Part shown: one piece after another, positions 1-64,000 of the stretch
Layout: each line of letters begins with the position of its first letter
Position numbering within the stretch: position 1 is the first letter of the stretch
Virus record (IMG/VR): IMGVR_UViG_3300002220_000406
Span: 869-64,868 of that record
From: a virus
Taxonomy: Duplodnaviria; Caudoviricetes
Length of the DNA stretch: 64,000 bases
Reading direction: 5' to 3' (one strand)
Notes under the pieces: generated by a model
What the model was told of the DNA's origin: nothing
The model's input: only the letters and a program-made list of their open reading frames with translations
Databases searched by the model: none
Translations under genes and position numbers: made by a program

Positions 1-334
1 GTTTTTCCGCCAACGTGTCTAAATTGACTGCGGGTAAGAACTCCCAAATGCCGTCCGGGTCAGACGTCTGACGACGCTCGGCCCATAGCGGCATGAGAAT
101 GTCGTTGGCAGTCAAGGTCGACAAATTGACCGAGGAGGCGTCCACGGGCAGTTGAAATTCCGAAGTCCATTTGGATACCAAGTTCTGGTCCGAAGATCTC
201 AACCCCTCGTAGTAAAAAGCTAGACGCTGGAAAACAATGTCCGCTAGCTCACTGCGCTGCAGAAGCTCTGGTTCAGGTTGTCCCAGGCCAATAAAGGCCG
301 CGGACATTATTTTAGCCGGCGTATTCCAGTTCAT
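1..334 (-). CDS. 5' part of a virion (head-tail adaptor-like?) protein, truncated at window start
   Basis: Translated by hand: ATG at 334 overlaps the TAA of the upstream ORF (TAATG). Frame is open to base 1 (MNWNTPAKIMSAAFIGLGQPEPELLQRSELADIVFQRLAFYYEGLR...LDTLAEK). Position downstream of the capsid operon. Confidence 0.6.
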   Translation of the reverse strand, partial: MNWNTPAKIMSAAFIGLGQPEPELLQRSELADIVFQRLAFYYEGLRSSDQNLVSKWTSEFQLPVDASSVNLSTLTANDILMPLWAERRQTSDPDGIWEFLPAVNLDTLAEK

Positions 335-1224
335 TATTTCTCTTTCTTGACAGGCTTATCTTTAGCCGCAAGCAGGTTTTTAGCCTCTTCAAGCTCTCGT
401 TTAAGCCGTTCAATCTCTCCTTCTTCTTTCATTTCCTTGAGGACTTCTTTTAAAGAGTTTGCCATGACCGTGCCCTGCACTTCTGCCTGTTTGGCAACAA
501 GTTCAGCCTGTTCGACGTACGTCTCTTTCTTGTGGATCATCTTCATGAAATGTCTGTCAGCATCGTCTAGGGACGATTTGCCTGACTGCGCTCCAGCTGC
601 TCGTGAAGCTACTTCACCCGCAGACTGTTCGTATTTGTTTCGAGCGTGGACCAAGCCTACTTTGTAAGACTCGATCAATGTATCTCTAAGCGCATTTAGG
701 ACGGATTGATCCAAATCCGAGTCTGCTATCTTTTTAATGCAGGCTTCCGATTCTAAGTATTTGAGCCGACAGGTTGGGCACGGATCGGAATCGGCGTTTT
801 TATCAAAGCGCCTGCCAACGTTCGTCTCAAGGCCCATATCGCACGCCCCGATAAAGTCCGGGTGCACTGTGGCAAAATAAGCATCGGCTTCGTCTGTTCC
901 AGCCACCTTGTCGTATTCAAGCGGTGTCAGGCACTCTAAAACTCGAAATCCAAAATCGCCACTGCCGCCATGCGTGAATTTGCTCGCTACGGCGTCTGCA
1001 AATTGACGAGAGGACTGCTCGGCCTTTGACTGCCTGAAATCGTTGTTTAGGTGGGTGTCAACTCGTGGCTTAAAGAGTATCAATTCGCCTTGGGGAATAT
1101 TTTCGGATTGAAGGTTTGTCGCCAAAGGCCTAGCCCTCATATATTTAAATCCCGGCGCAAATCCGTATACGCGACGTCTGTCGACGGGGTTGGTTGTTGT
1201 GTTATCTGCAAATCTATTGCTCAT
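334..1224 (-). CDS. hypothetical phage protein (296 aa, CxxC motif, coiled-coil C-terminus)
   Basis: Long ORF tightly packed in the capsid operon; CPTC motif; no recognisable family. Confidence 0.75.
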   Translation of the reverse strand: MSNRFADNTTTNPVDRRRVYGFAPGFKYMRARPLATNLQSENIPQGELILFKPRVDTHLNNDFRQSKAEQSSRQFADAVASKFTHGGSGDFGFRVLECLTPLEYDKVAGTDEADAYFATVHPDFIGACDMGLETNVGRRFDKNADSDPCPTCRLKYLESEACIKKIADSDLDQSVLNALRDTLIESYKVGLVHARNKYEQSAGEVASRAAGAQSGKSSLDDADRHFMKMIHKKETYVEQAELVAKQAEVQGTVMANSLKEVLKEMKEEGEIERLKRELEEAKNLLAAKDKPVKKEK

Positions 1225-1225
1225 A

Positions 1226-1798
1226 TCATTTAGGGTGCGTGGAATACGCCGTGTTTATGCTGCGTCCAATTTTGTCCCAGTTCTTTAAGTGGTAGTCCCG
1301 AATATCGTCCTGTTCTTTGTCTACTTCTTCGCTCTTTTCTTTTTGCAGCACCTGCTGCTGCTTTTCAATTGCCTCGTTGCGCTCCGCTTCGGTGCTTTCG
1401 GCAAAATCGCGATCCCGGGCAATCTGCTTTCTGATCAAAAGCATCAAGTTCTCGTCAAGAGGCAGAAAGGAGCCATCCTTGGTCAAGGGCAAAGACATCG
1501 TGTACTTGCCTCGAGAAGGAAACGGCCCTTTAAGATCTACCCACGATTGAGACACGTCGTCTTGAAAATAGCGTCCTTCGTCCCATTGCTCCGGGTCTCC
1601 AAAAAAGGCTGGTGGCTGCCATCTTTCAAGAACCCAACATTCCATTGAGCCACCTTTTTGCGGGTTGATGTATTTCATCCTTCCGTTGTGATCTCGTTCA
1701 TCTGGCCCAAACACGACGCGAAGGATATTTTCACCAAAATAATTGGTGCCACACAAGTTTTTCAGTTCACTGTCCCACCAGTCGGGCTTATAAGGCAT
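1226..1798 (-). CDS. hypothetical phage structural-operon protein (190 aa)
   Basis: ORF abutting its neighbours; W/P/G-rich globular N-terminus (WVLERWQPP..G, GPFPSRGKY) and helical C-terminus. Confidence 0.75.
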   Translation of the reverse strand: MPYKPDWWDSELKNLCGTNYFGENILRVVFGPDERDHNGRMKYINPQKGGSMECWVLERWQPPAFFGDPEQWDEGRYFQDDVSQSWVDLKGPFPSRGKYTMSLPLTKDGSFLPLDENLMLLIRKQIARDRDFAESTEAERNEAIEKQQQVLQKEKSEEVDKEQDDIRDYHLKNWDKIGRSINTAYSTHPK

Positions 1799-1800
1799 AA

Positions 1801-2763
1801 TTAATACTGTCGTCGTCTAGGTATCCGGTCCTGCGGAAGCTCTTCTTCCGAGTACATATTTAAATCGCTCGCAAAAGAAGGTGGTCCCTGGGGGATTTCT
1901 TGAGGTTCGCGACCGGGAAATGCTTTTTGAGCTGGCTGCGGGACCTGAGTACGCTCTCTGTATTGCCTTGCGGCTGGTTGATTTTGCTGCATCATACCCC
2001 CGGCAAAAGGCGACGAGCCCTGGCTCATGCGTTGCTGAGCATGCGCAACGGCCTTATCCAATATAGAGCGTGGTATTTGATCTGGTGACGGTCCTGACTG
2101 CAAGAATTGTAGCTCTTGCTGAGTTAGTCCTGGCACCATAAGTGGGATCTGGACTTCCTGTCCATCCATGTTCACGCCCACGCTAAGCTCTGTCATTGTG
2201 CGACCGTCATTTGCGGTCATTGGCCCTAAAAATCCTTGCCCCTTGGCCGATCCGTCTTGCCTGTACCCATAATCAGGCATCGAGGAGTGATCCTGTGGCC
2301 TGTAACCTACGGGCGCGGACGATGAGGAATGGTCTTGATAGCCGTATCCTTGCGGCTGGCTGCCCGATTGTCCCATTGATTGAAGGTAATCCTTAATGCC
2401 CCCCGCTGCAGCACCGATCTGTGGTGCGCCGGGTATGAACGCTCCCCCGCCGTACATTGTTAATTGCTCAGCGGTAGGCATTATGCTGTCTAAACCTCTC
2501 TCGACCATTTTGGGGTCTGCGCCAAAATATGAGCCAACGGCGTTGATGGCTGGCGTGGCTGGGCTGAGTTTTGTCAAAATGTCGGTCATCCAGTGCGGGT
2601 TTTGACGGTCAGGCGCCGGAGAGTCCCAATTGGCTTCCTCTTGCCCCTGCTCGTCGTAAATGGCCGTATTGACGTTTGTTCCGCCTCCGCGCTGAAGGGC
2701 CCTCATGGCCTCTTCCTGCCGCCTGCGTTCCATCATCCGCTGTAGTTCTTGTTCGTTTTGCAT
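1801..2763 (-). CDS. Q/G/P-rich putative internal virion protein (320 aa)
   Basis: Low-complexity ORF with one globular block (KGQGFLGPM...TELSVGV...EVQIPLMVPGLT...KAVAHAQQRMSQGSSPF), following the capsid terminator. Confidence 0.6.
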   Translation of the reverse strand: MQNEQELQRMMERRRQEEAMRALQRGGGTNVNTAIYDEQGQEEANWDSPAPDRQNPHWMTDILTKLSPATPAINAVGSYFGADPKMVERGLDSIMPTAEQLTMYGGGAFIPGAPQIGAAAGGIKDYLQSMGQSGSQPQGYGYQDHSSSSAPVGYRPQDHSSMPDYGYRQDGSAKGQGFLGPMTANDGRTMTELSVGVNMDGQEVQIPLMVPGLTQQELQFLQSGPSPDQIPRSILDKAVAHAQQRMSQGSSPFAGGMMQQNQPAARQYRERTQVPQPAQKAFPGREPQEIPQGPPSFASDLNMYSEEELPQDRIPRRRQY

Positions 2764-2774
2764 AGGGGCTTGTT

Positions 2775-2801
2775 AAAAAGGGGAGGGGAAGGCCCCTCCC
2801 C
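2775..2801 (-). terminator. rho-independent terminator after the major capsid gene
   Basis: GGGGAGGGG-4 nt loop-CCCCTCCCC perfect stem, followed by TTTTT on the minus strand just after the capsid stop. Confidence 0.85.
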
Positions 2802-2807
2802 GGTCCA

Positions 2808-4178
2808 TTAGATCATGGTCGCTTTCTGAGTGACCAATCCGCTGATGGTGATACCCGACATCTTGCCGAGCTTGTGTGGCGTCGGCGAGAAGAACTGACC
2901 GACAAAGTCATGGTATGACGCTCTGGTCAAGACCGGGACTCCGTCAGCGTTCACGAGGTTGATGTAGCCAGACTGCGGCATGCCGTCAGCAATGGCTCCA
3001 AGCTCCTTGAGAACTGCCTTCTTGAAGAATTTCGGGTTGCAGAAGTAGATCTCATCGCCTCTGACCGAGTTGCAGGTCTTGATCGGCGCTCCGAACCATG
3101 TGAACTCGAAATTCTTAAATCCGAGATCGTAGTCCGGTTTGCCCGACGAGCTGTGCTCAAAGGTTTTGATACCACCGATAACCGCTCCGTTTGCAAGCGA
3201 AAGGTTGTAGTAGTTCTGCTTCTGGGTAACGCCCATAAGGAGCCAGAGCTGGTCAACCAGTTCTGTTCCCTTTCCGAACCCGTATCCACCTCTCTGCTGA
3301 ATGCCGAAGTAGGTGGCGGTAAGGGCTCCTGCGGTAAGTGCGCCGTTGACTTCATTCTCGTAAGCCTGAAGCTGGGTCACTGTTCCGCGAGCTTTACCGA
3401 AATAGGTTCCGGTGCTGTCGATGAGGTACGGAAGTCCCGCGATGAATCCGGTGGCTGCGTTGGCAGTCCCGATTTCAGGCACGAGAATGTCTCCCGACAC
3501 GTAATCGGTCGGAAGTTCCGTTGTTGACACGAACACGACGTTTGCAGCCGTTTTCGATTCGACCTTAAAACTACCCGCAGCGCATCCGGGTGAGGCTACT
3601 GCCCCTGCGGTACGCTTTGTCGTTCCTGCGGCGTTGTAGATCGAGTACACGCCGCCAACAACTACCTGGCTAGGCCCAATAGAGTCTCCGGTGCCATTGG
3701 CAACAAAGGTCCTCTTGGTTGTGGCATTGGTGCCAAGGTAGCTAGCTGACGCGGTCGCGAGAGCAGCCGTGCCATCTCCTCTCGACACGTAGTCGTTGAG
3801 GAACTTGACCATCTGCTTCATGTCCGATTCAAGCGCGCGGGCGACCTGGTCTTCAGCGGTTTCTTTGTTGTTGTTAAGAAGCGCCTCGTAGGTCGTTCCA
3901 CGGCCCTGCATGAGCTGTCCGTAGTTGATGACCATGTTGTCGAGGTCTCTCGATCCGATCATCGGTGTTGCTCCGCCGTCAAGGTCAATGACCGAGAGGG
4001 ACGGGTTTGGTGAAAGTTCTAGCGGGACTTTGACGCCGAGCGTGTTGATCGGTGTCGACTCCCATGATGTTGCCATTGACCAAACGTCAGCTTCATTCTG
4101 ATAGTTGACGGCGGTCTCGTGCAAGTATATGCGTTGAGCATTTTGCTGCTCTACGCTTGTGAAAGGTTTATTAGCCAT
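2808..4178 (-). CDS. major capsid protein (HK97 fold, P22-coat-like, with insertion domain)
   Basis: 456 aa, directly after an acidic scaffold-like gene, strong RBS (AGGAG), own terminator, capsid-like sequence pattern (LESDMKQMVKFLNDY..RGDGTAAL). Confidence 0.75.
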   Translation of the reverse strand: MANKPFTSVEQQNAQRIYLHETAVNYQNEADVWSMATSWESTPINTLGVKVPLELSPNPSLSVIDLDGGATPMIGSRDLDNMVINYGQLMQGRGTTYEALLNNNKETAEDQVARALESDMKQMVKFLNDYVSRGDGTAALATASASYLGTNATTKRTFVANGTGDSIGPSQVVVGGVYSIYNAAGTTKRTAGAVASPGCAAGSFKVESKTAANVVFVSTTELPTDYVSGDILVPEIGTANAATGFIAGLPYLIDSTGTYFGKARGTVTQLQAYENEVNGALTAGALTATYFGIQQRGGYGFGKGTELVDQLWLLMGVTQKQNYYNLSLANGAVIGGIKTFEHSSSGKPDYDLGFKNFEFTWFGAPIKTCNSVRGDEIYFCNPKFFKKAVLKELGAIADGMPQSGYINLVNADGVPVLTRASYHDFVGQFFSPTPHKLGKMSGITISGLVTQKATMI

Positions 4179-4206
4179 TTATACACTCCTGAGTTTTAAA
4201 ATTGAC

Positions 4207-5484
4207 TTAAACCTGACGCGCGTCGCTGTTTGTTTTGAGCGCTGTCAAAAAGCGTTCACGGGCTTTAGCTTGCCTGTCTTCCAGCGAACCGGAAGTGCTA
4301 GGCATTTGTACCCCGCCACTTTTTGGCTTAGCCGTGCCATTCTGGGCAGCTTTGGCGCTACGGGATCCCGTGGTGACCTTTTTCATGTCAGCCTGGATGC
4401 CTCGCACCAGTTCCAAGGCCATTGCTTGGGCCTTGTTGCCGAGAATGTGCATGTTAGCACTCGCCATTGGGACTCGTTTGTCTCCTTGCTTGTATCGGCC
4501 CATTTGAGCCACAAACCTTGCGATTTCGGTAAATTCATCCGAATAACGCAACTTAGACAAAATGTTTTCCTTTACCATTTTAGCAAGTTCGCCTTGGCCC
4601 CAGTCGACCTTAGATAGAACAGCTTCTATCTTTTTCGGTACTTCAACCTGGAAGTCTTCGTCAAACTCTTGCAAAACTGCGGTAGTAGGAACCCCGGCAT
4701 TTTGAGCGGTAAATTGCTGTGGGTTGTTAAGCATGTAATGCATTTCGGCAATCTGCCTCTGCTGCTCTTCCTGCTTCGTCAACATGTCGCGGTACAAGTC
4801 TGTTTCCTGAAAATTACTCTGGAACTCTTGCTCCGCAAACTCCACGTCCAATAAACCCGCTTTGTCTAGCTCGAGAAGTCTTTGAACTCTCGGGACATCC
4901 ACCTGAAATTGGTCAAGTACGTCGACCATGTAGGAGATGTTTTCTCTGGTTGCGTTATATGATCCAAATTCGTTCTGCAAATACTCATCTGCAGTCGCGG
5001 GGGTGGACAGAATGGACTGTGCAGCTCCGGCTACAAATTGCATTGCAACGTTTGGATTCGCTTCAAAGAGTGCTTGTGCGGCGTCTGCCAGCTCGTCGTC
5101 TGTGGCTGAAGATTTCTTCAATGCCTTGGCGAACGGCTTAAATGCCTCGATTCCGAAATCGCCCCCAATCTCCTCGAGCACTTCCGCTCGTGTCTTGGCT
5201 TCCTGAGTAAGTTCCATGAACTCCTCTTTCAGCTCCTTGGGTATGCGCAATTTGCGGATTTCATCTTCGGAGCGATAACGCTTCTCAAATTCCGAAAATT
5301 CGTCTACGGGCTCAGCAGGCTCGTCTAAGCCTTCCGGCTCTTCAGCGTCTGCGTCTTCTTCAACACTTTCCGTCGGTTCGACTTCATCAGCGGCCTCATC
5401 GGCGGCGGAATCCTCTACCTCGGGCTCAGGAGTGTCAACGGCGGTCTCATCGACGGCGGTTTCATCCGTAATTTCTTCATTCAT
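4207..5484 (-). CDS. capsid scaffolding protein
   Basis: 425 aa, very acidic disordered N-terminus, helical body, basic C-terminal helix, immediately upstream of the capsid gene. Confidence 0.65.
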   Translation of the reverse strand: MNEEITDETAVDETAVDTPEPEVEDSAADEAADEVEPTESVEEDADAEEPEGLDEPAEPVDEFSEFEKRYRSEDEIRKLRIPKELKEEFMELTQEAKTRAEVLEEIGGDFGIEAFKPFAKALKKSSATDDELADAAQALFEANPNVAMQFVAGAAQSILSTPATADEYLQNEFGSYNATRENISYMVDVLDQFQVDVPRVQRLLELDKAGLLDVEFAEQEFQSNFQETDLYRDMLTKQEEQQRQIAEMHYMLNNPQQFTAQNAGVPTTAVLQEFDEDFQVEVPKKIEAVLSKVDWGQGELAKMVKENILSKLRYSDEFTEIARFVAQMGRYKQGDKRVPMASANMHILGNKAQAMALELVRGIQADMKKVTTGSRSAKAAQNGTAKPKSGGVQMPSTSGSLEDRQAKARERFLTALKTNSDARQV

Positions 5485-5562
5485 AGATCAAATGCCTTAT
5501 GGCTTGTTTTTTCCTTGCGATCAGTTGTCAAGTATAAGTACGCCGACTTTCATCAGCGTATG

Positions 5563-5591
5563 TTGAGAATATCATAAAAATTTGTTATAGT
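5563..5591 (+). promoter_or_regulatory. sigma70-type promoter for a leaderless SLT transcript
   Basis: TTGAGA (5563-5568), 17 bp, TATAGT (5586-5591) with extended TG; ATG 6 nt downstream and no RBS. Confidence 0.7.
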
Positions 5592-5597
5592 AAAGCG

Positions 5598-6293
5598 ATG
5601 CCCAATAAGAAAAAGACATCGCGAGCACCAGCCAAGCCCCCGGGAGCGCCGGCGAAAAGTGTGTACGACCGCTATATTGACGAGGCTGCTGCGGAGCATG
5701 GCATAGATAGGTGGCTTTTGAGATCCATTATTTGGAATGAATCTAGTGACGATCCCAACGCAAGAAGCCAAGTTGGGGCCAGAGGCTTGGCACAGATAAT
5801 GCCGGCGACCTTCAATTACATTAGAACGGGGTTAGGATATAAAGACGTAAAAAATATTGATGATCCAAGGGACAATGTCCGGGCCGGGGCAAAATACCTG
5901 CGATATTTAATGGACAAGTTTAAAAATCCGACCATGGCCGTTGCTGCTTATAACGCAGGCCCAGGTAATGTGAACAGGCATATCAGGAAGGGAACAGCTA
6001 TCAATGGCGTGCCAGATATCAAGGAAACTCGAGATTATGTGGGCAAGGTAATGGGAGATTACAATCGCTTTGCAACTGAGATGCAAAAAACAACTCAGCA
6101 GCAGCAAGACCTTGCTCAACCGAACGCCATGAAAATACCAAGTTTAATGGAAATGTTTGGACCGAAAACCCAAGGACCCTTGCTCAATACAATTCCAGCG
6201 GCAACGCCGCCTCCACAGCAGCAAAGCCCAGTGTCAGACCTATCCCAAATCCCCGGCGTCGGTTTCGCGAAGAAACTTCTCGGCTGGGATTAA
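5598..6293 (+). CDS. lytic transglycosylase (SLT/GH23 family) with Q/P-rich tail
   Basis: Motifs IIWNESS, GARGLAQIMPAT, NVRAGAKYL, AVAAYNAGPGNV and ETRDYV are canonical for SLT domains. Confidence 0.92.
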   Translation: MPNKKKTSRAPAKPPGAPAKSVYDRYIDEAAAEHGIDRWLLRSIIWNESSDDPNARSQVGARGLAQIMPATFNYIRTGLGYKDVKNIDDPRDNVRAGAKYLRYLMDKFKNPTMAVAAYNAGPGNVNRHIRKGTAINGVPDIKETRDYVGKVMGDYNRFATEMQKTTQQQQDLAQPNAMKIPSLMEMFGPKTQGPLLNTIPAATPPPQQQSPVSDLSQIPGVGFAKKLLGWD

Positions 6294-6314
6294 ATCAAAA
6301 AGCAAACGACACAG

Positions 6315-6578
6315 TTATCGCTCATAATGATCCCTCTCCTTGAACAGATCCGGCAATCCCTCCTGATATCTCGCTGGGAGTGTGTCAGGCTTGTTCTTTG
6401 CCGCTCTAACCTGATCCGTAATTTGATTGGGAAGGTTATTTCTGTAAAACAGTCTATCCAGAAGTTGCTGTTGTACGGCCTCGTGCTGCTTTACCATAAA
6501 CTTCAAAGTCCTTACCTCGAAATGTCTGATAAAAACGCCGATTGCGATTCCGGCAAGGGCAATTAGTGTGTATTCCAT
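6315..6578 (-). CDS. small membrane-anchored protein (87 aa)
   Basis: ATG at 6578 coupled to the terminase stop (TAATG); N-terminal hydrophobic segment MEYTLIALAGIAIGVFI. Confidence 0.65.
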   Translation of the reverse strand: MEYTLIALAGIAIGVFIRHFEVRTLKFMVKQHEAVQQQLLDRLFYRNNLPNQITDQVRAAKNKPDTLPARYQEGLPDLFKERDHYER

Positions 6579-8380
6579 TATCTGAACTCCAAACTGTCGT
6601 CGTTTTTCTTGTCTTCTTCCATTCTTTTTTGCAGATATAGGATCTGGGCCATTTTCGTGGTGACGTGATCCGATGCCGCAAGGTGCGATGGCATATCCCT
6701 GATGAATTTTTCCGTCTGCGTAAGTGGTGCCGCGCGTGGCCCAAACAGCGCAAAAACGCCTTTTAATGAGTCGCACATGTCATCATTGATTTTGGAAGGC
6801 TTTTGAGCGGTCATCCCGTGCTCGGTTAGTTTGACGGGAACATATTCCCATGCCGACACCTGCTCTCGCAGCAATCTGTGGCCATTGTCGTCTTGCGCAC
6901 CGGTTACCTGATCGTCGTCGACAATGTAATAAAGCATTGGATCGCCTAACTTGTACAGATCGTCAACTGTTTCGTCTTCTTTAAACGGATTTGGACGTGT
7001 CCTGTCGGGCCTGGACAGGTGTCGCCACTGCGGAACGCCATCTTCAGATCGGTAATACTGGAATTTAGTAAAGGGCATGCTGTATTTCTGTCTCAGGGTA
7101 AGCATTTCACCCGTTCTTTCGTGCGACATCTGCCAAGATTCGATCTTTTCCCCGTACATTTCCTTTTTTATCGTTTCGGCTTGATCGTCTATAGACGTTC
7201 CCTTGAACGATCTAGAACGGTACACAAACAGTTTGTTAGGCAATATCGAGTTTTCTCCAGATGCTGCAACAAATACCCATGCTGAATAGTGCGGGTGTTG
7301 CCCTTCGGAATAACCAATGTCCAGCCCCACCTTGACCCTCCAATGGCTTGGGATTGCCCGGACACCGTACACCGATTCAAACTCGCTCCAGGTGATGACC
7401 TGCGTTTGCTCGTTGTATTCAGGAATGACTTTACCTGAGCGGTAACGATCCAGCTCGTTCTGGTATTCAGCCAAAAACGTGTTGAGCCCGGAAGCGTTAA
7501 GAAACTTCTGAGCCTTCTTGATGTCAAACCCAGACCAAGACGGAACCGAATCCGGTTGAATGGTATGCCGCATCCTACCCTCAACCATTTCCGTGCTAAC
7601 GTTTAGGTGCGTAAATGCTTTGGTTACCCCGATTACCGTTCTGTCTGACAATGCGTCAGAGGTTCCGGAATAAATCTGGTTGAGCACCGAGTGTTCCGAG
7701 ATCAAGTTTTGAGGAAAGTCGATGGTTGCGTTATCGGTGACCACGGGAAGTATGGATGCCTTGATTACGTTGATCTTGTTCTGTGCAACGGCAACGGAAT
7801 CCTTGATGTCGTCGATATCGTCCAGGATAATCTGGTTGGGACGCAGCGTGCCCACCCTGAGTCCTCGCATCGAGCTGTTGAGTCCCTTTGCGCGAAATAT
7901 GGCACCAGATCGCGTGATGAACACGTCTTTGTTCCAGGTGTCCGTGCCTCCGAATTTCTGCTCTTTAGGCTCGGACAATCCCGGGTAGAACTTGGCAATC
8001 TGTGAATCGGGATGCTCAATCAGGTATTTGATGTTAGAGACGTGTTCCCTGGCCTGATCGTCTACGGAGCAGACATACAAAAGGTAGGATTCACCAAGAA
8101 CGGCAGCCCTCATCAATCCCCCAACCTCGGCCATTGTCGATTTTCCCATGCCTCGGCCAAGAATGATCAAGGTTACAAGGTCTTTGGGCTCGACAGGCTC
8201 ATTGTTCTTCAGCCGGGTAAGTACACTCCATTTATGCTCCCAATATCTGGCGTGGTCATCGGAAAAATTGTCCGAAAATACAAAGGGAAATAAGGTCAAA
8301 AGCCACTCTTTCCATCCCTTCGACTCCAAAAGAGCGGATTCCGACTTCCAAAATTCGTTGCCTAAATCGGTTAATTTCAT
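6578..8380 (-). CDS. terL: terminase large subunit
   Basis: Walker A GRGMGKST, Walker B-like IILDDID after RGLR, RNase H-like nuclease motifs VGLDIGY and DDMCDSLKG. Start placed at ATG 8380 (TAATG coupling). Confidence 0.92.
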   Translation of the reverse strand: MKLTDLGNEFWKSESALLESKGWKEWLLTLFPFVFSDNFSDDHARYWEHKWSVLTRLKNNEPVEPKDLVTLIILGRGMGKSTMAEVGGLMRAAVLGESYLLYVCSVDDQAREHVSNIKYLIEHPDSQIAKFYPGLSEPKEQKFGGTDTWNKDVFITRSGAIFRAKGLNSSMRGLRVGTLRPNQIILDDIDDIKDSVAVAQNKINVIKASILPVVTDNATIDFPQNLISEHSVLNQIYSGTSDALSDRTVIGVTKAFTHLNVSTEMVEGRMRHTIQPDSVPSWSGFDIKKAQKFLNASGLNTFLAEYQNELDRYRSGKVIPEYNEQTQVITWSEFESVYGVRAIPSHWRVKVGLDIGYSEGQHPHYSAWVFVAASGENSILPNKLFVYRSRSFKGTSIDDQAETIKKEMYGEKIESWQMSHERTGEMLTLRQKYSMPFTKFQYYRSEDGVPQWRHLSRPDRTRPNPFKEDETVDDLYKLGDPMLYYIVDDDQVTGAQDDNGHRLLREQVSAWEYVPVKLTEHGMTAQKPSKINDDMCDSLKGVFALFGPRAAPLTQTEKFIRDMPSHLAASDHVTTKMAQILYLQKRMEEDKKNDDSLEFR

Positions 8381-8565
8381 TACCAGTGTTTGGGCGTCCA
8401 ACCCGATCCTCGAAATTGAGGCGGTGAGGTTGCTGCAACGGCTTTTTCGGCCTTCTGCCCACATTCAGGGCATTTTATCGTGTCCGTCCGCTCAGAAACC
8501 TTTAAAATCTTCTGTGTGCGTGTCTGACACTTGTCGTTCAGGCATTGATATTCATATATCGGCAT
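8380..8565 (-). CDS. FmdB-family zinc-ribbon protein (61 aa)
   Basis: MPIYEYQCxxxxC...CPECG...FRGSGW matches the FmdB (CxxC_CxxC_SSSS) signature. Confidence 0.8.
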   Translation of the reverse strand: MPIYEYQCLNDKCQTRTQKILKVSERTDTIKCPECGQKAEKAVAATSPPQFRGSGWTPKHW

Positions 8566-8566
8566 A

Positions 8567-8797
8567 TTAGTTAATGTAAGCCACTCCGTTCTCAAATTTA
8601 ACGTCTTCGGCAAAGCCTTGGATCACAAGATGGGGTTGGCCTTTCTTCCATTTGCTTTCCGTTGGCACGTTAACAACGATGTTGTCAGCGGTGTAACACG
8701 CTCCTTTCCAGTGGACGCTGAGACATCCCTTGGCACGGTAATAATGGTAATAAAACCTATATTTCTTTGTCCCAGTTTGGGGTTGGTTTGTCGACAT
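8567..8797 (-). CDS. hypothetical phage protein
   Basis: ORF MSTNQPQ...FYYHY..KGCLSVHWKGAC...QPHLVIQG; packed with its neighbours. Confidence 0.65.
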   Translation of the reverse strand: MSTNQPQTGTKKYRFYYHYYRAKGCLSVHWKGACYTADNIVVNVPTESKWKKGQPHLVIQGFAEDVKFENGVAYIN

Positions 8798-8939
8798 AGG
8801 CCAATCCTCGCAGCGTGTCCTTGTGTTGCTGCCACGCAAGTAACGCTTTGTAACATCCATTTTCTCTCAATTCAGCCTCGATCTTTTCAAATTCACGGTC
8901 AAAGTCGCTGACTGTGCGATATTTTAACTCAAGGTTCAC
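8757..8939 (-). CDS. hypothetical protein (60 aa)
   Basis: GTG start with GAGGTGG RBS; overlaps both neighbours. Confidence 0.5.
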   Translation of the reverse strand: MNLELKYRTVSDFDREFEKIEAELRENGCYKALLAWQQHKDTLRGLAYVDKPTPNWDKEI

Positions 8940-9465
8940 AAAACCACCTCGTGGTGTTGGGCTCCGGGACAAAGTCCGACTCCTGATCAAATGCACCGCA
9001 TATCCACTTGCTTCGATTGTTTACAGTTATATGGAGGTTATTGTCGTCACCCTTGATAAAGTGAAAAATCTTGTATTGCTCAGGAATACTTGCCCAGTTT
9101 TGAGTCCCAAAATTCAGGCTGAACAGGTAGGTGCCGGTGTGTATGTCATTACCCGCAGATCGGAACTCGACCGTCCAGTTTTGCACAAACGGCAAAACAA
9201 CTGTCTCGGCCTCGTTGCTGAGACTGTCCCATGGGCACACATCAATATTCTCAAAGGCGTCAGGGTCGAAACAGATGGCGTGTGGAGGCACATAGCAGAA
9301 CATTGCACCGGCTTCGGTCAAGACCATCAGCTTAGGAGCTTCGTTTAAACATGCCTGTATTGCCACGATAAAGCCCCTCTGAGCACCTTTTGGTCGTGAT
9401 GCCTGGGCAAGGTACCTGTTCCGAATAAAAACAGGTGTGAAAGGTGTGGCTATCAAATTGTTCAT
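8929..9465 (-). CDS. hypothetical protein (178 aa)
   Basis: Long ORF with normal protein composition in a minus-strand run. Confidence 0.7.
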   Translation of the reverse strand: MNNLIATPFTPVFIRNRYLAQASRPKGAQRGFIVAIQACLNEAPKLMVLTEAGAMFCYVPPHAICFDPDAFENIDVCPWDSLSNEAETVVLPFVQNWTVEFRSAGNDIHTGTYLFSLNFGTQNWASIPEQYKIFHFIKGDDNNLHITVNNRSKWICGAFDQESDFVPEPNTTRWFCEP

Positions 9466-9540
9466 ATTTGCGTTTAGAGGCGTTCTGAGCAGGTTTTAGA
9501 TCAAAAGGCTACCCTACCCCTATTTAACTCCAAAAACGGC

Positions 9541-9762
9541 TTAGAGAGCCTCTAATGAGCCAACAAGGTATGGTGAGGGTTTTGCCACGGGCATATAAGC
9601 CAAAACTTCCGACTTGTGGAAGCCTTGCGTCCAATAACCATTGCGGAACTGGGCATGAGACACCACAAGGCCCCTGTCCCCAACCCACGTGACCCAATAG
9701 TCGCCTTCAGTGTCCGGTGTCGCTCCCGGTGTCCAAAATGTCGTCCCAGTCTTCGTCTTCAT
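9541..9762 (-). CDS. hypothetical protein, DUF551-like (W...P...G.Y.V...AYMP..KP)
   Basis: Motif pattern typical of small phage DUF551-type proteins. Confidence 0.5.
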   Translation of the reverse strand: MKTKTGTTFWTPGATPDTEGDYWVTWVGDRGLVVSHAQFRNGYWTQGFHKSEVLAYMPVAKPSPYLVGSLEAL

Positions 9763-9904
9763 TGAAATCAATTTTTAAAATCACGCAATAAGGCAGCAAG
9801 ATCTCGCCCACCACAGACGCAAGGCGTTTGAGCGTCTCGTCGTCAGGTGCGTGATTCGCTATCACGTCAAAGGCCTCGATTATTTCCTGTGCCTCATCAT
9901 CCAT
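9707..9904 (-). CDS. acidic hypothetical protein (65 aa), probably leaderless
   Basis: MDDEAQEIIEAFD...; ATG at 9904 lies 6 nt after TGTTACAAT. Confidence 0.6.
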   Translation of the reverse strand: MDDEAQEIIEAFDVIANHAPDDETLKRLASVVGEILLPYCVILKIDFNEDEDWDDILDTGSDTGH

Positions 9905-9910
9905 ACGAAA

Positions 9911-9919
9911 ATTGTAACA
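9911..9919 (-). promoter_or_regulatory. extended -10 promoter (leaderless)
   Basis: Minus strand TGtTACAAT, 6 nt, ATG. Confidence 0.55.
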
Positions 9920-9958
9920 TATTAGGCGAAAAACCAACAATAAAAGCGATACCCTGAA

Positions 9959-10160
9959 AAAATGAGCCTCTTCCTTTCAAAAACAGGCATTGGTAGGGGT
10001 ACTACGGGGGCACCGCAAAATGAGCCTCTCCGTTTGAAAATCGGCATTGGGTGGGGGTACTGGGGTGTAGCGGAAAATGAGCCTCTCCTTTCAGAATTTG
10101 GGGTTGGTACTGGTACTACGGGGTACCAGAAAATGAGCCTCTTCTTTTCAAAAATGGGCA
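9959..10160. repeat. degenerate tandem repeat, 4 copies, period 56-58 bp
   Basis: AAAATGAGCCTCT at 9959, 10017, 10074 and 10130, each followed by related TTT(C/G)A(A/G)AA..GGCA(TTGG)...GGTACT..GGG sequence; non-coding gap. Confidence 0.9.
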
Positions 10161-10389
10161 TACCACCCACCCACCACCACCCACCCGAGCCTCCGATCTG
10201 GTCTCCGAGAGCCTCCGAGCCGTCTCGATCTGACCCGAGCCCAGAGCCTCGAGGCTCGTATCTCCGAGACGCACTGCCAGTCCTCGAGCCAGATCTGCGA
10301 GGGCTCGAGCTCGTATCTCCGAGGGCAACGCTGCAATCCCTCGAGCGTCCTATCTCCGAGACGGAAGGATAGCCGGCTAACCTATCGGC

Positions 10390-10422
10390 AAAGAGAAAGG
10401 GCTGAGGACGAATCCCCAGCCC
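10390..10422 (-). terminator. rho-independent terminator ending the leftward early operon
   Basis: Minus strand GGGCTGGGGA-TTCG-TCCTCAGCCC followed by TTTCTCTTT; UUCG tetraloop. Confidence 0.8.
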
Positions 10423-10446
10423 ACAGCCCTCGAGGTTGAGAGCGAT

Positions 10447-10650
10447 CTATGCGCGCTCCCAGTACTTGCGGATGCGGTCACCCCAGATAATTGTGGGGCA
10501 CATAGTGTCCAGCCGTGAGTAGCACGCCCGAACGATTGGGACGTGAATCTTACAGACCCAGTCCACCAACCGCTCCGATCTGAGAGCCGAGACGAGCCAG
10601 AGAAGGTGGAGCGTGCCGATGTACGCCCCGAGCAGTATGTGCTTTGTCAC
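10447..10650 (-). CDS. hypothetical protein with hydrophobic N-terminus (67 aa)
   Basis: GTG start with GGAGG RBS; last gene before the terminator. Confidence 0.6.
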   Translation of the reverse strand: MTKHILLGAYIGTLHLLWLVSALRSERLVDWVCKIHVPIVRACYSRLDTMCPTIIWGDRIRKYWERA

Positions 10651-11075
10651 TCTGCCACCTCCGAGAACTCCTCATACGGAAAGCTATCGTCACCCTCGAG
10701 CACGATCTCCGAGGGCTCACCGACCACGGAGAGGCACGAGGGAGCCTCGAGCCTCGCCCACTGATAGATCGCCCCCTCGATGGTCTCGCAGTCCGTCACG
10801 TCGACCTCAACAAAGAACCGACACGGCACAGTGAAAACGACCCTCATAACACCCGAGGGTGGAGCCTCGAGCCTCGAGAAGGGCTCAGCCAATCCGAGCA
10901 GACTCTCGAGGGCGTTCCGGACTTCGGGAGCGAGCACACGCCACGCATCCTCGTCTGGGTATCCGTCTCTGTCTGCGGTGTAGTTGGCGAATTTCTCGCC
11001 AAGCTCCGAGAGCCACCAATTAGCCGTCATTCTCGCCTTTTCGGCTCTGTCCGAATCTAACGCTGCATTTATCAT
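10647..11075 (-). CDS. acidic early protein (142 aa); C-terminal part weakly resembles the small beta-beta-alpha family
   Basis: GGAGG RBS; RVVFTVPCRFFVEVDVTDCETIEGAI pattern. Confidence 0.65.
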   Translation of the reverse strand: MINAALDSDRAEKARMTANWWLSELGEKFANYTADRDGYPDEDAWRVLAPEVRNALESLLGLAEPFSRLEAPPSGVMRVVFTVPCRFFVEVDVTDCETIEGAIYQWARLEAPSCLSVVGEPSEIVLEGDDSFPYEEFSEVAE

Positions 11076-11368
11076 TTTTCACCTCCGAATTTAACCACAC
11101 GCTGAAGAAACGCCACCGAGGGCACATAGTACCACTGGGGCTCGCCACACTCGCATTCGCAATCCCACCCAGCCATCCAATGACCGCAAGGTGGACGCTT
11201 GACCAGATCCCACCCGAGCCTCCGCTTCGAGCGGTTGCCCCGACCCAGTTCTGCGACCCGAGCCAGTGGTCTATCATCACTCAGCACCTCCGCAGACTTA
11301 GCCACGGCAACCTCTGCCGAGAGTCCGCACTTCATCAGCGCACAGGCAAACTTACGAAATCTGCTCAT
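11072..11368 (-). CDS. early hypothetical protein (98 aa, Cys-rich C-terminus)
   Basis: GGAGG RBS; CGH...CECECG motif. Confidence 0.6.
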   Translation of the reverse strand: MSRFRKFACALMKCGLSAEVAVAKSAEVLSDDRPLARVAELGRGNRSKRRLGWDLVKRPPCGHWMAGWDCECECGEPQWYYVPSVAFLQRVVKFGGEK

Positions 11369-11558
11369 CCTTCACCTCCCAAGCCTCTCCGACTTCATAC
11401 TCATTGAAAACCTTGACCGAGCACCTATCCACCAACTCGTACAAGTGCCCATCCTCGTCAGCCTGTTCCACCAGCTTCTGGGCATCCTCGGCTGAGTCCG
11501 CTTCGACCTCGAGCTTGTGTGACTCGTACAGATCGAGCTCAACTAGAAACTTTGGCAT
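11352..11558 (-). CDS. small acidic beta-beta-alpha protein (DpnD/PcfM-like family member)
   Basis: MPKFLVELDLYESHKLEVEADSAEDAQKLV matches the repeated family motif; GGAGG RBS. Confidence 0.7.
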   Translation of the reverse strand: MPKFLVELDLYESHKLEVEADSAEDAQKLVEQADEDGHLYELVDRCSVKVFNEYEVGEAWEVKDEQIS

Positions 11559-11688
11559 CTTTCACCTCCTTGCGAAGTCTCTGGACTTCACGCACACGCT
11601 CCACCTGTTTGCGCTTATAGCCGACAGGGTCGAGCTTAGCCTCCCGAGCCTCTCGCACGAGTTGCTCGAACAAATCCTTGCTATTCAT
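11539..11688 (-). CDS. first gene of the leftward early operon (49 aa, helical)
   Basis: AGGAGG RBS, ATG at 11688, downstream of a TTGACA promoter. Confidence 0.65.
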   Translation of the reverse strand: MNSKDLFEQLVREAREAKLDPVGYKRKQVERVREVQRLRKEVKDAKVSS

Positions 11689-11725
11689 AGTTCCTCCTAA
11701 ATGCCCGAAAGAGTCGGACAAGGTG

Positions 11726-11754
11726 ACAGTATCAACCAAGGGCTGTTATGTCAA
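11726..11754 (-). promoter_or_regulatory. leftward early sigma70 promoter
   Basis: TTGACA, 17 bp, TACTGT with extended TG; shares ATTGACATAACA with the rightward promoter at 12850. Confidence 0.75.
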
Positions 11755-12239
11755 TCTCCGAGAACGACCCGAGCAAGGCTCTCCGCTTCAACTCGGGGGA
11801 GGGGGTTCTCTCGAGGGAGATCTGCGTGGAAGTGTTGAAACAGATTCACAAGTAAGTTCCGGATACCATCACGCAAAGCAGCCTCGGAAGATATGGAGGT
11901 CGGCTGAGCCGTCTCGAGGCGGTGTGTGTTCTGTAGAACGCTCAAGAGGTTAGGCAGAACTCCGTCCTTGATGTCCCGAGCTTTTAGCTTTTCGTTAATG
12001 ATCTCCGAAACGAGGTATCGGTTTTCTTCGTTGATTGTGGCGAAGTCTCGCACCTTCCTGTCTGCTAGGAGCAGTATCTCGGGCGTGACTGTTTCGGGCG
12101 TAAGTCTGGTTACTGTGTCACGGCTTACCCCGTGCCTAGTGGCTATATGTTCTTGTGTGGATATTTGCAGATATTTCTCCGCCAGAATCTCCGCCTTGGC
12201 TTGGTCGCTGAGGTTATGGTCTCCCTTATTGCGTCCCAT
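11751..12239 (-). CDS. putative terminase small subunit (N-terminal HTH)
   Basis: HTH-like TQEHIATRHGVSRDTVTRL, helical middle, RLETAQPTSI motif; size and late-type context fit TerS. Confidence 0.55.
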   Translation of the reverse strand: MGRNKGDHNLSDQAKAEILAEKYLQISTQEHIATRHGVSRDTVTRLTPETVTPEILLLADRKVRDFATINEENRYLVSEIINEKLKARDIKDGVLPNLLSVLQNTHRLETAQPTSISSEAALRDGIRNLLVNLFQHFHADLPRENPLPRVEAESLARVVLGD

Positions 12240-12515
12240 TTAGAAGTTTATGACCCCGAACTTTTTCGGCTTTGTGTGAGTCTTTACGAGCTGGTCTATT
12301 AGTGCGAGGAGTCGAAGGTTTACCACTTCGTAATCGGTGGCTTTTTGGGTTGCCTTGCCCAGTTCGACCTTTAGCTCGACTATTACCTCGTCACGAGCTT
12401 TTAAAGCCCCCTCGAGGGCTTCAATGAGCGTGTCTCGGGCATCGGGCTGGCTTGTCTGGGCATTGACCAGTACAGGGGCGAATAGAAGCAATGCGGTTAA
12501 GGTCAAGGTTTTCAT
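12240..12515 (-). CDS. exported coiled-coil protein, spanin-like (outer component candidate)
   Basis: Signal peptide MKTLTLTALLLFAPVLVNA|Q, coiled coil, overlapped with an upstream TM/coiled-coil gene. No lipobox Cys seen. Confidence 0.45.
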   Translation of the reverse strand: MKTLTLTALLLFAPVLVNAQTSQPDARDTLIEALEGALKARDEVIVELKVELGKATQKATDYEVVNLRLLALIDQLVKTHTKPKKFGVINF

Positions 12516-12802
12516 TTTTTCAAGGCTCTCCGAGCTTCGATGACTTTCTGGTCAGCGGTCTTGAGTCTGGTGTCGATCGCTTCGAGCTTTGCCTCGAGGC
12601 GTGCTTCAGACTGGCTGACCTTGGCATCGACCAAAGCCTCGACTGCGGAGAGGTCGAGAGGCGGTGGTGGCGGTGCCGGCTTCGAGCATTTAGCCGAAAA
12701 GAAGACCACAACAAGGACAGCCAGACACAGAACGAGCAGAGCGTTCTGTCGGATGAGGTTAAGAGCGTCGATGCCTATTCGGGCGAGAAGTGCGGTGAAC
12801 AT
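12512..12802 (-). CDS. membrane-anchored coiled-coil protein, spanin-like (inner component candidate)
   Basis: TM segment ALLVLCLAVLVVVFFS, poly-Pro linker, coiled coil. Confidence 0.5.
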   Translation of the reverse strand: MFTALLARIGIDALNLIRQNALLVLCLAVLVVVFFSAKCSKPAPPPPPLDLSAVEALVDAKVSQSEARLEAKLEAIDTRLKTADQKVIEARRALKK

Positions 12803-12807
12803 AAGGC

Positions 12808-12816
12808 ATTATAGCA
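12808..12816 (-). promoter_or_regulatory. extended -10 promoter, leaderless transcript of the spanin-like/terS unit
   Basis: Minus strand TGcTATAAT, 5 nt, ATG (12802); no RBS. Confidence 0.65.
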
Positions 12817-12850
12817 TATTTGCGCTTTTCTTAGAAGTGCTGACTGGGTA

Positions 12851-12880
12851 TTGACATAACAACAAAGAGCCGTTTAAGAT
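12851..12880 (+). promoter_or_regulatory. rightward early sigma70 promoter
   Basis: TTGACA, 18 bp, TAAGAT; GGAGG RBS and ATG at 12900. Confidence 0.75.
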
Positions 12881-12899
12881 GCCTTCGGAGGTTAGACAA

Positions 12900-13268
12900 A
12901 TGACAAATACAAAATTCGATATCACGGCTCAGCGTGGCTGGGTCGATCACCTACCCAGCTCAGCCAAGGGGCATAGCTTCGACCAAGCCCTTCTGGCGAT
13001 AGACTCGGAGGGCACTTCGGTTGGGCGTTTTTGGTGGCGTTGGACTCGAGGGGGCACTTGCCAGTGCATCGTTCAAATAAACGGCATTGGTCGAGGCTAT
13101 GGGAAGGCTGGGGGCTATGGCTACGACAAGAAAGCACAGGCTCTCGACAATGCCCTCGCAAGCGTGGGGATCAAGTGGAAGTCTGCCCACGACATCACGC
13201 CAGATTACGACCTTCAAACGATGTTCGAGGAACTGGACAACAAAGAGGTACAGGTCTACTGGGTCTAG
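12900..13268 (+). CDS. conserved phage early protein (GxGxAGGYGYDK motif)
   Basis: GRGYGKAGGYGYDKKAQALDNAL motif; first gene after the promoter. Confidence 0.75.
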   Translation: MTNTKFDITAQRGWVDHLPSSAKGHSFDQALLAIDSEGTSVGRFWWRWTRGGTCQCIVQINGIGRGYGKAGGYGYDKKAQALDNALASVGIKWKSAHDITPDYDLQTMFEELDNKEVQVYWV

Positions 13269-13297
13269 GGGCATCAGCCCCTACCCTTGGAGGAACA

Positions 13298-13783
13298 ATG
13301 AGAATAGAGAAAAATAAAATGATAACTTTTGAGTCGCTATACCGCCAGTTTGCTGGCGAGTCGGTCTATCTGGGCGAGGTGATGCACGAGCTAGTCTTTG
13401 AGAAGGGCTCGGAGGCGTATCACCCCAGCATCACTTGGACATTCACGCCACCCAACGAAGAAGAGGAGGAGGTGGTCATTGCCCTTGCCATCGAGGGAGA
13501 ACGAGTGACGGATTATTTCGGGGTCTCATCGCTTCCGGCACTGGCGTTAACCTTTTTGAGGGCTCTGGGCTATGACTGCTCAGAGATCGAGGAGAGGGAG
13601 GGGGATATCCCCTCCCCAATCACCTGTGCCGATTGTGGCTCGGGCGATGTCGTGCCACTGGCTGATGCGGTGTGGAACGGCAAGGAAGGACGCTGGAGCG
13701 TTGCGTGGGTCAACACTGAGGGATATTGCAAAGTCTGCGACAAAGACGGAGTGCAGCTAAGGAGGGCTTATGAGGCTATATGA
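13298..13783 (+). CDS. acidic early protein with C-terminal zinc ribbon (family B)
   Basis: GGAGG RBS; CADCGSGDV..LADAVWN....WSV...GYCKVCD. Confidence 0.75.
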   Translation: MRIEKNKMITFESLYRQFAGESVYLGEVMHELVFEKGSEAYHPSITWTFTPPNEEEEEVVIALAIEGERVTDYFGVSSLPALALTFLRALGYDCSEIEEREGDIPSPITCADCGSGDVVPLADAVWNGKEGRWSVAWVNTEGYCKVCDKDGVQLRRAYEAI

Positions 13784-14231
13784 TTTTGTGAAAGAAGACA
13801 GGACTGGGCTTGAGGGGATGCTCAAGACCTTTGCCCGAGCGGAGTGGGACGCTCGGGTGCGGAATGGTGAGACGCTGGACACTCTGGCGTTTTTAACTGA
13901 CCTTGCGGAGGCATTGGACGAGGAATTTTGTTCCGAGCTTGAGGCGGTGATGGTGGGGCTATCTGCCTACACCCACCTCTTCAACCGCTTCATCGAGCAC
14001 TACCTCGACCACGAGCTTTTTTTTGTGCTTGCGGTCGATCTCTGGAAGGCTTGCGGACATAAAGTGCCGGCAATCTGTGCCAAGTGTCACACAGGTGACC
14101 AGCTCGAGCTTTCGGGCGATGTTCGGGTGGTGAACGGCAAGGTCGAGATTATCAAGCTCGACATCCAGTTCTGCAACAACTGTGCGGAGCATACAACAGT
14201 TTTGGGGGTGGATTGTGAGCAGAGAAGATAG
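13770..14231 (+). CDS. acidic early protein with C-terminal zinc ribbon (family B)
   Basis: CAKCHTGDQL......FCNNC. Confidence 0.75.
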   Translation: MRLYDFVKEDRTGLEGMLKTFARAEWDARVRNGETLDTLAFLTDLAEALDEEFCSELEAVMVGLSAYTHLFNRFIEHYLDHELFFVLAVDLWKACGHKVPAICAKCHTGDQLELSGDVRVVNGKVEIIKLDIQFCNNCAEHTTVLGVDCEQRR

Positions 14232-14376
14232 GGAACGACTCGAGGATGCGGTGGAGTTGATTCTCGACAGGGACGGCACAGTGTTGCCGTCTCTGGTCGA
14301 GGATGCAATCCAATGGATTAGGCAAAACGGACTGGTCGAGGAAGCCAGAGCCGAAATTACAAGGAGACAGAAATGA
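14215..14376 (+). CDS. small helical early protein (53 aa)
   Basis: GTG at 14215, overlapped with neighbours. Confidence 0.55.
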   Translation: MSREDRERLEDAVELILDRDGTVLPSLVEDAIQWIRQNGLVEEARAEITRRQK

Positions 14377-14615
14377 AGACTAAAGTGATCTGCACCGATT
14401 GCAAGGGCGAGGATGTGCTTTTAGACACATTGGCGGTATGGAATGTGGAAAAGCAAGACTGGGTCGTGTTCGATGTGGCAGAGCCTAGAGCCTTTTGTAG
14501 GGACTGCGACACGGATGTTGAATGGGATATGGTGGACATCGAGAGCGGTGTCCCCCATCTCGAGAAAGTCATCAGTGATTTTGAGGAGGGAAACAATGGA
14601 CAAGAAACAAATTGA
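14373..14615 (+). CDS. standalone zinc ribbon (family B)
   Basis: CTDCKGEDVLLDTLAVWNVEKQDWVV...AFCRDCD. Confidence 0.75.
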   Translation: MKTKVICTDCKGEDVLLDTLAVWNVEKQDWVVFDVAEPRAFCRDCDTDVEWDMVDIESGVPHLEKVISDFEEGNNGQETN

Positions 14616-14775
14616 ACAGGTCAAGCGAGCGGTCTCCAGTGCGATCTATGCACTCTGGGACGCTTCGATGGTTCCGGAGGGTCATCCGGTAGGCAACAAG
14701 ATAGAATCGGCTCATTCGAGGCTGATAGAGGCAAGGCTGATGCTTAAAAAGCTGGAGGAGGCAAACAATGAATAA
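14596..14775 (+). CDS. small helical early protein (59 aa)
   Basis: GAGGAGG RBS, ATG at 14596. Confidence 0.65.
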   Translation: MDKKQIEQVKRAVSSAIYALWDASMVPEGHPVGNKIESAHSRLIEARLMLKKLEEANNE

Positions 14776-15262
14776 ATACACAGTACTGGCACGGACGATT
14801 ATGACTTACAAGGTCGAGGTTGAGGCAGAGACCGGTGACGATGCTCGAGACAAAATGATTGACCTTTGGGAGCAGTGGGGTACGGAAAAGTTTGCGGCTA
14901 TAGACGAGGAGGATTTTGAGGTGAGAGAAGCCATCGACCAAGGCGAGGTGGTGCTCGAAAAGCAATTGGTCTGCGAGGATTGCAAAAGCTCGGACTTGAC
15001 CCTCGAAGCTGAGGTTCAGTATCAAAACGGCACACTGATTGTCGGCAATCTGATTAGAGCCTTTTGTAACATTTGCGATGACATCTGCAACACGGAGGAA
15101 ATCGTGCCGCTTAAAACTTGGAATGTCTCGTGGTCAGAGCCCCATATCCGATGGGGGGTCAGAGGGGAAACTGCTGAAGAAGCCATACTGATCGCTCAGC
15201 GAGAGGGTCAGAGCGACACTGTCGAAGGACGGCACAACTATTGTGCGTGGGAGGCGGTATGA
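14768..15262 (+). CDS. modular early protein: family A domain + family B zinc ribbon + family A-like domain
   Basis: MNKYTV...YKVEVEAETGDDA; CEDCKSSDL...AFCNICD; KTWNV...VRGETAEEAILIA. Confidence 0.75.
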   Translation: MNKYTVLARTIMTYKVEVEAETGDDARDKMIDLWEQWGTEKFAAIDEEDFEVREAIDQGEVVLEKQLVCEDCKSSDLTLEAEVQYQNGTLIVGNLIRAFCNICDDICNTEEIVPLKTWNVSWSEPHIRWGVRGETAEEAILIAQREGQSDTVEGRHNYCAWEAV

Positions 15263-15597
15263 ACACTGCCACGGACACAGTGATGTTATGGCTGAGAGCG
15301 ACTGGGGAGGAATCCCCAGTTCGCTCCATCGTCAGAGCGTTCTACGATGAGATGAACCAGAACGGATGCGATTACTTCAACGATGGCACGCTGGAGGAGT
15401 TCACGGACAAATACCGCTCAGCGGTTCGAGAAAGGGTCTGGGACGCTTTTCTGGCTCTGGGTCACGACTACGCTGAGCCGGTGACCTATTTGTCCGTCTT
15501 GACAACAAGGGCTGTTTTGTTGCAGTGTGACTGGGCAGTCATCATCCGGCAAGTGGTCGGTGATGAGGGTCTAGTCTTTTTGGAGGTGGGAGAATGA
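15259..15597 (+). CDS. early hypothetical protein (112 aa)
   Basis: GGAGG RBS, ATG at 15259. Confidence 0.7.
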   Translation: MNTATDTVMLWLRATGEESPVRSIVRAFYDEMNQNGCDYFNDGTLEEFTDKYRSAVRERVWDAFLALGHDYAEPVTYLSVLTTRAVLLQCDWAVIIRQVVGDEGLVFLEVGE

Positions 15598-15695
15598 GAT
15601 TTATTTACGGATTAATTGTGACCGCCAGCTTTTTGAGCGGTTTGGCATTGGGGTTTATCGAAGGGCTCAGACACGCTGAGACCCTCTGGAGGTAG
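15594..15695 (+). CDS. 33-aa single-pass membrane peptide (not in the ORF track)
   Basis: ATGA coupling; MRFIYGLIVTASFLSGLALGFIEGLRHAETLWR fills the gap exactly. Confidence 0.6.
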   Translation: MRFIYGLIVTASFLSGLALGFIEGLRHAETLWR

Positions 15696-15697
15696 AA

Positions 15698-16006
15698 ATG
15701 GCAGAGTACAAAATACTGACAAATGAATTTGACCCACAAAGTTTTTTTGTGGAGTACCAGAAACGCTTCGCAGACTATGAGGGCGTGGCACAGATCTCTC
15801 TGGTGGACAGGTCGAAAGGACTGCACACCACGGAAGAACGGCTGCACTTGGTGCGAGTGACCAAGGTACACGATATGTTGGTTCGTGCTTCGTGCATAGA
15901 CCAAGCTGAGGCGATAGCAATAGGTGACCAGACTGGTGCGTGGTCGACTGTCATCTCGACAAATGTGACGGCTAAATTTTTAGGGGAGGATAAGGACAAT
16001 GCCTAA
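15698..16006 (+). CDS. early protein with C-terminal family A-like domain
   Basis: HLVRVTKVHDMLVRASCIDQAEAIA; GGAGG RBS. Confidence 0.7.
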   Translation: MAEYKILTNEFDPQSFFVEYQKRFADYEGVAQISLVDRSKGLHTTEERLHLVRVTKVHDMLVRASCIDQAEAIAIGDQTGAWSTVISTNVTAKFLGEDKDNA

Positions 16007-16484
16007 TTGGTGTAGCAATGAATTTTCGATTGTTGGGTCAGAGACGGACGCAAGGGAGTTTATGCGGAAGCATTTGACCCCAACCACTGACGAAGATACC
16101 GGTCTGCCCAGAACGGACGATAGACACGAAATGGACTTTAATCAGTTCATTCCAGAGCCTAGCGATCTAGGTGAAGGTGGGTGGTATAACTGGCGTATCG
16201 AGAACTGGGGTACGAAATGGCAACCGGCTTTTTTAGTTGCCAATAGACTGAAGGGCATCATCACTATTCAGTGCGAGACTGCTTGGTCTCCACCAAGACC
16301 CATCGCAGAAGCCATCTCCAAAATGTATCCCTTGATGGTGGTCAGACTCCAATACTTTGAGGAGGGAATGGACTACTGGGGCGTTTGCGTGTTCCAAGGT
16401 GGCGAGATGGTTGCCGCAGTATCAGCTGAGGGTGAATGGGAGAAGGACGAGGACTGGATGGAGGTGAGTGATGCCGAGAACTAG
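15999..16484 (+). CDS. YubB/DUF1281-like ferredoxin-fold protein
   Basis: MPNWCSN...DFN..IPEP...WYNWRIENWGTKW...ETAWSPP...YFEEG signature. Confidence 0.8.
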   Translation: MPNWCSNEFSIVGSETDAREFMRKHLTPTTDEDTGLPRTDDRHEMDFNQFIPEPSDLGEGGWYNWRIENWGTKWQPAFLVANRLKGIITIQCETAWSPPRPIAEAISKMYPLMVVRLQYFEEGMDYWGVCVFQGGEMVAAVSAEGEWEKDEDWMEVSDAEN

Positions 16485-16641
16485 GAACTGGGTGGTGCGT
16501 GTATACGACAAAGAGGGTGAGGTCTGCCATTCGTGGCAGATACCTCACAGGGCTGAGGATGAGGCTAGGAGAGAGGCTGAGGCTGATATCCGGCACATAG
16601 ACTGCGATGACTGGGTAATGATCGCAATGGAGGCACAATGA
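16471..16641 (+). CDS. small acidic early protein (56 aa; not in the ORF track)
   Basis: GGAGG RBS; MPRTRNWVVRVYDKEGEV...AEDEARREAE. Confidence 0.65.
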   Translation: MPRTRNWVVRVYDKEGEVCHSWQIPHRAEDEARREAEADIRHIDCDDWVMIAMEAQ

Positions 16642-16958
16642 TGAAGACATACGAAATAGAGGTGACAAGGAAGGGCAAACTTACGCTGAGGGCTGAGTCA
16701 GAAGAAGCACTTAATGAGATTTTGTTTGAGTCGGATGACGATATCTTCGATAACTGCATTACTCGGACAGATTGGGAGCTTCTGAATATTTCCGATGCTC
16801 CGGAGACCAAACGATACAGGGTGTTGGCACGAGAGGTCTGGGCGTATTCGGTGGATGCGGTCAGTGAAGAGGAGGCCGCCTTTCTGGTCGATAACGAGGG
16901 CTATAAGCACAAGACCGAAATGCGTGGTTTTGAGATTGAGGATATCGAGGAGGTTTAG
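16638..16958 (+). CDS. tandem two-domain family A protein
   Basis: KTYEIEVTRKGKLTLRAESEEAL... and KRYRVLAREVWAYSVDAVSEEEAA... Confidence 0.75.
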   Translation: MMKTYEIEVTRKGKLTLRAESEEALNEILFESDDDIFDNCITRTDWELLNISDAPETKRYRVLAREVWAYSVDAVSEEEAAFLVDNEGYKHKTEMRGFEIEDIEEV

Positions 16959-16959
16959 G

Positions 16960-17142
16960 ATGAATAAGTACAAGGTGTCTTTGGTCAAGCGTTTTAAGGT
17001 GGTCGTGGAGGCAAAGGATAGGGCTGAGCTGGAAGAGATGCTATTTGAGTCAAGCGATGAGATCGCTACGGATGAATGTCTGGATTATACGGACTGGGAT
17101 GTAATAGCCGAGTGGGCAATCGCTGACGAGGAGGAGGTTTGA
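16960..17142 (+). CDS. family A small acidic protein (60 aa)
   Basis: MNKYKVSLVKRFKVVVEAKDRAEL; shares LFESxD..D.C...TDW with the preceding gene. Confidence 0.75.
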   Translation: MNKYKVSLVKRFKVVVEAKDRAELEEMLFESSDEIATDECLDYTDWDVIAEWAIADEEEV

Positions 17143-17143
17143 A

Positions 17144-17332
17144 ATGCTATCAACGGAATGGACAAGGGCTAGGATGCAACAAGAGGGCATTGAGCTGGTG
17201 GATGCGTGGTGCTTGCACCAGCCGGACGATGAGGTTTGCGAGTGGGTGGTGGTAGGCAGTCCGGATTGCAAATGCGGATGTAACAACGACCACATTCACT
17301 GTCAACACGGATATATCATAGAGGTTGGATAG
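17144..17332 (+). CDS. small Cys/His-rich early protein
   Basis: WCLHQP...CKCGCNNDHIHCQHG; GAGG RBS. Confidence 0.6.
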   Translation: MLSTEWTRARMQQEGIELVDAWCLHQPDDEVCEWVVVGSPDCKCGCNNDHIHCQHGYIIEVG

Positions 17333-17340
17333 GAGGAAAA

Positions 17341-17523
17341 ATGAAAACATACACAATTGAGTACAGTTTGATCTATACAATGACCCAAGAGGTTGAGGCT
17401 GAGAACGAAGAGGCTGCGATTGACGCAGTGGAGGATAATGCCGGTGCTGGCATCGAGCACGATGTGAGAGTTACTGGTTTCACAGTCATAGATGAGTATG
17501 GAGAGGAGGAAGAAGATGAATAA
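17341..17523 (+). CDS. family A small acidic protein
   Basis: MKTYTIEYSLIYTMTQEVEAENEEAAIDAV; AGGAGG RBS. Confidence 0.75.
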   Translation: MKTYTIEYSLIYTMTQEVEAENEEAAIDAVEDNAGAGIEHDVRVTGFTVIDEYGEEEEDE

Positions 17524-17743
17524 GTATGAGATGAAATTTGAGGATCTGGATGAGAAGCATTTTGTGGTTTATTTCGATTGCCACGCAGACAGTGAGGAAA
17601 CGATTCAAGAGTCGGGTTATGTGTCGATCAGACAGGACGATGCGGATAAATGCTTCTATGTAGTGTCTTTCGACCACGAAGGCAATGTCCTGTCGCAGAC
17701 GGCAGTTCCGATGGCAGTGAGGGAGGGCAGAGATGAAGAATAA
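17516..17743 (+). CDS. small acidic beta-rich early protein (75 aa)
   Basis: GAGGAGG RBS, ATG at 17516. Confidence 0.65.
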   Translation: MNKYEMKFEDLDEKHFVVYFDCHADSEETIQESGYVSIRQDDADKCFYVVSFDHEGNVLSQTAVPMAVREGRDEE

Positions 17744-17966
17744 CTGGCTATTTGAGCAAACGGCAATGGGCAACTTGGGGACACCTTTTTGGGTGTCCTC
17801 ACAAAAGCCCAAGGTAAAGGTGTACAGGGTCAGATGGCACGAGTGTGCCGAGGCGATCGTGGTGGCTACAGACCCAGAGTCGGCTATCGACAAAGCGGTG
17901 GATGCCCCGAATGTCCGGTTTGATGGACGCTGCAACTATGAGGTCGAGGAGGTGGTAGGTGAATAA
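17733..17966 (+). CDS. family A small protein
   Basis: KVYRVRWHECAEAIVVATDPESAIDKA. Confidence 0.7.
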   Translation: MKNNWLFEQTAMGNLGTPFWVSSQKPKVKVYRVRWHECAEAIVVATDPESAIDKAVDAPNVRFDGRCNYEVEEVVGE

Positions 17967-18150
17967 GTACAAAGTATGGACAGAAGAAGTGATTATCAAG
18001 TATTGGGAAGTCGAGGCTGAGAGTCCGGAGTGGGCAGAAGCCCACATCAAGTCACTGCACGAGTACGACCCCACAGGGGATATGGGCGAGACAGTGGACA
18101 GAGTCAACTTTCAGATACAGACTGTAGAGGAGGTGAACAATGAGCAGTGA
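17959..18150 (+). CDS. family A small acidic protein
   Basis: MNKYKVWTEEVIIKYWEVEAESPEWAEAH. Confidence 0.75.
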   Translation: MNKYKVWTEEVIIKYWEVEAESPEWAEAHIKSLHEYDPTGDMGETVDRVNFQIQTVEEVNNEQ

Positions 18151-18316
18151 GCAGTTAGAGGCGATTCGATGTGCCTATGCAGATCTATTAGGTGCATACC
18201 AAGCCTACGAGCAGTCAGATATGCTTGCACACGATTGGAAGGCACACAGGCTGACGCTAGATGAGATGTTGGAATTATTTTCGTTTCTAAAGGAGGAAAC
18301 AGATGTACAAAATTGA
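18140..18316 (+). CDS. conserved small phage early protein (58 aa; not in the ORF track)
   Basis: MSSEQLEAIRCAYADLLGAYQA...HDWKAH..TL; GGAGG RBS. Confidence 0.7.
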   Translation: MSSEQLEAIRCAYADLLGAYQAYEQSDMLAHDWKAHRLTLDEMLELFSFLKEETDVQN

Positions 18317-18605
18317 AATTGATTGGCAAGAGTTTTACTTCGACACTTTGGAGGAGGCTCAGAAGGTCGCAAGCAGACATTACGAGGTCTCGGGTCACAG
18401 GCTTGCTATCGACAAAGTGATTGGCGAAAAGAAAAAGTACAACAGGTACATATTCAGAGTCGAGCAGTATAGCAACTATCCTGTGGTGGCAGAGTCAGAG
18501 GAAGAGGCGTGGGAAATAATAGGCGAGGCAGACCTTTCGGAACTCTTGCCCGAAGAGATGGAGTGGAACATAGTAGATGTGATTGAGGAGGGAAGCAATG
18601 CCTAG
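18303..18605 (+). CDS. two-domain early protein with family A C-terminal domain
   Basis: FYFDTLEEAQKVA and RYIFRVEQYSNYPVVAESEEEAWEII. Confidence 0.75.
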   Translation: MYKIEIDWQEFYFDTLEEAQKVASRHYEVSGHRLAIDKVIGEKKKYNRYIFRVEQYSNYPVVAESEEEAWEIIGEADLSELLPEEMEWNIVDVIEEGSNA

Positions 18606-18783
18606 ATATTTATACAGGATAGACACGAAGACGATCTGGGAGGGCTGGATAGAGGCTGACTCTCAAGAAGAGGCTGAAAAGAGAGCGGAGTCCGGAGACT
18701 GGGATGAGACTTGGGATTGCGACATTGACTATGTTTTTTTGACCGAGCTGGTGAAGCTCGATAAGGAGGATGAGGATGAGTAA
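18598..18783 (+). CDS. family A small acidic protein
   Basis: MPRYLYRIDTKTIWEGWIEADSQEEAEKRA. Confidence 0.75.
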   Translation: MPRYLYRIDTKTIWEGWIEADSQEEAEKRAESGDWDETWDCDIDYVFLTELVKLDKEDEDE

Positions 18784-19090
18784 ACAATACGATGCGATAA
18801 CAAAAGCGTTTTTGAAGATGCGGTTTGCACAGGACGGGAATCATTACTGCTCAATGTGCGTGTACTGCGAGGGGATGGCAGAGAAATACCTTGAAGAGGT
18901 GAATCTCGAGGACGAGAAGCTATTCGAGGTCGAGTTTGATGAGGTCACACGGAAGACTGTGAAGGTGTCTGCCAAGACCGAGGAGGAGGCCTGTCAAAAG
19001 GTTGCCAACCGGCAACACGATGACTCCTCGACCTACTATCATATGCATGGCTATAGGATTGAAAATTTGCACGCTGAGGAGGCTGAATGA
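18770..19090 (+). CDS. early protein with Cys-rich N-terminus and family A C-terminal domain
   Basis: YCSMCVYC; LFEVEFDEVTRKTVKVSAKTEEEACQKV. Confidence 0.75.
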   Translation: MRMSKQYDAITKAFLKMRFAQDGNHYCSMCVYCEGMAEKYLEEVNLEDEKLFEVEFDEVTRKTVKVSAKTEEEACQKVANRQHDDSSTYYHMHGYRIENLHAEEAE

Positions 19091-19368
19091 TCTGTCCAAT
19101 GTGTGATTCGGATGCTGCGGAGGAATTAGGCACACTGGGCAATGCCATCCATTACCGGTGTCGAGCGTGCGGTATGATGAGTTTTAGTGAGGTTCCGATG
19201 TTTACGGATACCGAAGCACTGTACCTATGCCGGAAGGTGGCTGCGTCTAGGGGCGGTAGAGCGTCCAAGGGTGGTGGAAGGAGGAAGATACCAGACCACG
19301 AGCTGACGGATGCTCAGAGAAAGCGTAGAGAGCGTGACGCAAGACGCAAAAAGAGAACCGAGCTTTAA
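19087..19368 (+). CDS. zinc ribbon with basic, putative DNA-binding tail
   Basis: CPMC...GTLGNAIHYRCRACG; SRGGRASKGGGRRK; K/R-rich end. Confidence 0.7.
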   Translation: MICPMCDSDAAEELGTLGNAIHYRCRACGMMSFSEVPMFTDTEALYLCRKVAASRGGRASKGGGRRKIPDHELTDAQRKRRERDARRKKRTEL

Positions 19369-19382
19369 AGCTCGGTTCTTTT
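19351..19382. terminator. bidirectional terminator / perfect 26-bp palindrome
   Basis: AGAACCGAGCTTT|AAAGCTCGGTTCT (19354-19379), flanked by an A-tract and a T-tract, at a convergent gene junction. Confidence 0.8.
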
Positions 19383-19646
19383 ATGTTCGATTACTATTTC
19401 CAGCTTGTTCTCCAGTCTGGAGATCGCTTGGTCTATGTGAGTAAACTGAAGCTCAATCCGTTTCTCAAACTCTGAAAAGAAGTCTGCGTTGTGGTGGATC
19501 GCCAAATTATTCTCGTGGCGTTCCAGCCGTCTTTGAAGAACCCGAAAGTCATCAATGCTACGAGTCGCTTTAGCCTCGAGCCTGACCAGCCAGACTACAA
19601 GTCCGACTCCAGCGGTTATGATGGCAACGGCAGCGGGCTCGATCAC
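19365..19646 (-). CDS. holin/hemolysin-like membrane protein
   Basis: N-terminal TM (AAVAIITAGVGLVVWLV) plus coiled coil, coupled to the endolysin. Confidence 0.55.
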   Translation of the reverse strand: MIEPAAVAIITAGVGLVVWLVRLEAKATRSIDDFRVLQRRLERHENNLAIHHNADFFSEFEKRIELQFTHIDQAISRLENKLEIVIEHKRTEL

Positions 19647-20521
19647 GGCTTATTCATCCTCTCTCTGTGGGCGTTGTTGGCTGATTGGCGATACCAAAAC
19701 ACTGCCAACCCTACAAGGGCTAGGGATAGGCAGAGGTAGAGGACTTGTGATGGTGTTAGGCGGTTGACTTGAGTCTCAACCATTGCCCCAAGGTTGATGC
19801 CCAGACCGGCTATGCCGGTGAGTGCTGCCCCAACCTTGGTAAACATCGAGGGGGAGGGGTCTGGAGCCGATGGGAGGTTAGGTGTAGGAGGTGCATCGGC
19901 TCCAGACCGCGTCACTGACTCTTGGGCAGTGACGCTGACGGAAAGGATACGCATGAAGTGGTCGGCATGCCCAGCGATCAAGGCTGCGTGGTCAGTGCCG
20001 TTGATAACCCTTCTGGCGTTTCTAAAATCTATTTTGGACTCGTTGATGTAGTCATTTAACTTCTTCCCTGTAAACCATCCTTGAGTCGAGCCTAGTACCA
20101 GCACCGCAAATGCGATCTCGTGGTCACAGGCTTGCTCCGGAAAGACAAGGAGGTCAAAGTGCTGACCAGTCCGTTTTTCAAAAGAGCTGACAATGTCGGG
20201 GCATTGCTTTCTAAGCTCGAGGGTTGCCTTCTTGTAGTTGTAATCCCAAGTAAGCTGGACATACCCTCTGCCGTAATACTTCTTGCCGTTGACCGGCTTG
20301 CCGTACTTCCGGCCTTTGCCTTTGCCGATCTCCTCGATCGGTCTCATTGTCCTTGCAGTTTCATGATAAGTGGTCGCAAGAAGATATGCAAGTACGCTCG
20401 GTGACACTTGGTGACACTCTATGCTACTCAGTAACAGGTTAAGGGCATCGACCTGCTTCTGGTTCAGCCGGCCAAAGGCAGACTTATATCCCGCAAAAAA
20501 CTTCTCACGATCCACTATCAT
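19643..20521 (-). CDS. endolysin, GH19 (chitinase-like/lysozyme fold), with two C-terminal hydrophobic segments
   Basis: LAYLLATTYHET, YYGRGYVQLTWDYNY and ARRVINGTD motifs; C-terminal VGAALTGIAGLGINLGA and VLYLCLSLALVGLAVFWY. Confidence 0.85.
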   Translation of the reverse strand: MIVDREKFFAGYKSAFGRLNQKQVDALNLLLSSIECHQVSPSVLAYLLATTYHETARTMRPIEEIGKGKGRKYGKPVNGKKYYGRGYVQLTWDYNYKKATLELRKQCPDIVSSFEKRTGQHFDLLVFPEQACDHEIAFAVLVLGSTQGWFTGKKLNDYINESKIDFRNARRVINGTDHAALIAGHADHFMRILSVSVTAQESVTRSGADAPPTPNLPSAPDPSPSMFTKVGAALTGIAGLGINLGAMVETQVNRLTPSQVLYLCLSLALVGLAVFWYRQSANNAHRERMNKP

Positions 20522-20876
20522 TCTCCCATTTTACCATAATACCGCCTTTTCTTAAACTCTCGGGTAAAAACTCCAGTATCTTGAGCCAATCTGCCAATGA
20601 AACTGCGATCAGCGTGCCTTGGCGGTTCTTTTTGGAGGCTACCGCATTGATCTTTCCTTCTTGGGCTGGCATCTCAGCCAGTACCTTGTGGACATTGAGT
20701 GCCTCGACTGCCTTGCACTGGTAGACAAATGCTCCGGTGTTGGCAAGATCTTGCCCCAGCGGATCGAGTTCTGGTGCTGCGAGTCGGCTCGTTTTGATTC
20801 CGGGATGGGTATCCCTCAGTAGGTTCGCCATGTCCCTCTCGAACTGATGCCCTTTGCGTCTAGCAGCCTTACCCAT
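20505..20876 (-). CDS. Holliday junction resolvase (PD-(D/E)xK, Hjc-like)
   Basis: MGKAARRKGHQFERDMANLL...QDL...YQCK signature. Confidence 0.75.
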   Translation of the reverse strand: MGKAARRKGHQFERDMANLLRDTHPGIKTSRLAAPELDPLGQDLANTGAFVYQCKAVEALNVHKVLAEMPAQEGKINAVASKKNRQGTLIAVSLADWLKILEFLPESLRKGGIMVKWENDSGS

Positions 20877-21786
20877 TTCTTGCCTCCATCATTGCTGCAA
20901 ACAGGTCGGAGGATTGCTCGACTGCCTCTTGCGTCTCAAACGCCAGCCGGCTTCGTGGGTCAAACTTCGGCATGGCAACCCCAAGAGCCTCTCTTATGCG
21001 GTGGAAGTCGCATCCAGCACGGCAAAAGATTATTCCGCTTCCGTGGTTTAGTACCAGTGTGCGATTCGTGTCACCCCCGTGACAGATCCCTTTCGCACTG
21101 GACAATCCACCGCCCTCATCGTGATACCCCTCCACGGACATCATCCGCTCCCTCATCTCTGCAAACACTGCGTCCCATTCTGGTTTCTTCTCCGGCATAA
21201 CAGTAGCTCCAAATGCGTCAAGCATTTCCTCCTTGCTGAATTTAAATCTCGGGTTAAATGTGTGTAGCCTTACTGGGATGCGCATAAGCTGGCCATCCTC
21301 GTAGGATAAATGGTCGAATCCCGGCAGCCTCATTAGCCTGTTTGGATTTAGCAGTGCCGGGTCAGACTTGAAATGCTCAATCAGCCCAGTCTGCACCGCT
21401 TCAAAGTCTTCGGCAGTAAGCTCTTCCGAGGGCAGCCAATACGCATGCACCGACTTCTTGGTGACAACTCTGATGCACGGAGGCCACCATGCGTGGTCGT
21501 AGATGTCATGCTGCTCAATGATCGGCTTGTCATCTATCTCGCAGAACATTGCGTTGATTCTGGTGATTTCATCCTTCTTCGTGCCTCCCGAGTTTACAGT
21601 GAAGTACAGTCCTTTTGTCTCGTTGATGGTTTTAAGCACCCTCTGAAAAGATTCCGTACCAAACTGCTCGAGGTTTGTCCTTAGCTTCTGCGGCTTGTCG
21701 ATCTTGACTGCGTCTTTTGGCGATATCCCAAACAGGAAGATGTCATCCTCCGGCCGGAAGAACGCCTCTAAGAAATTGGCTCCCAT
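20869..21786 (-). CDS. RepB/AEP-like DNA primase
   Basis: LYFTVN..., FCEIDD, VVTKKSVHAYW, NPNRLMRLPGF; C-terminal CHGG...FCRAGC zinc motif. Confidence 0.75.
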   Translation of the reverse strand: MGANFLEAFFRPEDDIFLFGISPKDAVKIDKPQKLRTNLEQFGTESFQRVLKTINETKGLYFTVNSGGTKKDEITRINAMFCEIDDKPIIEQHDIYDHAWWPPCIRVVTKKSVHAYWLPSEELTAEDFEAVQTGLIEHFKSDPALLNPNRLMRLPGFDHLSYEDGQLMRIPVRLHTFNPRFKFSKEEMLDAFGATVMPEKKPEWDAVFAEMRERMMSVEGYHDEGGGLSSAKGICHGGDTNRTLVLNHGSGIIFCRAGCDFHRIREALGVAMPKFDPRSRLAFETQEAVEQSSDLFAAMMEARNG

Positions 21787-22673
21787 TGTTCCTCCCATGT
21801 GGTGTAAAACCTTTTATTTACTCGATTGAACTCAAATGTGGCCTCACCAAGTCTGCCGCACTCCATAAATCTTACCTTCTGAATGGACACGATCGACTTC
21901 TCCGGCTCTTGGCGAAAGTCCCTGTAGACCACAATCCCCATATCGGCCTTGTTTCTCCAGTTGGCAGACCCAGCGATGTCGTAAAGGGATGGCATGGCGT
22001 AGATCTTTCTCTGTACCACATCCCCCTCACCCAAACTCGGATTGATCTCCTTCATCTTGGTTGGGTGAGCAACCAGCCAGCCGTGAACATTGACTCTGCG
22101 GCAGAATCTGCGGAACAGAATCAGTATCCTTGAAATATAATCGGTCTCACTCATGCCCGGAGGCCGCTTATGCTCCAGCTCGTTGTATGGATCGAGAAGA
22201 AAACCATCGAATGGCCAGTCTTGATGTATCACCTCTGCCATGGAGAGGATGTACTCTATGTGAAACTCAGTCTCGTCTGGTGCGATGAATTGAAAATGCT
22301 TGTCCACAAAGATCGACTCGGAGACCAGCTCTTCCGGAGACATCGTGTTTCTCAACCTGTCATTCGCAAAAGCTCTGCCGCTGCCAATCTCTAAAAGATT
22401 TTCAAAGTGCCTTTCGAGGGGCTGGTTTTCGGGAGAACAAACCAAGAACCTCCACCCCGACCTCTTCGCCAAACTCACCATCACATTGTCCACAAATGTA
22501 GACTTGCCATGGCCGGGCATGCCGGTCACCACCGTCCATTGCCCACGCTTTACTAGATAGTACGGATCAAGCGCTGGCATGCCTGTGGACTCTCCCGGCT
22601 CCACTCCGTACACATAGTCTCTTTGAACTTTATCGGCAAGATCAATGCCTCTGTATTGCCCTTTTAACCTCAC
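21768..22673 (-). CDS. replicative helicase, T7 gp4/Twinkle (DnaB-like) type, without a primase domain
   Basis: VVTGMPGHGKSTF, FLLDPYNEL, WLVAHPTK, YDIAGSANWRNKAD and KVRF motifs. Confidence 0.9.
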   Translation of the reverse strand: MRLKGQYRGIDLADKVQRDYVYGVEPGESTGMPALDPYYLVKRGQWTVVTGMPGHGKSTFVDNVMVSLAKRSGWRFLVCSPENQPLERHFENLLEIGSGRAFANDRLRNTMSPEELVSESIFVDKHFQFIAPDETEFHIEYILSMAEVIHQDWPFDGFLLDPYNELEHKRPPGMSETDYISRILILFRRFCRRVNVHGWLVAHPTKMKEINPSLGEGDVVQRKIYAMPSLYDIAGSANWRNKADMGIVVYRDFRQEPEKSIVSIQKVRFMECGRLGEATFEFNRVNKRFYTTWEEQWEPIS

Positions 22674-22684
22674 TTGTCCTCCTT

Positions 22685-23410
22685 CTATCTGTACTTACGG
22701 TCTTTGCCTATATGTTTCAGCCTCAGCTGGTCGTACTCGTCTAGCACAGGCGGCTTGTTAAGCACGGTGCTGGGCGGATTGGCCAGCTCGAGGAACTTCT
22801 CGACCTGTTCCGCATCCCGAAACAGGATGCGGATGTCATCGTACTTTCTCGCACGGTCGTTCTGCCCCATGTGGAACGGCGAACGCTTCGCACCCTCGAA
22901 CACACGGCAAAGCTCGTCCGCCGAAAATTCTTTTAATCTTTGTGCGATGATCTTGGTACGCTTCTCATCTAACTTAGATTGAGGATGATCCAGTACAGTT
23001 CTCCAAGCATCGAAGATGCGCTGTATTTCTTCTCTTTCTTTTTCATTCATAGTTATATTTATATTAGGGTCACATTCTGTGACTCTCGAGAGTAACATTT
23101 TGTGACTCTCAGAGTAACATTCTGTGACTCCGGGGGTAACATCTTGAGTAACATTTTGTGACTCTCGAGGTAGGTCAAAAACCACCTCTTGGGTCAGTGG
23201 CACGAAGATCCTCCTCTCACGCCTTGACCGCTGCACGACTAACAATCCTTGAGATTCTAACTTCTGGATCCACCTAATGACTGTCATCCGACACACGCCA
23301 TACTTCTCGGCCAGTGCCGAGTTAGTTATCCACGCATAACCCTTCAGCCTCGAAAGGCGTTCAAGTTCTTCGTACAGTAGTTTTTGAGCGAGTGGAAGGC
23401 CTAGACCCAC
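22685..23410 (-). CDS. replication initiator (lambda O-like, N-terminal winged HTH)
   Basis: YAWITNSALAEKYGVCRMTVIRWIQKLESQGLL HTH; iterons inside the gene; upstream of the helicase. Start uncertain (GTG 23410). Confidence 0.75.
   Translation of the reverse strand: MGLGLPLAQKLLYEELERLSRLKGYAWITNSALAEKYGVCRMTVIRWIQKLESQGLLVVQRSRRERRIFVPLTQEVVFDLPRESQNVTQDVTPGVTECYSESHKMLLSRVTECDPNINITMNEKEREEIQRIFDAWRTVLDHPQSKLDEKRTKIIAQRLKEFSADELCRVFEGAKRSPFHMGQNDRARKYDDIRILFRDAEQVEKFLELANPPSTVLNKPPVLDEYDQLRLKHIGKDRKYR
23069..23169. repeat. iteron array, probable replication origin
   Basis: GT(A/C)ACATT(C/T)TGTGACTC at 23069, 23092, 23114 and 23148, a half copy at 23136, and an adjacent AT-rich stretch at 23041-23066. 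Confidence 0.85.
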
Positions 23411-23730
23411 TCCACAGTCGAACCGGTTCTGGTTATCGCTGACAAGACTGTCTGCAGGGCGCTGACCTCCTGTCGGTGCGCCTCTATCGCTGATCTCCAT
23501 ATCTTTTCCTCCGCCTCCAATGCTTCCTTCCTCGCAAAAAGCTCCGCAGTTTTCAGTTCAGCGTGAGCCGTCCGTAGCTTCTCCGTGCCCTCTCCTTGGG
23601 CGTAGGCTGCCGCAAAGGCCATTTTGTATTCCGGCCTTATAGCAGCAGTCGCACGCATGGCCTCCGCCCACACCTCGTGAGCCTCGGCAAGAGCCGCCAG
23701 TTTCTCTTCAATTTTATCTTGTATGTTCAT
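23401..23730 (-). CDS. helical hypothetical protein (109 aa)
   Basis: ORF packed in the replication operon; GEGTEKLR..HA motif. Confidence 0.7.
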   Translation of the reverse strand: MNIQDKIEEKLAALAEAHEVWAEAMRATAAIRPEYKMAFAAAYAQGEGTEKLRTAHAELKTAELFARKEALEAEEKIWRSAIEAHRQEVSALQTVLSAITRTGSTVEWV

Positions 23731-23966
23731 TAGTCGTCTGGGCCTCCTTCACCCTCCAGCTTTATGGGCTGGCCTTTGGTTTCTATCACGCAGTGTTGAA
23801 TCTGCATCCGTCTATGCCGATCCATTTCGGTTAAATCCTCACTGACCTCATTTATAAGCCTGTTCATTCTGGATGCCATGTACTGCAGCTCCTCCAGCGT
23901 TGAGTTCAGCATCTCTCTTAACTCTCTTGCTTTGTCCATGTATTCTCCTCCCCTCACTGATCGCAA
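23730..23966 (-). CDS. coiled-coil hypothetical protein
   Basis: GGGAGGAG RBS upstream of an internal ATG (MDKAREL); overlaps neighbours. Confidence 0.55.
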   Translation of the reverse strand: MRSVRGGEYMDKARELREMLNSTLEELQYMASRMNRLINEVSEDLTEMDRHRRMQIQHCVIETKGQPIKLEGEGGPDD

Positions 23967-24136
23967 GGGCTTCTTCTATCATCTTGTTGACGGTCACGGC
24001 TAGCAGCCGCATTCTTTCGTTTAAGTTGCTGTTCACAATACCTCCGGTTTACCTCTCTGAAGTGCAAATGCGATAAAACGCTGACCACGGCTACAAATAT
24101 CCACCATATTGTCCATAGTATTTGGCTTTCTGTCAT
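23954..24136 (-). CDS. small membrane protein (60 aa)
   Basis: TM segment ILWTIWWIFVAVVSVL. Confidence 0.5.
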   Translation of the reverse strand: MTESQILWTIWWIFVAVVSVLSHLHFREVNRRYCEQQLKRKNAAASRDRQQDDRRSPCDQ

Positions 24137-24669
24137 TTTATTCTTAAGCGAAGCTCTGGCGTGGCTAGTGAAGCGTAACGCTCAATATCTTCGTCTCCCT
24201 CCTCCAATCGTTCTCGTATAGCTACTAAATCTGGCTCGAATTTAACCCTTCGCAAACCTTCTGGCAAATCCACAGGGAAGTCTTCGTAATATTGGTTCAA
24301 AATCACCTTTGGCTTACCACCCGGCTTTTGCATCTTAAAGGTGAACAGGTCGGTTTTGAGACTGTCGATGCCGTGAACCTTGAAGAACGAATCCAGCCGA
24401 GACTCAAGACGCTCTGCTGCAGCTTTTTTGATCCTCTGCCGCTCTTTAAGTCTATTAACTTCGTCCTTAATGGCCTTAGCGTCCGCTTTCATGGACGCTA
24501 TTAGTCTGGCGTAGGCATCTAGCTTGGCGTTTCGTTCTTGACCCAGCTCTTTGAGCCACTTGTCTATGGCAGTCTCAGCCTCGTCACCCTCAATTTCGCC
24601 TTCAGCGTCCGTTAACAGGTCAGCCAAGGCATACAGGTCGTCTGAAATATCAAATAAACTTCTACTCAC
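24133..24669 (-). CDS. Gp157/Mu Gam-like host-nuclease inhibitor family protein
   Basis: SLFDISDDLYAL...KLDAYARLI...IKDEVNRLKERQ...KTDLFTF...LRIK pattern. Confidence 0.75.
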   Translation of the reverse strand: MSRSLFDISDDLYALADLLTDAEGEIEGDEAETAIDKWLKELGQERNAKLDAYARLIASMKADAKAIKDEVNRLKERQRIKKAAAERLESRLDSFFKVHGIDSLKTDLFTFKMQKPGGKPKVILNQYYEDFPVDLPEGLRRVKFEPDLVAIRERLEEGDEDIERYASLATPELRLRIK

Positions 24670-25054
24670 TGATCACACCTCCTCCAAGTCTTCGACAGGT
24701 TATCTTTGCGGCATTGCCCGAATAGCCCTCAAACTTAGCCCAAGTGCTAGGATCGTCTCTTGTCCAGATAACCTCGCCTTTTGTGTTCATTGTGAAAGCC
24801 CTGACCAGCTGGTAGGTCGAATCCGCACAATCAACATTGAACATAAACACCAAGGTGCGTCCGGGCAGCCTTGTGTAGATTGGCATTATAAGCAGCCAAT
24901 CAGCTGGAGGCTTGGGTCTGACCACCGTGTCGGTGTCCAGAAACCACGAGTCCCCGTCCTTGTCCTTGCCTACATAGTAGGTCGTGTCGGGTTTTTGTGC
25001 GTAGAAAACGCCAGAAAGTACACATATCGTTGTCAATGTGAGTAATTTATTCAT
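24662..25054 (-). CDS. exported protein with signal peptide (surface-adhesin E-like beta fold?)
   Basis: MNKLLTLTTICVLSGVFYA|Q; WFLD..TV, VDC and terminal C pair. Confidence 0.6.
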   Translation of the reverse strand: MNKLLTLTTICVLSGVFYAQKPDTTYYVGKDKDGDSWFLDTDTVVRPKPPADWLLIMPIYTRLPGRTLVFMFNVDCADSTYQLVRAFTMNTKGEVIWTRDDPSTWAKFEGYSGNAAKITCRRLGGGVISE

Positions 25055-25163
25055 TTTTCTTCCCCCTTCTTGGTCTGCGACTCCTCAAAAAATTCTCGAG
25101 AGTGTCTGGATAATTGTCGTGATCACGCTGAGTGATCGGTTTCTTAGGTCTAAAGTTTGCCAT
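25047..25163 (-). CDS. 38-aa basic peptide (not in the ORF track)
   Basis: GAGGAGG RBS; MANFRPKKPITQRDHDNYPDTLENFLRSRRPRRGKKNE; ATGA-type overlap with the next gene. Confidence 0.55.
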   Translation of the reverse strand: MANFRPKKPITQRDHDNYPDTLENFLRSRRPRRGKKNE

Positions 25164-25214
25164 ATCCTCCTCCAGTCTGACGGTGGTTTGCCACACTTCA
25201 TATATTAAATCAAT

Positions 25215-25253
25215 AGTGGGGCTGGTCTATCAGCACGAACAACCAGCCCCACT
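25215..25253 (-). terminator. hairpin / terminator after the SSB-like gene
   Basis: Perfect 12-bp stem AGTGGGGCTGGT / ACCAGCCCCACT with a 15-nt loop, then an AT-rich run. Confidence 0.6.
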
Positions 25254-25259
25254 TCTTGA

Positions 25260-25949
25260 CTAGAACGGCACTTCGTCATCATCCATTGGCTCGGGAGCCT
25301 TGGCCGGGGCCGGGGCATCCTTGCCTTTGACATACTCGTACAGTTCAGCCTTGAACTCGGCCGCCTTGTTCATAGTATCCTCGCTGACCTCTCTGGAGAC
25401 AAAGTTCGGCGCAAAGAAGTTGCCATTGGGCGTGGAGACAGACTTGCCGCCATCGCAAAGGACTCCCTTTGGGCGACCCGGTGTCGAATTTGTGAACTCG
25501 ATCCAGCCCCCAACCGCCATGCCGGTCAGCTCCATCTTGCCAAACTTGACCTCTCCGTCCCAGAACGCGCAGTAGATCACCTTGCAGTACTTCTGACCGT
25601 ACTCCGTCTTCTGCTTCTTCCTCTTGACTTCGGGCGAGTCGGTCTCCTTGGCCGGTCGGATCTCGTCCCAGAAACCTTGGAGAATAGTCTTCTCGACCTT
25701 TTCCCCGTCCTCAAGGCCGTACACCTTAACGACAAGCTCCTCAAGCCTTAGGTCTTGAATCTCGTTGGAGTAGATCGGCTTTTTGTCCGGGGTAACTCCT
25801 CTCACCGAAATAAACTCCTCCAGAACCACGAAGGGCACCTTGTCGCCAAGAATTTTGCTTTCTTTCTCCACGCGGTCATAGGCCTCGAACACGCCGTTCT
25901 TGGCTTTCCACCGCAACAAATAGCGTGCTGGGTCTTTAGTATCTTTCAT
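25260..25949 (-). CDS. single-stranded DNA-binding / recombination protein
   Basis: 229 aa, aromatic/beta-rich, acidic C-terminal tail ending DDDEVPF; AAGGAG RBS. Confidence 0.65.
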   Translation of the reverse strand: MKDTKDPARYLLRWKAKNGVFEAYDRVEKESKILGDKVPFVVLEEFISVRGVTPDKKPIYSNEIQDLRLEELVVKVYGLEDGEKVEKTILQGFWDEIRPAKETDSPEVKRKKQKTEYGQKYCKVIYCAFWDGEVKFGKMELTGMAVGGWIEFTNSTPGRPKGVLCDGGKSVSTPNGNFFAPNFVSREVSEDTMNKAAEFKAELYEYVKGKDAPAPAKAPEPMDDDEVPF

Positions 25950-26002
25950 TGTTTTCTCCTTGTGTTATTACGAAACGCTCGTAAGCGTGCTTTGCGAAAT
26001 AT

Positions 26003-26224
26003 TTAAACGGCGGATTCTTGTGCCTTTGGTATATCCGGTACGGATTTAGCTGCCAGGCGCTTTTCACGCCCCTCAGCAAGTATCCGATCACGGTTTTTTT
26101 GGTACCATTTGCGCCAAATCTGCTTGTTAGTGGCGTAGTAGGCTCGTTGCCGCTTACTACGCTTAGCCTTAAGTTTACTGACATTTATCTTGCTTCTCCT
26201 TCTCATTGGCTTTTGCCTCCTCAA
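26003..26224 (-). CDS. basic hypothetical protein (RAYY..NK..W..NRDRIL motif); frame and start uncertain
   Basis: K/R-rich motif seen in phage proteins; a competing ORF exists at 25936-26184. Confidence 0.35.
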   Translation of the reverse strand: MRRQKPMRRRSKINVSKLKAKRSKRQRAYYATNKQIWRKWYQKNRDRILAEGREKRLAAKSVPDIPKAQESAV

Positions 26225-26366
26225 CCAAGTACCGAGTGAACCACACAGCCAGACTGTTAAGGTCTGACTGCGTGCGGTTCCTCACGATCTTTGACGGCCG
26301 GGATAATAGTATCCTACGAGCCTTGCGGAGGGTCATGACAAAAAACTCTTTAGAGTCGATTACCAT
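26175..26366 (-). CDS. hypothetical protein (63 aa)
   Basis: GGAGG RBS; packed. Confidence 0.55.
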   Translation of the reverse strand: MVIDSKEFFVMTLRKARRILLSRPSKIVRNRTQSDLNSLAVWFTRYLVEEAKANEKEKQDKCQ

Positions 26367-26566
26367 TCAACCTCCTCCTTCAATCTGGGGTACTTCATCT
26401 CTGCGTCCAGCAGACCGTGACCGTAAAGCCGTACCCAATCCATTGCGTCTTGCATGTGAGCTTGAGCCTCATCGAATGAGATTTTGCCGAGGGCTACCTC
26501 TTGCATTGCCATCCACACACACAATTCAAACTTCTGCTTGTCTTCTTGATTTGGATTGTTAACCAT
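26360..26566 (-). CDS. hypothetical protein (68 aa)
   Basis: GGGAGG RBS; packed. Confidence 0.6.
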   Translation of the reverse strand: MVNNPNQEDKQKFELCVWMAMQEVALGKISFDEAQAHMQDAMDWVRLYGHGLLDAEMKYPRLKEEVEW

Positions 26567-26756
26567 TTTTGGCCTCCCTTGCCATCTCCTGTATCTGTTC
26601 TGCGTACCGGGTTTGGACCTCGTCCAGTTCGGCCTCTGTGCACCACCTGTTTTCTACGAAGAAAAAGGCCTTTTCGATCCCGGCATTCGCCATGTCGGGG
26701 TAATCGTCATCCACACCTTGCAGCGTGATGTCCGTCAAGTCACTCCATCTAATCAT
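26559..26756 (-). CDS. acidic hypothetical protein (65 aa)
   Basis: GGAG RBS; DIT..GVD..DYPD..NA.I..A motif. Confidence 0.65.
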   Translation of the reverse strand: MIRWSDLTDITLQGVDDDYPDMANAGIEKAFFFVENRWCTEAELDEVQTRYAEQIQEMAREAKNG

Positions 26757-27016
26757 GATCTATCTCCAATGATTTTGATTATAGCGTTGTACATTTCTTC
26801 ATGCCCCGAGAACTCGATCTTCTCGTGGCAGGGCTGGCAGAGCAACGCAACTTCCCTCCAGTCCTCTTCTGTTTGCAAGAACCGGCGCTTCTTTGAGTGG
26901 GCAAAGGACAGGGCAAAGGTTCCGTAGCAGACCTCGCATCTGGTCACGCCCATAGACTCGAACTTCTTTTTCAGTTCAGCCCGGACAGCGTTCCATTTAT
27001 TCGTTTTTTTACCCAT
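26753..27016 (-). CDS. small HNH/NinG-like zinc-binding protein
   Basis: RCEVC...FAHSKKRR...LLCQPCHEKI. Confidence 0.7.
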   Translation of the reverse strand: MGKKTNKWNAVRAELKKKFESMGVTRCEVCYGTFALSFAHSKKRRFLQTEEDWREVALLCQPCHEKIEFSGHEEMYNAIIKIIGDRS

Positions 27017-27088
27017 TGCCTAACCTCGTTATCAGCACCTGTTTTACAGGTTAACAGAAAAAATTTTAAATGCAAGAGCTTTTTTCCC

Positions 27089-27117
27089 TTGCAGTCAAAA
27101 CGCCCGATTGGTATAGT
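27089..27117 (+). promoter_or_regulatory. rightward sigma70 promoter of the accessory operon
   Basis: TTGCAG, 17 bp, TATAGT with extended TG, in the divergent intergenic gap. Confidence 0.7.
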
Positions 27118-27242
27118 AGTACTGTTCTTTTCGCTCTTGGAAAGCGCTATGCCATTGAGTTAGCGCAAGGTAATTTCAGTTGTATAAGTTGGTACTGTTT
27201 TTTGGATGTGGGACCGTCGGACTCCGGCGGTCCTTTACAAAA

Positions 27243-27656
27243 ATGAAAATCATCACCCACAACGATTTTCCACCCTTTCTCAGATTCTTGCTACCCCAGA
27301 TTCAATCAATGCTGGAGTTTTTACCGGCATGGGTTCAGACGGTACATCTAAGATATGAAAGAAGCGAGGAAGACATGGCCTCGGTGGAGGTTCAGTACGA
27401 GTACAGAACAATCACACTCAATATCCACCCATTGATCATTGAGGAAGATGAGGATTGGAAGGGCACTATCTTGCACGAGCTGGGCCATTGCATACTTGCG
27501 CCCTATACCCAGCTGGCTACTCGGATTGTAGCTAAGGCTGTAAATGAAGCAAGCAGAGAGTTTATACTGGCTGAACTGGAAATGGCCGAAGAGGCCGTGA
27601 CCGAGGATTTGACAGCATTTCTTGAAAAGGTAAAGGAGAGAGGTAATGACATTTGA
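27243..27656 (+). CDS. zincin-like metallopeptidase
   Basis: TILHELGHC (HExxH) with downstream EE; start placed at ATG 27243. Confidence 0.7.
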   Translation: MKIITHNDFPPFLRFLLPQIQSMLEFLPAWVQTVHLRYERSEEDMASVEVQYEYRTITLNIHPLIIEEDEDWKGTILHELGHCILAPYTQLATRIVAKAVNEASREFILAELEMAEEAVTEDLTAFLEKVKERGNDI

Positions 27657-28056
27657 GGAAAAAACCGATGCGTTGGCAAAGATGAATCCAAACGCACTCT
27701 TGCCCGATGGTTGCGACGGAGGGCTGGTGGGGTATGTGACTGCGGGAGACGGGTTTACTGTTGCGGTTTATTCCGCGCAAGACACGATCCATTCCCTCAG
27801 CGAGACGTTTGAAGAGGATGAGGAAGGCCACGCATTTGAGAGCGCGCTAGAGTGGTTTGAATACAACACCCTTGGCAGCATTGTCCCGAATGGCCCTGTA
27901 TATGTCGAGGACCTTGGCGATGACGATGACGAGGATGCTTTTACATGGCAGCTCATGACATTGCCCTATGACGGCGAGTCATTCCGCCCCTTTGAAGATC
28001 TGACATTTAATTTTTTCAATGAACAAGACAGAACAAAAGTCGCCCTTGCTGATTAA
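27646..28056 (+). CDS. acidic conserved phage hypothetical protein
   Basis: LPDGCDGGLVG...AVYS...ALEWFEYNTLG motif; GAGAGG RBS. Confidence 0.7.
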   Translation: MTFEEKTDALAKMNPNALLPDGCDGGLVGYVTAGDGFTVAVYSAQDTIHSLSETFEEDEEGHAFESALEWFEYNTLGSIVPNGPVYVEDLGDDDDEDAFTWQLMTLPYDGESFRPFEDLTFNFFNEQDRTKVALAD

Positions 28057-28249
28057 CACCTTGAAAGCGGAGTACCGCAAAGGGGCTATGAGAATGGTTT
28101 ATGTCGGCCCTCGGCCATCACTGATGGGGGAAGAGGGTTATTCTTGGCGATCAACCTTGTATGGTCGCCTTCTTTTTTGGCCTATGACCCGGCTTTTCTC
28201 AGACGAAAACATTTACCTGGTTGAGCCCGATTCGCTCGAACATTTATGA
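28019..28249 (+). CDS. hypothetical protein
   Basis: ORF bridging its neighbours. Confidence 0.5.
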   Translation: MNKTEQKSPLLINTLKAEYRKGAMRMVYVGPRPSLMGEEGYSWRSTLYGRLLFWPMTRLFSDENIYLVEPDSLEHL

Positions 28250-29247
28250 AAAAGACACGCCCAAGAAGGCTCGCGGAGGAGGTTCGCGAGAAAGTCATTC
28301 TCCTGCATCAGCAGGGCATGCTGCAGAAGGATATAGCAGTAGAGGTCGGGATTGCGCCCTCGAGCGTCTGTAGAGTATTGGCCGCCGCAAACCCTCACAT
28401 CGAGGCTCTGATATCCAAAGATTTTGAGATCGTGCCTAGATCAGCGCCATCTCCGGCAATATCATTGCCACCAATGCCAAAGCTCTCCAATCGCACCGAG
28501 AGGTGGTTAATACTGCCCGACATGCAGATCCCTTACCACGATGAGCGGTCTATCAAGGCCGTTCTTTCGTATGCCCGTACCGTCAAATGGGACGGGTGCA
28601 TCCAGCTTGGAGACTTTATGGATTGGGATTGGATCAGCAAGTGGACGAAGGACAACCAGAGAAAGGTTGAGGGCACTCGCTTCCTGAGCGAATACGCCAC
28701 GGCTAACGCCGTTTTGACGGAGATTCAGGAGGCAGTCAGGGCTCTTAACCCTAAATGCCAGATCACCATTCTCGAAGGCAACCATGACTGGCGCGTTGAG
28801 AATGTCGTGGACAAGACCCCGGCGCTAGAAGGTCTTATCGAGATGGAAAGAGGCCTGGAGCTGAAGGATCGCAAGATCACCTATTGGCGTTACTGGTCTC
28901 ACCGCAGACCCTACATCATAGGCAATGCTTGGTTCATCCACGGGGAGTATATCGGCAACAATCACGCCAAGAAGACGGCTGACAGCTTTCACAGGAACGT
29001 TTTCTACGGGCACACCCATGACAGAATGAGCGCGACCAAAACCACCGCTTTTGGTGACTCGGTGCAGTGCGAGTCAATGGGCACGCTAAGCCGTTTCGAT
29101 CTTGAGTATATGGGGCATAAGCCGTCTAACTGGATGCAATGCTTTGGGGAGTTCTTCTTCAGGCCCGACGGAAACTTCAATCACTACGTGACCAATGTCA
29201 TCGACCACGGGTTTACAGCAATAGACGGGCAGTATTACAAGGGGTAA
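28246..29247 (+). CDS. HTH-fused calcineurin-like metallophosphoesterase
   Basis: N-terminal HTH (QKDIAVEVGIAPSSVCRVL); motifs PDMQ, LGDFMD, EGNHD, IHG, GHTH. Confidence 0.88.
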   Translation: MKKTRPRRLAEEVREKVILLHQQGMLQKDIAVEVGIAPSSVCRVLAAANPHIEALISKDFEIVPRSAPSPAISLPPMPKLSNRTERWLILPDMQIPYHDERSIKAVLSYARTVKWDGCIQLGDFMDWDWISKWTKDNQRKVEGTRFLSEYATANAVLTEIQEAVRALNPKCQITILEGNHDWRVENVVDKTPALEGLIEMERGLELKDRKITYWRYWSHRRPYIIGNAWFIHGEYIGNNHAKKTADSFHRNVFYGHTHDRMSATKTTAFGDSVQCESMGTLSRFDLEYMGHKPSNWMQCFGEFFFRPDGNFNHYVTNVIDHGFTAIDGQYYKG

Positions 29248-29248
29248 C

Positions 29249-29542
29249 ATGGACGATCTGCAAGCGCTATTCGGGGAGGTAACGCAACTTCTTACCAAGG
29301 ATCGTCAGTCCAGCTACGGCGATCCGGGTGAGATGTGGGAAAGAAATGCTGTCTTGATGGGGCTTGTGGCTCAGAAAAGCCTCACCCCTGAGCAAGCGCT
29401 GCTTAACATTATAGCGGTCAAATTTGCCCGCCTTTGCCACAACCCCTCCCACCAAGACTCCATCAAGGACGCGATAGCGTACCTCGCGATCCTTTATCTC
29501 CGGACTAATCCGGAAGCTCCTTGTTCGCAAGAATCTCCATAA
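29249..29542 (+). CDS. DUF6378-like nucleotide-metabolism-associated protein
   Basis: DRQSSYGDP...VKFARL...H.DSIKDAIAYLA signature. Confidence 0.7.
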   Translation: MDDLQALFGEVTQLLTKDRQSSYGDPGEMWERNAVLMGLVAQKSLTPEQALLNIIAVKFARLCHNPSHQDSIKDAIAYLAILYLRTNPEAPCSQESP

Positions 29543-32500
29543 TCAGAGCCCTTTCCCTTGGACTGGCCTTTCTCATGAGCTCTTTGATCTTCTTGACGTG
29601 ATCCTTGTCTTTCAAAGACACCCTGTATTTGATTATCTCTTCGAGGTAAGTCAGCTTAAGGTCTGATTTCAGCCTCTTGCCTTGCTGTTCGGACAGTGTG
29701 CCCTTGGATACATGATACTCGACCAGCACCTCTGCCCGTGCTTCGTTGATATCGCCACGCCTTAAAGCCTGTTTGATCTCGCTCCTGACCCTCGCAGCTT
29801 CAACCTTGTCTTGATCCTTAAGGGGGGTCGTGAAGTTTGCCGGGAACATTTGCTGCGCAAGCGCCTCGGCGGTCGTGGGCTTGGGTCTCGTGAACATCTG
29901 ATGGATGTAGTTGAACCCGAAGAACCTCATGTACGGCTTTTGCTCGGTGACCGGCTTCAGTGTGACCGGGTCGATCAGCGGGGGAGCTTGGTACAAAACA
30001 CCCAGTCCCGGGACTGACTTGGCGATTTCTCCGATAAACTCCGAGGCGGCGCTATCTTTGTAGTTTCTGAGCTTGGCCTCTTCTTCGTAGAAGGTCGAGA
30101 CCAGTCTTTTAGCTGGGGTCAATACCCTTAACATACCACCCATAACGCTGCCCATCATCTTGGCACTGGCCTTCCAAAGCGCCTCGTCGGCATCCGGTTT
30201 TTCAGCCCTGTTGAACGCCGCGTCGTAGGCCGCCTTAACAGCCTCTACACCGGCAGACCTTGCGTAGTAATCGTACTCGATACTGGCAAAAGCTTGTATA
30301 GCCTCGTCAAGGCCCATGATTGGCTTGCCGGCTATGGCAAGTCGAATGTTGTGCGCAATGAAGAAGGATACGGACATTGGATACCACCTACGCACGTCTA
30401 TTGGAGCTTCGTCCTTGCCATTGACGTAGAGCGTGTACCACTCTTCATCATCGCCCTCGAACTCCGCAAGCATTGCCGCTGCAAGCAATACGCTTGACCA
30501 TGCGGCTACGCCTTGGGCCAGTGATGTGGATTTGTATCCCTTTCCGCCCAGCCTTTCCAAATCCAATGCGCCCGCGAGGAAGCCATTGGCAATGATTTTT
30601 GTTGTGGTATACGTAAAGCGCAGGTAAACCACCGGGTTGAGAAACACCGGCACGTACTTGTCGATCTGGTCGTACAAGGCCTTTGCCCATTGACCAGCTT
30701 TGTCGTCAACCGGCAGCGCAAATGTGGCCCTAAGCGCTCGTGTGACGGCCTCACGCACTTCTTCTTCAGTGAACAGCTCCGCAGTGCGTTGCTCGTCTAC
30801 AGCCTCTTTAAGTGTCGTGCCTTTCATTCTGGCGAACTGATCCAGCGTTGCCATCACAATCGCGGTTCTCATCTGAATCTCCTGCTCTCGTGCAAACGAG
30901 ATCTTTGCAAGAAACTCGGTCACCTTTGGCAGCTTGTCGGCGTATTTGTGCGCCTTGGCCATCAGGCCTTTCTTGCCTTCGCTTTCCGTCTCTTCGATGG
31001 GAATGTCAGCGATAATGCCCAGCTCCAGCCTGTGCCATTCTTCGGGGAACTCCGCAACTATACCCTCTGCAACTTGACGGTTGTTGGCCATCAAATAGCC
31101 ATAAGCCAGCCATGCAGTCTTTAAATTAACGTTGGGTGAGACTTCATCTGCGAACATTCCATATTTACCCCCGATAGTCCTGATAGCGGTGGCAACCACG
31201 TCGGTAAATCCCTGAATGCCGACCATCGAGAAGCCTTGGATAAAGTTAAACAGCTGCGTTATCCAGTTGAACACGAATGTTCCTCTCAAGAACGCATTGA
31301 ACTTGCCTATCAAGGTCGTTGGCTTTCTTGCGCTGCGAAGCATCTGGTTAAGTCGGGTCTGCTCCCTGCGCAGCGCAATTTTGTCCGCCTTGAGTTTTTC
31401 TAGGTCCTCCTTGTTCTTGCCTTGGGCCTCTGCCTTGGCCAATGCTCTGTCCTGGACAATCTCGTCCACGACCAACTTGGCCTCTCTGGCCTTGTTTCTG
31501 GCAGCCTCCAGGCCTATGCCAAACTGCTTGTCGATGTCTTTGAGCAAGGTGGTAATAGTCACAGCCTCTCCACCCGGCCTCATGGCCTCCAGCAGTTTGT
31601 TGGCGATGTACTGCACCACAATGTCGTCAGTCTTCTCAGCGATCTCGTCGAGCTGCTCAACCTTTCGGTCATGCTCTTCAACTATACGCTTGAGCTCACG
31701 GTTGCGCTTGGCTTTCTCTTTGGACTGCTCCTTCTTCGTGCGCATTTGAATGTCGGCACTGACCTCAGGCGCGGGGTCGCCCTCTTTCTTGAACTTCTCG
31801 ATCAGCTCGTTGCGTTTCACGACGTCCAGAAGGCGTTTAGCCTCGATTATCTTGCGTGCCGCCTCTACTTCGGGCAGACCATATTCGTCGGCGACCCTTT
31901 CAGCGAGGTTGGCAAGGTCTTGATCCGGAGCAACCGCAAGCACTTTCGCTATGTCGCTGGCCGTGGCATCAGCATTAAGCTCGTCAATCGCAGCGCTGGA
32001 GCCTGTACGCCGAGTCGCCTGAGACGCAAGCTTCTTAAGTGTGGCTCTACCCGCAGTCCTGCGTTGGCGTTCGTCTCTTCTGCGTTGTATCTCTTCGTCT
32101 GCCGCTGTCTCTGGATCAGCCTCATCGGCAAACTGCTCGATAAGATTCTCCCTCACGGCCTGTTCCCTGGCCTCTGCCAACGTCTCAAAGCCAAGGTTCA
32201 CGATATCGTCGATGAACTGTTCAACGCTAGGCCCGAACATTTCAGCGATCTGAGCAGCGAACTTGTCCGCATCGTAGTCCGGATCTTGATCAAATCCGTC
32301 CTGCATAAGCTTCGCGGCAACCTGTCCAAAGGCCTGCCGACGTGCCGGGGGCACGTACGCATCATTGGCCAAAGCGCCAAGTGGGCTATCCTGAGATGGG
32401 TTGCTAAGAAAGTCTCGGACCTCTTGTATGCTGTCGGCAAATCCCTGGGCCAGGTTTCTGTCCAGTCTCTGCCTGATGGTAAGCGATGTCTTTTTGACAG

Positions 32501-35500
32501 GCTTCTTGCCTGTCGTCGTGACGCGAGGCTTGCGAGGTATCTTGTCTCCGGTCTCCGTTCTGCCCTTGCTGCGACGATTGATGCGGTCCTGGGTCTTTTT
32601 GACCTCTTTTTCCAAGAACTCGATCTTGGTCGTCACGTCGGTGATTTGTTTAGCCTCAAACGGCGTCAGCTCGGCGTTTTCGTTACCGGTAAAGCGACGC
32701 TTCATTCTGGTGGCTACCACCAAGGCCTGCTGTGAAGGCAGTATACTCAAGACCTTGGCCATATTGACCGCTCGTCCAGTTTGTATCTGAGCCGCTATAA
32801 TTTCCTGGGACAGTTCAACTAACGCTGCTATCGTCGCTTCGTATTCGGCCGTCTTGCCTTGAGATTTGTAGCTTTGGGCCCTGGCGGACAGTGTGCGCTG
32901 CTCGTGGTACAGAGCCGCCATGACAACTGCCAAGTCGCCGGTCTGCCATCTGACCCTCGAGATCAGATCTCCAATGGATGTGGATTTGCGCAGTGCCAGA
33001 CCCTTTCTGTCGGTCTCTGACATGCCCTCCACATCATACGTGATTATTCCTGTTTCGAGGACTCGCTCGGCGTATTTAGGAGTTTCTCTTCGTGGCTCCG
33101 GAGCACCCTCTTCACCGCGTTCTTGTCCCCCTTCTTCAGTTTCTTGTACGCCTCCAGGAGGTCCGGCAGGTGTTTCCGGTACCGCTCCTTCATCTCTTCC
33201 TGTCTGGTAGACATTTTTGAATCTCGCATCTATAAACTCCTCTATATCGTTTAGTACTTCTTCGCCATTCTTTGCCGTAAAGGCCTCAAGATCGGCCACA
33301 TACAATGCCTGAGCCTGTTCGAGCGTGAGCCCAAGCGCTGCAAAATTGCCCGTAGACGCTTCGACGAATGCTTCCTCCCAGACCTCGGCTTTCTCGGATA
33401 TTGTAAGATCTTCCCATGCCCTGCCCTGGTGAATGGCCATCAAGAAGTTCTTGTACGCCGTCTCGACCAGATTGACCCCATCACGCTCCGTGCCTAACAG
33501 CGCATTGAAGTCATCGTATCGCTCAATGATATTAGCACCTTCAGCGCTGAGATATCTGAATTTGTGCAGCGCCTCGTGCGGTACCTTGTCATCGAATAGA
33601 TAGACCAGCAATGTATCTCGGTCCAATCCACTTTCCATCACATCGCCGATGTTTTTGACCACATCCGCGACATCGTTCCGGCCTTTCTGTCTCAGCCCGG
33701 CTTCCGTTGCTCTGACGGCCTTCAGCAGCTTGCGTGTATTGCCTTTCTGGAAGAACATTCCGTCAAAGCCGGCGGTTCGTCCAAACACCTTCTGCGCTAC
33801 AGACTCGAGGAACACCGTGGCCTCGAGGTTGAGCTCGACGCCGTTGGCTGTCAGTTTGGCTGTGGCCTTTTTGAGGACTTCGGTGCTAAGAGGTTTGCGT
33901 CTTAGCTCCGCGATCTTCGCTTCCGCTTCCGCCTGCCTCGTTGCTCCGAGGGGCCTGTCGGACTTTCTTCTAGCGACCTTCCCATCGGCAGCGGACCTCT
34001 CAGCATTCTTGCCAATAACTCCGTCGCTCTCTGGTCTCCCGATTTTAGCGATGAGATCGTCAAGGGATTTGCGGTTGACTTGTTTGTTTTCATACCATGC
34101 TCTCCTAGTGTTTTCCGAGACTTTGAACCCTGCAGGCACAATGCCATTTTTGCGTTTCTGAATCTCAGAAAGAAAAGTTGTGAACTCCTTTGGGGTAAAC
34201 ACGAATTTACCGTTCTTAGAGTCGGTATACCGCAAAAACGGCTGCCCGTCAGGGGTCATGCCAAACTCTGCTCCGTAGCTGTAGGTGTCGTACTGACCCT
34301 CCTTTGCGGTGACCCCTTCGTACGGAGCCTTCTTGCCTGCCGCTTCTTTGTACAGACCCTCCAGGGTACCATGACCGGCTTCTTGACCGGATTCGACCAC
34401 CCACGTCTCCCAATGGAGTCGGCCCAGGCTAGCGACGTCTCCCCGGCCGAGGCCGTCGTAAATAGCCTGCAGCTTGCGTTCTATAGCTCTTTCAATAGCC
34501 TCGTAGGTGGCAAGTCCCCACAATCCACTGGTTATAGGCTCAATACTTGACCCGGTAGTCGTGTCGCGGCTTTCGCCGATCCTTTCGATGTCCACGCCCA
34601 GCTCAGCAGCCTTATCGGCTTTAAGGGCTTCGACTGCGGCCTTAAAGTCCTTGTCACTCTCCCCTTCTTCCTGGTAAAGCTTGCCCAGAGGCGTTTTTGG
34701 GCCATCCTTTTCCTCGGACTTTAAGTACACCGTGGTGTGCTTGTCGCCGTCATACAAATTCTGCCCTTTAAATCGGCCGTCATCAAACAGGTTGCGAATC
34801 TGGACCCTGTCCAGCACAAGGACATCCGTGCGCCCCGTGACAAGCAGCATGAAGGATAAAACTTTATTGTCGAAACCGACGCCTTGAAACGTGCTATGAA
34901 ATAGACGACGTATTTGCGGACCGGTCAGTTTCTTGTCAGCGATCCAGTCGTGCAGGACCCTGATCCCGCTCTTGCCCGGCTCGGCTTCTTCGGACATTTT
35001 GACCAAAAAGTGCTCGCCAAAGCTGTTCAAGTTGTGCTTGGTGCCATTTGCAGGGAGGCCTTCCTCGAAGTTTAAACCCTTGACCCATGCTTCATATTTC
35101 TCAAAATCAAACTTGCCCTGCTCAGCCTGCTCAATCCATGGGGCTATTTTGTCAGCAACGAACAAGAACATGGATTCCTGGACATAAGGCGACACGCCTC
35201 TCGACAGCAGCCCCCACAGCGCAAGTTTGGCGGTTGTGGTGGGAGTCGCTACCCCACTCGTATAGAGCCGTCTAAAACGTTTTGCAGCCTCAAGCCCGGC
35301 ATTGGCGTCCTTGATCTGACCGTCCGAAAGCTTTGTCAATAGATTGCCAAAGGGCAATTTCTTGCGCAGCTGAGCGATAAGGTTGTATGGGGCGATAGGC
35401 ACGGTCCTGTTTTTAGTAAGATATGCCCAATAGCGTGCCCAGGCATCCTCACTTTTTTCAGGATCAGAGTTAACGTCTAACGCCTCGTCTATCAGGTCTA

Positions 35501-38500
35501 AGTTTTTCGGTACATTTGGAAGGATGGCGTTTTTAGACAAAGCAGCCCCTTTCCTTCCTTCTCTGATGTCGGAGTCTTCCGGAGCCTCCTGAGTAAGCCC
35601 TGGCAGCAGCGCTGGGCCCTTGATTGTTTTTGGCGCTATAGACGTTGCGCCTAGCGGCCTGTCTTCCTCGCCAGCACCTCTCTCCTGTCCCACAGGCACA
35701 CTTGGCGCTTTAAAGCCTCCCGGCAGCAGTTCGCCTTGGTCTTGAAGGTTGCGTGCATCTGGCGCTTTAAATTCGTATTTTGTCGCGTCCTTCATTCTCC
35801 TTCCGGTTTGTCTTGAGATTGGAAGTGAACGACGGTCGGCCGTCATGTCTTCCCGCGCCGATGCGTCTTGTGGCAGCACGGGCTCCTGGCCGTATATCAC
35901 GTAGCTGGATATGGGGGTGGGGGTGTATTCACCGCTTGCAGCCTCGGGGAAGAACTCTTCAAGAGCAGAACTCCCAGGGATAACAAATATCGTGCCCGAT
36001 TTCTGGGCCCTCTTCTTGCCTTCCACAAAAATCGGAGCAATGACATTGGCGTAGTCTTCGTCACTGGTAGAGATACACCCGTAAGTTCCAAAATTATCTT
36101 CAGGGGTAGCTGTCTCTAGAGCTCGACTCCGCTCTGCTGCCGCCGACGACCAATTGCGGTGTATCCCTGCCGCAAATGCGGGGCCTTGCATGCTAAAGTA
36201 CAACCACGTCTCGTTGTTCGGCCTGTCCTCTGGGATCAGGTCGAATTTGCCCGCTTGTGTGGCGCGGTCTATCTTGGGGTCAAAGTCTTCATAGGCCTTG
36301 ATGTCCTTGTATCGGGTCTCGTCGATCCTGTCGTAGTCCTTAGACAGTCCTGTGATCACCGGCCTGGCACTTAAAAGCTCACCCGTAGCAGACAAGATGT
36401 ACATGATGCCATTTTTCTTGTCCACAAAAGCAGCGGGTTTGTTTTCATGAGCGTTCGTGGTCATTGCCCAGTCCACGACTAAGGCGGTTTCCAGCGAGGG
36501 TTTTAATTCTTTAAATTGCTCCGAAACTTTCGCGTAGGTTGTGGTAATCTGCGTTGCAGTTTGAGTGGCAGCTGTAGGCAGCTGCTTAGTGACCGCAACC
36601 GACGGCAGCACCGCGTGCAATATCATGGCCGTCGCAAGCACCGCTGTCGCCAGTTTGGCGATAATTTTACGCAGTTTTACTTTGACGCCCTTGGCGCCCT
36701 TCTGAGCGAATCTGGTAAGATCTTCGCGGACCTTGGCCATAAAGCCTTGGCTACCGCGCTCCTCGCCATATACCTCTTCAAGGGTCTCTATCTCGCTCTC
36801 TTCAAGCGTGTCGAGAGCGTCTTCTACTATACCGTCATTGACTTCTTGTTGGGTGTCGGGCTGTTGCCCTTCGGCCGGAGCGAGTTCGCTAAGGCCCCTT
36901 ACCAGCACGTTTTCCAAAGCAAAACCAATAAAGTTAAGGTCGCTGCCAACGGCCGCGTTTTTCGCGGTTGGCTTGCCGCTTCGGGCGAAGACCATACCTT
37001 CCGGCGCCAGCAACGTCTTATTATCCTCGCTCAGGCGTATACCTGTGGCTTCGGATACCTTAGCCCACCATTCCAAGACTTCGGCCCTTTTCAGGCCTCT
37101 TCTGATTTTGGCAAACTCTTCCTGGCTGATCGGGCTCGTTGGATATTCGCTTTCTGCTGTTCCGCCATCTTCTGCCGGAGCAGTGCCTTGGTTCTCCTGA
37201 TTATCCTGGGGTCCAAACTCTTTGCCAAAAAGTCCTTGCTGTTTGTCGTTTCCGTTTTCTTCATTAAATTCTATTGCTCCTTGGAGTATTGAGGCCGCAC
37301 CTCGGTTTTCCGCGTCGCTGAACATGTTCATCTGCTTGGGAGATCCCATCTCATCGACGGTTCTGAGGTAGTTCTGCAGTATGGCGCTAAGCGCTTTGGC
37401 GGAGTTCCTCTTGCTTTCCAACATTTCCAGGATCATCACCTGGATTGGCGTCAGGTCTCCGCCGAACAGGTTCCCCTGCTGCAGGAACTCGCTGACAGGC
37501 ATGCCCTCGGCCCTGAGATCGGCGTATTTGACGGCCATTGCGGTAAGGTCGGCGCTGATGTCCAGCCCTTCAAACCTATTGCCGTTCGCAACATCGGCCT
37601 TTAACTGCGCAAACGCTGCCGCATTGAGCAGCATCGCCGATGTGATTCTCTTGATATTGCTGTCTTCGCTCTCAAATACCCTTTCAAGAAGATCTGCGCC
37701 CTCCTGGGTATCTGCGTAAGCTGCGGCGAAAATAGCCGCTCTCATAGCTCTGAAACCGTCCTGCGACATCTGGCCAGAAGCTGTTCTGTAAGCCGAAGCC
37801 CTCTCCTCTCCAACTGCCAGCAGGAAGTCCCTGATGAACGCCTCATTAGCAGTTGTCCCAAGGTCGCCGTTTTCGCTTACAACCAGCTTGGACAAGATCG
37901 CCGGGGTAAGTTTTTTAGCATCCTCGATCGCCTGCTCGGCGGTGGACATGGCCCTTTGCTGCGGTGCATTGGCCTGCCTCGCAAACTCGACAAGGTCTAT
38001 CGCGCCGGGGTCTGATATGACTCCGACGTAGATGGGGGAGTTGATGCCTTCAGTATCCTGGCCTGCCGCTTCACCTTTTTCCTGGGCAAAGCCTTCGTAC
38101 TCTTCGTTTGTGTCTTGGTTGTAACGCTGCCTAATTGCGCCGACTCTATGATTGCCCGCAATGACCGCGTACTTGGTCTGACCATTGACTTTCACAGGCA
38201 CAACGATCGGTCTTCCGTTCCCGGCGAATGTCTCATCTCCGAGCTTGTCGGTGTCGAGGTCCGCCGCAATGGAGGTCACAAAAGCTGCGGAAGATTTACG
38301 AGAGGTGTCTCTGGGCTGAAGCTCTGAGGGATAACCTTCCTGCTCAGACGTGATTATATCGTCAGCGGAGATGACTTTCTGCTCGACCGGCACCTTGATG
38401 TCGCCGGCGTAGACCGTCTGAGTCTTGTTAGTTGGGGTCTCTGTGACAGTCTCGGTTTTAGGAGCAGCTTTCTGTCGCGGCGTTTGCTTGCCTTCAGACT

Positions 38501-41500
38501 CGTCAGCTGCGTCGCGAAGGCCTTCAGCATCCCGTGTAACGTTAGGCAGGTCACCAGTGTTGTTGTCGTCCAGAACCTGTGCAAGGTAACGCGCTTGTTC
38601 CGGGGTTATGGACTCGCCTGGCACAATGCCCTGCTCTTCCATATAGTCCTCAGCATATTCGTCGAGTATCAGCTCAGAACCGCGACTAAGCTCAGGGATG
38701 ATCGGCTTGCCTTTGCTTGCTGCCTGTGGTTCCTGCTTTCTTCCCACGGGAGACCCGCCCGGTTCTCGCTGTATCCAATCAGCAGTCGCACCGAGGCGTT
38801 CATGGGCCGACTCGATCTGCATCGTAATCGGACCAAAACCATTGCGCTCGTAAAAAGCCAGGAGTTCATCTTGCGACAGACCGAACTGCTTCTTGTTCTT
38901 ACGCCCCGAGTCGGACTGCGCTACTGGGTCCCCGATCAGCGTAATCCCATGCTTGTCCGCGTATTCGGTCAGCTTCTTGAGAGCTGCGCTGCCTTGCCCT
39001 TTACCCACGGCTTCAGGGCTTACCCTGAAATCGTCGATGATCATCACCCCGTCTTCTCCGGGAGTCATGTAGATAAAAGCCTCTCCGATCTTAATCGCGA
39101 CAGCAGAGGACGAATGAGGGGTAACGGCATTGTCCTTTGCTATATCTTGCAGGAAGGGACTGCCATCCACTGTTTTATCAAAACGACTTTCAAAACGACT
39201 TTTCTCGGGAGCCTGTTCAGCTTCCGCTGATTCCACTTCCTGCCCTGTCAGGGCGCGGAGCTTGGCAAGAATTCTGTTAAGAGCACTTACATCAAGATCG
39301 CTGAGGAACTCTTGAATCTCTTCGTCGTTCAGGTAATCCTCAATATTCTCAATAAGGCTGTCCGCCTCTTCACGAACTAAGGGGGTTCCGTCCAAAAGGG
39401 CTTCGACTCCAGTCTCCCAGTCCTGAAAAGACTCGCGCATGACCCCGCGCTCTGTCTCGCTGAGTTCCACGGAACCGATCTCGGCAGCTTTGCGTGCCGC
39501 CACCTTTCTTGTTTCGACGTCCGCTTCAAACTCTTTTCGCTTCGCGCCAGCATCCTTTGCGGTCTTGCTGGTTGCCGCCAGGTCCACAACGCCTACTTTT
39601 TGTCCTAGTTCTCGTTTTGACCAACTGTCTACTTCCTTCGGGAGCTTAACGTCACCGAGCTTCACGGCGACCCTGCCTGTGCGCTTGTCTCTGAAAACCT
39701 TTTCAACTGTGCCCGAAACCGTGACGGACTTGGTGCCGGTTACGCTATTTGCAGACGTACCCACATACAGTTTGGCGCCTTTTTCGACTAACTTCCACAA
39801 ACTTTGGTTTTCGTCGCTGGTCTCAAAGACTCCCTGCTCAATCTTCTCGGTGGCAGAGCCTTGGCCGAACATCCCGCCCTTGCGCATGACCATCTCCCTA
39901 CTGAAACCAGAAGCCGGATCGAACAGTTCTATTTGAACGGAAGAGCTCCATTGACCTTCAGCCTCAACCTTAAACTCCGTGGTGTAGCCTGTAACCAGCT
40001 CACCGCCATAAGTGCTACCGACGGGAGCCATGGCCTCTAGTTTCTCTTTGTGTTGCTCCAGGTCCGCCTTGGCCTTTTCTATTGCAGCCTCCAATTCCTT
40101 GCGAGACTTGAAGACGGGCATTCGGGTCAGCCCCCCTTGAGTCCCCTGCACTAACGCCCCGAAATGTTCGCCTTTTCCGTCGACTGCCGCGATAAAGAAA
40201 TCGCGCTGGGTGAGAGGCGAGTGAGCCACGACCTTGCCTTCTTTGATCGTGCCGTCAGGCATTACCACCGCCATTGTCGATCCAACTGGATGCTCTCGCA
40301 CCAAGGCCTCTCGCGTTTTCACGTTACGCTGCGAGGCGTCTTCGGTAGGATCGAAGTGCGGAACCAGTTTATGCGCAGGGCCTTGATTGATGCGTGTGGG
40401 TGTGTGTGGCCATCCTCTGGTCATCACTATCGCTTCTACAACGCCATTTTTACCCATCGTGTAGCCCACGACCATCTGCATCCCAAAAGCGGCATTAGAA
40501 TAGCCGCGGATAATCGTCATCGAACCTATCGGCATCGCCTCCTCAGCCTCGGCGATACTCTTGTAGGGAGTCGAACGAGGAGCCGACGGCAATGGGCCGT
40601 CAACCTGCCTGTCAGTCACTGTCCATCCGCGGTCTGGAGTAATTACCGCGACATTGCCTTCAGGGTCTCTTACGACCCAGACAGTTCTGTCAACTTCTTT
40701 CTCCTTGTAGGTATCCACGATCGCCCATTCCACGCCTGCGCCAGGCCCCTCTTTAGGGGTCACAATACGTCCGACTTTTGGCGCGCCCTTAGTTGGGGCT
40801 GCTTTGGTTTTGGGATATTTGCGCGTGCGAGAAGTCGGAGGGAAGACAGGCTGAGCACCGGCATCGCCGTCGTCATCCTCGTCGATATCCTCGTCTTCAT
40901 CAAGCTCTTCGTCGACTTGCTCAGCAACTTCTTCGTCGACCTCTTCATCAATATCCTCCTCGACAGCCTCTCCCTGACCAACATCTTCGCCGATCGCCTC
41001 ACGATAAATTTCCTTGATCGGGTCAAAAAGCTGTCCCTTACTACCCCATTGCCCGTATTCCGCATCCCTTTTAGGCAGGAAATTAAGGATTGCGCGAATC
41101 TCGTCGGCAGTTAGCGCGTCGTCCGGTGCCAGACCTCGCGCCTCAAGATATCGCGATGCCTGACCGACCCGAAGAATCAACGCTCGCTCGTCGGAAGTCA
41201 GATCGACCGGAAAGAGTTTTTCGCCTGAGATCTCCTTATCTCGCTTCTCTCGCCGAAGCTCCAGGATGAGCGGCATAGCCTTTTCCCTGTCAGCAAACAG
41301 CGCGTCCCATTCGGCACGGGCCTTTTTGCCGTGCTTTTCTTCTATCTTGTCACCATAGAAGTCTAAGCCGTTGTCCCAATGAACCGACTCCTGTACAAAC
41401 GAGTTGCCATCCCAGTTGACGTAGCTGAGATATTTATTAATGGCGTCAAACGCGGGGGACTTGCTCCATGCTTCCAGCAAGGCTTCTGCGACTTCAAGGT

Positions 41501-44500
41501 CGGTGACACCCTCCATTGCGCCTGCAAGACCTTTATCTGCCACAGCCGCTTTTGCTTTTTTCGCGATTTCTTGTTTTCTGGCAGACTCTTTTTTGCCTTC
41601 AGCCTCTGCCGCTTTCTGTGCGGGCTTTGTCTTAGCTTCATTCCACGCCTTTTCGAGCAGACTTTCGGGGAAGTATCCGAACTCATTGATATAATCTCCA
41701 GCAAAAATGACATCTCGGGCCTCTACCTCAAACGAGTAGACCTGACTGCCTTCTTCCTGAGAGTTAATCTCAGCGTAGGTCTTTGAGAACGTCACCCAAT
41801 CGCCTATATTGAGCTGCTTGGACGGACCTGCCCTGTAAATCGTAACCTTGGCTCTGGGATTATCCCTGATAGCCTGCAGCACTGCCCAGCTCTCCTGTTC
41901 CGCTTGATCTTTCTTCAGGTTCGATGCAATTGATAGCTCAGGCTTTTCGTAAACATCGTCAGGGATAGCTCCGCCTTCAAGAAGGTCGTGCGCAGGAGGC
42001 ATCCCTTCGTAGGTGGGCCTGTGAGACATCCCGTATTCGGGAGCCTCCCCAAACACTGCCGCGCGAAACTCCTCATAAGTCTCAAATTCTTTAGCCTTCT
42101 CAACCAGATCACTCTGCGTGTCTTGGACTTTAGTGCCCTGAGCCACCACCACTTCTCCAACTTGGATCACCTCGCCGTTTTTTGTAATGGTAGGTTTCTT
42201 GACCTTTTTAATTATAAATTGGCCTTCAAACAGATTGGCATCCCGCACGAACTCCGGCGCCACTTCCATGCCTTCAACCCAAGGCATACCTATGGCATGA
42301 GTCTGCACACGCTCGTAGCCCATCTGCTTGAGCGACTCTTCAAGAGCGTCAAGCGCCTTACGCATCTCTGTTCCGAATGCGATCCAGGCTGACTGACTCA
42401 TCTCGGCTTTAGGAGCTAACCCTGCGGCCAGCAAACCTTCTAGCTTTGAGATCGCGTCAAGAGCCCGTATGGGGCGATCCGTTTCGATTAGGATATTGAC
42501 CTGCGTCCTGATTTGCTTCCCGTGGTTGTTTGACGGAATACCTTTAGCAGCCTTGTCAAGCATTACAACGCCGTCGTCATAATCCTGCTGACCCTCTTCG
42601 GCCTGTTCCTCTCCGGTAAGGATCTCTACCTCTTCGTCTGGGGTGATCTCTTGTTCAGTCTGAACGTCAGTGGATTGAGTTTCTGACTGCTCCGTGTCGC
42701 CGGTTGTTTCTGGCGCAGGAGCCGTCTCCGATATACGGGCAGCTTCAATCGCCTCGGTTGTTATTTGTCCTACTTCTTTTACGACATACCCAGACTCCGT
42801 TTGTTCTATGACAGGTGGCTTAGTAATAAGGATCGTGCCATCGGTGATCGCTGCGCTGACCTGGGCAGGCTGTGCGGCTACGCTGAACAGGCGCGGAAGA
42901 ATGGCCTCCGGAGAATGCTTGATCTTATTGCCAACGATTTTCTGTTCAAACATGGGCACCGCGGTAAAGGTGCCGTCAGGTCTGCGGACGAGCCTGAATA
43001 AAGACTCGCCCTCTTTCATCTCTGATTCTAAAAACGCTATCGTGCCGTCGGCATTGACCCCGGGGAAATACCCCACAGTCTCGCCTTCTGTGCCCTGGTT
43101 GGCAGGAGCTTGAGTGGTCGTCTCGACCTGTTGTTCCGTAGGAGCCTGGTCAGCACCTTTCAGTCCAAAGTTTGTGCCTTCCTTTTCGTGCCGAGTCGCG
43201 ACCAAGTCGAGAAGGTCCGTGAAAGGTAGACCCGCCATCGAATCGCGGCCTTTAGAGTCCTTGCCAGTCATCCGCCGCCTCACACCCATCGCGATGTAGT
43301 CCTTGCCGTCAAGCGAGATGGCAGAAAAGAGCGGGGAGCTCCCCCCTAGGGCGCTTAGGACTTGCTCGGCTGTCCAACCATTACCCTGGCCGGTTTCGAT
43401 CAGCTGATCTATCAGGAGGCCAAATTCACGCAACAGATTGATTACGTCGTCAGGGGTCAGTCCTTCAGCACTCTCCCACCCGTAAGCGCGTAGCGCGTCA
43501 TTTCTAAGCGCATTGACGAATTTGGTGCCTGCGATCGGCAGCAGCATCGCGGTGATTTCGGCGTCGGCAAGCAGATTGAATAGTTTTCTCCTGGCATTTT
43601 CCAGCGTTCCCGCAAATGCAGGGTCATTGCTATGCTGCCGGGCAAATTCGAGGTACTCGGCAATGAGGTCTTCGACCTCCTCAACGGTAACCCTCCCCGA
43701 TTTCTTTCGTTCCACTGCCTCGTCAATTCGGGCAATAATGTCAGCGCCTTGCTGCTCCTCGCCGGTCAAGATGTCGACTTCTTCGTCTTGCGCTGAGTCT
43801 GTTTGTTCCGAAGGTACATATGCCGTGGTAACCGCGGATCTAGGCACAACGGATTCGGTATTGCTACCGTCGTCCGTAACAACGCGAACATTTTCGCCTT
43901 GGTCCTCCACAATAAGCGCTGGGCCTATGCCATCAACGGTAACTGGCGTGCCAGGCTCGTAAAAAGCTCCATCCACCAAGGGGCCTGGGGCGTTTTGAGC
44001 ACTGTTTGCGCCGTCGTTCATGCCGTCTTGAATGGCAGCGGCTCGCTCTTCTGAGGCAAAAGAATCTGAGACCCTGCCCCAGTCCGCATCCTCAAGGTAA
44101 AGGGCGTTCTGGCCATTGATGACAGTGCCTGAGTCTTCGGCGACGGTGTAGTAAGGTTTGCCGTCCTGGTCTTCACCAACGCCTGTTACGGTCAATTGCG
44201 AGCCGTCAGCCGTGCTGGTTACAACCTGACCCACCGCAGTGCCCTTTAGAAGATCCCAAGCCCTCTTTCTGGCTTTCTTGTTTGGCGCGTTGAGAAAACT
44301 GTCCTGGGCTATTCCTGCGGGTGGACGGTCGTATTTGTCCACCAATGCCTTTTGAGCCTCTAATGCGTTCAGCTCAGCGCTCAAAGCATCGAATGCCTGT
44401 TCCTGGCCATCGGCCGGGGTTCTGGTTTCTTTTCCGTTGCGGTCCTGCGTTACATTCGAGATAAGATCGAGTTCGCCCCTGACCTGCTCCAATCGCTCAT

Positions 44501-47500
44501 TTAAAAGGGTAATGCCTTCGCCGGTGTATTCAGCGTCCCTCTCTGCTCGCGCCCTTTCAAGCGTGAGCGAGGGTTGAACCGATTCGACTGCGTTGGGGGT
44601 AAAGACTCGAACATTGCCCTTTCCGTCCACGTCGGCTCGGATCTTAACAATGATATTGCCGTCCTTGGTAAATCCTTGAACCACTCCCAAGCCTTTGGGC
44701 GTGGCTACATAACCACCCTCTTTGATTTCAAAATCTTCTTCCGTGAGCGCTCCGACAGAGGCCTCTCCAGCCTCCATCTTGACCTTGGCCGCCCTGTTGG
44801 CAGAGGTCTGATCTGCAAATGTAAGAGCGGCATTGGCCTGGTCAAACAGTGCCGCAGCCTCGCTGATCAATCCTTCCCTTTCAGACGCAGGCGCGCTGTT
44901 GACCTTGCGCATGATGCCCATGGCCTTGGAAAACTTGTTCCAAATATTTTCGTTGCCCCATCGCTTTGCGGCTTTAAAATGCTCGATGTCTTCCTCGCTG
45001 AGCTCGATAGGCTTGCCATCCTCTCCAAGAACTTGAGGCGTGATGTCTGTCCGGGCAATCCTCTGGAACTCTCTCTGAAGATTGGCTACGTGCGTGCGGC
45101 TTCCATACACATCTCCGCCCACACCCACACCGACTCCCAAACCTCCGCCCAGCAATCCGCCCGCCATGGCGTGTGGAAGCGCGTCAACAGCTTCGTTGGG
45201 CACGTTTGCAAAGGCAAACATGAGCGCTGACCAGCCCTCTCGAAGTTTTCCGGTTTCCGGATCGACCTCGGTCAAGGCCTTCATAGCCCCGCCTTGCAGA
45301 GCGCTCTGGAACGTTTCCTGCGCAGTCTCTTCTAAAAACTCTTTTCCAAAATAATACGGACTGGCCTTTGCGACCTTCGCCAACATACTCTGGCTACCGT
45401 TACGGATCGCGTCGCGAGCCAGTGTTTTAATAGTGCCCTGAGAGACCTCGCCCAGAGCCAACTTTGTTATGGTCTTAGGTATAATGCGGCCAATACCAAA
45501 CATTTCGGTTGCGCCAAGAGGCACGGAAAGGCCGGTAGCCCAATTCAATGCTGACTGGTGGTTGTAACCCGCACCTCGCAATGAGGTGTAAACGCCGGGC
45601 AGCATCATGCTGGCGCCGGTGGCCCATGACGTGCCCATTGCAACCTTCGTTGCGGTCTTTGCTGCAAGGCCTCCAGCCCTTGCGGCAAGCGTCGCGCCGA
45701 CTTGAGGCCCCATAAACGAAATCAGGTTGCCCGCTATAGCTGCGTAAGTAAATTCGTCGGAGTATCCGTGGTATCGTTTATAGTAATCACCGCTGCGGAT
45801 CCAATCGCCCGCAGTCTCGCCCTGCTCATCGGTGAGCCAATACGAGGCGGTCAAGTACTTGCCCTTGTCCGTATCGCCTACATAATTAATGGCTCTTCCT
45901 AGCGCGGAGTTAATGGATGCCAGATCTGTCAGCATCAGGGCACCCGTGCCAATGTCGGTTATTGATGCCCCGATTTCAGTACCGGTTACTGCTAAAAATC
46001 TGCCGACCTTGCCAAAGACACTTGCATCGTCCCATTCCTTCTGAGCCTCAGCCTGTTTTGCTCTAAACTTTTCGATAGAGCCAAACTGCTGGATCTTTCC
46101 GCCGACGTAGGCATCAAAGGCGGCGTTCTCGCCATTGAGCAGCTGTTCGTCTGTCCATTTGTCGGGATTGGTCTCGATCGGATTCCACGTCTGCTTGATC
46201 TTGTCGGTCCAGTGAGTGTTGTCGTCTCTCCAGGGCTGTATAGCCTGCTGAATCGACTGTCGCGTCAAGCCGTTGGCATAGATCTGAGTAAGTTTTTCGT
46301 TGCGCTCTTTTGCGTCGATAAACTTTGATTGTTCCCGGGCAATGACCTCTGCGGCTTGGTCTTGGACCGCCTTATCCATACTCCTAAACGGAGCAAGGGC
46401 CTCCATTGGATTAGCGCTGAAACCCCGTCGTTTTACTGGGTTGCCGTTTTCGTTGGTGGTAATCCATCCTGGTGCTGCGCCAGGCACATCGCCACCAGTC
46501 TTGAGCTGATTCAGATACAGGCCTTTTTGGGTGTTGATCCTGTCGAGATTGATCTGCCTTGTCTGCGCAAGAGCTTTGGCGTTGGGACCGTTCAGCCATT
46601 CCGCTATCGAGCTTTGACTGAGACCAATGTCCCCAAGCTCGTTGTCGTCCAGTTTGGTAAGGTCTGCCCCGTCGGCGTAAAGCTTTTCCAGCACCGGCTC
46701 GAAGCGGATGCTTTTGGCAGTTTTGGCCGCTTTAAACCGCGCCAGGCCTTTAGGGTCAATGGTGATGGTGCCGTCCGGCTTAAGGCCTGTGCCCAACATG
46801 AGATTCAGCTGAAAGTCTGAGGCGTTGACACCCTGCGCATTTAGCTCTTTCCTCATACGCGCGATCATCTTCTTGTGATCTGCGTCGGTGAGTTTGTCGC
46901 CCTGGTTGAACGATTTTTTGCCTATAGCCTCAAGTAAATTAAAGCTAATTGGCTTTAAACTGCCCTCATAAAGCTCCGGTCTTTCTGCCTGTTGAGCCCT
47001 AAACTCAACTTCCGGCAAGAGCGAGTTGTCGTTCTTAAGGACAAACTTTTGATTGTTGAAGGAGTAAATGCCTTTCGTGCCTTGAGGCCCGTCAGATATC
47101 CTGTTGTAGGCGTTGCCCTTTTTGTCCTTGATTTGATTTGGATTGCGAAACTCTTTTTCGTTGACATAGCCTTCGCCCTGCTTTAGGTAGAACTGATTAT
47201 CAGAGCCCTTGTATCTGTTCTTGCCTACAGACTTCAGCCGGACACCGTTGTTGAGAGGAATCTCGTTTGGGTCTGAGGTGCCGGGAGGCGAAACACTTTT
47301 TGACGCGCTGGCGGTCGTGCCTGACAGTATCTCGCTAATCGACAGAGTGGGGGTCTGCGGCTTTTTGCCTATAATGCCTTCGGTGCCTGGTGGGACCTGA
47401 GGCGCGCGTGTGGGAATGCTTTCTTTGCCCAATGAACGGCCTAAAAGGTCTGTGCGTTCAAGGCGGTTTGGGTCGTAATCGACACGTAAGGATGAAAAAG

Positions 47501-47795
47501 GCGAGGGCGGTGGCTGAGACAGAGTCCGCTGTCCAGTCTGGGGAGGTGGCAAAGGAGCTGGGCTGGTAGCCGGCAATGTAGGTCCTCGGAACGTCGGTTG
47601 TGGCCTGGCAGGTCCTGTAGGCACGTCACCGTTTAAATAAGCACTAGCCTCAGAGTCGGGGCCCGTAAAGTCGTCAGAGGGCACGATAAGGCCCAAGGAC
47701 TCCATCTCTGCCCTTCGGCGTCTGCGCAGCTCAAGTTCTTCCTCCTCTGTGTTCAGAGGTATGCCCAAGATGTTCGACAGTATCGGATCGTACAT
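29505..47795 (-). CDS. giant (6,096 aa) polyvalent internal virion / ejection protein
   Basis: Uninterrupted 18.3-kb ORF, last in the ejection-protein position. Domains by motif: GrpE-like, ART-like, GNAT, ParB/DdrB-like, L,D-transpeptidase, Ogg-like HhH, HExxH. Confidence 0.9.
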   Translation of the reverse strand: MYDPILSNILGIPLNTEEEELELRRRRRAEMESLGLIVPSDDFTGPDSEASAYLNGDVPTGPARPQPTFRGPTLPATSPAPLPPPQTGQRTLSQPPPSPFSSLRVDYDPNRLERTDLLGRSLGKESIPTRAPQVPPGTEGIIGKKPQTPTLSISEILSGTTASASKSVSPPGTSDPNEIPLNNGVRLKSVGKNRYKGSDNQFYLKQGEGYVNEKEFRNPNQIKDKKGNAYNRISDGPQGTKGIYSFNNQKFVLKNDNSLLPEVEFRAQQAERPELYEGSLKPISFNLLEAIGKKSFNQGDKLTDADHKKMIARMRKELNAQGVNASDFQLNLMLGTGLKPDGTITIDPKGLARFKAAKTAKSIRFEPVLEKLYADGADLTKLDDNELGDIGLSQSSIAEWLNGPNAKALAQTRQINLDRINTQKGLYLNQLKTGGDVPGAAPGWITTNENGNPVKRRGFSANPMEALAPFRSMDKAVQDQAAEVIAREQSKFIDAKERNEKLTQIYANGLTRQSIQQAIQPWRDDNTHWTDKIKQTWNPIETNPDKWTDEQLLNGENAAFDAYVGGKIQQFGSIEKFRAKQAEAQKEWDDASVFGKVGRFLAVTGTEIGASITDIGTGALMLTDLASINSALGRAINYVGDTDKGKYLTASYWLTDEQGETAGDWIRSGDYYKRYHGYSDEFTYAAIAGNLISFMGPQVGATLAARAGGLAAKTATKVAMGTSWATGASMMLPGVYTSLRGAGYNHQSALNWATGLSVPLGATEMFGIGRIIPKTITKLALGEVSQGTIKTLARDAIRNGSQSMLAKVAKASPYYFGKEFLEETAQETFQSALQGGAMKALTEVDPETGKLREGWSALMFAFANVPNEAVDALPHAMAGGLLGGGLGVGVGVGGDVYGSRTHVANLQREFQRIARTDITPQVLGEDGKPIELSEEDIEHFKAAKRWGNENIWNKFSKAMGIMRKVNSAPASEREGLISEAAALFDQANAALTFADQTSANRAAKVKMEAGEASVGALTEEDFEIKEGGYVATPKGLGVVQGFTKDGNIIVKIRADVDGKGNVRVFTPNAVESVQPSLTLERARAERDAEYTGEGITLLNERLEQVRGELDLISNVTQDRNGKETRTPADGQEQAFDALSAELNALEAQKALVDKYDRPPAGIAQDSFLNAPNKKARKRAWDLLKGTAVGQVVTSTADGSQLTVTGVGEDQDGKPYYTVAEDSGTVINGQNALYLEDADWGRVSDSFASEERAAAIQDGMNDGANSAQNAPGPLVDGAFYEPGTPVTVDGIGPALIVEDQGENVRVVTDDGSNTESVVPRSAVTTAYVPSEQTDSAQDEEVDILTGEEQQGADIIARIDEAVERKKSGRVTVEEVEDLIAEYLEFARQHSNDPAFAGTLENARRKLFNLLADAEITAMLLPIAGTKFVNALRNDALRAYGWESAEGLTPDDVINLLREFGLLIDQLIETGQGNGWTAEQVLSALGGSSPLFSAISLDGKDYIAMGVRRRMTGKDSKGRDSMAGLPFTDLLDLVATRHEKEGTNFGLKGADQAPTEQQVETTTQAPANQGTEGETVGYFPGVNADGTIAFLESEMKEGESLFRLVRRPDGTFTAVPMFEQKIVGNKIKHSPEAILPRLFSVAAQPAQVSAAITDGTILITKPPVIEQTESGYVVKEVGQITTEAIEAARISETAPAPETTGDTEQSETQSTDVQTEQEITPDEEVEILTGEEQAEEGQQDYDDGVVMLDKAAKGIPSNNHGKQIRTQVNILIETDRPIRALDAISKLEGLLAAGLAPKAEMSQSAWIAFGTEMRKALDALEESLKQMGYERVQTHAIGMPWVEGMEVAPEFVRDANLFEGQFIIKKVKKPTITKNGEVIQVGEVVVAQGTKVQDTQSDLVEKAKEFETYEEFRAAVFGEAPEYGMSHRPTYEGMPPAHDLLEGGAIPDDVYEKPELSIASNLKKDQAEQESWAVLQAIRDNPRAKVTIYRAGPSKQLNIGDWVTFSKTYAEINSQEEGSQVYSFEVEARDVIFAGDYINEFGYFPESLLEKAWNEAKTKPAQKAAEAEGKKESARKQEIAKKAKAAVADKGLAGAMEGVTDLEVAEALLEAWSKSPAFDAINKYLSYVNWDGNSFVQESVHWDNGLDFYGDKIEEKHGKKARAEWDALFADREKAMPLILELRREKRDKEISGEKLFPVDLTSDERALILRVGQASRYLEARGLAPDDALTADEIRAILNFLPKRDAEYGQWGSKGQLFDPIKEIYREAIGEDVGQGEAVEEDIDEEVDEEVAEQVDEELDEDEDIDEDDDGDAGAQPVFPPTSRTRKYPKTKAAPTKGAPKVGRIVTPKEGPGAGVEWAIVDTYKEKEVDRTVWVVRDPEGNVAVITPDRGWTVTDRQVDGPLPSAPRSTPYKSIAEAEEAMPIGSMTIIRGYSNAAFGMQMVVGYTMGKNGVVEAIVMTRGWPHTPTRINQGPAHKLVPHFDPTEDASQRNVKTREALVREHPVGSTMAVVMPDGTIKEGKVVAHSPLTQRDFFIAAVDGKGEHFGALVQGTQGGLTRMPVFKSRKELEAAIEKAKADLEQHKEKLEAMAPVGSTYGGELVTGYTTEFKVEAEGQWSSSVQIELFDPASGFSREMVMRKGGMFGQGSATEKIEQGVFETSDENQSLWKLVEKGAKLYVGTSANSVTGTKSVTVSGTVEKVFRDKRTGRVAVKLGDVKLPKEVDSWSKRELGQKVGVVDLAATSKTAKDAGAKRKEFEADVETRKVAARKAAEIGSVELSETERGVMRESFQDWETGVEALLDGTPLVREEADSLIENIEDYLNDEEIQEFLSDLDVSALNRILAKLRALTGQEVESAEAEQAPEKSRFESRFDKTVDGSPFLQDIAKDNAVTPHSSSAVAIKIGEAFIYMTPGEDGVMIIDDFRVSPEAVGKGQGSAALKKLTEYADKHGITLIGDPVAQSDSGRKNKKQFGLSQDELLAFYERNGFGPITMQIESAHERLGATADWIQREPGGSPVGRKQEPQAASKGKPIIPELSRGSELILDEYAEDYMEEQGIVPGESITPEQARYLAQVLDDNNTGDLPNVTRDAEGLRDAADESEGKQTPRQKAAPKTETVTETPTNKTQTVYAGDIKVPVEQKVISADDIITSEQEGYPSELQPRDTSRKSSAAFVTSIAADLDTDKLGDETFAGNGRPIVVPVKVNGQTKYAVIAGNHRVGAIRQRYNQDTNEEYEGFAQEKGEAAGQDTEGINSPIYVGVISDPGAIDLVEFARQANAPQQRAMSTAEQAIEDAKKLTPAILSKLVVSENGDLGTTANEAFIRDFLLAVGEERASAYRTASGQMSQDGFRAMRAAIFAAAYADTQEGADLLERVFESEDSNIKRITSAMLLNAAAFAQLKADVANGNRFEGLDISADLTAMAVKYADLRAEGMPVSEFLQQGNLFGGDLTPIQVMILEMLESKRNSAKALSAILQNYLRTVDEMGSPKQMNMFSDAENRGAASILQGAIEFNEENGNDKQQGLFGKEFGPQDNQENQGTAPAEDGGTAESEYPTSPISQEEFAKIRRGLKRAEVLEWWAKVSEATGIRLSEDNKTLLAPEGMVFARSGKPTAKNAAVGSDLNFIGFALENVLVRGLSELAPAEGQQPDTQQEVNDGIVEDALDTLEESEIETLEEVYGEERGSQGFMAKVREDLTRFAQKGAKGVKVKLRKIIAKLATAVLATAMILHAVLPSVAVTKQLPTAATQTATQITTTYAKVSEQFKELKPSLETALVVDWAMTTNAHENKPAAFVDKKNGIMYILSATGELLSARPVITGLSKDYDRIDETRYKDIKAYEDFDPKIDRATQAGKFDLIPEDRPNNETWLYFSMQGPAFAAGIHRNWSSAAAERSRALETATPEDNFGTYGCISTSDEDYANVIAPIFVEGKKRAQKSGTIFVIPGSSALEEFFPEAASGEYTPTPISSYVIYGQEPVLPQDASAREDMTADRRSLPISRQTGRRMKDATKYEFKAPDARNLQDQGELLPGGFKAPSVPVGQERGAGEEDRPLGATSIAPKTIKGPALLPGLTQEAPEDSDIREGRKGAALSKNAILPNVPKNLDLIDEALDVNSDPEKSEDAWARYWAYLTKNRTVPIAPYNLIAQLRKKLPFGNLLTKLSDGQIKDANAGLEAAKRFRRLYTSGVATPTTTAKLALWGLLSRGVSPYVQESMFLFVADKIAPWIEQAEQGKFDFEKYEAWVKGLNFEEGLPANGTKHNLNSFGEHFLVKMSEEAEPGKSGIRVLHDWIADKKLTGPQIRRLFHSTFQGVGFDNKVLSFMLLVTGRTDVLVLDRVQIRNLFDDGRFKGQNLYDGDKHTTVYLKSEEKDGPKTPLGKLYQEEGESDKDFKAAVEALKADKAAELGVDIERIGESRDTTTGSSIEPITSGLWGLATYEAIERAIERKLQAIYDGLGRGDVASLGRLHWETWVVESGQEAGHGTLEGLYKEAAGKKAPYEGVTAKEGQYDTYSYGAEFGMTPDGQPFLRYTDSKNGKFVFTPKEFTTFLSEIQKRKNGIVPAGFKVSENTRRAWYENKQVNRKSLDDLIAKIGRPESDGVIGKNAERSAADGKVARRKSDRPLGATRQAEAEAKIAELRRKPLSTEVLKKATAKLTANGVELNLEATVFLESVAQKVFGRTAGFDGMFFQKGNTRKLLKAVRATEAGLRQKGRNDVADVVKNIGDVMESGLDRDTLLVYLFDDKVPHEALHKFRYLSAEGANIIERYDDFNALLGTERDGVNLVETAYKNFLMAIHQGRAWEDLTISEKAEVWEEAFVEASTGNFAALGLTLEQAQALYVADLEAFTAKNGEEVLNDIEEFIDARFKNVYQTGRDEGAVPETPAGPPGGVQETEEGGQERGEEGAPEPRRETPKYAERVLETGIITYDVEGMSETDRKGLALRKSTSIGDLISRVRWQTGDLAVVMAALYHEQRTLSARAQSYKSQGKTAEYEATIAALVELSQEIIAAQIQTGRAVNMAKVLSILPSQQALVVATRMKRRFTGNENAELTPFEAKQITDVTTKIEFLEKEVKKTQDRINRRSKGRTETGDKIPRKPRVTTTGKKPVKKTSLTIRQRLDRNLAQGFADSIQEVRDFLSNPSQDSPLGALANDAYVPPARRQAFGQVAAKLMQDGFDQDPDYDADKFAAQIAEMFGPSVEQFIDDIVNLGFETLAEAREQAVRENLIEQFADEADPETAADEEIQRRRDERQRRTAGRATLKKLASQATRRTGSSAAIDELNADATASDIAKVLAVAPDQDLANLAERVADEYGLPEVEAARKIIEAKRLLDVVKRNELIEKFKKEGDPAPEVSADIQMRTKKEQSKEKAKRNRELKRIVEEHDRKVEQLDEIAEKTDDIVVQYIANKLLEAMRPGGEAVTITTLLKDIDKQFGIGLEAARNKAREAKLVVDEIVQDRALAKAEAQGKNKEDLEKLKADKIALRREQTRLNQMLRSARKPTTLIGKFNAFLRGTFVFNWITQLFNFIQGFSMVGIQGFTDVVATAIRTIGGKYGMFADEVSPNVNLKTAWLAYGYLMANNRQVAEGIVAEFPEEWHRLELGIIADIPIEETESEGKKGLMAKAHKYADKLPKVTEFLAKISFAREQEIQMRTAIVMATLDQFARMKGTTLKEAVDEQRTAELFTEEEVREAVTRALRATFALPVDDKAGQWAKALYDQIDKYVPVFLNPVVYLRFTYTTTKIIANGFLAGALDLERLGGKGYKSTSLAQGVAAWSSVLLAAAMLAEFEGDDEEWYTLYVNGKDEAPIDVRRWYPMSVSFFIAHNIRLAIAGKPIMGLDEAIQAFASIEYDYYARSAGVEAVKAAYDAAFNRAEKPDADEALWKASAKMMGSVMGGMLRVLTPAKRLVSTFYEEEAKLRNYKDSAASEFIGEIAKSVPGLGVLYQAPPLIDPVTLKPVTEQKPYMRFFGFNYIHQMFTRPKPTTAEALAQQMFPANFTTPLKDQDKVEAARVRSEIKQALRRGDINEARAEVLVEYHVSKGTLSEQQGKRLKSDLKLTYLEEIIKYRVSLKDKDHVKKIKELMRKASPRERALIMEILANKELPD

Positions 47796-47798
47796 TGT

Positions 47799-50363
47799 TT
47801 ATTCTTCTAATAGTGCTTTCAGTTGAGCCTGTCTGGCTTCGATTTCCTTTTGACGCGCTTCAAGTTTAGCCTTTTGCCTGGCATCTATTCCTGCACGGTT
47901 CAACGCCGCAGCGTTCTCGCGGGACTCCCTATTCAACCTGCTGATCTCTGCGCCGTGTTGCAGTCTTACAGCCTGGCGCGTGTCCACCCTATCGGCCTGG
48001 TAACCCGCTCGCTGAAGGTCAAGCAACGCCTTGCCAGCTTGCTGGGAAGGCATGAAATAGACTTCTTCCTTTCCGGTCTTCGGGTTCACAACGGCAACGG
48101 CGACGGATTGCTTAGATGGGTCAACAACGCCCTTGGGGTTCCAAATGCCAGTCTCCGCATCGCGCTCAAACATCACTCCGCCAAACTCCCGCTGATCGGG
48201 CTTGTACATAATCCTGCTCATGCCGGTAGGGTCTATACCCGCGGCTCTCAAGGCTGTTGCGTGAGCTGGGAGTCTGGGGTCAATTTCGTCCATGGTCAGC
48301 AATGTTCTTAATGAGCTTGCGCGGGCTTGGTCACGCCTGATGTTGAGATTTTCGGGTATCGCGGCAATTCTTTCGGCTTGCTCTGCCAACTCGCCCTCGC
48401 CCTTACGATGTCCGAACTGCGCGCCGTACTGGTCGGTAAGGTTTTTGACCCGGGCATCAGCTTGCTGACGTTCGTCGTAAAGAGGGTCGGTAGCTGCGCC
48501 AAAAGCTGCACCAACAACACCCTTGCCCTCGCCCAGCATGCTCATGAAGTTCTTAAGGCCCTGGACAAAACGCTTGCCTTTGCCTTTCTTGGTCTTGGTG
48601 CCCGGCAGTTCTACAAGGTTGCCATTTTCTGTCCTGACCACGGTGGGCGCTGTGATGTCGTAAGAGGACGTGTTAAGATCTTCGCCGTTTGGTCCTCGGC
48701 CTTGAGTTAGCTGATCTCTTAAATTAAGTTGGTCTTGAATAATCTTTGCCAAGCGATTGCTTTCTCTTCTTTCAGGAGGAAGCGCCTCTTCTGCCTGTCT
48801 GGCCTCCGCCCTGGCCGCAGCCGCTTCGTCATAAGTCCGAGTAACTGGTTTCCCAAGGGGCACGTCTGGCGCAGCGATCTTTTCCGGGTTCCTGTCTTTA
48901 GCGCTCCATGCGTCGTAGAATTTGGGTTTTTTAGGACCAAGCCCCTTACTGCCGCTCGCCTTCCATTCTGCTAAATCTTTTTCGTACTGGCGCATTGCCT
49001 CGATTTCGTTCGGCCTCAGCATAAAACCTCTACGCGCAAACTCACGCTGTTCTTCTGCCGAAGCAACGTCGGCTCGACTGCGAGCGTCTGGACGCCTGGC
49101 CTCTGCCCTGGCTGCTGCGCCTTCGGGAGAGTAGTCGCGACCTAACGTGGTTGTTTCGCCGTAAAGCTTACCCCCCTCAGTGCCTGTGACCCATTTGTCG
49201 TACCACTTCGGGGCTGCGGGCTTATCTGCACGCCTGCCGCTGCCGTAGTCCTCCAGGCCTTGCCTGTAAGCTGTAAGCTCGTCCGCTTGTTTTTGCGTTA
49301 ATGTGCCTGACGGCTCAGCACCCCCTGCCGCACCTCCTGAACCTCTACGCCCAGTGCCTCGTCTTTGCGCAGGCTGGGCTGCAGCTCCGGCCTGAGACGC
49401 AGGCTGAGACGCAGGCTGAGACGCAGGCCGCGTGGGCGTGTCGGCGGGTAAAGCGTTGGCAGCGGGAGCGTTTTGGCCAAAACGGTAGGGCTGTCCAATC
49501 CCAAATGCATTGTTTATGCGCTGCCGTCCGCCATCGGTCATAGGCGCGACACCTCTTTGAGGGAACGGAACGCCACTACCGGCACGAACCTGGCCTTCGC
49601 TCCAATAACCCAATGAAACACCTTTGCCTTCACGAGGTGTCTGGGGTATATAGCCTAGCGAAGGACCACCTTTGTCCTCACGAGGCTTGCCTTCGTCTTT
49701 TCCTCTTGTCCAATAACCCAGCGAAGGCCCGCCTTTTCGAGGCGGCTGAGCAGTAGAGCCTGTTTGTTGCGAAAGGGGTCGGCTGTCAATGGGATTGGCG
49801 TAACGACCTCCAAACATAAAATCAGAAGCACGCGGAATGCCGGTCTGAGGAATCACCGTGCCACCTTCTGCAAAGCGCCTTATTTGCGGGCCTCCAGGAA
49901 TAATACTGGCGTTTCCGTCGTCATTTACAAACATCTCCTCACCGTCTTCGTTTACAATATACTCTTGATCTTCCTCGACGGGGCCACCGTAACGCCGCGC
50001 AGGAAGCCCCCCAAATCGAGGATCCATCTCTGGATTGCGCCATGAATTGGTAGACATGTATGTGCCAACGGGATTGGACACTGCTGGGATATTTACCGCA
50101 AAACCAGCCTGAGCAGGCGCAGCGGGATCGGCCGTCTGGCCTTCAGTGCCTGTCGCTGAAGGAGTACCACCAGCCGCACCACCAGTCGCACCGCCGGTTG
50201 CACCCCCAGCACCTTGAAACATTCCCTTCACGGCTTTTGTGTCGCCGATCCATTGGGGAATCAGGCCTTTGCCCTCCTTGCCAGGTTGAACCATCTGCTT
50301 GAGCATGTGCTTGCCAAGTTTTTTAGCGCCGATTTTAAGTAGTGCTCCTAGTGCAGGTAACAT
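47799..50363 (-). CDS. putative ejection (DNA transfer) protein, 854 aa
   Basis: Low-complexity G/A/P/Q-rich; RRYGGPV...YIVNEDGEEMF motif; lies between the portal and the giant protein. Confidence 0.6.
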   Translation of the reverse strand: MLPALGALLKIGAKKLGKHMLKQMVQPGKEGKGLIPQWIGDTKAVKGMFQGAGGATGGATGGAAGGTPSATGTEGQTADPAAPAQAGFAVNIPAVSNPVGTYMSTNSWRNPEMDPRFGGLPARRYGGPVEEDQEYIVNEDGEEMFVNDDGNASIIPGGPQIRRFAEGGTVIPQTGIPRASDFMFGGRYANPIDSRPLSQQTGSTAQPPRKGGPSLGYWTRGKDEGKPREDKGGPSLGYIPQTPREGKGVSLGYWSEGQVRAGSGVPFPQRGVAPMTDGGRQRINNAFGIGQPYRFGQNAPAANALPADTPTRPASQPASQPASQAGAAAQPAQRRGTGRRGSGGAAGGAEPSGTLTQKQADELTAYRQGLEDYGSGRRADKPAAPKWYDKWVTGTEGGKLYGETTTLGRDYSPEGAAARAEARRPDARSRADVASAEEQREFARRGFMLRPNEIEAMRQYEKDLAEWKASGSKGLGPKKPKFYDAWSAKDRNPEKIAAPDVPLGKPVTRTYDEAAAARAEARQAEEALPPERRESNRLAKIIQDQLNLRDQLTQGRGPNGEDLNTSSYDITAPTVVRTENGNLVELPGTKTKKGKGKRFVQGLKNFMSMLGEGKGVVGAAFGAATDPLYDERQQADARVKNLTDQYGAQFGHRKGEGELAEQAERIAAIPENLNIRRDQARASSLRTLLTMDEIDPRLPAHATALRAAGIDPTGMSRIMYKPDQREFGGVMFERDAETGIWNPKGVVDPSKQSVAVAVVNPKTGKEEVYFMPSQQAGKALLDLQRAGYQADRVDTRQAVRLQHGAEISRLNRESRENAAALNRAGIDARQKAKLEARQKEIEARQAQLKALLEE
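49392..49427. repeat. 12-bp tandem repeat x3 (encodes PASQ repeats)
   Basis: CTGAGACGCAGG three times. Confidence 0.9.
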
Positions 50364-50365
50364 AA

Positions 50366-52846
50366 TTATTCTCCCGATCCTTCATCCATAAACATCTGCT
50401 GCAGTATCATGTCTTCCAATTCTTGCTCACGTTGCTGCGTTGAGGCTGCCGTGTCATATTCTTCTTGCGCATCAGCGTCTTCCGCCTGAAAACCGCGCTC
50501 CATTAGCCTGTCAGATACCTGAGCCTCCCTGTCCTCGTCTCTCCGGCGGTCGACTCTTTCCTCGTCTTCTTGTTTGGCCTCGTCTTCCATTTGAGCCGCC
50601 ATTGCCGCCTGCTCCATAGCTTCGGCTTGCTGCTGCTCCTCCATGTCTTGCATCGGGGCTTGGGCCATCATCTGCATTGCCATTTGTTTTTGTGCGAAAG
50701 CGACCTGGGCCCCTTCGTGCGCTTCGATCATCATCTTAAGACAAGCGACGTACAGCTGGTCTGGCATGTCCGCCTGGCCCTCATTCATCAACTGCTCCTG
50801 AAGCCATCTGATAGCCTCGTCATGGTTTTCTCGCTCAAACGGATGTAGCGCTGGGTTACTGCCCATCATTTGCTGGACCACCTGCTGCAACATCATGGGG
50901 TCAGTGACTTCGGCTTGAAGCCCCTCAATCATTTGGCGGACTTTGTCAATACGCGAGGCTGTGAGGTGCATTTGCTCCTCGCTGTCGTGTATGTCGACAT
51001 TGACGTCGGTGATCTGCCTGATCTGCATCAAAATGTCCGTAACCAACTTGCTATTGGCTAAAGACGGGTCAAGCTGCGCAAGCATCATCAAATCTTGCGA
51101 AAACTGTCTGAGCGACATTTCTCTCTCGATAAGCGAGCGCGGGACTTGCGAGCCTGGTGCGTATTGAATGACCAGGTCCGTTTCAAGATTGGCCTCGATA
51201 AACGCTTTGATATACTCCTCGGTCCAGTCTGGATTGAGTTTAAGTAAAAACATGAACTCTTCTTCAGTCCATTTTTGCTGTGCTTCAACCAGCTGCTTCT
51301 TGACCCACCGCTCCTTTGCCCTTGCAAGCGATGCTGACACAGCCGACAGCTGCGCCATGGATTGGTTTTTGGCAAGCAACTGCCCCGAGAATGTCGTGTA
51401 TCCCTGCTGGGAGGCATCCGCACCAACCATTGCAGGCTGCACGCCGCCTATATCGCCTTTGAGCTGCATCACTGTGTTGATAAGCTGCATTGGCTCTGCG
51501 GACAGCGGCACTGCGGGTATGATCCCGAACTGCTGCCCAATGGGCATGTCCGAGAAAAAACCTTCTCTCGTCGGGGCTATGTCTTTTTCAAGGTCCTCGC
51601 CGTCAAACGCCTCTGAGTTGTAGACCAGTGTCGTCCTGGCGTTTCTGCGTGTGTGAAATACTTGCAAGGTCAGCATGTAGTTAACGATGTCTTGCAACGG
51701 AAGCATTTCCGTGAGAAACAATCCCCAAAATGAGGATGGGTTTGCCAGGAAAGAGATGTACAGAAACTCTTGGTCAAAGGAACGAAACTCGCACGGGAAA
51801 ACTTCGACGATCCTGGAGTCTACCGTTCTAAAGCAAATAACATTGTTGGGGTCTATGGGTTGGCCCTGGTAACTGGCCTCCAAAAGACTTTCCTCCGCCT
51901 CAAACTCTCCAAGTTTAAACGGCGCGGTCAGGTCAAGGTGGCTGAACATCTTTGGAGTAAGGTACAGATCTCTGACCTCGCACCAGTCGTCAACCGTTCT
52001 GTCCGAGAAGGCTACCCCATCGTAGTCCCGGCCTGTCTGCAGCGCTAACTGCCACTTGATTGGGTACGAAAGTTCTCCATTGTCGCTACCGCCCACTTGC
52101 CAGCTAGGCGTAAGGTAATGATGTTCAAGCCATCTGGCATTCTCAAGTCGCCCGCCCTGCGTGTTCAGATCGTCGATTCTTACTTCTGCCCATGAGATAA
52201 AATCCGTGACTGTGTTGCCCGGATTAATCTCCTTCACATCAGAGACTTCGTCGATCTCAGTACCTTCTTCTTCGACGGCCTCTGCTTCTGCCCCGCAGTT
52301 CTCGCATTGAGCCGAGTTAGACTCAAAGCCGCATGCCGGACATAAAAACTTACCGATCTTAAACTCAGACTGCTGCCATTCAACGACATTGGCCCTGAGG
52401 GGGTTGTATGCCTGCGGGTCATGCCTGACTCGAAGAAAACATCCCGGAGCAACCTGGACCTCGTTGGCGATCAGTTCAAGAAGCGCTTCAGACCATTGTT
52501 CGTCCAACTTTAAGTCTCTAATGGCCTTGGCCACGTCTGCGGCCATCTGCGTTTCTGAGTCTTTTGTGAATCTGGGCTCGATGTCTACCTTGGTGTTTGC
52601 GGACACTATTGCCGCGGTATTGGCCCTCACCGTCGGCTTGATGATGTTCATCGAGTAGAAGTTACGCTTGGGGATGTTGGTCCAATAGCCATCCTTAAAC
52701 GAATCGAGGGCATCGGACAGTGTCATGTCTCTATACCTTCTCTTCATCGTCACAGAATTAGCGGTCAGAGTTGCCTCTGCCCGCTCGTTCTGGTCTTTAA
52801 TGCGCTGAAGAAGATCGGCTATATACCGCTCTATTGTTATTTTCAT
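50366..52846 (-). CDS. portal protein (P22-like) with zinc-ribbon insertion
   Basis: 826 aa; MNIIKPTV, G.CFLRV..DP, LQDIVNYML..., V.GVQPAMVG, and a long Q/M/E-rich helical C-terminal barrel; CPACG...CENCG insertion. Confidence 0.8.
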   Translation of the reverse strand: MKITIERYIADLLQRIKDQNERAEATLTANSVTMKRRYRDMTLSDALDSFKDGYWTNIPKRNFYSMNIIKPTVRANTAAIVSANTKVDIEPRFTKDSETQMAADVAKAIRDLKLDEQWSEALLELIANEVQVAPGCFLRVRHDPQAYNPLRANVVEWQQSEFKIGKFLCPACGFESNSAQCENCGAEAEAVEEEGTEIDEVSDVKEINPGNTVTDFISWAEVRIDDLNTQGGRLENARWLEHHYLTPSWQVGGSDNGELSYPIKWQLALQTGRDYDGVAFSDRTVDDWCEVRDLYLTPKMFSHLDLTAPFKLGEFEAEESLLEASYQGQPIDPNNVICFRTVDSRIVEVFPCEFRSFDQEFLYISFLANPSSFWGLFLTEMLPLQDIVNYMLTLQVFHTRRNARTTLVYNSEAFDGEDLEKDIAPTREGFFSDMPIGQQFGIIPAVPLSAEPMQLINTVMQLKGDIGGVQPAMVGADASQQGYTTFSGQLLAKNQSMAQLSAVSASLARAKERWVKKQLVEAQQKWTEEEFMFLLKLNPDWTEEYIKAFIEANLETDLVIQYAPGSQVPRSLIEREMSLRQFSQDLMMLAQLDPSLANSKLVTDILMQIRQITDVNVDIHDSEEQMHLTASRIDKVRQMIEGLQAEVTDPMMLQQVVQQMMGSNPALHPFERENHDEAIRWLQEQLMNEGQADMPDQLYVACLKMMIEAHEGAQVAFAQKQMAMQMMAQAPMQDMEEQQQAEAMEQAAMAAQMEDEAKQEDEERVDRRRDEDREAQVSDRLMERGFQAEDADAQEEYDTAASTQQREQELEDMILQQMFMDEGSGE

Positions 52847-53349
52847 TATTGCTTCATTCCGAGCGTAAGAATCTTACCTATGCCATCCATTACAGTGTCA
52901 AACTTGCCCTTTGGCGGTTTAAATGCGTTGTAGGTCTGAGCTCCGCTCAAATAGCCTTGCATGACGTTGGCCATTTTGTTCTGGTTGTAAGTCTGCTGGC
53001 CAGTAAGCCTATTCCAGTTCGCATCCTTTTGCCGGGCTACGGTCTCCTCTCCCTTAAACCCGTAGTCCCTAGTCAGCTCCTGCGCTCCAAGGTTGCTAGC
53101 CATGGTGTTGGCAAGCTGCATGCCTGCCCCTCTAAGGCCTGCTTGCGGCTTCATGTTGGCCTCATACATCCTTTTCCAATTGGCAAAAGGTCCTAGATTT
53201 TGGGACATCATTTCGCCGGGAGTGCGTGCAAGGTCTGTTTTGAGCATGTCGCCCGCCATGGTGTCCCATTCGCTAGGTTGGGCCATCTTCTGCATGGTTT
53301 TCTGGAACTGGTCCATCATGCTGTAGAAGCTCTTAGTTCGTTGTCCCAT
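52846..53349 (-). CDS. small putative ejection/pilot protein (167 aa)
   Basis: M/Q/G-rich helical; amphipathic C-terminus (FDTVMDGIGKILTLG); coupled to the portal gene. Confidence 0.5.
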   Translation of the reverse strand: MGQRTKSFYSMMDQFQKTMQKMAQPSEWDTMAGDMLKTDLARTPGEMMSQNLGPFANWKRMYEANMKPQAGLRGAGMQLANTMASNLGAQELTRDYGFKGEETVARQKDANWNRLTGQQTYNQNKMANVMQGYLSGAQTYNAFKPPKGKFDTVMDGIGKILTLGMKQ

Positions 53350-53399
53350 ACAATATAATCCTCAATTATAAAATACCACAGAATCATTAAAAAAGCTAA

Positions 53400-55373
53400 T
53401 TAACCTTCGACTGGAGGCCTTGAAGGTCTGGGCGCGATTTTGTTGTGCGATACGATCCCGCCCCAGTGCCTGCATACGCCTTTTTCCCATTTGCCACAAA
53501 TAAAGCGCTTGTCCGGAGTCAGCTCAATACCCACCACCGGGCCTATCCCGATTCGTGTCTTTTTAGCAATGGGACTGAGCTCGTTTTCTCCGTCTATGCA
53601 CGTAAGGACAAAGTCTCCGACAAGCAGCCCATTGAGATGGGTGCCGTCTTCGTCGTCCTCGTGCGTGATGAATTTGTGCGTGGAGGAGACTTCTGCTGAA
53701 AACCCGTTGGCAGTCTCGACCTTCCAAATCTCGCGGTCATACCATGTGGCCTTTTGAACCATCGTGATCCGACTGTTATGCGTAAGCAGGAGATGCCCCT
53801 CCTCCAGGTCCTCCACGGCGATCTGGAAGATAGCCCCCATGCCGTCTGTGGATATAACCATCTCATCGTAAGCCACACAGGTCGTGATTGGCCCGCCATC
53901 GTCGCCGTCGTCGGTGCTTCCTCCGGTGTTGCTGACATTGCCTCGGTTTTGACTCGTTGGGCGCGATCTCCATTGCCCGCGTTCCTCTGCAAGGTCTTCA
54001 GGGTGGAAAGCCCCCGTGAGTGCGGTCCTGACGTCAGCGTAACCCGCGTATGCCAGGTCAATGAGCAGGTTGTTAGGCGTTGCGGCATCTTTGATGGTCA
54101 TCGTAACTGGCACCCCGGTATTTTGGGGATCATCCCACGTGCCCCCTACCTCGTCTAGCACAATGTAGGGTCGAGGATCTCCCTCAAAGTAAATGACACT
54201 TGTTATCTCAGCCTCTGCAGTTTGATCGTAGCCAGTCACGACTCCTATCTTGCCAATCCAATCTTCGTTAAAACCGCCCTCAGTCACGACATAGGCCGAC
54301 GTGTCGTAGTTCGCGATGACAGGCAGTCGGATGTCTAGCCCTGTTCTACCAGGATCGGAGTCTTGCAGGAACAAGCGAAACCACTGCGTAGGGTTCTTAG
54401 CCATGGACGCAGGGCTGAAGTTCTCTGGGATGTTCACCGCCAAGGGCACTACCGTCCACGGCTGCCCAACGGTCGCGATATTGACCAAGGCCCCAGGGAT
54501 TGTTTTAGACAGCGCCTTTTCACCGATAAACTCAATCGAGGGGTAGGGGAAAGGATCGCTCTCCAGGAACGAGTCGTTGTCTACGTAATAGTTGTTATTT
54601 CGCTCAGTGCGGAAAAGCAGCTGAATCTTCCGGATCTCCACATCTCCGCTCCACCCCGCCGTGGGGGTGATGGGCTGGTTGGAACTGTCTAGCAGTGTAA
54701 AGGTGTCATCGCTTTCCGCTTCTATTTTATAAGGCGTATTTGCGGTCAGGTTGCCCGGTAAGGCCGCTCCTTCATCCGGCACTAAAACCACCCAATCCCT
54801 GCTTTCTAACATGTGCTCTGTGACCGTAAAGACTGATCCCGTAATATCTTCTATTAAGCCTGCGACCGTAAACCTGTATATGTCATATCCCGTCACGCCC
54901 AAACGCGCAGCCCTTGGCCATGTCAAAGTCACCCTGGCCCCGTTCTGAAAGTCTTCTTCTGAGGGGGCATTGGTGACAGGTGTTATTTCTGAGGAGGATG
55001 CGTACCCCCTGTTGGTTGACGTGACGATCTGGTAATACCTTGTCGCGGGGGTTAATACCTCGCCTGATATAGTGCTGCTGACAGCGGTCGAGCCTTTTAA
55101 CCAATCCCACTGCCCATTCTGCTCTCCGTAAAAGCCGCAATAAAAAGAAGTCGTCTCAGGGACGTAGGCATCGGGATCTTCCAGCACGCAGCGAAAGACC
55201 ACGAAGATCGTGGCCCCCGGGATTACGCCCTGGCTTGTAAGCGGCTGGTCAAGAGACGAGCCGTAATTCATTCTAACGGCGGAGTTGGAGATGTCCCACC
55301 AGCACTTGGTGTTGTCCCAGTCGGTATGCTTGGAGTCTGGGCTCTCGTAACCCTTCAGTGTTGTGTTGCTCAT
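53400..55373 (-). CDS. tail-associated protein with C-terminal Hint (intein-like) domain
   Basis: Hint begins C499 (CVAYD), has block B ..SSTHKF and ends SHN, followed by a 13-aa tail starting with K. Confidence 0.8.
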   Translation of the reverse strand: MSNTTLKGYESPDSKHTDWDNTKCWWDISNSAVRMNYGSSLDQPLTSQGVIPGATIFVVFRCVLEDPDAYVPETTSFYCGFYGEQNGQWDWLKGSTAVSSTISGEVLTPATRYYQIVTSTNRGYASSSEITPVTNAPSEEDFQNGARVTLTWPRAARLGVTGYDIYRFTVAGLIEDITGSVFTVTEHMLESRDWVVLVPDEGAALPGNLTANTPYKIEAESDDTFTLLDSSNQPITPTAGWSGDVEIRKIQLLFRTERNNNYYVDNDSFLESDPFPYPSIEFIGEKALSKTIPGALVNIATVGQPWTVVPLAVNIPENFSPASMAKNPTQWFRLFLQDSDPGRTGLDIRLPVIANYDTSAYVVTEGGFNEDWIGKIGVVTGYDQTAEAEITSVIYFEGDPRPYIVLDEVGGTWDDPQNTGVPVTMTIKDAATPNNLLIDLAYAGYADVRTALTGAFHPEDLAEERGQWRSRPTSQNRGNVSNTGGSTDDGDDGGPITTCVAYDEMVISTDGMGAIFQIAVEDLEEGHLLLTHNSRITMVQKATWYDREIWKVETANGFSAEVSSTHKFITHEDDEDGTHLNGLLVGDFVLTCIDGENELSPIAKKTRIGIGPVVGIELTPDKRFICGKWEKGVCRHWGGIVSHNKIAPRPSRPPVEG

Positions 55374-55687
55374 ACTTCAAAAGATGTCGATTCGACAACA
55401 AATCCGTCTTCCGCAGCAGCTTTAAAGTCCCCTACGCCCGCGTAACGAAACTTCCAATTACCTGCTTGGTCGATATAAATGTCTGTCTGATAGTGCCCGA
55501 GTGCCAGTCTGACCAGTTGCGCATCGGTGCCATATGTGTAATCTGTCTGAACCCCTGCCGGATCTATGACCTGGCACTTGACCGCAATGGTTGTCTGGTC
55601 TGTGTCGTAAGGGTCATAAAGCGTCCCTGCTGCGTCATAGAAAAAAGCCTCGGTTCTGACGGTGTCGCCAACTTGATATCCTCTCAT
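55370..55687 (-). CDS. BppU-N-like Ig-fold virion protein (105 aa)
   Basis: VGDTVR...FYDAAGTLYDP...DPAG...GHY..DI..DQAG.W.FR pattern. Confidence 0.6.
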   Translation of the reverse strand: MRGYQVGDTVRTEAFFYDAAGTLYDPYDTDQTTIAVKCQVIDPAGVQTDYTYGTDAQLVRLALGHYQTDIYIDQAGNWKFRYAGVGDFKAAAEDGFVVESTSFEV

Positions 55688-55690
55688 AGT

Positions 55691-57241
55691 CTACTCCAAA
55701 ATATAGTTTCTAACGGTTGTGATGCAAAGTGGTTTGTGCGTAACGGTGACGGCTGAACCTGCCTCATGGGACAGCTCTACCTTCCATGGGCAGCTGTGGC
55801 CGATGCTTATATCGGCTAGAATGCCCCTGCTCCATACAAGCAGAGCATTGCGTCCGGTAACCACATACGGAGTGACTGTGGTCGGAAACCTGTAAGCTCG
55901 CTGAAACTCAGCATCAAAGCCGGTCAGCGTGAAAGACTCCGTGTTGGTTTCAAATATTCGAGTGACCAGAAAACCCGTGTCAAGGCCAGTCGTCAGGTAT
56001 ACTCCTAACTCAGCGGTCAGAGAAAAGGACCTGCTCAGTTCCGCGTCAACGCCCTGAAGAGCGAAAGAGCCAACTTCAACCGTCTCTCTCCTGCCAAAAG
56101 ACAGTCCGCTTTCAAGACCTGTCACGTTGTACGAGGTCAAGACCGTCACGACGCGCTTGCCTGCCAATAGTCCTGTATCTAGCCCAGCAAAGGCAAAAGA
56201 AACGGTTGTCGCCGGCATCGAGAATGCGGCAAAATTCGTGATCTCAAATTGATCCGCATCGAGCGAAACTGGAGCCGACAAGATGATTTGGGTGCCTGTA
56301 TGCGTAAAAGCCCCCCTCTCGGCTAACACCCGGCGATTTGCAAGGACGTTAGCCGTAACCCCTGACAATGCAAAAGTTGAGGTCTCAGCAAGTGCCGAGA
56401 AAGTCTTTCTCAGCGAGTTGTTTACCCCCGTCACCGTGTACGTGCCTGATCCGGGAAAAATCGTCCAGGCCCGCTTTAAATCGTTATTAAGCCCTGTGAA
56501 TACGATCGACCCCGTGTCCGCTGTTAATCGCCTGTTAAATAAGGTATTAGCGCCTTGCCCCGCTACGGCGTACGCAACGGTGTCAGCAGGAAAGATTCGC
56601 GAATACACAAGCCCGGTTGCAATACCGTTGAGAACAAATGTGCCAACGTTAAACAAATCGCCAAAGCCCTTTACGAAGTTTGCATCAATGCCTAACAGCG
56701 TATAGCTACTGGCATCGGCTGTAAGCGTGGTCGCTATAGTGTAGTAGACCGTGATCTCGATGTAGTCCACGGATACCGTGCATGCAAAGCGCGCAGTGCG
56801 ATCTATTTCGTACTGAACCTGAGCCCCGAAGTTGCTGGCATTGATGTCTGTCGGTGACCAGCTCGTACCCCAAAGATTGGTCGCTCCTCCATAAGTGTAA
56901 ACTGTGGCTGTCGTTTCCAACGTCTCAAAGCTAGCAAAGTCATTGCCTGCCACCGCACCTCCCTTGACGAGCTTGACCACAGAGTCCGCAGCCGACGCGG
57001 TGGTGTTGTTACTGGCCAGCGCTTCGATTTTCAAGGCAATGCCGTCTATTGTGGCATTAGATGGGATGGAAAACCCAAAGTTTGTCCCGCGCAACGCATC
57101 GGTGACCTGTACAGCGCCGTTAAGGCCGGATTGAGTTGCGTTGGCTCCGTCATTGGCTGTCACGTTGCCCGGGTTGCCCCAAGCGTAACCCGTCAATGAT
57201 ATGCTGCTGCCGGTACCCGCAATAAAAGTCTGGCTAGCCAT
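55691..57241 (-). CDS. virion decoration / fibre protein with ~22-aa repeats
   Basis: N-terminal beta-sandwich plus about 12 repeats of type LTADxGSYTLTGxDAxL; start at 57241 (TAATG). Confidence 0.7.
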   Translation of the reverse strand: MASQTFIAGTGSSISLTGYAWGNPGNVTANDGANATQSGLNGAVQVTDALRGTNFGFSIPSNATIDGIALKIEALASNNTTASAADSVVKLVKGGAVAGNDFASFETLETTATVYTYGGATNLWGTSWSPTDINASNFGAQVQYEIDRTARFACTVSVDYIEITVYYTIATTLTADASSYTLLGIDANFVKGFGDLFNVGTFVLNGIATGLVYSRIFPADTVAYAVAGQGANTLFNRRLTADTGSIVFTGLNNDLKRAWTIFPGSGTYTVTGVNNSLRKTFSALAETSTFALSGVTANVLANRRVLAERGAFTHTGTQIILSAPVSLDADQFEITNFAAFSMPATTVSFAFAGLDTGLLAGKRVVTVLTSYNVTGLESGLSFGRRETVEVGSFALQGVDAELSRSFSLTAELGVYLTTGLDTGFLVTRIFETNTESFTLTGFDAEFQRAYRFPTTVTPYVVTGRNALLVWSRGILADISIGHSCPWKVELSHEAGSAVTVTHKPLCITTVRNYILE

Positions 57242-59640
57242 TACACTGCACCTCCCTGCCACACACGCGCGGTAATGCGGTTGTTAGCGTCAATGTATAG
57301 CGCGGAGTTAGACGGTATGGCGCCAAAAAGCGAGATCGTGCTTCCTGCGCCGGTAATGACGTCTGTCGCAATCTGATCCCAGGTTTCTGTGGATACGTTC
57401 CATAACTGGAAATAAACGGTGGACAAATTACTTGCTAAGGAGCTGGTGCCTTTCCATCTGATCTGAGTCGCGGATCCCGGAGCAATGCTGAACTGATACT
57501 GGTGAATGGCGAAATGGCCCCTGGTCTGCACTGCACTTCCGTCTAGTGCCGCCACTGCCGCTCTGTCCGCAGCGCGGTAAATGTAAGGCAAGTCTCCTTT
57601 AAAGGTGGGCAGGGTGTCGAGGCCACCAGCGCTGTAATTAGGCGGAGCAATGACCTCGGCGGCAAAACCGGTGAATATATAGCTACCAACCACGGTGCTC
57701 ATCACCTTATCCGCGTTGGAATACGTCAGGATTATGTCGTTGCCAGATATGACAAAGTCGCCATGGGAGGCAAACATCGTCAGGGCTGCTTCCTGGACTA
57801 ACACGACGTCCTGGCCAGCCAGCGTGTACGTAGCGCTGTCTGCCGTCAAACTATATATTGAGACTTTTGTCAGCGCTGCGGTCTGGCCTGTCAAGGCATA
57901 AGTCCCGGTGACCGCATTTACTCTAAGCCCGTAGATCAGCCCAGCGTCCTGTCCGGTCATTGTGTAGCTGCTCAGATCGGCTGCTAGATTGTATTCGTAA
58001 ACAAAGGTAACGTTATGCCCTGTCAGGTAAAAGGCAGCGGATTCTGCCGTAATCGTGAGGTTGAGGCCTTGGGTCACCACCGTCAGCGTCACGTCTTCGC
58101 CTGTCAATGCAAAGGCTCCTGCCTCCGCGGTCATTGTCTTGCCATACGACAACGTTGCCGTGGAAGCGTCTGAGTAGACCTCCCAATCAGCATTGATGTT
58201 GGTCTCTAATGCTGTTCGGTTTTGCCCTTGGTCGGTGTTGTAGGCGATAATTTCTTGAATGTATCCAACCCAAGGGGATAAAGTCGTAGCATTGATTCTG
58301 CCGATATGCACCTGAGTGCTTACAGTGTCCGAAGTGCGCCCTGCGGTTCGGAAATTTGTACTAGAAGCGGCTAATACTCCGTTAAGCCATAACCCTGCGG
58401 TTGCGTCTATATAGTTGAGCAATCCTGAGTAAAGGAATTGAGTGGTTCGCGGCACTGTAGCGGGGCCAACGTGTTGTGTTGTCTCGCCGTCCAGGCGTCG
58501 TCCATTTACGGACTCCCCTGCGCCTGTCCAGTGCCCTATACGAGCACGAGCTGCGTTCGTGTTAGCTAACGCCCCAAAAATTGTACGAGTGGTGCTAGTA
58601 ATGGTCGTTGACCGAGCAACGCTGAACATATGCGCATAATGCACATTGCGGAACATATTCTGGTGGCTAGAATCGCCGCTCGTGAGGTTTAAGCCTGGGA
58701 CGTAAAGGTTAGCCGTTTCGCCGCTAAACCAAATAGCAATTTTGTCGTTGCTGCGATCTATTGTGCCTGCGTTGACTATACGGGGAAAGGTAGTCTGCCC
58801 TACAGCATTCCAGCCATTAGGCCCTTGGTCGTACCACGTTGTCACCGTGCCCGTGCCTGATCCGACAAAGGTGGTCAACGCATCTTCGTCAAGAAAACCA
58901 TCCGCTCCAAAGCCGATGTCCTCTTGAGTAAAGTCTGAGTCCCTTAACACTCTGATGCAGGAGCCGCTGTAGTCGCTTCTGAGCTTGCGCAGGGAATACG
59001 CTGCCACCGCTCCTGGGTATGCGTCTAAAGCATTGACCCCTTTACCGCTGACTCCGTAATGCCCTGTCTCGGCGCTAAGATTGAAGTAGCGGAAGTCGTT
59101 GGCAATTCCTGCGAGGGTGAATGTGCCAGTGTTTGCGATTAATGGATAGTCTAGAGTGTAATCCACTTCCATTTGTATGGAAGTAATCGACACCGCGGGG
59201 TTAGCATCGGTGGAGACGAGACCAAACCCCGTAAGCCCGTTACTGCCTGCGCCGTTAATGTCATCTGCCGTCCAAGCTACACCCGTGCGCGGATTGGTCG
59301 TAAACGTATCCGTGCGTAACGTTGTAGTTGTGCCAGGGTTGTGCGTTGAGGCGCTGTAGTCGGCACCGCCTATTTGCAGTGCAGCGGCAACGTTATTAGG
59401 ACCGTTGGAAGCTTCTCTATCGTAATAAAGAATCTTGACTGAGGTGATGGTTGCAATCGAAGGAAGCGATATGGTGCCATACCCGAACAAAATCCGCCCC
59501 GCCGTTGTGCCGTGGGTCAGCTGATCGCCAGTACTTGTAGACGGATAATCGTCAACAAGTTCCCACCTGCTGCCTGCGGTTCCGGACCAGTCGCCGGTCG
59601 CGGATATGTCGGATGTCGGGTTGCGGGTAAGTATCGCCAT
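57241..59640 (-). CDS. virion fibre protein with LamG/AbfB-like lectin module and ~22-aa repeats
   Basis: AAYSLRKLRSDYSG..IRV..DS...DIGF...LD...WYDQ motif; same repeat family as the downstream gene. Confidence 0.75.
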   Translation of the reverse strand: MAILTRNPTSDISATGDWSGTAGSRWELVDDYPSTSTGDQLTHGTTAGRILFGYGTISLPSIATITSVKILYYDREASNGPNNVAAALQIGGADYSASTHNPGTTTTLRTDTFTTNPRTGVAWTADDINGAGSNGLTGFGLVSTDANPAVSITSIQMEVDYTLDYPLIANTGTFTLAGIANDFRYFNLSAETGHYGVSGKGVNALDAYPGAVAAYSLRKLRSDYSGSCIRVLRDSDFTQEDIGFGADGFLDEDALTTFVGSGTGTVTTWYDQGPNGWNAVGQTTFPRIVNAGTIDRSNDKIAIWFSGETANLYVPGLNLTSGDSSHQNMFRNVHYAHMFSVARSTTITSTTRTIFGALANTNAARARIGHWTGAGESVNGRRLDGETTQHVGPATVPRTTQFLYSGLLNYIDATAGLWLNGVLAASSTNFRTAGRTSDTVSTQVHIGRINATTLSPWVGYIQEIIAYNTDQGQNRTALETNINADWEVYSDASTATLSYGKTMTAEAGAFALTGEDVTLTVVTQGLNLTITAESAAFYLTGHNVTFVYEYNLAADLSSYTMTGQDAGLIYGLRVNAVTGTYALTGQTAALTKVSIYSLTADSATYTLAGQDVVLVQEAALTMFASHGDFVISGNDIILTYSNADKVMSTVVGSYIFTGFAAEVIAPPNYSAGGLDTLPTFKGDLPYIYRAADRAAVAALDGSAVQTRGHFAIHQYQFSIAPGSATQIRWKGTSSLASNLSTVYFQLWNVSTETWDQIATDVITGAGSTISLFGAIPSNSALYIDANNRITARVWQGGAV

Positions 59641-59647
59641 TCTTAGT

Positions 59648-59679
59648 AAAAAGGGTCCGTGCCATAAGCTACGGACCCT
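59648..59679 (-). terminator. rho-independent terminator
   Basis: GGGTCCGT-10 nt loop-ACGGACCC with TTTTT on the minus strand, after the 139-aa gene. Confidence 0.75.
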
Positions 59680-59714
59680 GCACGTCTACTTCACAAAAAG
59701 GTTAACGACCCATG

Positions 59715-60134
59715 CTAGGCTATGGTAAGCACTCCGTTGGCGCCGTCAAAGTCGATCGTGAAAGTTTCGTTGTTAGCCAGTGTGACCTCTGACCCGTAGT
59801 CGTACCAGCCAATAAGCTGGTCACTGGCTGCGGTGTCATTGTAAAGCACCACGTATCTGAATGGCCCGACTGAACCGGTGGCGGTCAGGGTCAAGTCAGC
59901 GCATACAAGTTTGTACGTTCCGCTGCTCTGTACCGATGATGTCGTTGATACGTTAAATGGCGTTGCGCCGCTTAAGTTGGTAGTAGCCAGGGGCGAGGTC
60001 AGCTGTGAGTAAGTGCCAAGTCCTGCGGTCGGAACCGTATTGGTCAATGCAATTTTGAGCTGGTCGCTGCCAAAATTGTGCACTTCTTTTGTAAGGTCCT
60101 CGACAAAAGGTTGAAATTTATTAAATGTAGCCAT
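59715..60134 (-). CDS. abundant small virion protein (139 aa; decoration/fibre-like)
   Basis: MATFNKF...DQLKIALTN...GPFRYVVLYNDT...LIGWYDYG..VTL...ETFTIDFD; own promoter and terminator suggest high copy number. Confidence 0.7.
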   Translation of the reverse strand: MATFNKFQPFVEDLTKEVHNFGSDQLKIALTNTVPTAGLGTYSQLTSPLATTNLSGATPFNVSTTSSVQSSGTYKLVCADLTLTATGSVGPFRYVVLYNDTAASDQLIGWYDYGSEVTLANNETFTIDFDGANGVLTIA

Positions 60135-60181
60135 GTTTTGTTCTCCGGAGATAGTCTATAAGCAAAAGTTATTGCCCAAGC

Positions 60182-60210
60182 ATAATACCTTATTTTAAGT
60201 TATATTTCAA
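60182..60210 (-). promoter_or_regulatory. sigma70-type promoter
   Basis: TTGAAA, 17 bp, TATTAT on the minus strand, upstream of the 139-aa gene. Confidence 0.65.
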
Positions 60211-60212
60211 CC

Positions 60213-60614
60213 TTACGGCGTTCTGGTGAACCTTACGTCTTGCCCAACAAAACCAAAATAACCTGTATCAAATGTGCCTAGTCCGGTTCGATCTTTATAC
60301 AGCGGAGCGTTAGGCGTTAGCGGGTGGCAGTACCACCATCCACATTCATAATCGCCATCTCTGGCTAGGATGGGTCTGGGGTACCAACTCTGAAAGGAAT
60401 GCCCATAGCCTCCGTTGCGGATCAGACTGATGCCGGTGACTCGGGTCACGGGGGCCGATACTCCTCCACCCGATTCGCCGATCTGCCTGGTAGTGCCTTC
60501 GTCTAGTTGAGCGCGTAGCTGCTCAAACATCCATCTAAGCTCGTCGGTTGGGCCGCCGTTAAACCGGCCCAAATTGATTTGCCAACTCCACTGCGGGCCG
60601 TAGGGGCCGTTCAT
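60213..60614 (-). CDS. hypothetical tail protein (133 aa)
   Basis: Coupled to the nozzle-like gene (ATGA). Confidence 0.65.
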   Translation of the reverse strand: MNGPYGPQWSWQINLGRFNGGPTDELRWMFEQLRAQLDEGTTRQIGESGGGVSAPVTRVTGISLIRNGGYGHSFQSWYPRPILARDGDYECGWWYCHPLTPNAPLYKDRTGLGTFDTGYFGFVGQDVRFTRTP

Positions 60615-63028
60615 ATTCTTGCCTCCGATGTTTGAGACCCTGTGCCAAATACGTCCGTTTCTAACACATTGCCAATGATCTGAGGCTGAGAGCCTTTATA
60701 GCAAGCCATGTAGACCGATACACAATAAGACCGCGCTTCTTGAAGGGCGGGAAATACGTTGTAATGATGCTGAGATTTGCCCTCTGTGGGGAGTTCCGTG
60801 AAAAAGTCCTCTCCAATAAGCGCAAAAAGACCTGTCGCGGCCGGAGCCACGGTTCTGTCTATGGTCAATGTATTGGCTGACGGCGTTGCGGTAATATTAG
60901 TTATCAAGTAATCTTTGCCTGTTCCTCCGATGTCCGGCCCAAACAACGCGATCTTCTTGCCTATCCATGCAGTTCCGGTATTGATGGTGGAGGGCATAGT
61001 TACACTTGTGCCATTTGCCGATACGTTCCTGGCGTGGGTTTGAAATAGATTGGAGTGAAGCCCTATCACCACAGGAGTCCTCATGTCGTCTACCACCCCC
61101 TGCTCCGTTGCTATGGAGATTTCGTAAATATTTGCGCTGCGGCCCGTTGACATCAGTTTCTGCCACCTGCCGATCTCGCATATATTAGAGCGAACCGTTT
61201 CGTCGTTTTTGTTGAACTTATAGGCTGTGTATTGCCCATTGTCGTAGATCGAGCAGTACAGTTCACCCTTGACCTGCACCCCTGAGCGCCAATGCCCCGT
61301 TCTTTTGCCCGCCGAGGTGTAGGTTTCGTCTAAATAGACAGGGTCTGCCCAGGCTAAGGACTCTTGGCAAAATGACACGAACACATTTTGGTATGCAAAG
61401 ATAAAAGAGCTGGAGTCGGGGTCGTACATTACAACCACATCATCGGCGTCCCAATTCTTGGTAAACCTGGCCACTTCTCGGCCAAACTCGTAATCAATCC
61501 TGCCGTTCATATCCAAAACAGCTATGCCTACCCCTTCGATCCACATGGCAATAGTGTTGCCGCCTACAGCCCAGTTTTGCGGTCGTTTTAACCCTACGTC
61601 TGGAATCAGCGTGCCTACTACCACCGCGGGCAGCGCGTCTCCACGATTGCCCACGTACTCCAATGCGTGGATAGAGTTGCGACAGGCAACGATTGCCCTA
61701 CTTTCAAACTCTTTGTGCAGCACGTCGACCACGTCTTCGGGAAAGTATAAAAGATGCCTTGGATTGTAAGATTCAAAATAATTAGGCAGCGAGACCGCAC
61801 CTACGGTACCGCCTTCGGGATAAGCCCCAAGCACTACACCCACGTTTTCCATGCGTAAAAAATGACTGCCGCTTGGGGGAGGGTAATCGTAAATCCACGA
61901 GTCTTCTGGCAGAAGGTCGGCATCGGTAAAATCAAACGTCAAATTGCGGCTTGGCGCAGCGGCTACCGTGGACTCCGGGATCCCGTATATCCATTCAGTG
62001 TCTGTGCCTACGGACGTGGTTCGATACCCTATTCGGTAATACACACCGCTGGTGCCAAATCCTTGCTTAGTCGCAAATACGGCCCAATGCGTTTGCCCGT
62101 CCACTGCGGGAGGAAATGCAACTGTAATCGGATTGCCTACGGCTCCTGTGCTGACCTTGGAGCTTTCGCTGGCTAGGCTTCTGGCAGGAGCTGTCAGCGT
62201 TGTCAGATTGCCGGCGTCTTCTCGATATCTGATCGCAGCAACCTTTACCGCTATCTCGCCCTTTACAAGGCCGGTATACGCCGCGTTTGGAGCGATAACG
62301 ACCATGTTTGGGGCGCGAGGAGTCTCCAAGTTGGCTTGATCGTAATGCTTGTAGATTGCAATTTTCCCGTTGGGGTCCAAGACCGGCACACTGGCCACTT
62401 GCAAAACGGACGACAGCAGGATGTCAGTGCCGTACTCCATGGGGCAATTCAGCGTTGACAATGAAGCTGTCAAATCTAGTCGATTGGTATTTGCAATGGC
62501 ACCATTGTACGAGGTGTGCAAGGAAAACGTGTTGTTACTGATCCTTCTGACGTAATAGGCTGTGTTTATTGCTGCGCCTGTCGGGATCGTGGCGGAAAAG
62601 TAAACCACAGAGCCTGTTTGCATCTGTGTTGGCAGTCCCGTGTACGTAATGACATCTGTAGAGTTGTCGATGTTTTGCGCATTGACGGTGATGGCGCCAA
62701 ATCTTCGCTGTATAACCGCGCCCTCTTTCATAGCCCTGCCCACGCCTATCGTGTAGAGCTTTTGATCAAAATCCTCGATTACAGACCCAGACGCATTGCC
62801 CTGCTGTTCTTTTATTCCGCCCCATGTATCTCCTACCTGAAACATCACCGGAGCACCGGTTTGAGCTCCAAGAGAAGACACGCCTTGAAAAGGCATGTTA
62901 AACCCTTCCCCAAAGCGCATCAGGTTGAAAGAACCTTCCGCCGCAGTGGTATTGCCTCCTGCCAGCGCGTTTGAGCTGTCAGAATAGCCTCGGTCAAATA
63001 CGTGATGAAGTAAAAGCTGTCGTTTCAT
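60611..63028 (-). CDS. tail nozzle / DNA stabilisation protein (P22 gp10 / T7 gp12-like position)
   Basis: 805 aa, beta-rich, follows adaptor-sized genes as in podovirus tail modules. Confidence 0.6.
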   Translation of the reverse strand: MKRQLLLHHVFDRGYSDSSNALAGGNTTAAEGSFNLMRFGEGFNMPFQGVSSLGAQTGAPVMFQVGDTWGGIKEQQGNASGSVIEDFDQKLYTIGVGRAMKEGAVIQRRFGAITVNAQNIDNSTDVITYTGLPTQMQTGSVVYFSATIPTGAAINTAYYVRRISNNTFSLHTSYNGAIANTNRLDLTASLSTLNCPMEYGTDILLSSVLQVASVPVLDPNGKIAIYKHYDQANLETPRAPNMVVIAPNAAYTGLVKGEIAVKVAAIRYREDAGNLTTLTAPARSLASESSKVSTGAVGNPITVAFPPAVDGQTHWAVFATKQGFGTSGVYYRIGYRTTSVGTDTEWIYGIPESTVAAAPSRNLTFDFTDADLLPEDSWIYDYPPPSGSHFLRMENVGVVLGAYPEGGTVGAVSLPNYFESYNPRHLLYFPEDVVDVLHKEFESRAIVACRNSIHALEYVGNRGDALPAVVVGTLIPDVGLKRPQNWAVGGNTIAMWIEGVGIAVLDMNGRIDYEFGREVARFTKNWDADDVVVMYDPDSSSFIFAYQNVFVSFCQESLAWADPVYLDETYTSAGKRTGHWRSGVQVKGELYCSIYDNGQYTAYKFNKNDETVRSNICEIGRWQKLMSTGRSANIYEISIATEQGVVDDMRTPVVIGLHSNLFQTHARNVSANGTSVTMPSTINTGTAWIGKKIALFGPDIGGTGKDYLITNITATPSANTLTIDRTVAPAATGLFALIGEDFFTELPTEGKSQHHYNVFPALQEARSYCVSVYMACYKGSQPQIIGNVLETDVFGTGSQTSEARI

Positions 63029-63534
63029 TGTCCTGCTGCCAGTCTGGCTAGTTGAGAAACAAACTCCTGCTCCAGTCTTACGGGCAGTGTGTCTAAAAGT
63101 GGCACATAAGGCACATTGAAAATAACAGATGTGCCGTTGTTCACGTTCTTAAAAATCAGTTCGTCGCCTTCTTTATGTACAAAGGGCTCGGTTCTGGAGT
63201 CGGCCAAATTAAAGAACTCGTTAGAGTCCTTCCATTGAATAGGCTCGCGCGTAGAATTTACCTCGTAAAAGATGTTTCCGTAATGCAGCTTGTCTGTTAA
63301 TAACGTCAAAGCGGTGACCGGTAAGGTGACCCCAGACAATGCGATTTTTCCCGAGCTGACAGTGGCCGTGGTTGAAGACGGTGTCAAAAGAAAATCGCGT
63401 GCTAGCGGGCTTTCAGCGACCATTGCAGCGAGGCTAAACAAAGCCGCGTCAATGAAAGTGATAATCCTTGGAACCTCCGATGGAGGCAATCCAAGGCGCT
63501 GGCGTGCGTATATAGCGGCTTGTTCTGGCGTCAT
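63025..63534 (-). CDS. head-tail adaptor-like protein (169 aa)
   Basis: Helical N- and C-termini with a beta core; position before the nozzle. Confidence 0.5.
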   Translation of the reverse strand: MTPEQAAIYARQRLGLPPSEVPRIITFIDAALFSLAAMVAESPLARDFLLTPSSTTATVSSGKIALSGVTLPVTALTLLTDKLHYGNIFYEVNSTREPIQWKDSNEFFNLADSRTEPFVHKEGDELIFKNVNNGTSVIFNVPYVPLLDTLPVRLEQEFVSQLARLAAGQ

Positions 63535-64000
63535 CCTTTATACATAGCAATGGCTGGTACGGCTGTGGCACCGCCCGCTATCTCTCCTTTTGCTTTCTCA
63601 AAAATCTGAAGATAGTACACGCTCTGGTCTCCGTCTCCGCCATCTTTTAAAAGATTGCCGATCGCGCCCGCGACCACAGCATCCATATACGGCTCAGGAG
63701 CCTGAGGAACGGATGCTTTCGTAAAATCAGTGTAGACAACCCTATTTTTAAGCGACGTGGAAAGAAGGACGTTGCCCTCGATAAACCAAAAGTAAAGCGA
63801 CTCATTTTCATACATCCCTGACTGACGGTAAATCTCCCTTACCTCATCCGCACTTTTGCCTTGAATGGCTTGTTGACATTGAGGCAATACCTGCATCGTC
63901 GTCTCTGGGGCGGAAGTCGCCGACAATACAACAGGAATATTGTTCCACGCTTTGTATGGATTTGTCGCGAAACCGACCTTTGTGGGAGAGGATCGTATTA
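63531..64000 (-). CDS. 3' part of a virion (adaptor-like) protein, truncated at window end
   Basis: Frame is open from 63998 (IRSSPTKVGFATNPYKAWNNIPVVLSATS...) to the stop at 63531; EPYMDAVVAGA adaptor-like motif. Confidence 0.6.
   Translation of the reverse strand, partial: IRSSPTKVGFATNPYKAWNNIPVVLSATSAPETTMQVLPQCQQAIQGKSADEVREIYRQSGMYENESLYFWFIEGNVLLSTSLKNRVVYTDFTKASVPQAPEPYMDAVVAGAIGNLLKDGGDGDQSVYYLQIFEKAKGEIAGGATAVPAIAMYKG

What the first reader, a model, noticed from the sequence alone, without database searches (positions are those of the whole stretch)
9950..47795. Candidate staged-entry anti-defence system: site-free leading DNA, a paralog arsenal and a co-injected 6,096-aa multi-enzyme protein
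Seen in sequence: (i) a sharp 9-10 kb block almost lacking GGCC, CCWGG and GGWCC begins at a tandem-repeat/G4/CTCGAG cluster; (ii) it has strong host-type promoters and about 30 short genes, many from two expanded paralog families; (iii) the rest of the genome is full of those sites, yet no methyltransferase was recognised; (iv) the genome encodes a very large internal protein with several conflict-type enzyme domains. Established: T5 and T7 inject an early segment first, and polyvalent proteins are delivered with DNA to counter host defence. Inference: the virion end lies near 10 kb and this block enters first, surviving restriction. Its products, with the ejected giant protein, then neutralise restriction and other defences before the site-rich remainder enters.
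Basis: partly seen in the sequence, partly recalled or inferred. Interest (0 to 1): 0.88.

Follow-up and report, generated by a model that had tools for sequence, protein, structure and literature searches.

The report
Restriction-site-free early block in a phage
In an uncultured 64.9-kb phage, the 9.5-kb block of small early genes has lost almost every copy of about 15 short restriction-type DNA motifs, the neighbouring replication genes have lost a subset, and the late genes none, which fits a phage that exposes its DNA to the host in stages as T5 and T7 do, though the DNA ends could not be mapped.

Summary
In window 9.9-19.4 kb (30 small genes in two divergent operons), 15 short motifs occur at 0-0.5 per kb, against 1.3-5.2 per kb in the late genes. 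Nine are palindromes: GGCC, CATG, ACGT, CGCG, GCGC, CCWGG, CCSGG, GGWCC, CGWCG. Synonymous-codon shuffles never approach these counts. The replication block (19.4-27 kb) lacks a subset. The left edge (~10 kb) is sharp and the right edge recovers in steps.

Two relatives show the same purge in their small-gene blocks. The genome is complete (64,868 bp, circular in assemblies) and no DNA methyltransferase was found, although some relatives carry them.

The 6,096-aa ORF is intact in seven independent assemblies. It holds a ddrB-ParB domain, a weak GNAT match and an HhH-GPD DNA-glycosylase fold (Z 15.8).

The staged-entry reading is plausible and matches the known T5 and T7-type logic. It is not shown. 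Termini could not be mapped, no early protein matches a known anti-restriction family, and nothing shows that the giant protein is ejected.

Verdict: a new variant of a known strategy, unusually clear and conserved across the lineage.

The parts
9959..10161 (.). Four degenerate 57-bp direct repeats (core AAAATGAGCCTCT on the + strand), non-coding, directly upstream of the late/terminase operon. Candidate terminase-binding or regulatory array. The left edge of the site-poor block.
   Evidence: The 12-mer occurs only here in the window (4 against 0.44 expected). It is conserved in the two closest relatives, whose contigs end inside it.
10160..10185 (-). G-rich tract on the - strand (GGGTGGGTGGTGGTGGGTGGG) able to form a G-quadruplex.
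   Evidence: Read directly from the sequence.
10187..10446 (.). Non-coding CTCGAG / TATCTCCGAG repeat cluster with the terminator of the leftward early operon (10399-10422, - strand).
10447..12802 (-). Leftward early operon of 8 small genes. The first gene (12512-12802) looks leaderless, lying 5 nt after TGCTATAAT. Strongly but not completely purged (10 sites of the nine palindromic motifs).
12803..12899 (.). Divergent promoter region. + strand: TTGACA-18-TAAGAT (12851-12880). - strand: extended -10 TGCTATAAT (12816-12808).
   Evidence: The - strand promoter was read by eye.
12900..19368 (+). Rightward early operon of 22 small, mostly acidic genes with strong GGAGG ribosome-binding sites. It holds most of the beta-beta-alpha family (weakly DpnD/PcfM-like), all four zinc-ribbon paralogs and a DUF1281_C protein. 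This is the cleanest part of the purge.
19354..19379 (.). Bidirectional terminator hairpin where block A and block B converge.
19365..27016 (-). Block B: 17 genes for replication, recombination and lysis (GH19 endolysin, PDDEXK-like, DnaB-like, HTH_36 initiator with a 22-bp iteron-like repeat, Sipho_Gp157). It lacks ACGT, CGCG, CCWGG, GGWCC and CGWCG but keeps GGCC, CATG and CCSGG.
27017..29542 (+). Divergent promoter region (TTGCAG-17-TATAGT) and five + strand genes (HTH_7 protein, DUF6378). Site density recovers here.
29505..47795 (-). 6,096-aa ORF, the last gene of the late operon. Candidate virion-delivered polyvalent protein.
   Evidence: Called as 6,096 aa in seven independent assemblies. 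One JGI contig has two extra bases that split it into 2,548 + 3,538 aa.
41664..42047 (-). Residues 1917-2044 of the giant protein: match to phrog_2579 ('ParB C-terminal domain').
   Evidence: E 1e-20.
38835..39089 (-). Residues 2903-2987: weak GNAT acetyltransferase match.
   Evidence: PF00583, 21.7 bits against a cut-off of 20.7.
38019..38396 (-). Residues 3134-3259: ddrB-like ParB domain, a hallmark of phage polyvalent proteins.
   Evidence: PF18763, E 9.7e-20. (phrog_5143, E 2e-50). PMC5512222.
34371..35378 (-). Residues 4140-4475: HhH-GPD DNA-glycosylase fold with an inserted beta domain. Invariant Lys4311 and Asp4329 lie 18 residues apart, as in Ogg-type glycosylase/lyases.
   Evidence: pLDDT 89.7; Z 15.8 to 3n0u.
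6578..9904 (-). Start of the late operon: a 65-aa gene (9707-9904, apparently leaderless after TGTTACAAT), 178-aa and 97-aa genes, and the large terminase (6578-8464). Site density is normal right up to about 9.87 kb.

Best explanation
The 9.5-kb early block is kept free of the recognition sites of many host restriction enzymes because it is the part of the phage DNA that meets those enzymes unprotected. The most likely reason is that the genome has a fixed leading end next to the repeat array at about 10.2 kb. Block A would enter or be exposed first and be transcribed by host RNA polymerase from the divergent promoters at 12.8 kb. Its roughly 30 small, mostly acidic proteins would disarm some of the host's nucleases before, or while, the replication block and then the site-rich late region become exposed. 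This is the logic shown for the T5 first-step-transfer region and for the leading region of T7-like phages. What is shown: the purge, its independence from codon use, its nested edges, its conservation in relatives, and the lack of any detectable methyltransferase. What is inferred: the position of the physical end, entry in stages, and the anti-restriction activity of the early proteins. The 6,096-aa late protein probably travels in the virion, and with its ParB-like and DNA-glycosylase domains it may act on DNA at entry. That is the weakest link.
For: The motifs lost are mostly short palindromes of the kind Type II enzymes recognise. The five most depleted tetramers are all palindromes. The loss covers both strands and non-coding DNA and survives synonymous-codon shuffling, so selection acts on the DNA. 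The profile is step-like: the tier-1 set (about 14 per kb elsewhere) is near zero from 10 to 19 kb, and the tier-2 set (12.6 per kb elsewhere) is near zero from 11 to 25 kb. The left edge is shared and sharp. The right edge recovers in two steps. Those profiles fit a linear order of exposure drawn on a circular map. Two relatives (GH19 63-64% identical) show the same purge of CGCG, GCGC, CCWGG, GGWCC, CGWCG and CGSCG in their own small-gene blocks, with intermediate density in their replication genes. The whole genome has no C5, N4/N6 or Dam-type methyltransferase, while relatives carry a C5 or N4/N6 enzyme. The repeat array lies directly upstream of the terminase operon, and the contigs of two relatives end in it. 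In T5 and BF23 the first-transferred region also has two divergent operons and a repeat-rich border, and only sites inside it make the phage restriction-sensitive (PMC10644984, 10.1101/866236). The same holds for Type I sites in Autographiviridae (PMC12455610). For the giant protein: late-operon position, a ddrB-ParB domain (PMC5512222), and homologues of its glycosylase module fused to tail lysozyme or ART-PolyVal domains.
Against: No termini were mapped. Every assembly of this phage passes through the 10-kb region and closes as a circle. That fits terminal repeats, but it also fits circular permutation by headful packaging, under which no fixed leading end exists. The relatives' contigs stop at different points of the array, so repeats, a G-rich tract or strain variation could explain those breaks. 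The leftward operon nearest the proposed end is less clean than the rightward one. Block B is transcribed towards block A, so transcription cannot pull it in from the 10-kb end. No early protein matched Ocr, ArdA or any other named anti-restriction family. The family matches are weak or of unknown function. There is no cluster of DnaA boxes like the T5 stop signal.
Confidence: 0.55

Rival explanations
1. All the DNA enters at once, and the site-rich late and middle regions are protected in cis by something delivered with the DNA. That could be the giant protein or another virion protein coating or altering the DNA, as P1 DarA/DarB do. The early block must stay bare so that host polymerase can transcribe it, so it alone relies on having no sites.
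For: A giant late protein with ParB-like and DNA-glycosylase domains is encoded. P1 Dar proteins protect DNA in cis (PMC5512222). Circular assemblies fit headful packaging.
Against: With random headful ends, a protein would have to tell block A from the rest of the DNA. The two-tier gradient is not predicted. No DarB-type methylase-helicase pair was found.
Confidence: 0.15
2. The early and replication blocks are mobile modules exchanged among phages that meet many hosts. Their site poverty records the history of the donors, not the entry order of this phage.
For: The early region is the variable part in this lineage. Gene order and orientation differ between relatives. Several assemblies break at the same point, about 28.5 kb.
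Against: Losing sites in only part of a genome gives no protection unless the rest is shielded. Three relatives with different small genes keep the purge in the same map position, with a shared core of motifs. GC content is similar across blocks.
Confidence: 0.12
3. The block avoids the targets of the phage's own early nuclease or nucleases, which destroy host DNA. This idea has been proposed for T5 A1.
For: The idea exists for T5 (10.1101/866236). A PDDEXK-like gene sits in block B.
Against: Fifteen unrelated motifs would need many specificities. The site-rich late region of the phage would be cut as well.
Confidence: 0.06
4. The pattern is a by-product of composition, RNA-level constraints or repeated paralogs, not of restriction.
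For: The block has a strong GC skew and unusual codon use.
Against: Shuffles that keep proteins and codon use give 7.5-28 sites per motif against 0-4 observed. The losses are specific to palindromes and span both strands and non-coding DNA.
Confidence: 0.03

Closest known systems
First-step-transfer (FST) region of phage T5 / BF23 (Tequintavirus)
   Same: A block of about 8-10 kb of small genes in two oppositely oriented operons with a repeat-rich non-coding border. Restriction sensitivity depends only on sites inside the block, and the rest of the genome is full of sites (PMC10644984, 10.1101/866236).
   Different: No sequence homology and no A1, A2 or dmp matches. No DnaA-box cluster. A long terminal repeat and two-step transfer are not shown here. 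Far more motifs are purged, and there is a second, partial tier over the replication genes.
Leading (early-injected) region of T7-like phages (Autographiviridae)
   Same: On the circular map the early genes lie next to the terminase end. The promoters are of host type. Motifs in the leading region decide sensitivity to restriction (PMC12455610).
   Different: No T7-type RNA polymerase and no Ocr homologue were found (the control for one search was uninformative). The genes are not all co-directional, so transcription-pulled entry cannot explain block B.
Polyvalent virion proteins (P1 DdrB/DarB type; Iyer et al. 2017, PMC5512222)
   Same: A large multi-domain protein in the late gene cluster with a ddrB-like ParB domain and a GNAT-like stretch.
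   Different: 6,096 aa is about twice the usual upper size. It has no methylase-helicase pair. It carries an HhH-GPD glycosylase module, a word that does not occur in that paper. Packaging is untested.
Ogg2-type HhH-GPD DNA glycosylase/lyases (T. maritima Tm1821, M. jannaschii Ogg)
   Same: The fold matches (Z 15.8, rmsd 3.2 over 207 of 209 residues). A Lys and an Asp 18 residues apart are invariant in the aligned family.
   Different: Only 14% identity and no Pfam match. A beta-rich insertion of about 70 residues. It is embedded in giant phage proteins. Substrate and activity are unknown.
Leading regions of conjugative plasmids (anti-defence islands; recalled from the literature, not checked here)
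   Same: The first-entering DNA carries many small anti-defence genes. DpnD/PcfM-like and DUF1281-type small proteins occur on such elements.
   Different: The DNA there enters as a single strand through a secretion system. No homology beyond weak domain matches.

Membership tests
Restriction-site avoidance (selection against R-M recognition sites) | The depleted words are mainly short palindromes, well below expectation | tested here: met
   The five lowest of 136 tetramers are palindromes at observed/expected 0.02-0.12. CCWGG, CCSGG, GGWCC and CGWCG are at 0-2.
Restriction-site avoidance (selection against R-M recognition sites) | The depletion is not explained by protein sequence or codon use | tested here: met
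   300 synonymous shuffles, and recoding with late-gene codon use, give 7.5-39 sites per motif (5.6 for CCSGG when recoded) against 0-4 observed.
Restriction-site avoidance (selection against R-M recognition sites) | The host carries enzymes with these specificities | not testable with these tools
   The host is unknown. There are no tRNA genes and no terminase relative in the genome collection.
T5-type two-step (FST) DNA transfer | Block of small pre-early genes in divergent operons, with site avoidance confined to it | tested here: met
T5-type two-step (FST) DNA transfer | Fixed leading end and long terminal repeat covering the block | not testable with these tools
Assemblies are circular.
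T5-type two-step (FST) DNA transfer | Injection-stop region with a conserved DnaA-box cluster | tested here: not met
   Two TTWTNCACA matches in 64 kb, none at the block borders. A repeat-rich non-coding border does exist.
T5-type two-step (FST) DNA transfer | A1/A2/dmp homologues | tested here: inconclusive
   No named family matched among the 30 early proteins in Pfam or PHROGs.
T7-type transcription-coupled entry | Genes co-directional from the leading end; a phage RNA polymerase for later stages | tested here: not met
   Block A is divergent, and block B is transcribed towards A. There is no PF00940 match, but the control was uninformative.
Polyvalent proteins (Iyer et al. 2017) | Two or more conflict-type domains in one polypeptide | tested here: met
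   ddrB-ParB at E 9.7e-20. HhH-GPD fold at Z 15.8. Weak GNAT match.
Polyvalent proteins (Iyer et al. 2017) | Encoded among late or virion genes | tested here: met
   It is the last gene of the late - strand cluster, directly after large unannotated late genes of 799-854 aa that are presumably structural. Those neighbours have no family match.
Polyvalent proteins (Iyer et al. 2017) | Packaged in the virion and delivered with the DNA | not testable with these tools
   This needs virion proteomics.
HhH-GPD DNA glycosylase superfamily | Two-lobed helical fold with a helix-hairpin-helix | tested here: met
   Model pLDDT 89.7. The top 23 structural matches are all HhH-GPD-fold enzymes, 21 of them DNA glycosylases and two the related queuine-salvage enzyme DUF2419, at Z 5.4-15.8.
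HhH-GPD DNA glycosylase superfamily | Conserved catalytic Asp after the hairpin, plus Lys for lyase-type members | tested here: met
   K242 and D260 of the model (residues 4311 and 4329) are invariant in 38 sequences. Their roles are inferred from their spacing.
DpnD/PcfM-like small proteins (PF14207) | Score above the Pfam gathering threshold | tested here: inconclusive
   Four of nine paralogs match below threshold, the best at 22.8 bits against 25.
N4-type virion RNA polymerase | Single-subunit polymerase domain in the giant virion protein | tested here: inconclusive
   No Pfam, PHROG or PDB sequence match to a polymerase. Most of the protein remains unannotated.

The most novel reading that the evidence does not exclude
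Nested tiers of motif loss record the order in which an uncultured phage exposes its genome: 15 motifs in the early block, about 10 in the replication block and none in the late genes. The pattern holds across the lineage, but with different motif sets in different relatives. If this is right, the leading end, the stages of DNA entry and the restriction repertoire of the unknown host could all be read from metagenome sequence alone. The same lineage would also deliver a 6,096-aa protein whose DNA-glycosylase module belongs to a large undescribed family of phage-borne enzymes that act on DNA at entry.
Probability: 0.3. Interest if true: 0.8.

Novelty: new variant of a known kind. Interest (0 to 1): 0.62.

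Why it matters
Studies of restriction-site avoidance usually treat a phage genome as one unit. Experiments on T5 (1979 onwards) and on T7-like phages (2025) show that only sites in the first-exposed DNA count. This genome shows that same logic as a very clean sequence signature in a phage group unrelated to either model. The signature has a second, partial tier, and relatives share it. That suggests a practical method: scan metagenomic phage genomes for step-like local motif loss to predict the leading end, the packaging type, the blocks rich in anti-defence genes, and the restriction specificities of unknown hosts. The 30 small early proteins are a pool of candidate inhibitors of Type II systems. 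The glycosylase module is found in about 630 sequence clusters of large proteins, a few of which also carry phage polyvalent or tail-lysozyme domains. It is a new candidate class of delivered enzyme.

Tried and rejected
- DNA and protein searches of cultured phages with block A, the late region and the terminase found nothing.
- A terminase search of IMG/VR gave one distant fragment. The same search of the genome collection gave none.
- Scanning viral and metagenome collections for the repeat-array motif returned 25 loci with no protein or DNA similarity to this phage, so they are chance arrays.
- Records of relatives could not be opened by handle.
- PDB sequence searches with the giant protein and the terminase gave nothing useful.
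- Pfam and PHROG scans of the large late proteins gave no usable matches, so head, portal and tail genes remain unnamed.
- The Atlas search of residues 1-1900 of the giant protein gave only weak leads (LPD14 and LPD22, scores below 0.8).
- I considered that the giant ORF is really two genes, because one JGI contig splits it. I rejected this because seven other assemblies give 6,096 aa.
- I considered that the contig is 71% complete and rejected it.
- I considered that the end of the 61-kb contig of relative L053 marks the same junction. Its tail has no alignable similarity to the window, so it is not used as evidence.
- One literature search (DpnD/PcfM) returned only unrelated papers.

Full report
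**What the DNA is.** The window is bases 869-64,868 of an IMG/VR record of 64,868 bp, labelled linear and 71% complete. That label is wrong. In an 83-kb JGI contig the two ends of the record abut, with one extra base between them. Three other assemblies give contigs of 64,898, 64,898 and 65,009 bp, which is the genome plus one k-mer overlap. The genome is therefore complete and assembles as a circle. The phage occurs in dozens of runs but has no relative among cultured phages.

**Gene map.**
- A late cluster on the - strand starts at 9,904 and contains the large terminase at 6578-8464. It runs through the record ends and finishes with the 6,096-aa ORF (47,795 to 29,505).
- Block A (10.4-19.4 kb) has 8 genes on the - strand and 22 on the + strand. 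They diverge from 12.8 kb.
- Block B (19.4-27.0 kb, - strand) holds replication-type genes and a GH19 endolysin.

**The observation.**
- GGCC occurs twice between 9,873 and 20,310. CCWGG and GGWCC are absent far beyond that range.
- In block A the five most depleted of 136 tetramers are all palindromes (CGCG, CATG, GGCC, ACGT, GCGC), at 0.02-0.12 of expectation. The next word is at 0.36. None of these is depleted in the late region.
- CCWGG, CCSGG and GGWCC are at 0 and CGWCG at 2.
- Shuffling synonymous codons within block A, or recoding its proteins with late-gene codon use, gives 7.5-39 sites per motif (5.6 for CCSGG when recoded). Observed counts are 0-4, and no shuffle comes close.
- A pentamer scan adds ACSGT, CGSCG, GCAGG, CCCGC, TCAGG and ACAGC. 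In total, 15 motif classes sit at 0-0.5 per kb, against 1.3-5.2 per kb elsewhere.
- From 12,823 to 18,987 there is one site of the nine palindromic motifs, where about 165 are expected.

**A second tier.** Block B lacks ACGT, CGCG, CCWGG, GGWCC and CGWCG (0-3 observed against 12-21 in shuffles). It has normal GGCC, CATG and CCSGG. The per-kb profile has one shared, sharp edge at about 9.9-10.8 kb. The far edges are nested: one set of motifs returns at 19-21 kb and the other at 25-31 kb.

**The other sub-claims.**
- Genes and families: the 30 genes and both paralog families are confirmed. One is a beta-beta-alpha domain present 10 times in 9 proteins, weakly like DpnD/PcfM. The other is a zinc ribbon in 4 proteins. 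Nineteen of the 30 proteins have a pI below 5.
- Promoters: a good sigma-70-type pair sits at 12.8 kb (TTGACA-18-TAAGAT, and on the other strand TGCTATAAT five bases before an ATG). Similar sites lie at 27.1 kb and 9.93 kb. Promoter-like matches are not enriched over shuffles.
- Methyltransferases: none of four main families appears in a six-frame search of the complete genome.
- Border features: the repeat, G4 and CTCGAG cluster is as described.

**Relatives.** The terminase has hundreds of metagenomic relatives on contigs of 55-68 kb.
- Two relatives, reached through the GH19 gene (63-64% identity), have the order giant gene, replication genes, GH19, small-gene block. Their small-gene blocks are purged of CGCG, GCGC, CCWGG, GGWCC, CGWCG and CGSCG (0.3 per kb or less, against 0.4-3.4 per kb next door). 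Density is intermediate over their replication genes.
- Other motifs differ between relatives. CCGG is absent throughout both, and GGCC, GATC and ACGT are absent throughout one.
- Relatives with 73% and 56% terminase identity carry a C5 or an N4/N6 methyltransferase. The 73% relative, the only one profiled, shows a broader and weaker depletion.
- The local purge is therefore a maintained trait of the lineage.

**Where is the end?** It could not be measured. The indirect evidence is as follows.
- The profile has one sharp edge and one graded recovery.
- The four 57-bp repeats lie directly upstream of the terminase operon, as terminase-binding repeats do in lambda (my recollection, not checked here).
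- Those repeats are conserved in the two closest relatives (terminase 82-84% identical), and the contigs of both relatives end inside the array.
- Against this, those two contigs end at different repeat copies, and every assembly of this phage reads through the region.
- If packaging starts at the array and runs towards the terminase genes, block A is packaged last and leaves the head first. This is inference by analogy.

**The giant protein.** Seven independent assemblies call it as 6,096 aa. One JGI contig has two extra bases 30 nt apart that split it into 2,548 + 3,538 aa.
- Pfam finds a ddrB-like ParB domain (E 9.7e-20) and a marginal GNAT. PHROGs adds a ParB C-terminal-like stretch.
- A 1,200-residue query found 630 cluster representatives sharing a module of about 520 residues at 35-49% identity.
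- The module folds with pLDDT 89.7. It matches the T. maritima 8-oxoguanine glycosylase at Z 15.8, rmsd 3.2, over 207 of 209 residues. The next 22 matches all have the HhH-GPD fold, and 20 of them are DNA glycosylases.
- A Lys and an Asp 18 residues apart are invariant.
- Some homologues also carry tail-lysozyme or ART-PolyVal domains.
- The word glycosylase does not occur in the 2017 survey of polyvalent proteins.
- Most of the protein is still unannotated, and its packaging is not shown.

**Comparison with what is known.** In T5 and BF23, only restriction sites in the first-transferred region make the phage sensitive. That region also has two divergent operons and a repeat-rich border (PMC10644984, 10.1101/866236). 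In marine T7-like phages, Type I motifs matter only in the leading region, and the authors predict that packaging mode governs such avoidance (PMC12455610). The strategy is therefore known. What is new here is the phage group, the number of motifs purged, the second tier, the conservation across relatives, and the pairing with a giant protein that carries a glycosylase domain. Features specific to T5 (DnaA boxes, A1/A2) and to T7 (co-directional genes, a phage polymerase) were not found.

**Verdict.** I put restriction-driven local avoidance at about 0.9. I put a fixed leading end near 10 kb with staged exposure at about 0.55. I put an anti-defence role for the giant protein at about 0.3.

Noticed in passing
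window 10240-14900: CTCGAG is enriched where other palindromes are purged. Block A has 21 copies against about 2.4 expected, including 5 in non-coding DNA at 10248-10429. Eleven of 24 Leu-Glu pairs are coded CTCGAG, against 4 of 76 in late genes. The related CTCCGAG also repeats. This may be a protein-binding word.
   Followed up: partly
whole window: Some hexamers are avoided genome-wide: ATCGAT, TTCGAA, ACGCGT and ACTAGT have 0 copies, and GAATTC and CCTAGG have 1 each (about 14-17 expected per word over the whole window). The phage therefore uses global avoidance for some sites and local avoidance for others.
   Followed up: no
window 40150-40200 (L003:9919 and 9949): One JGI assembly has two extra single bases 30 nt apart, with no other difference in 23 kb. 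They split the giant ORF just before an internal ATG that has an upstream G-rich stretch. This is either an assembly error or a rare split variant.
   Followed up: partly
window 34371-35378 and proteins P0122-P0271: The HhH-GPD glycosylase-like module of the giant protein belongs to a family of about 630 cluster representatives, mostly inside proteins of 1,000-5,000 aa. It has no Pfam model.
   Followed up: partly
window about 28545: Contigs from four runs of one study (SRR16965598, -571, -577, -574) all end at the same point inside the 333-aa HTH_7 gene. This suggests a strain-variation breakpoint between the conserved late genes and variable early genes.
   Followed up: no
window 23072-23142: A 22-bp unit repeated 3.2 times inside the HTH_36 initiator-like gene looks like an iteron-type replication origin.
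   Followed up: no
window 12802 and 9904 (- strand): Two operon-leading genes start 5-6 nt after an extended -10 box (TGCTATAAT, TGTTACAAT) and have no ribosome-binding site. Their mRNAs are probably leaderless.
   Followed up: no
proteins P0082, P0086, P0087, P0090, P0095, P0099, P0100, P0107: Several terminase relatives are 750-1,000 aa long and carry intein or homing-endonuclease domains (PF14890, PF14528, PF07591). Inteins appear to be common in this terminase family.
   Followed up: no
G000 record as a whole: The CheckV estimate of 71% and the IMG/VR label 'linear' are misleading. The record is a complete genome cut inside a 298-aa gene. An 83-kb JGI contig carries it with an 18-kb wrap-around.
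   Followed up: yes
window 19643-20521 and 5598-6293: Two cell-wall enzymes are encoded. A GH19 'chitinase-like' endolysin lies at the end of the replication operon. An SLT transglycosylase lies on the opposite strand, between the terminase gene and the downstream late genes.
   Followed up: partly

Follow-up and report, generated by a model that had tools for sequence, protein, structure and literature searches.

Organization of the locus

The window, that is, the whole stretch of 64,000 nucleotides that was analysed, comes from a phage genome whose assembly is a 64,868-bp circle. The region of interest holds two divergent early operons, with the large terminase (TerL) gene on one side and a middle operon on the other, and its features are collected in Table 1. 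A TATAAT box, a consensus match only, lies upstream of the leftward early operon. In the rightward early operon, 18 of the 22 encoded proteins have a pI of about 5 or lower, and several of the genes are paralogs with sub-threshold DpnD/PcfM-like matches. An earlier note on this DNA had spoken of terS-like and spanin-like genes in this region; these labels find no support, as the 162-aa protein gives weak HTH matches (E 0.02-0.04) and no PHROG match. The middle (replication) operon includes holin-like, GH19 endolysin, primase/helicase and Mu Gam-like genes, and its transcription runs towards the early block. The array of 57-bp repeats may represent a genome terminus, a packaging site or an injection signal.

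Table 1. Features in and around the early block (positions in the window; a dot marks features without strand)
Feature	Positions	Strand	Remarks
Large terminase gene	6578..8464	-	Unpurged late region; adjoins the sharp edge
Domain A, full void	9950..19950	.	Twelve word types absent or nearly so; GCNGC partly lost
Four degenerate 57-bp direct repeats	9950..10160	.	Non-coding; AAAATGAGCCTCT... then G-rich GGGGTAC-like halves
Non-coding spacer	10161..10446	.	Rich in CTCGAG, CTCCGAG, GAGCCTC
Terminator of leftward early operon	10399-10422	-	Inside spacer
Leftward early operon	10447..12802	-	About 8 small genes
Conserved 162-aa protein, weak HTH	11751-12239		In leftward early operon
Two membrane or secreted proteins	12240-12802		In leftward early operon
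Divergent promoter region	12803..12899	.	Consensus matches only
Sigma-70-like promoter TTGACA-18-TAAGAT	12851-12880	+	Inward-facing; consensus match only
Rightward early operon	12900..19368	+	22 tightly packed small genes; strong Shine-Dalgarno sites
Perfect palindromic bidirectional terminator	19354-19379	.	Convergent junction; end of early block
Domain B, middle operon	19365..27016	-	Partial void fading motif by motif; first returning sites

A block purged of short words

An early block of about 10 kb is purged of about a dozen short restriction-type words that are frequent elsewhere in the genome. The earlier note had reported such a purge for 10141-19400, and its counts are reproduced by computation: GGCC occurs exactly twice, at 16874 and 18988, CCWGG and GGWCC are absent, as are all CCNGG and GGNCC, CGCG and GCGC are rare (1 and 5), and CCGG, GATC and TCGA are common (24, 30 and 92). 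Its estimates of a GC content of about 55% and of roughly 50 expected GGCC were too high. At the 52.2% GC of the block, zero-order counts of about 41-44 would be expected for each of GGCC, CGCG and GCGC, and of about 38 for each of ACGT and CATG. The words it named were right, but the list was too short. Within 9.95-19.9 kb, seven words are nearly gone against 15-45 expected: GGCC (2), CGCG (1), GCGC (5), CCNGG (0) and GGNCC (0), together with CATG (1) and ACGT (2), both of which it had missed. It had likewise overlooked CGNCG (2), ACSGT (0), CCCGC/GCGGG (0), GCAGG/CCTGC (0), TCAGG/CCTGA (1) and a partial, five-fold drop of GCNGC.

When the 136 strand-merged 4-mers are ranked, the bottom five are all palindromes with O/E of 0.02-0.11, and the next value is 0.36. 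Largest-gap statistics give a log10P of about -10 to -20 per motif, and beyond the block the purged motifs occur at 2.5-5 per kb. The encoded proteins bear the same mark: the dipeptides GP and PG are each found 0 times in 2,879 aa of block proteins (expected 4.5 and 4.4), and 47 times each in the late proteins. Palindromes of 6 bp are scarce throughout the window, and not in the block alone, with O/E values of 0.53-0.76 for each 10-kb slice.

A void of this kind might arise incidentally from composition, codon usage or strand skew, or from selection on early transcripts at the RNA level. The long arm of the block is indeed strongly skewed, with G>C and A>T, and it encodes acidic proteins with little Gly and Pro. 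However, codon-preserving shuffles, a check that the earlier note had proposed, do not reproduce the void. When synonymous codons are shuffled within genes, counts as low as those observed appear in 0 of 500 shuffles, whichever of the seven motifs is considered (shuffled means 12-22), and control palindromes fall inside their own shuffled distributions. Controls of the same composition are also normal in the block (CCGG 24-26, GTAC 28, TGCA 30-31, GATC 30), as are permuted words of equal composition to the purged ones. Consequently, codon or amino-acid usage of acidic proteins, which the earlier note had named as a possible explanation, does not account for the depletion. The CpG dinucleotide is not depleted (1112 versus 1300 scaled), and TCGA and CTCGAG are enriched. 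Palindromes are lost, and non-palindromic purged words are missing in both orientations on both arms, so the purge acts on double-stranded DNA, in line with the earlier statement that avoidance covers both strands. An origin as a by-product is barely credible.

Extent and edges of the void

The two edges of the void differ. On the TerL side the edge is sharp, with the last sites of 11 purged motifs within 9152-9953, at the repeat array. The opposite edge is staggered motif by motif across the replication operon, between 19.0 and 27.8 kb. The first sites to return in Domain B are GGCC at 20311, CCSGG at 20800, GCGC at 21280, ACSGT at 22531, CGNCG at 22877, GGSCC at 23740, CGCG at 25566, CCWGG at 26053, GGWCC at 26615 and ACGT at 27805. 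The block as first delimited was thus real but drawn too narrowly, since its left edge lies at 9.15-9.95 kb and the void reaches as far as 21-28 kb for several motifs. The few residual sites cluster in the leftward early operon (GCGC five times, ACGT twice, CGCG once). The combination of a sharp and a staggered edge is compatible with a polar process, such as ordered entry of the DNA.

The void coincides with the two divergent early operons between their terminators, and its right edge follows the order early, then middle, then late, the late genes being unpurged. Position and gene class, of which the earlier note had favoured the former, are consequently confounded in this genome, and the pattern can also be read without ordered entry. 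The whole genome could enter together, with only early and middle DNA having to stay intact until anti-restriction, Gam and replication functions are expressed. Broken late DNA would then be religated or recombined, replication would outrun the breaks, or a co-injected protein would act as a shield. Apart from the match to operon boundaries and temporal order, the Mu Gam-like end-protection gene in the middle operon and the encoded giant, co-injected polyvalent-type protein speak for such a scheme. However, late DNA carries about 150-270 sites per 4-bp word, and if every copy were cut at identical late sites, no intact template would be left. The edge is also very sharp and lies in non-coding repeats, not at a gene start. 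This explanation is considered decidedly unlikely.

Conservation in relatives

The TerL sequence was used as the query for finding relatives; it has no match in GenBank phages, and the phage belongs to an uncultured clade unrelated to T5. Four relatives (L117, L118, L119 and L087) each keep a block void of 5-10 kb, although the block DNA is unalignable and only a few proteins, at 25-52% identity, are common to them and this phage. The core set of words in these four comprises CGCG, GCGC, CGNCG, GCNGC, CCNGG, GGNCC and ACGT, which the flanks of their blocks carry. The asymmetry of the edges recurs in L118 (TerL side 20459-20761, opposite side 4790-11467). In a variant that is roughly 90% identical (run X7), 33 substitutions in 17.3-18.7 kb create zero new sites, against a null expectation of 4.7 (P = 0.02). 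Since four unalignable lineages keep the void and the substitutions of the variant create no site, these comparisons indicate that the void is maintained by selection.

The four lineages also have lineage-specific genome-wide voids. Many relatives (e.g. L091, L108, L113 and L110) show genome-wide voids for 3-5 four-base palindromes; in L091, CATG, CCGG, GATC and GGCC are all 0 over 15 kb. Such genomes could have served as donors if the block had recently been recombined from a related phage that avoids the words genome-wide, the void reflecting ancestry and not position, and phage early modules are often exchanged. This mosaic origin is nevertheless very improbable. Region-limited voids for the core words recur in the four relatives beside word-bearing flanks, the block DNA has diverged past alignment and is still clean, and new substitutions avoid making sites. 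The staggered edge over the replication operon would, in addition, demand several nested imports.

The block-limited set of motifs is better conserved between lineages than the genome-wide sets, the purge of GGCC and CATG from the block being specific to this phage and outside the shared core. A near-constant block-limited set across lineages with differing genome-wide sets is not obviously predicted by a purely host-driven model. The agent could instead be intrinsic to the clade and not host R-M: phage nucleases, made early or delivered by the virion, would break down host DNA at short palindromes rich in G/C, and the block, as the only part inside the cell meanwhile, would have to avoid the phage's own target words. 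The proposal is an extension of the restriction-enzyme hypothesis that Davison put forward for T5 A1 and that is already published (bioRxiv 10.1101/866236). That five lineages share a core set while their genome-wide voids differ is easier to reconcile with a conserved phage factor than with changing host repertoires. Also in favour of the proposal is a DdrB-like ParB domain in the 6,096-aa virion protein; for this family, a role in injected proteins as a DNase or as an NTP-sensing domain has been discussed (PMC5512222). However, seven or more specificities, or a single unusually degenerate enzyme, would be required, and no nuclease was identified among the block proteins in PHROG and Pfam screens. 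Staged entry would still be needed, and neither the purge of GGCC and CATG in this phage alone nor the staggered edge is better explained. A phage-borne agent is accordingly regarded as unlikely.

Contigs end at or near the TerL-side edge in L005, L090, L117, L118 and L121, and those of L005 and L090, the two closest relatives, stop inside the homologous repeat array. The L091 contig stops about 3.5 kb upstream of TerL, in similar G-rich sequence, and in the L087 lineage the contig breaks fall at dispersed repeats within the block. Contig breaks at the edge could stem from repeats alone.

Searches for protective and entry functions

Six-frame searches of the complete 64,868-bp genome gave no DNA methyltransferase of PF00145, PF01555 or PF02086, so self-methylation does not explain the tolerance of sites elsewhere. 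Some relatives encode C5 and N6/N4 methylases. The anti-restriction families Ocr and ArdA were not found (PF08684, PF07275), and five acidic block proteins have no sequence relatives in the PDB. Screening of 34 block and flank proteins against PHROGs and Pfam returned only families of unknown function, with none of the T5 pre-early A1, A2 or dmp (5'-deoxyribonucleotidase) proteins among them. For entry by transcription, PF00940 (T7-type RNA polymerase) had no match in six frames, a search made uninformative by equally blank control genomes, and the giant ORF has no RNA polymerase match in Pfam at E below 0.001. The depth of contigs in run X6 is 4.6-6.9 in the block and 6.6-7.4 in the flanks, with no doubling, these being contig k-mer depths and not raw reads.

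Proposed staged entry of the genome

The favoured interpretation, to which we assign a probability of roughly 0.55, is that the block is the leading virion DNA of a polar, stepwise entry and has been selected against Type II sites. One physical end of the packaged genome would lie at the repeat array near 9.95-10.2 kb, beside the terminase genes, so that packaging would finish with the block and ejection would start with it. The block would enter the cell first, followed by the replication operon, and during expression of its two early operons by host RNA polymerase it would remain open to attack by host Type II restriction enzymes. A phage with a short recognition site in the block would be cut before any response is possible, and selection would consequently have removed about a dozen 4-5-bp words, to the point of excluding Gly-Pro and Pro-Gly from the encoded proteins. 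Early products, for which the many small acidic proteins are candidates, would then blunt restriction. DNA entering later would need progressively less purging, with voids for some words in the replication operon and none in the late genes. Words whose enzymes are impossible to neutralise would be purged genome-wide (here 6-bp palindromes; in relatives GGCC, CCGG, GATC or CATG).

The earlier suggestion of first-injected DNA agrees with the asymmetric edges, as these fit a polar process; the further step in that note, from the missing words to the R-M specificities of the likely host, is not supported. The void is observed directly, as are its statistics, its unequal edges, its fit to the operons and its persistence while the sequence turns over. 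From this pattern we infer the genome end, the order of entry and the pause, and likewise that early proteins act against restriction and that host enzymes are the selective agent. The circular assembly is also compatible with headful, permuted packaging, which would provide no fixed leading end. A bolder reading, which is quite unlikely, takes the three-tier void as a record of entry order and timing in a new phage clade whose ejected proteins include one of 6,096 aa. The conserved word set would then reflect not host restriction enzymes but a phage-borne nuclease directed against host DNA while the late DNA is still outside the cell.

If staged entry is correct, sequence alone could reveal how DNA entry is polarised and staged in never-cultured phages. 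Entry staging has been demonstrated experimentally in few model phages, including T5, T7 and N4. Restriction pressures would also be split into those that can be neutralised after entry (block-only voids) and those that cannot (genome-wide voids), which offers a way of predicting both anti-restriction capacity and the R-M repertoires of hosts. Anti-restriction candidates would include about 30 small early proteins, all of unknown family.

Comparison with known systems

By analogy, the void would be a stronger, tiered variant of the first-step-transfer case of phage T5 (Tequintavirus, Demerecviridae). In T5, EcoRI cuts only at sites placed in the first-step-transfer DNA (bioRxiv 10.1101/866236; PMC12455610), whereas sites beyond this segment are tolerated, as early functions protect the later-entering DNA (bioRxiv 10.1101/866236; PMC12455610; PMC8594841). 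Both systems have about 10 kb of small early genes without restriction sites that are present elsewhere in the genome, and in both repeats mark the boundary of the segment. Two-step transfer of the T5 type involves a stop signal for injection that consists of repeats, and repeat arrays are present at the edge here. However, the T5 case concerns one 6-bp site and is experimental, whereas here about twelve 4-5-bp words are involved. The block described here further differs in its second, fading tier over the replication operon, its two divergent operons and its lack of any recognised annotated T5 pre-early function. In T5 the segment forms a terminal repeat of 10 kb, whereas contig k-mer depth gives no sign of duplication here.

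In Murciavirus, Type I motifs affect restriction only where they lie in the early-injected region (PMC12455610). As in such T7-like phages (Autographiviridae), gene order follows temporal and, on the reading proposed here, entry order (PMC12455610), and an inward-facing host promoter and an early terminator, here pattern matches only, bound the early region. In contrast to the single Type I motif of Murciavirus, many Type II-type words are affected here, and no Ocr was found. The middle operon is, moreover, transcribed towards the leading end, that is, towards the block, a direction in which transcription cannot draw it into the cell as it does in T7.

Genome-wide palindrome avoidance in phages has been described by Rusinov et al. 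(2018; PMC6286503, as cited in PMC12455610 and PMC8594841). The selective loss of Type II palindromes is common to both situations, with 6-bp palindromes affected genome-wide here and 4-bp palindromes in relatives, whereas the void itself is sub-genomic, sharply bounded and tiered. Published avoidance surveys treat genomes as wholes and did not address the location of sites within the genome (PMC12455610). The clade described here suggests that sub-genomic avoidance is stronger and commoner than genome-level surveys show.

Depletion of restriction-type words in the early segment

The counts that the earlier note gave for the early small-gene block all proved exact on recounting: GGCC occurs twice (16874 and 18988), neither CCWGG nor GGWCC (W, A or T) is present, CGCG and GCGC are rare (one and five copies), and CCGG (24), GATC (30) and TCGA (92) are common, as it had stated. 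The depletion is broader than reported there. With N as any base and S as C or G, all CCNGG and GGNCC sites are missing, as are ACSGT, CCCGC/GCGGG and GCAGG/CCTGC; CATG and TCAGG/CCTGA occur once each, ACGT and CGNCG twice each, and GCNGC is five-fold less frequent. The lowest five of the 136 strand-merged 4-mers are all palindromes with observed/expected ratios of 0.02-0.11, and the next value is 0.36. Late DNA, by comparison, carries about 150-270 sites per 4-bp word.

Base composition does not separate purged from retained words. CCGG (24-26 copies) shares its base content with GGCC, CGCG and GCGC, and GTAC (28) and TGCA (30-31) share theirs with the purged ACGT and CATG. CpG depletion was rejected as a cause, the CpG dinucleotide count in the block not being lowered; TCGA is over-represented 2.5-fold, CTCGAG about nine-fold. 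Codon usage was addressed with the codon-preserving shuffles proposed in the earlier note, in which synonymous codons were permuted within each block gene so that protein sequence, codon usage and skew were preserved. The shuffled genes yield 12-22 sites for each motif; not one of the 500 shuffles came down to the observed counts. The asymmetric purged words are gone from each arm of the block in either orientation; it follows that the agent reads duplex DNA rather than early mRNA. The ban on words extends to the proteins: Gly-Pro and Pro-Gly, which necessarily encode GGNCC and CCNGG, are both absent from 2,879 block residues, compared with 47 of each in late proteins.

Genome organization

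The window comprises bases 869-64868 of a 64,868-bp IMG/VR virus contig. Each of two independent public runs (X1 and X5) contains a 64,898-bp Logan contig, with differing rotations; this length exceeds that of the genome by a 30-base overlap, and the assembly is therefore circular (64,868 bp) and the genome essentially complete. One of these two runs carries the label of a single organism instead of a metagenome, which could be a pointer to the host. The CheckV completeness of 71% is accordingly an underestimate. Features of this genome and of its relatives are collected below.

Features of the phage genome, in map order, and of related loci
Feature	Coordinates	Strand or position
Large terminase (TerL)	6578-8464	-
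TerL and head genes	8464 down to 334, wrapping to 63926	circular map
Large tail/virion proteins and 6,096-aa ORF	ending at 29505	circular map
6,096-aa single ORF	29505-47795	-
Short operon	27180-29542	+
Replication operon: primase/helicase, Mu Gam-like gene, GH19 endolysin, small membrane protein	27016 down to 19365	-
Small-gene block		next after replication operon on circular map
Perfect bidirectional terminator	19354-19379	end of rightward operon
Rightward early operon: 22 tightly packed genes, strong ribosome-binding sites	12900-19368	+
Promoter-like site TTGACA-18-TAAGAT	12851-12880	upstream of rightward genes
Leftward early operon: about eight genes	12802 down to 10447	-
Terminator of leftward operon	10399-10422
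CTCGAG/CTCCGAG-rich spacer		past leftward terminator
Four degenerate 57-bp repeats	9950-10160	between spacer and late operon leading to TerL
Methylase loci of relatives	L087:15105-17384; L003:4541-6427; L006:1-2407
Dispersed ~150-bp repeat in a relative's block	L087:10480-10640 and 11540-11700

Among the proteins of the rightward operon, 18 of 22 have a pI of about 5 or lower, and several are paralogs with DpnD/PcfM-like matches below the Pfam threshold (14-17 bits against 25). Such matches may serve as a lead at most, and a literature search on DpnD/PcfM returned unrelated acronyms only. The ArdA and Ocr families are absent, and no known anti-restriction or DNA-mimic family was recognized among those searched. 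PDB sequence searches with five acidic block proteins gave no relative, and ESM Atlas look-ups of two yielded nothing usable (models with pLDDT 0.47-0.53). The terS and spanin labels of the earlier note found no support, and nothing speaks for terS in the case of the 162-aa protein.

Domain matches in the 6,096-aa ORF are to DdrB-like ParB (E 9e-20) and, weakly, to GNAT, with no methylase or polymerase domain at E < 0.001. The ORF resembles the polyvalent injected proteins described in PMC5512222.

The stretch 10184-12600 shows strand-asymmetric enrichment of CTCCGAG (9 of 13 window copies) and GAGCCTC (12 of 22), and 15 of the 36 window copies of the palindrome CTCGAG are concentrated in 2.3 kb. 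All three clusters belong to the leftward early arm with its spacer, and they may serve as binding sites close to the putative leading end.

Edges and tiers of avoidance

The void coincides with the two divergent early operons, and its two edges are of different kinds. Towards TerL, eleven purged words have their last sites within 9152-9953. At the opposite edge the words return singly: CATG at 19046/19952, GGCC at 20311, CCSGG at 20800, GCGC at 21280, ACSGT at 22531, CGNCG at 22877, GGSCC at 23740, CGCG at 25566, CCWGG at 26053, GGWCC at 26615 and ACGT at 27805. This word-by-word return defines tiers, in which the early operons are fully purged, the replication operon partly (as far as its promoter region near 27 kb), and the late genes not at all.

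A separate tier spans the whole genome. After removal of words containing the short motifs, 6-bp palindromes have observed/expected ratios of 0.53-0.76 in every 10-kb slice; this avoidance is genome-wide, and a block-specific loss was rejected, the residual depletion being equal in every slice. The entire 64 kb lacks ATCGAT, TTCGAA, ACGCGT and ACTAGT, for each of which 12-14 copies would be expected, and GAATTC and CCTAGG occur once each.

Conservation among relatives

TerL has hundreds of relatives in metagenomes, several of them on 57-68 kb contigs. GenBank phages gave no match to the block (megablast) or to TerL (tblastn), the IMG/VR search gave one useful relative only, and GTDB species genomes contain no TerL relative that could point to a prophage or host. 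Intein, Hint or LAGLIDADG domains occur in several of the TerL relatives (found among P0081, P0085, P0086, P0089, P0094, P0098, P0099 and P0106), whose lengths are 750-1,014 aa; these domains represent intein insertions into the clade's terminase.

The relatives L117, L118 and L119 (endolysin 63-64% identical) and L087 (TerL 73%) share the gene order of this phage. Each has a small-gene block of 5-10 kb without CGCG, GCGC, CGNCG, GCNGC, CCNGG, GGNCC and usually ACGT, words that are present in the flanks. Other words are missing from the flanks in a lineage-specific manner: GGCC, ACGT, CCGG and GATC in L117, CCGG in L118, GGCC, CATG, CCGG and GATC in L119, and CATG in L087. The number of genome-wide voids in more distant TerL relatives varies between none and four or five. 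The edge asymmetry recurs in L118, with TerL-side edges at 20459-20761 beside a tandem repeat and opposite edges at 4790-11467. Within L118:11000-19000, GATC is about two-fold enriched (112 versus 52 scaled) and five other palindromes are absent; L117 and L119, its sister lineages, lack GATC genome-wide.

The block DNA of these four relatives cannot be aligned to the present block, and the few common proteins are 25-52% identical. Since the void is kept nonetheless, it is maintained by selection and not by inheritance of an unchanged sequence. A mosaic origin of the block is a less likely reading. A variant about 90% identical, from the public run X7, points the same way on a shorter scale: the 33 listed differences in 17.3-18.7 kb, which are part of its differences, create no site, compared with a mean of 4.7 new sites under random placement (P = 0.02).

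Proposed staged entry and alternative readings

Cleavage at any point of an infecting genome is normally lethal, and clearing one tenth of it of sites is useful only if that part is exposed while the rest is not. The genome would enter stepwise in the order early, middle, late, with its leading end near 9.95-10.2 kb. A sharp edge at non-coding repeats beside the packaging genes and an edge fading from early through middle to late fit a fixed leading end at that place. The earlier note held that avoidance follows position rather than gene class; in this genome the position of the void is not separable from operon identity. A temporal-class model, in which the void follows expression class without staged entry, is the less likely account.

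Contigs of five relatives (L005, L090, L117, L118 and L121) stop at or near the TerL-side edge, and the L091 contig breaks off in similar G-rich sequence about 3.5 kb upstream of TerL. The stops fit a physical end there; they could also arise from repeats alone, as inside the block of the L087 lineage. There, contig breaks of three assemblies coincide with the dispersed repeat, which consists of a CT-rich run, a GTGCGTG run and a conserved leader ahead of a gene start. A long terminal repeat equal to the block is not indicated by contig depth, a rough guide, which shows no doubling.

No DNA methyltransferase is recognizable in the genome, and self-methylation is for this reason not what allows late DNA to tolerate its sites. 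Between the small-gene region and TerL, some relatives encode large C5 DNA methylases of 628-759 aa as well as an N6/N4 methylase. T7-style pulling cannot bring in the middle operon, because this operon is transcribed towards the block; a search for a T7-type polymerase found no match in this phage, and likewise none in any control genome, so that the negative carries no weight.

The block-only words vary less between lineages than the genome-wide sets do. Behind the block-only set there could thus be a conserved phage-borne agent, for example a nuclease acting on host DNA, a role that has been proposed for A1 of phage T5.

Comparison with known systems

Staged entry has precedents as an explanation of such a block. 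For phage T5, EcoRI sites are of consequence only within the first-step-transfer DNA (bioRxiv 10.1101/866236; PMC12455610), and Murciavirus is affected only by those Type I motifs that are injected early (PMC12455610). The principle is already known. What is new, no description having been found in the papers retrieved, is the scale of the avoidance (about twelve words of 4-5 bp), its nested tiers, the combination of a sharp and a staggered edge, and its conservation across an uncultured clade.

Follow-up and report, generated by a model that had tools for sequence, protein, structure and literature searches.

Positions 10184-12600 of the phage DNA analysed here (a stretch of 64,000 nucleotides, called the window) are crowded with the word CTCGAG and its variants CTCCGAG and CCCGAG, inside a region that avoids other palindromes. 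An earlier note on this DNA had counted the words by eye and proposed that they form a signal read through methylation or by a protein, comparable to the packaging site of phage P1, or else decoys for a host nuclease. The locus raises the question of whether the enrichment is real, whether the proteins encoded there account for it, and what might read such a word.

The word cluster and its surroundings

The counts in the earlier note were exact: CTCGAG occurs 10 times in 10248-10905, 15 times in 10248-12593 and 36 times in the window, 10 of the 13 plus-strand copies of CTCCGAG in the window lie within 10203-12528, and CCCGAG has 9 of its 16 window copies within 10184-11975. The shares inside 10184-12600 are thus 15/36, 10/13 and 9/16, and the reverse word CTCGGAG has three plus-strand copies in the window and none in the cluster. 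A binomial comparison of the cluster with the rest of the window gave p=1e-12 for CTCGAG, 1.5e-12 for CTCCGAG and 2e-12 for CCTCGAG, and a first-order Markov model of local composition predicted 2.1 CTCGAG in 10184-12810, where 15 were observed. From 10 kb onward the density of CYCGRG per 2 kb falls from 23 to 8, 4 and 0; the excess is limited to about 10.2-16 kb, and the late regions are neutral. The late 30 kb contain no CTCGAG, a depletion that is not significant at kept codon usage (0 vs 2.5; 3 vs 5). Since a contig from an independent sample (L209) is 99.94% identical over 2791-11798, the cluster sequence is not an assembly artefact, and the cluster is confirmed as a real, strand-aware local enrichment. 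The features of the locus, in window coordinates, are as follows.

9402-9872: sharp left edge of the palindrome-purged zone, given by the last sites before the gap
9959-10161: four 57-bp iterons with the core GAGGCTCATTTT on the minus strand, adjoining the array
10184-10360, minus strand: non-coding array of 11 oriented motif copies in 177 nt, from repeat and count evidence
10244-10257: perfect 14-nt palindrome GAGCCTCGAGGCTC within the array, from repeat analysis
10399-10422, minus strand: intrinsic terminator of the leftward early operon, a 10-bp stem and then a T-run
10429-10434: lone CTCGAG, past the last stop codon and ahead of the terminator
10447-12802, minus strand: eight small early genes whose synonymous codons over-use CTCGAG, CTCGGAG and CTCGGG (10447-10650, 10647-11075, 11072-11368, 11352-11558, 11539-11688, 11751-12239 for a 162-aa HTH protein, 12240-12515 and 12512-12802)
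10741-10756 and 10861-10878: two tandem GAGCCTC heptads in the 142-aa gene, array-like words in coding DNA
12851-16000, plus strand: start of the rightward early operon, with weaker, decaying enrichment

On the plus strand the array copies comprise 2 CCCGAG, 5 CTCCGAG and 4 CTCGAG. A minus-strand reading gives a repeat unit of about CTCGGAGATAYGAG and then (N)CTCGAGG; the units are irregularly spaced, 10-23 nt apart. All six frames of 10184-10360 were closed or without a protein match. The array lies downstream of the terminator of the leftward operon, between it and the four iterons; the iterons in turn sit upstream of the late/packaging operon and are a neighbouring but separate system. Folding of the array was unremarkable except for the terminator (z = -2.06), and no known RNA family was found in 9300-13000. 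A search of 9900-10450 for DnaA boxes (TTWTNCACA) returned none, and exact-pattern scans of IMG/VR with the repeat unit (CTCGAG, 4-6 nt, ATCTCCGAG) and with the iteron core gave single chance-level matches only.

The avoidance of other palindromes described in the earlier note was borne out, with 1 CATG observed in 10184-19400 against 40 expected, and observed and expected counts of 1 and 31 for CGCG, 2 and 33 for GGCC, and 0 and 20 for CCWGG. The last sites left of this zone are CCWGG at 9402, CATG at 9654, GGSCC at 9669, CCSGG at 9725 and GGCC at 9872, so the array sits at a sharp edge; the right edges are ragged, at 16.9-27.8 kb. The contigs of four relatives end at the junction of iterons and array, although the phage's own record assembles as a circle. 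Together, the sharp edge of purging and the four contig ends make it probable that the array lies at the genome's leading end or beside it.

The sensitivity of phages to restriction is set by the regions injected first (PMC12455610; for T5 first-step-transfer DNA, 10.1101/866236), and purging of restriction sites from such DNA is documented for T5 first-step-transfer DNA, the leading regions of T7-like phages and Murciavirus (PMC12455610; 10.1101/866236; PMC10644984). The early block of this phage is like these in being stripped of many short palindromes up to a sharp outer edge, which its late genes are not, and the position of the array at the edge of the purged zone recalls the untranslated repeat region at the T5 boundary. 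Unlike in T5 and T7, one restriction-type word is enriched 3-5 fold within the purged block, and no comparable word enrichment was found in the leading regions of T7 or T5. The array also differs from the T5 injection-stop region, with its paired DnaA boxes, in having none. Short imperfect repeat arrays, reportedly described by Dunn and Studier in 1983, adjoin the terminal repeat of T7 just inside its genome end; like the array at the presumed end here, they are flanked by the early region and, on the far side, by packaging genes. Unlike the words of this phage, however, the T7 repeats are no restriction-type palindromes, and the genes alongside do not echo them.

Word usage in the early genes

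The claim that non-coding and coding DNA are both enriched was upheld: alongside the 11 array copies in 177 nt, the eight minus-strand genes of 10447-12802 hold 10 coding CTCGAG, where synonymous-codon shuffles gave 3.4 +/- 1.55. The same shuffles predicted 1.05 sense-strand CTCGGAG and 1.5 CTCGGG in these genes, against 5 and 7 observed. When the shuffles were forced to keep purged palindromes purged, CTCGAG rose to 3.75 +/- 1.6 only, ruling out that the excess is a by-product of purging the other palindromes. The CTCGAG-word excess is present in all three reading frames, and an effect of codon pairs or peptides was rejected on that ground. The shuffling test that the earlier note had offered as a means of refuting its idea therefore left the excess standing, explained by neither codon nor amino-acid usage, and supports the conclusion that the enrichment is a DNA-level signal.

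It might still be argued that the leftward operon is a horizontally acquired block of higher GC, with counts raised by its codon usage (CTC, GAG, TCG, CGG), by proteins rich in Leu-Glu and by local duplication. GC is 0.57 in 10-12 kb and about 0.50 elsewhere, CTC makes up 37% of the Leu codons and GAG 73% of the Glu codons of the operon, 8 of the 10 coding CTCGAG read Leu-Glu, and a maximal-order Markov model predicts 38 CTCGAG over the whole window, where 36 are seen. However, shuffles that keep the codons and proteins of the operon yield one third of the observed count, all frames are enriched, the densest part is non-coding, and the same genes in the relative L214 carry CCWGG and no CTCGAG at all. 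Contradicted by the shuffles, the frame test and the codon alignment, this explanation is largely refuted, and we give it almost no credence.

Part of the coding signal resembles the array itself. The 142-aa gene holds the two tandem heptads, and its stretch 10855-11062, an array-like insertion that the close relative L215 lacks, contains 3 of the 10 coding CTCGAG. The coding excess in this phage is small in absolute numbers, which together with the insertion weighs against the reading preferred below, selection for density of the word on first-entering DNA. Beyond the leftward operon, a promoter-like site lies at 12851-12880, and over 12850-19400 there are 6 CTCGAG against 2.9 expected from synonymous-codon shuffles.

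Relatives with the same architecture and another word

L215 shares 75-87% nucleotide identity (about 80%) with this phage and has 14 CTCGAG over 6.9 kb. Sites have been gained and lost at different codons, as in the pairs CTCGAG/CCCGGG, CTCGGG/CTCGAG and CTCGAA/CTCGAG, so the density of the word persists although individual sites turn over. Of the eight coding CTCGAG that can be aligned, L215 retains four, and it has six of its own; this retention is about neutral for roughly 85% identity. The array is retained with indels of whole units, the lone CTCGAG at 10429-10434 has a counterpart at a shifted position, and the terminator of the leftward operon is conserved, with a similar hairpin visible near the end of L214. 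Compared with L215, the early region is strongly mosaic, with patches of 100% identity beside patches of ~80%.

The more distant relatives L214, L211 and L213 show the same two-layer pattern with CCWGG as the word. In the early genes of L214, 60 CCWGG were observed against 20.9-22.6 +/- 3.7 expected, and in those of L211 50 against 24.4, while the late genes of L211 hold 36 against 35.9. The intergenic array adjoining the iterons of L211 has 16 CCWGG in 664 nt and is oriented (13 CCTGG vs 3 CCAGG), whereas on the sense strand of L214 genes both orientations and the W variants are enriched equally (33 CCTGG, 27 CCAGG). In both genomes the excess is even over 6-9 kb of genes and on both strands, with Poisson-like spacing; no regular site spacing was found, the coefficient of variation being about 1. 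Codon alignment showed conserved Leu-Glu codons written as CTC-GAG in this phage and L215 and as CTG-GAG, yielding CCTGG, in L214, and this phage and L215 avoid CCAGG through different synonymous changes. Searches with the HTH protein for further early regions added one distant locus, which is without enrichment.

Turnover of this kind could also have a mutational cause, in which mismatch repair of a biased, short-patch type, linked to a cytosine methyltransferase of the host as Vsr is to Dcm in E. coli, keeps creating the host word, most strongly where recombination heteroduplex is frequent, as in a mosaic early region. In E. coli, a CCWGG excess from Vsr repair is established. A link between the HIP palindrome and a methyltransferase has been discussed as well (PMC4390886), and in this clade the words are classical methyltransferase sites, the sites turn over without being conserved, and the early region is strongly mosaic. 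Such a process is improbable here, as many word-creating changes are transversions or lie off the T repaired by Vsr (CTC to CTG), GCWGG is absent yet CTWGG is not depleted, the late region of the same genomes has no excess, the local excess of 3-5 fold is far above the E. coli effect, and the non-coding arrays are oriented.

The comparison also bears on the proposal of the earlier note that the words are decoys titrating a host endonuclease from the leading DNA, and on the related idea of Chi-like protective sites, at which an end-processing nuclease like RecBCD or AddAB would give up degradation in favour of repair. The array words have the orientation that an enzyme coming in past the iterons would require, the location is the presumed leading end, and HIP1 has been likened to Chi (10.1101/2024.09.10.611283). 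The words are oriented only in the arrays, however, and not on a single strand throughout as for Chi; the equal enrichment of both orientations and W variants in genes argues for recognition of a double-stranded palindrome. Chi words are known to be conserved over whole bacterial families, whereas here even phages with about 75% identity have different words. Because cleavage of a decoy within an early gene would be lethal, and many of the sites are in such genes, titrating decoys are unlikely, and we regard the decoy and Chi-like explanations together as decidedly improbable.

Candidate readers and the preferred explanation

Clusters of a methylatable word are known from the P1 pac site and from oriC-type groups of GATC. 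Like P1 pac, the present cluster places methylatable words (11 copies in 177 nt) in a few hundred bp of non-coding DNA near packaging genes; it differs in that the excess spans kilobases of coding DNA and that neither the HTH protein nor the iterons close by change along with the word. Nor does the array lie in or beside a small-terminase gene whose TerS would read it: no TerS was identified by Pfam or PHROGs, and four iterons and a promoter set the array apart from the packaging genes. The reading by a TerS-like protein proposed earlier was not borne out, as the 162-aa HTH protein is 79% identical in the CCWGG-type L214, with the same recognition helix. Since this protein and the iterons, whose core GAGGCTCATTTT is common to CTCGAG-type and CCWGG-type relatives, occur in both motif lineages, they were rejected as readers of the word. 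Reading by the replication initiator fared no better. The origin iterons are direct repeats at 23067-23172 inside the HTH_36 initiator gene (22685-23500), and although two of the four are indeed followed by TCGAG, as had been noticed, the replication origin is at about 23.1 kb and not at the cluster. The cluster is neither a replication origin nor an artefact of codon usage, and its reading as a P1-type pac site for TerS is not supported.

Neither a phage-encoded methyltransferase (PF00145, PF01555, PF02086) nor Vsr was found, a result that counts against the tag reading favoured below. The lineage-specific 98-aa ORFan (11072-11368) was set aside as a reader, having no relatives and no informative fold match. 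Over its full length the giant 6096-aa ORF has only a ddrB-ParB match and a weak GNAT match. Relatives of the large terminase TerL were limited to one weak match in IMG/VR (25% identity), with none in GTDB genomes or cultured phages.

Alternatively, a protein encoded by the phage could dock on the array at the genome terminus, the array serving in packaging, end-processing or as an injection stop, much as the short repeats beside the T7 terminal repeat or the injection-stop region of T5, with a reader whose specificity changes between lineages and an excess in genes that spills over by duplication and weak selection. The array is non-coding and oriented, adjoins the iterons directly upstream of the packaging/late operon, and lies where four contigs end; the 142-aa gene next to it repeats array-like stretches, a ParB-like domain is present in the giant injected protein, and in T5 the first-entering DNA is bordered by complex repeats that are not translated (10.1101/866236). 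We nevertheless consider this unlikely. The even, both-strand, Poisson-like spread over 6-9 kb in L214 and L211 is impossible by array duplication, words of 5-6 bp with W degeneracy typify restriction-modification enzymes and not HTH or ParB sites, the sole conserved DNA-binding protein in the vicinity stays the same when the word changes, and the array has no DnaA boxes.

The explanation that we tentatively favour, as plausible while short of probable, is that the word is a lineage-specific tag of the restriction-modification type selected for density on first-entering DNA, most likely as a methylation or "self" mark. Selection would maintain the density of the word while individual sites turn over, with the word densest in the terminal non-coding array and decaying inward through the early genes. 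Its reader would be an enzyme recognising short palindromes, of the Type II methyltransferase/endonuclease kind; it would differ between lineages and come either from the host or from the 6096-aa virion protein that is injected. Sites methylated in the previous host would let the first-entering DNA arrive densely marked, and the mark may help that DNA survive or be processed until early anti-defence genes act. A putative methylation-read signal, one of the options in the earlier note, remains the most attractive. Against the favoured explanation, the 7-mer CTCGGAG and the orientation of the array words (all on one strand here, 13 vs 3 in L211) are not what a simple palindromic Type II site would give. 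More doubtful is the fuller version of the favoured explanation, in which the clade would load its first-entering kilobases, from a terminal array inward through the early genes, with sites for the methyltransferase of the local host. The DNA would then arrive marked as self, with an epigenetic passport, ahead of any anti-defence gene expression, and the word would be swapped (CTCGAG for CCWGG) when the host changes.

A related system is HIP1 (GCGATCGC), the highly iterated palindrome of cyanobacteria (PMC5861425, PMC4390886, 10.1101/2024.09.10.611283). When methylated on incoming DNA it raises transformation 9-60 fold and is not part of a restriction system (10.1101/2024.09.10.611283). Here as there, a short palindrome open to methylation exceeds what codon usage predicts, in every frame and both inside genes and between them. 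HIP1 differs in being host-genome-wide and having sites conserved between genomes, whereas here the excess is confined to the phage early region, the sites turn over, and the word, of 5-7 bp, changes between close relatives. No published precedent for such word enrichment in phages was found.

Phages are known to lose restriction sites, most sharply in first-entering DNA. Here one restriction-type word appears to be positively selected inside the purged block, the opposite of the usual avoidance, and close relatives differ in the word, the same protein residues being re-coded to spell either. The pattern points to an interaction of entering phage DNA with a sequence-specific enzyme of host or virion, for marking, protection or processing. 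If the passport reading is true, it would be a form of counter-defence opposite in sign to restriction-site avoidance, and a phage counterpart of methylated HIP1 on incoming cyanobacterial DNA. For phages that have not been cultured, local enrichment of one palindrome beside purging of others may also reveal, by computation alone, where the leading ends lie and what epigenetic context the host provides.

The genome and its motif cluster

The two ends of the 64,868-bp virus record, of which the window covers bases 869-64868, abut (record ends at window 1 and 64000; L224), and the joined end and start gave a single, collinear 3,040-nt match to L208, a contig of a related phage. The genome is therefore essentially complete at approximately 64.9 kb and assembles as a circle; CheckV puts completeness at 71%, an underestimate for this novel clade. 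This is a novel tailed phage, and a search for relatives of its large terminase (TerL) returned none among cultured phages, none among GTDB genomes and 308 from metagenomes. The landmarks are as follows.

5598-6293: SLT lysin
6578-8464, minus strand: TerL
9959-10161: four 57-bp iterons with the core GAGGCTCATTTT
between the iterons and the array: CCAC-rich spacer
10184-10360: non-coding array with 11 motif copies, downstream of the terminator
10422-10399: intrinsic terminator closing the leftward early operon
10447-12802, minus strand: leftward early operon of eight small genes
22685-23500: lambda-O-like, HTH_36 initiator-like gene of the replication module
23067-23172: four direct repeats GAGTAACATTYTGTGACTC (iterons) inside the initiator gene
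29505-47795: 6096-aa ORF with a ddrB-ParB domain

A recount of the motifs agreed exactly with the earlier note. The stretch from 10248 to 12593 holds 15 of the window's 36 copies of CTCGAG, and the cluster holds 10 of 13 copies of CTCCGAG and 9 of 16 of CCCGAG; the local excess over the rest of the window has a binomial p of ~1e-12 each for CTCGAG, CTCCGAG and CCTCGAG. Read on the minus strand (sense for the genes here), the words share a core of CTCG followed by R-R-G, and CTCG occurs there 52 times in 2.45 kb (21 per kb, compared with 3.8 per kb elsewhere). The same sequence was recovered from an independent sample at 99.94% identity. The array unit on the minus strand is approximately CTCGGAGATAYGAG followed by CTCGAGG. 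No Rfam family matched the array region, no DnaA boxes were found in it, and its folding is unremarkable except for the terminator. Beyond the iterons begins a long leftward late operon that runs into TerL.

Several features lie outside the cluster. The repeats at 23067-23172 are a lambda-O-style replication origin, and two of the four are followed by TCGAG, in line with the earlier note. In the 6096-aa ORF Pfam finds just a ddrB-like ParB domain (approximately residues 3134-3259) and a weak GNAT match; otherwise without annotation, the ORF is a candidate carrier of DNA-acting domains. L209 represents a phage from another sample that is otherwise 99.9% identical; at 3332-5217 its TerL was called as two ORFs (456 and 183 aa) rather than one of 628 aa, a frameshift or sequencing variant. 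Inteins occur in the terminases of the clade: the TerL homologues P0081, P0085, P0086, P0089, P0094, P0098, P0099 and P0106 are 750-1014 aa long and bear intein or Hint plus LAGLIDADG Pfam domains.

Evidence for selection on the coding sites

Codon usage in the early operon is distinctive, with CTC used for 37% of leucines and GAG for 73% of glutamates, and 8 of the 10 coding CTCGAG sites encode Leu-Glu. The coding excess is real despite this usage. In synonymous shuffles that kept the proteins and the operon's own codon usage, the sense strand was expected to hold 3.4 +/- 1.55 copies of CTCGAG (10 observed), 1.05 of CTCGGAG (5 observed) and 1.5 of CTCGGG (7 observed); barring the shuffles from creating purged palindromes changed little (3.75 +/- 1.6). 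All three frames were enriched (11 observed against 3.8 expected, 6 against 1.0 and 5 against 1.2), so that the earlier proposal of a DNA-level signal is supported. In the rest of the genome there was no significant excess and, with codon usage kept, no significant deficit. Three coding sites sit in an array-like stretch (10855-11062) that is absent from the related contig L215; local duplication thus contributes, without explaining the whole effect.

The feature is retained in L215 and L216 (75-87% nucleotide identity). L215 has 14 CTCGAG in 6.9 kb, a shorter array, and the same terminator and iterons. Of the coding sites that can be aligned, only about half are common to this phage and L215, each has private sites, and some differences keep a related word (CTCGAG against CCCGGG, CTCGGG against CTCGAG). 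The sites therefore turn over, and it is the density that is maintained rather than particular sites. Patches at 11080-11370 and 12460-12560 are ~97-100% identical to L215 inside flanks of ~80% identity, which indicates recent recombination between the early regions of related phages.

In another lineage the word is CCWGG. Contigs L205 and L214, one phage from one sample with 71-79% nucleotide identity to this phage, have no CTCGAG in 19.6 kb, and their CCWGG density is 11.2 per kb in the early region compared with 2.3 per kb in the structural region; their early genes hold 60 CCWGG against 20.9-22.6 +/- 3.7 in shuffles. L211 and L213 (TerL 74% identical) show a similar pattern, with 50 observed against 24.4 expected in early genes and 36 against 35.9 in late genes. 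Next to the iterons their intergenic region packs 16 CCWGG into 664 nt, with 13 written as CCTGG on one strand; spacing is Poisson-like and all frames are enriched. In a codon alignment of three orthologous proteins, this phage and L215 spell a conserved Ala-Arg-Leu-Glu-Ala with CTC-GAG, whereas L214 uses CTG-GAG and so creates CCTGG. There are further conserved residues at which L214 has CCWGG and this phage and L215 avoid it, sometimes via different synonymous changes. This alignment is direct evidence that selection at the DNA level has pulled the same genes in opposite directions.

Where the 57-bp iterons would be, L211 (8480-8560) and L223 (1-70), also of the CCWGG type, have a different, shorter iteron, AAAAATGGGACYCCTA, in keeping with an HTH protein that has diverged further (38% identity). 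More distant relatives carry a DNA methyltransferase (PF00145 or PF01555) upstream of TerL (L206 4541-6427, L207 5277-7556, L218 1-1889); these avoid CATG, GATC and GGCC across the whole sampled genome, and no palindrome is enriched.

The purged zone and the presumed leading end

The earlier description of a region avoiding other palindromes was borne out. Within 9402-27805, palindromes of 4-5 bp are purged (CATG, GGCC, GCGC, CGCG, ACGT, CCWGG, GGWCC, GGSCC and CCSGG): CCWGG is missing between 9402 and 26053, CATG between 9654 and 19046, GGCC between 9872 and 16874, CGCG between 10452 and 19908, and ACGT between 10798 and 27805. The left edges are sharp and agree within 0.5 kb at the iterons (9.4-9.9 kb), whereas the right edges are ragged (16.9-27.8 kb). 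Late regions show mild depletion only. L214 and L211 share this pattern of purging in their early regions. ATCGAT (0 vs ~14.8 expected), TTCGAA (0 vs ~9-14) and ACGCGT (0 vs ~5-17) are absent genome-wide; the first two are also absent in L205 and have 11 and 10 copies in L206.

The shape of the purged zone suggests that exposure was graded as the DNA entered. Such first-entry purging is known from T5 first-step-transfer DNA and T7-like phages (10.1101/866236; PMC12455610; PMC10644984), and here it fits entry from a fixed end, which we infer to lie near 10.0-10.2 kb, with defences neutralised progressively. Three further observations fit a leading end at that position: motif density declines inward from the array (23, 8, 4 and 0 per 2 kb); the contigs of four relatives break off where iterons and array meet, that of L214 a little beyond the terminator and the other three (L205, L208 and L223) on the side of the iterons; and a promoter-like site that faces inward first occurs at 12851, so that the strongest enrichment spans the presumed end to this promoter.

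Candidate readers and interpretation

The 162-aa HTH protein was rejected as reader of the word, being 79% identical in the CCWGG-type L214 with its recognition helix almost unchanged. The iteron system was rejected because GAGGCTCATTTT is common to this phage, L205 and L208. With both kept in the CCWGG lineage, the earlier reading of the cluster as a pac-like signal recognised by TerS or the initiator is not supported; the observation itself stands in extended form, as does the idea of a signal in the DNA. For a lineage-specific 98-aa ORFan, also considered, no relatives turned up and the fold was uninformative, and no phage-encoded DNA methyltransferase of three major families or Vsr was found. 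A purely mutational origin of the words is unlikely, since the changes include transversions and positions outside Vsr-type repair, and CTWGG is not depleted. The words (CTCGAG, CYCGRG, CCWGG) are of the kind used by Type II methyltransferases and endonucleases; operators of HTH or ParB proteins are typically longer. The W degeneracy of CCWGG is used equally on the sense strand.

We tentatively suggest that the feature may be a lineage-specific restriction-modification-type tag, dense on the first-entering DNA and most likely a methylation mark, which would have been put on the sites in the previous host. Alternatively, a short-palindrome-binding enzyme that travels in with the DNA may use the sites as its landing pad. 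For a methylation mark, the nearest precedent for a benefit of methylated palindromes on incoming DNA is HIP1 of cyanobacteria, where methylation raises transformation many-fold outside any restriction system (10.1101/2024.09.10.611283) and the palindrome is maintained by selection (PMC5861425). Unlike HIP1, the word here is in excess only locally, differs from one close relative to another, and occupies sites that turn over. The leading regions of T5 and T7 are purged as here, but without comparable enrichment, and a literature search found no published report of such enrichment in phages. The finding is unusual, and it is directly testable.
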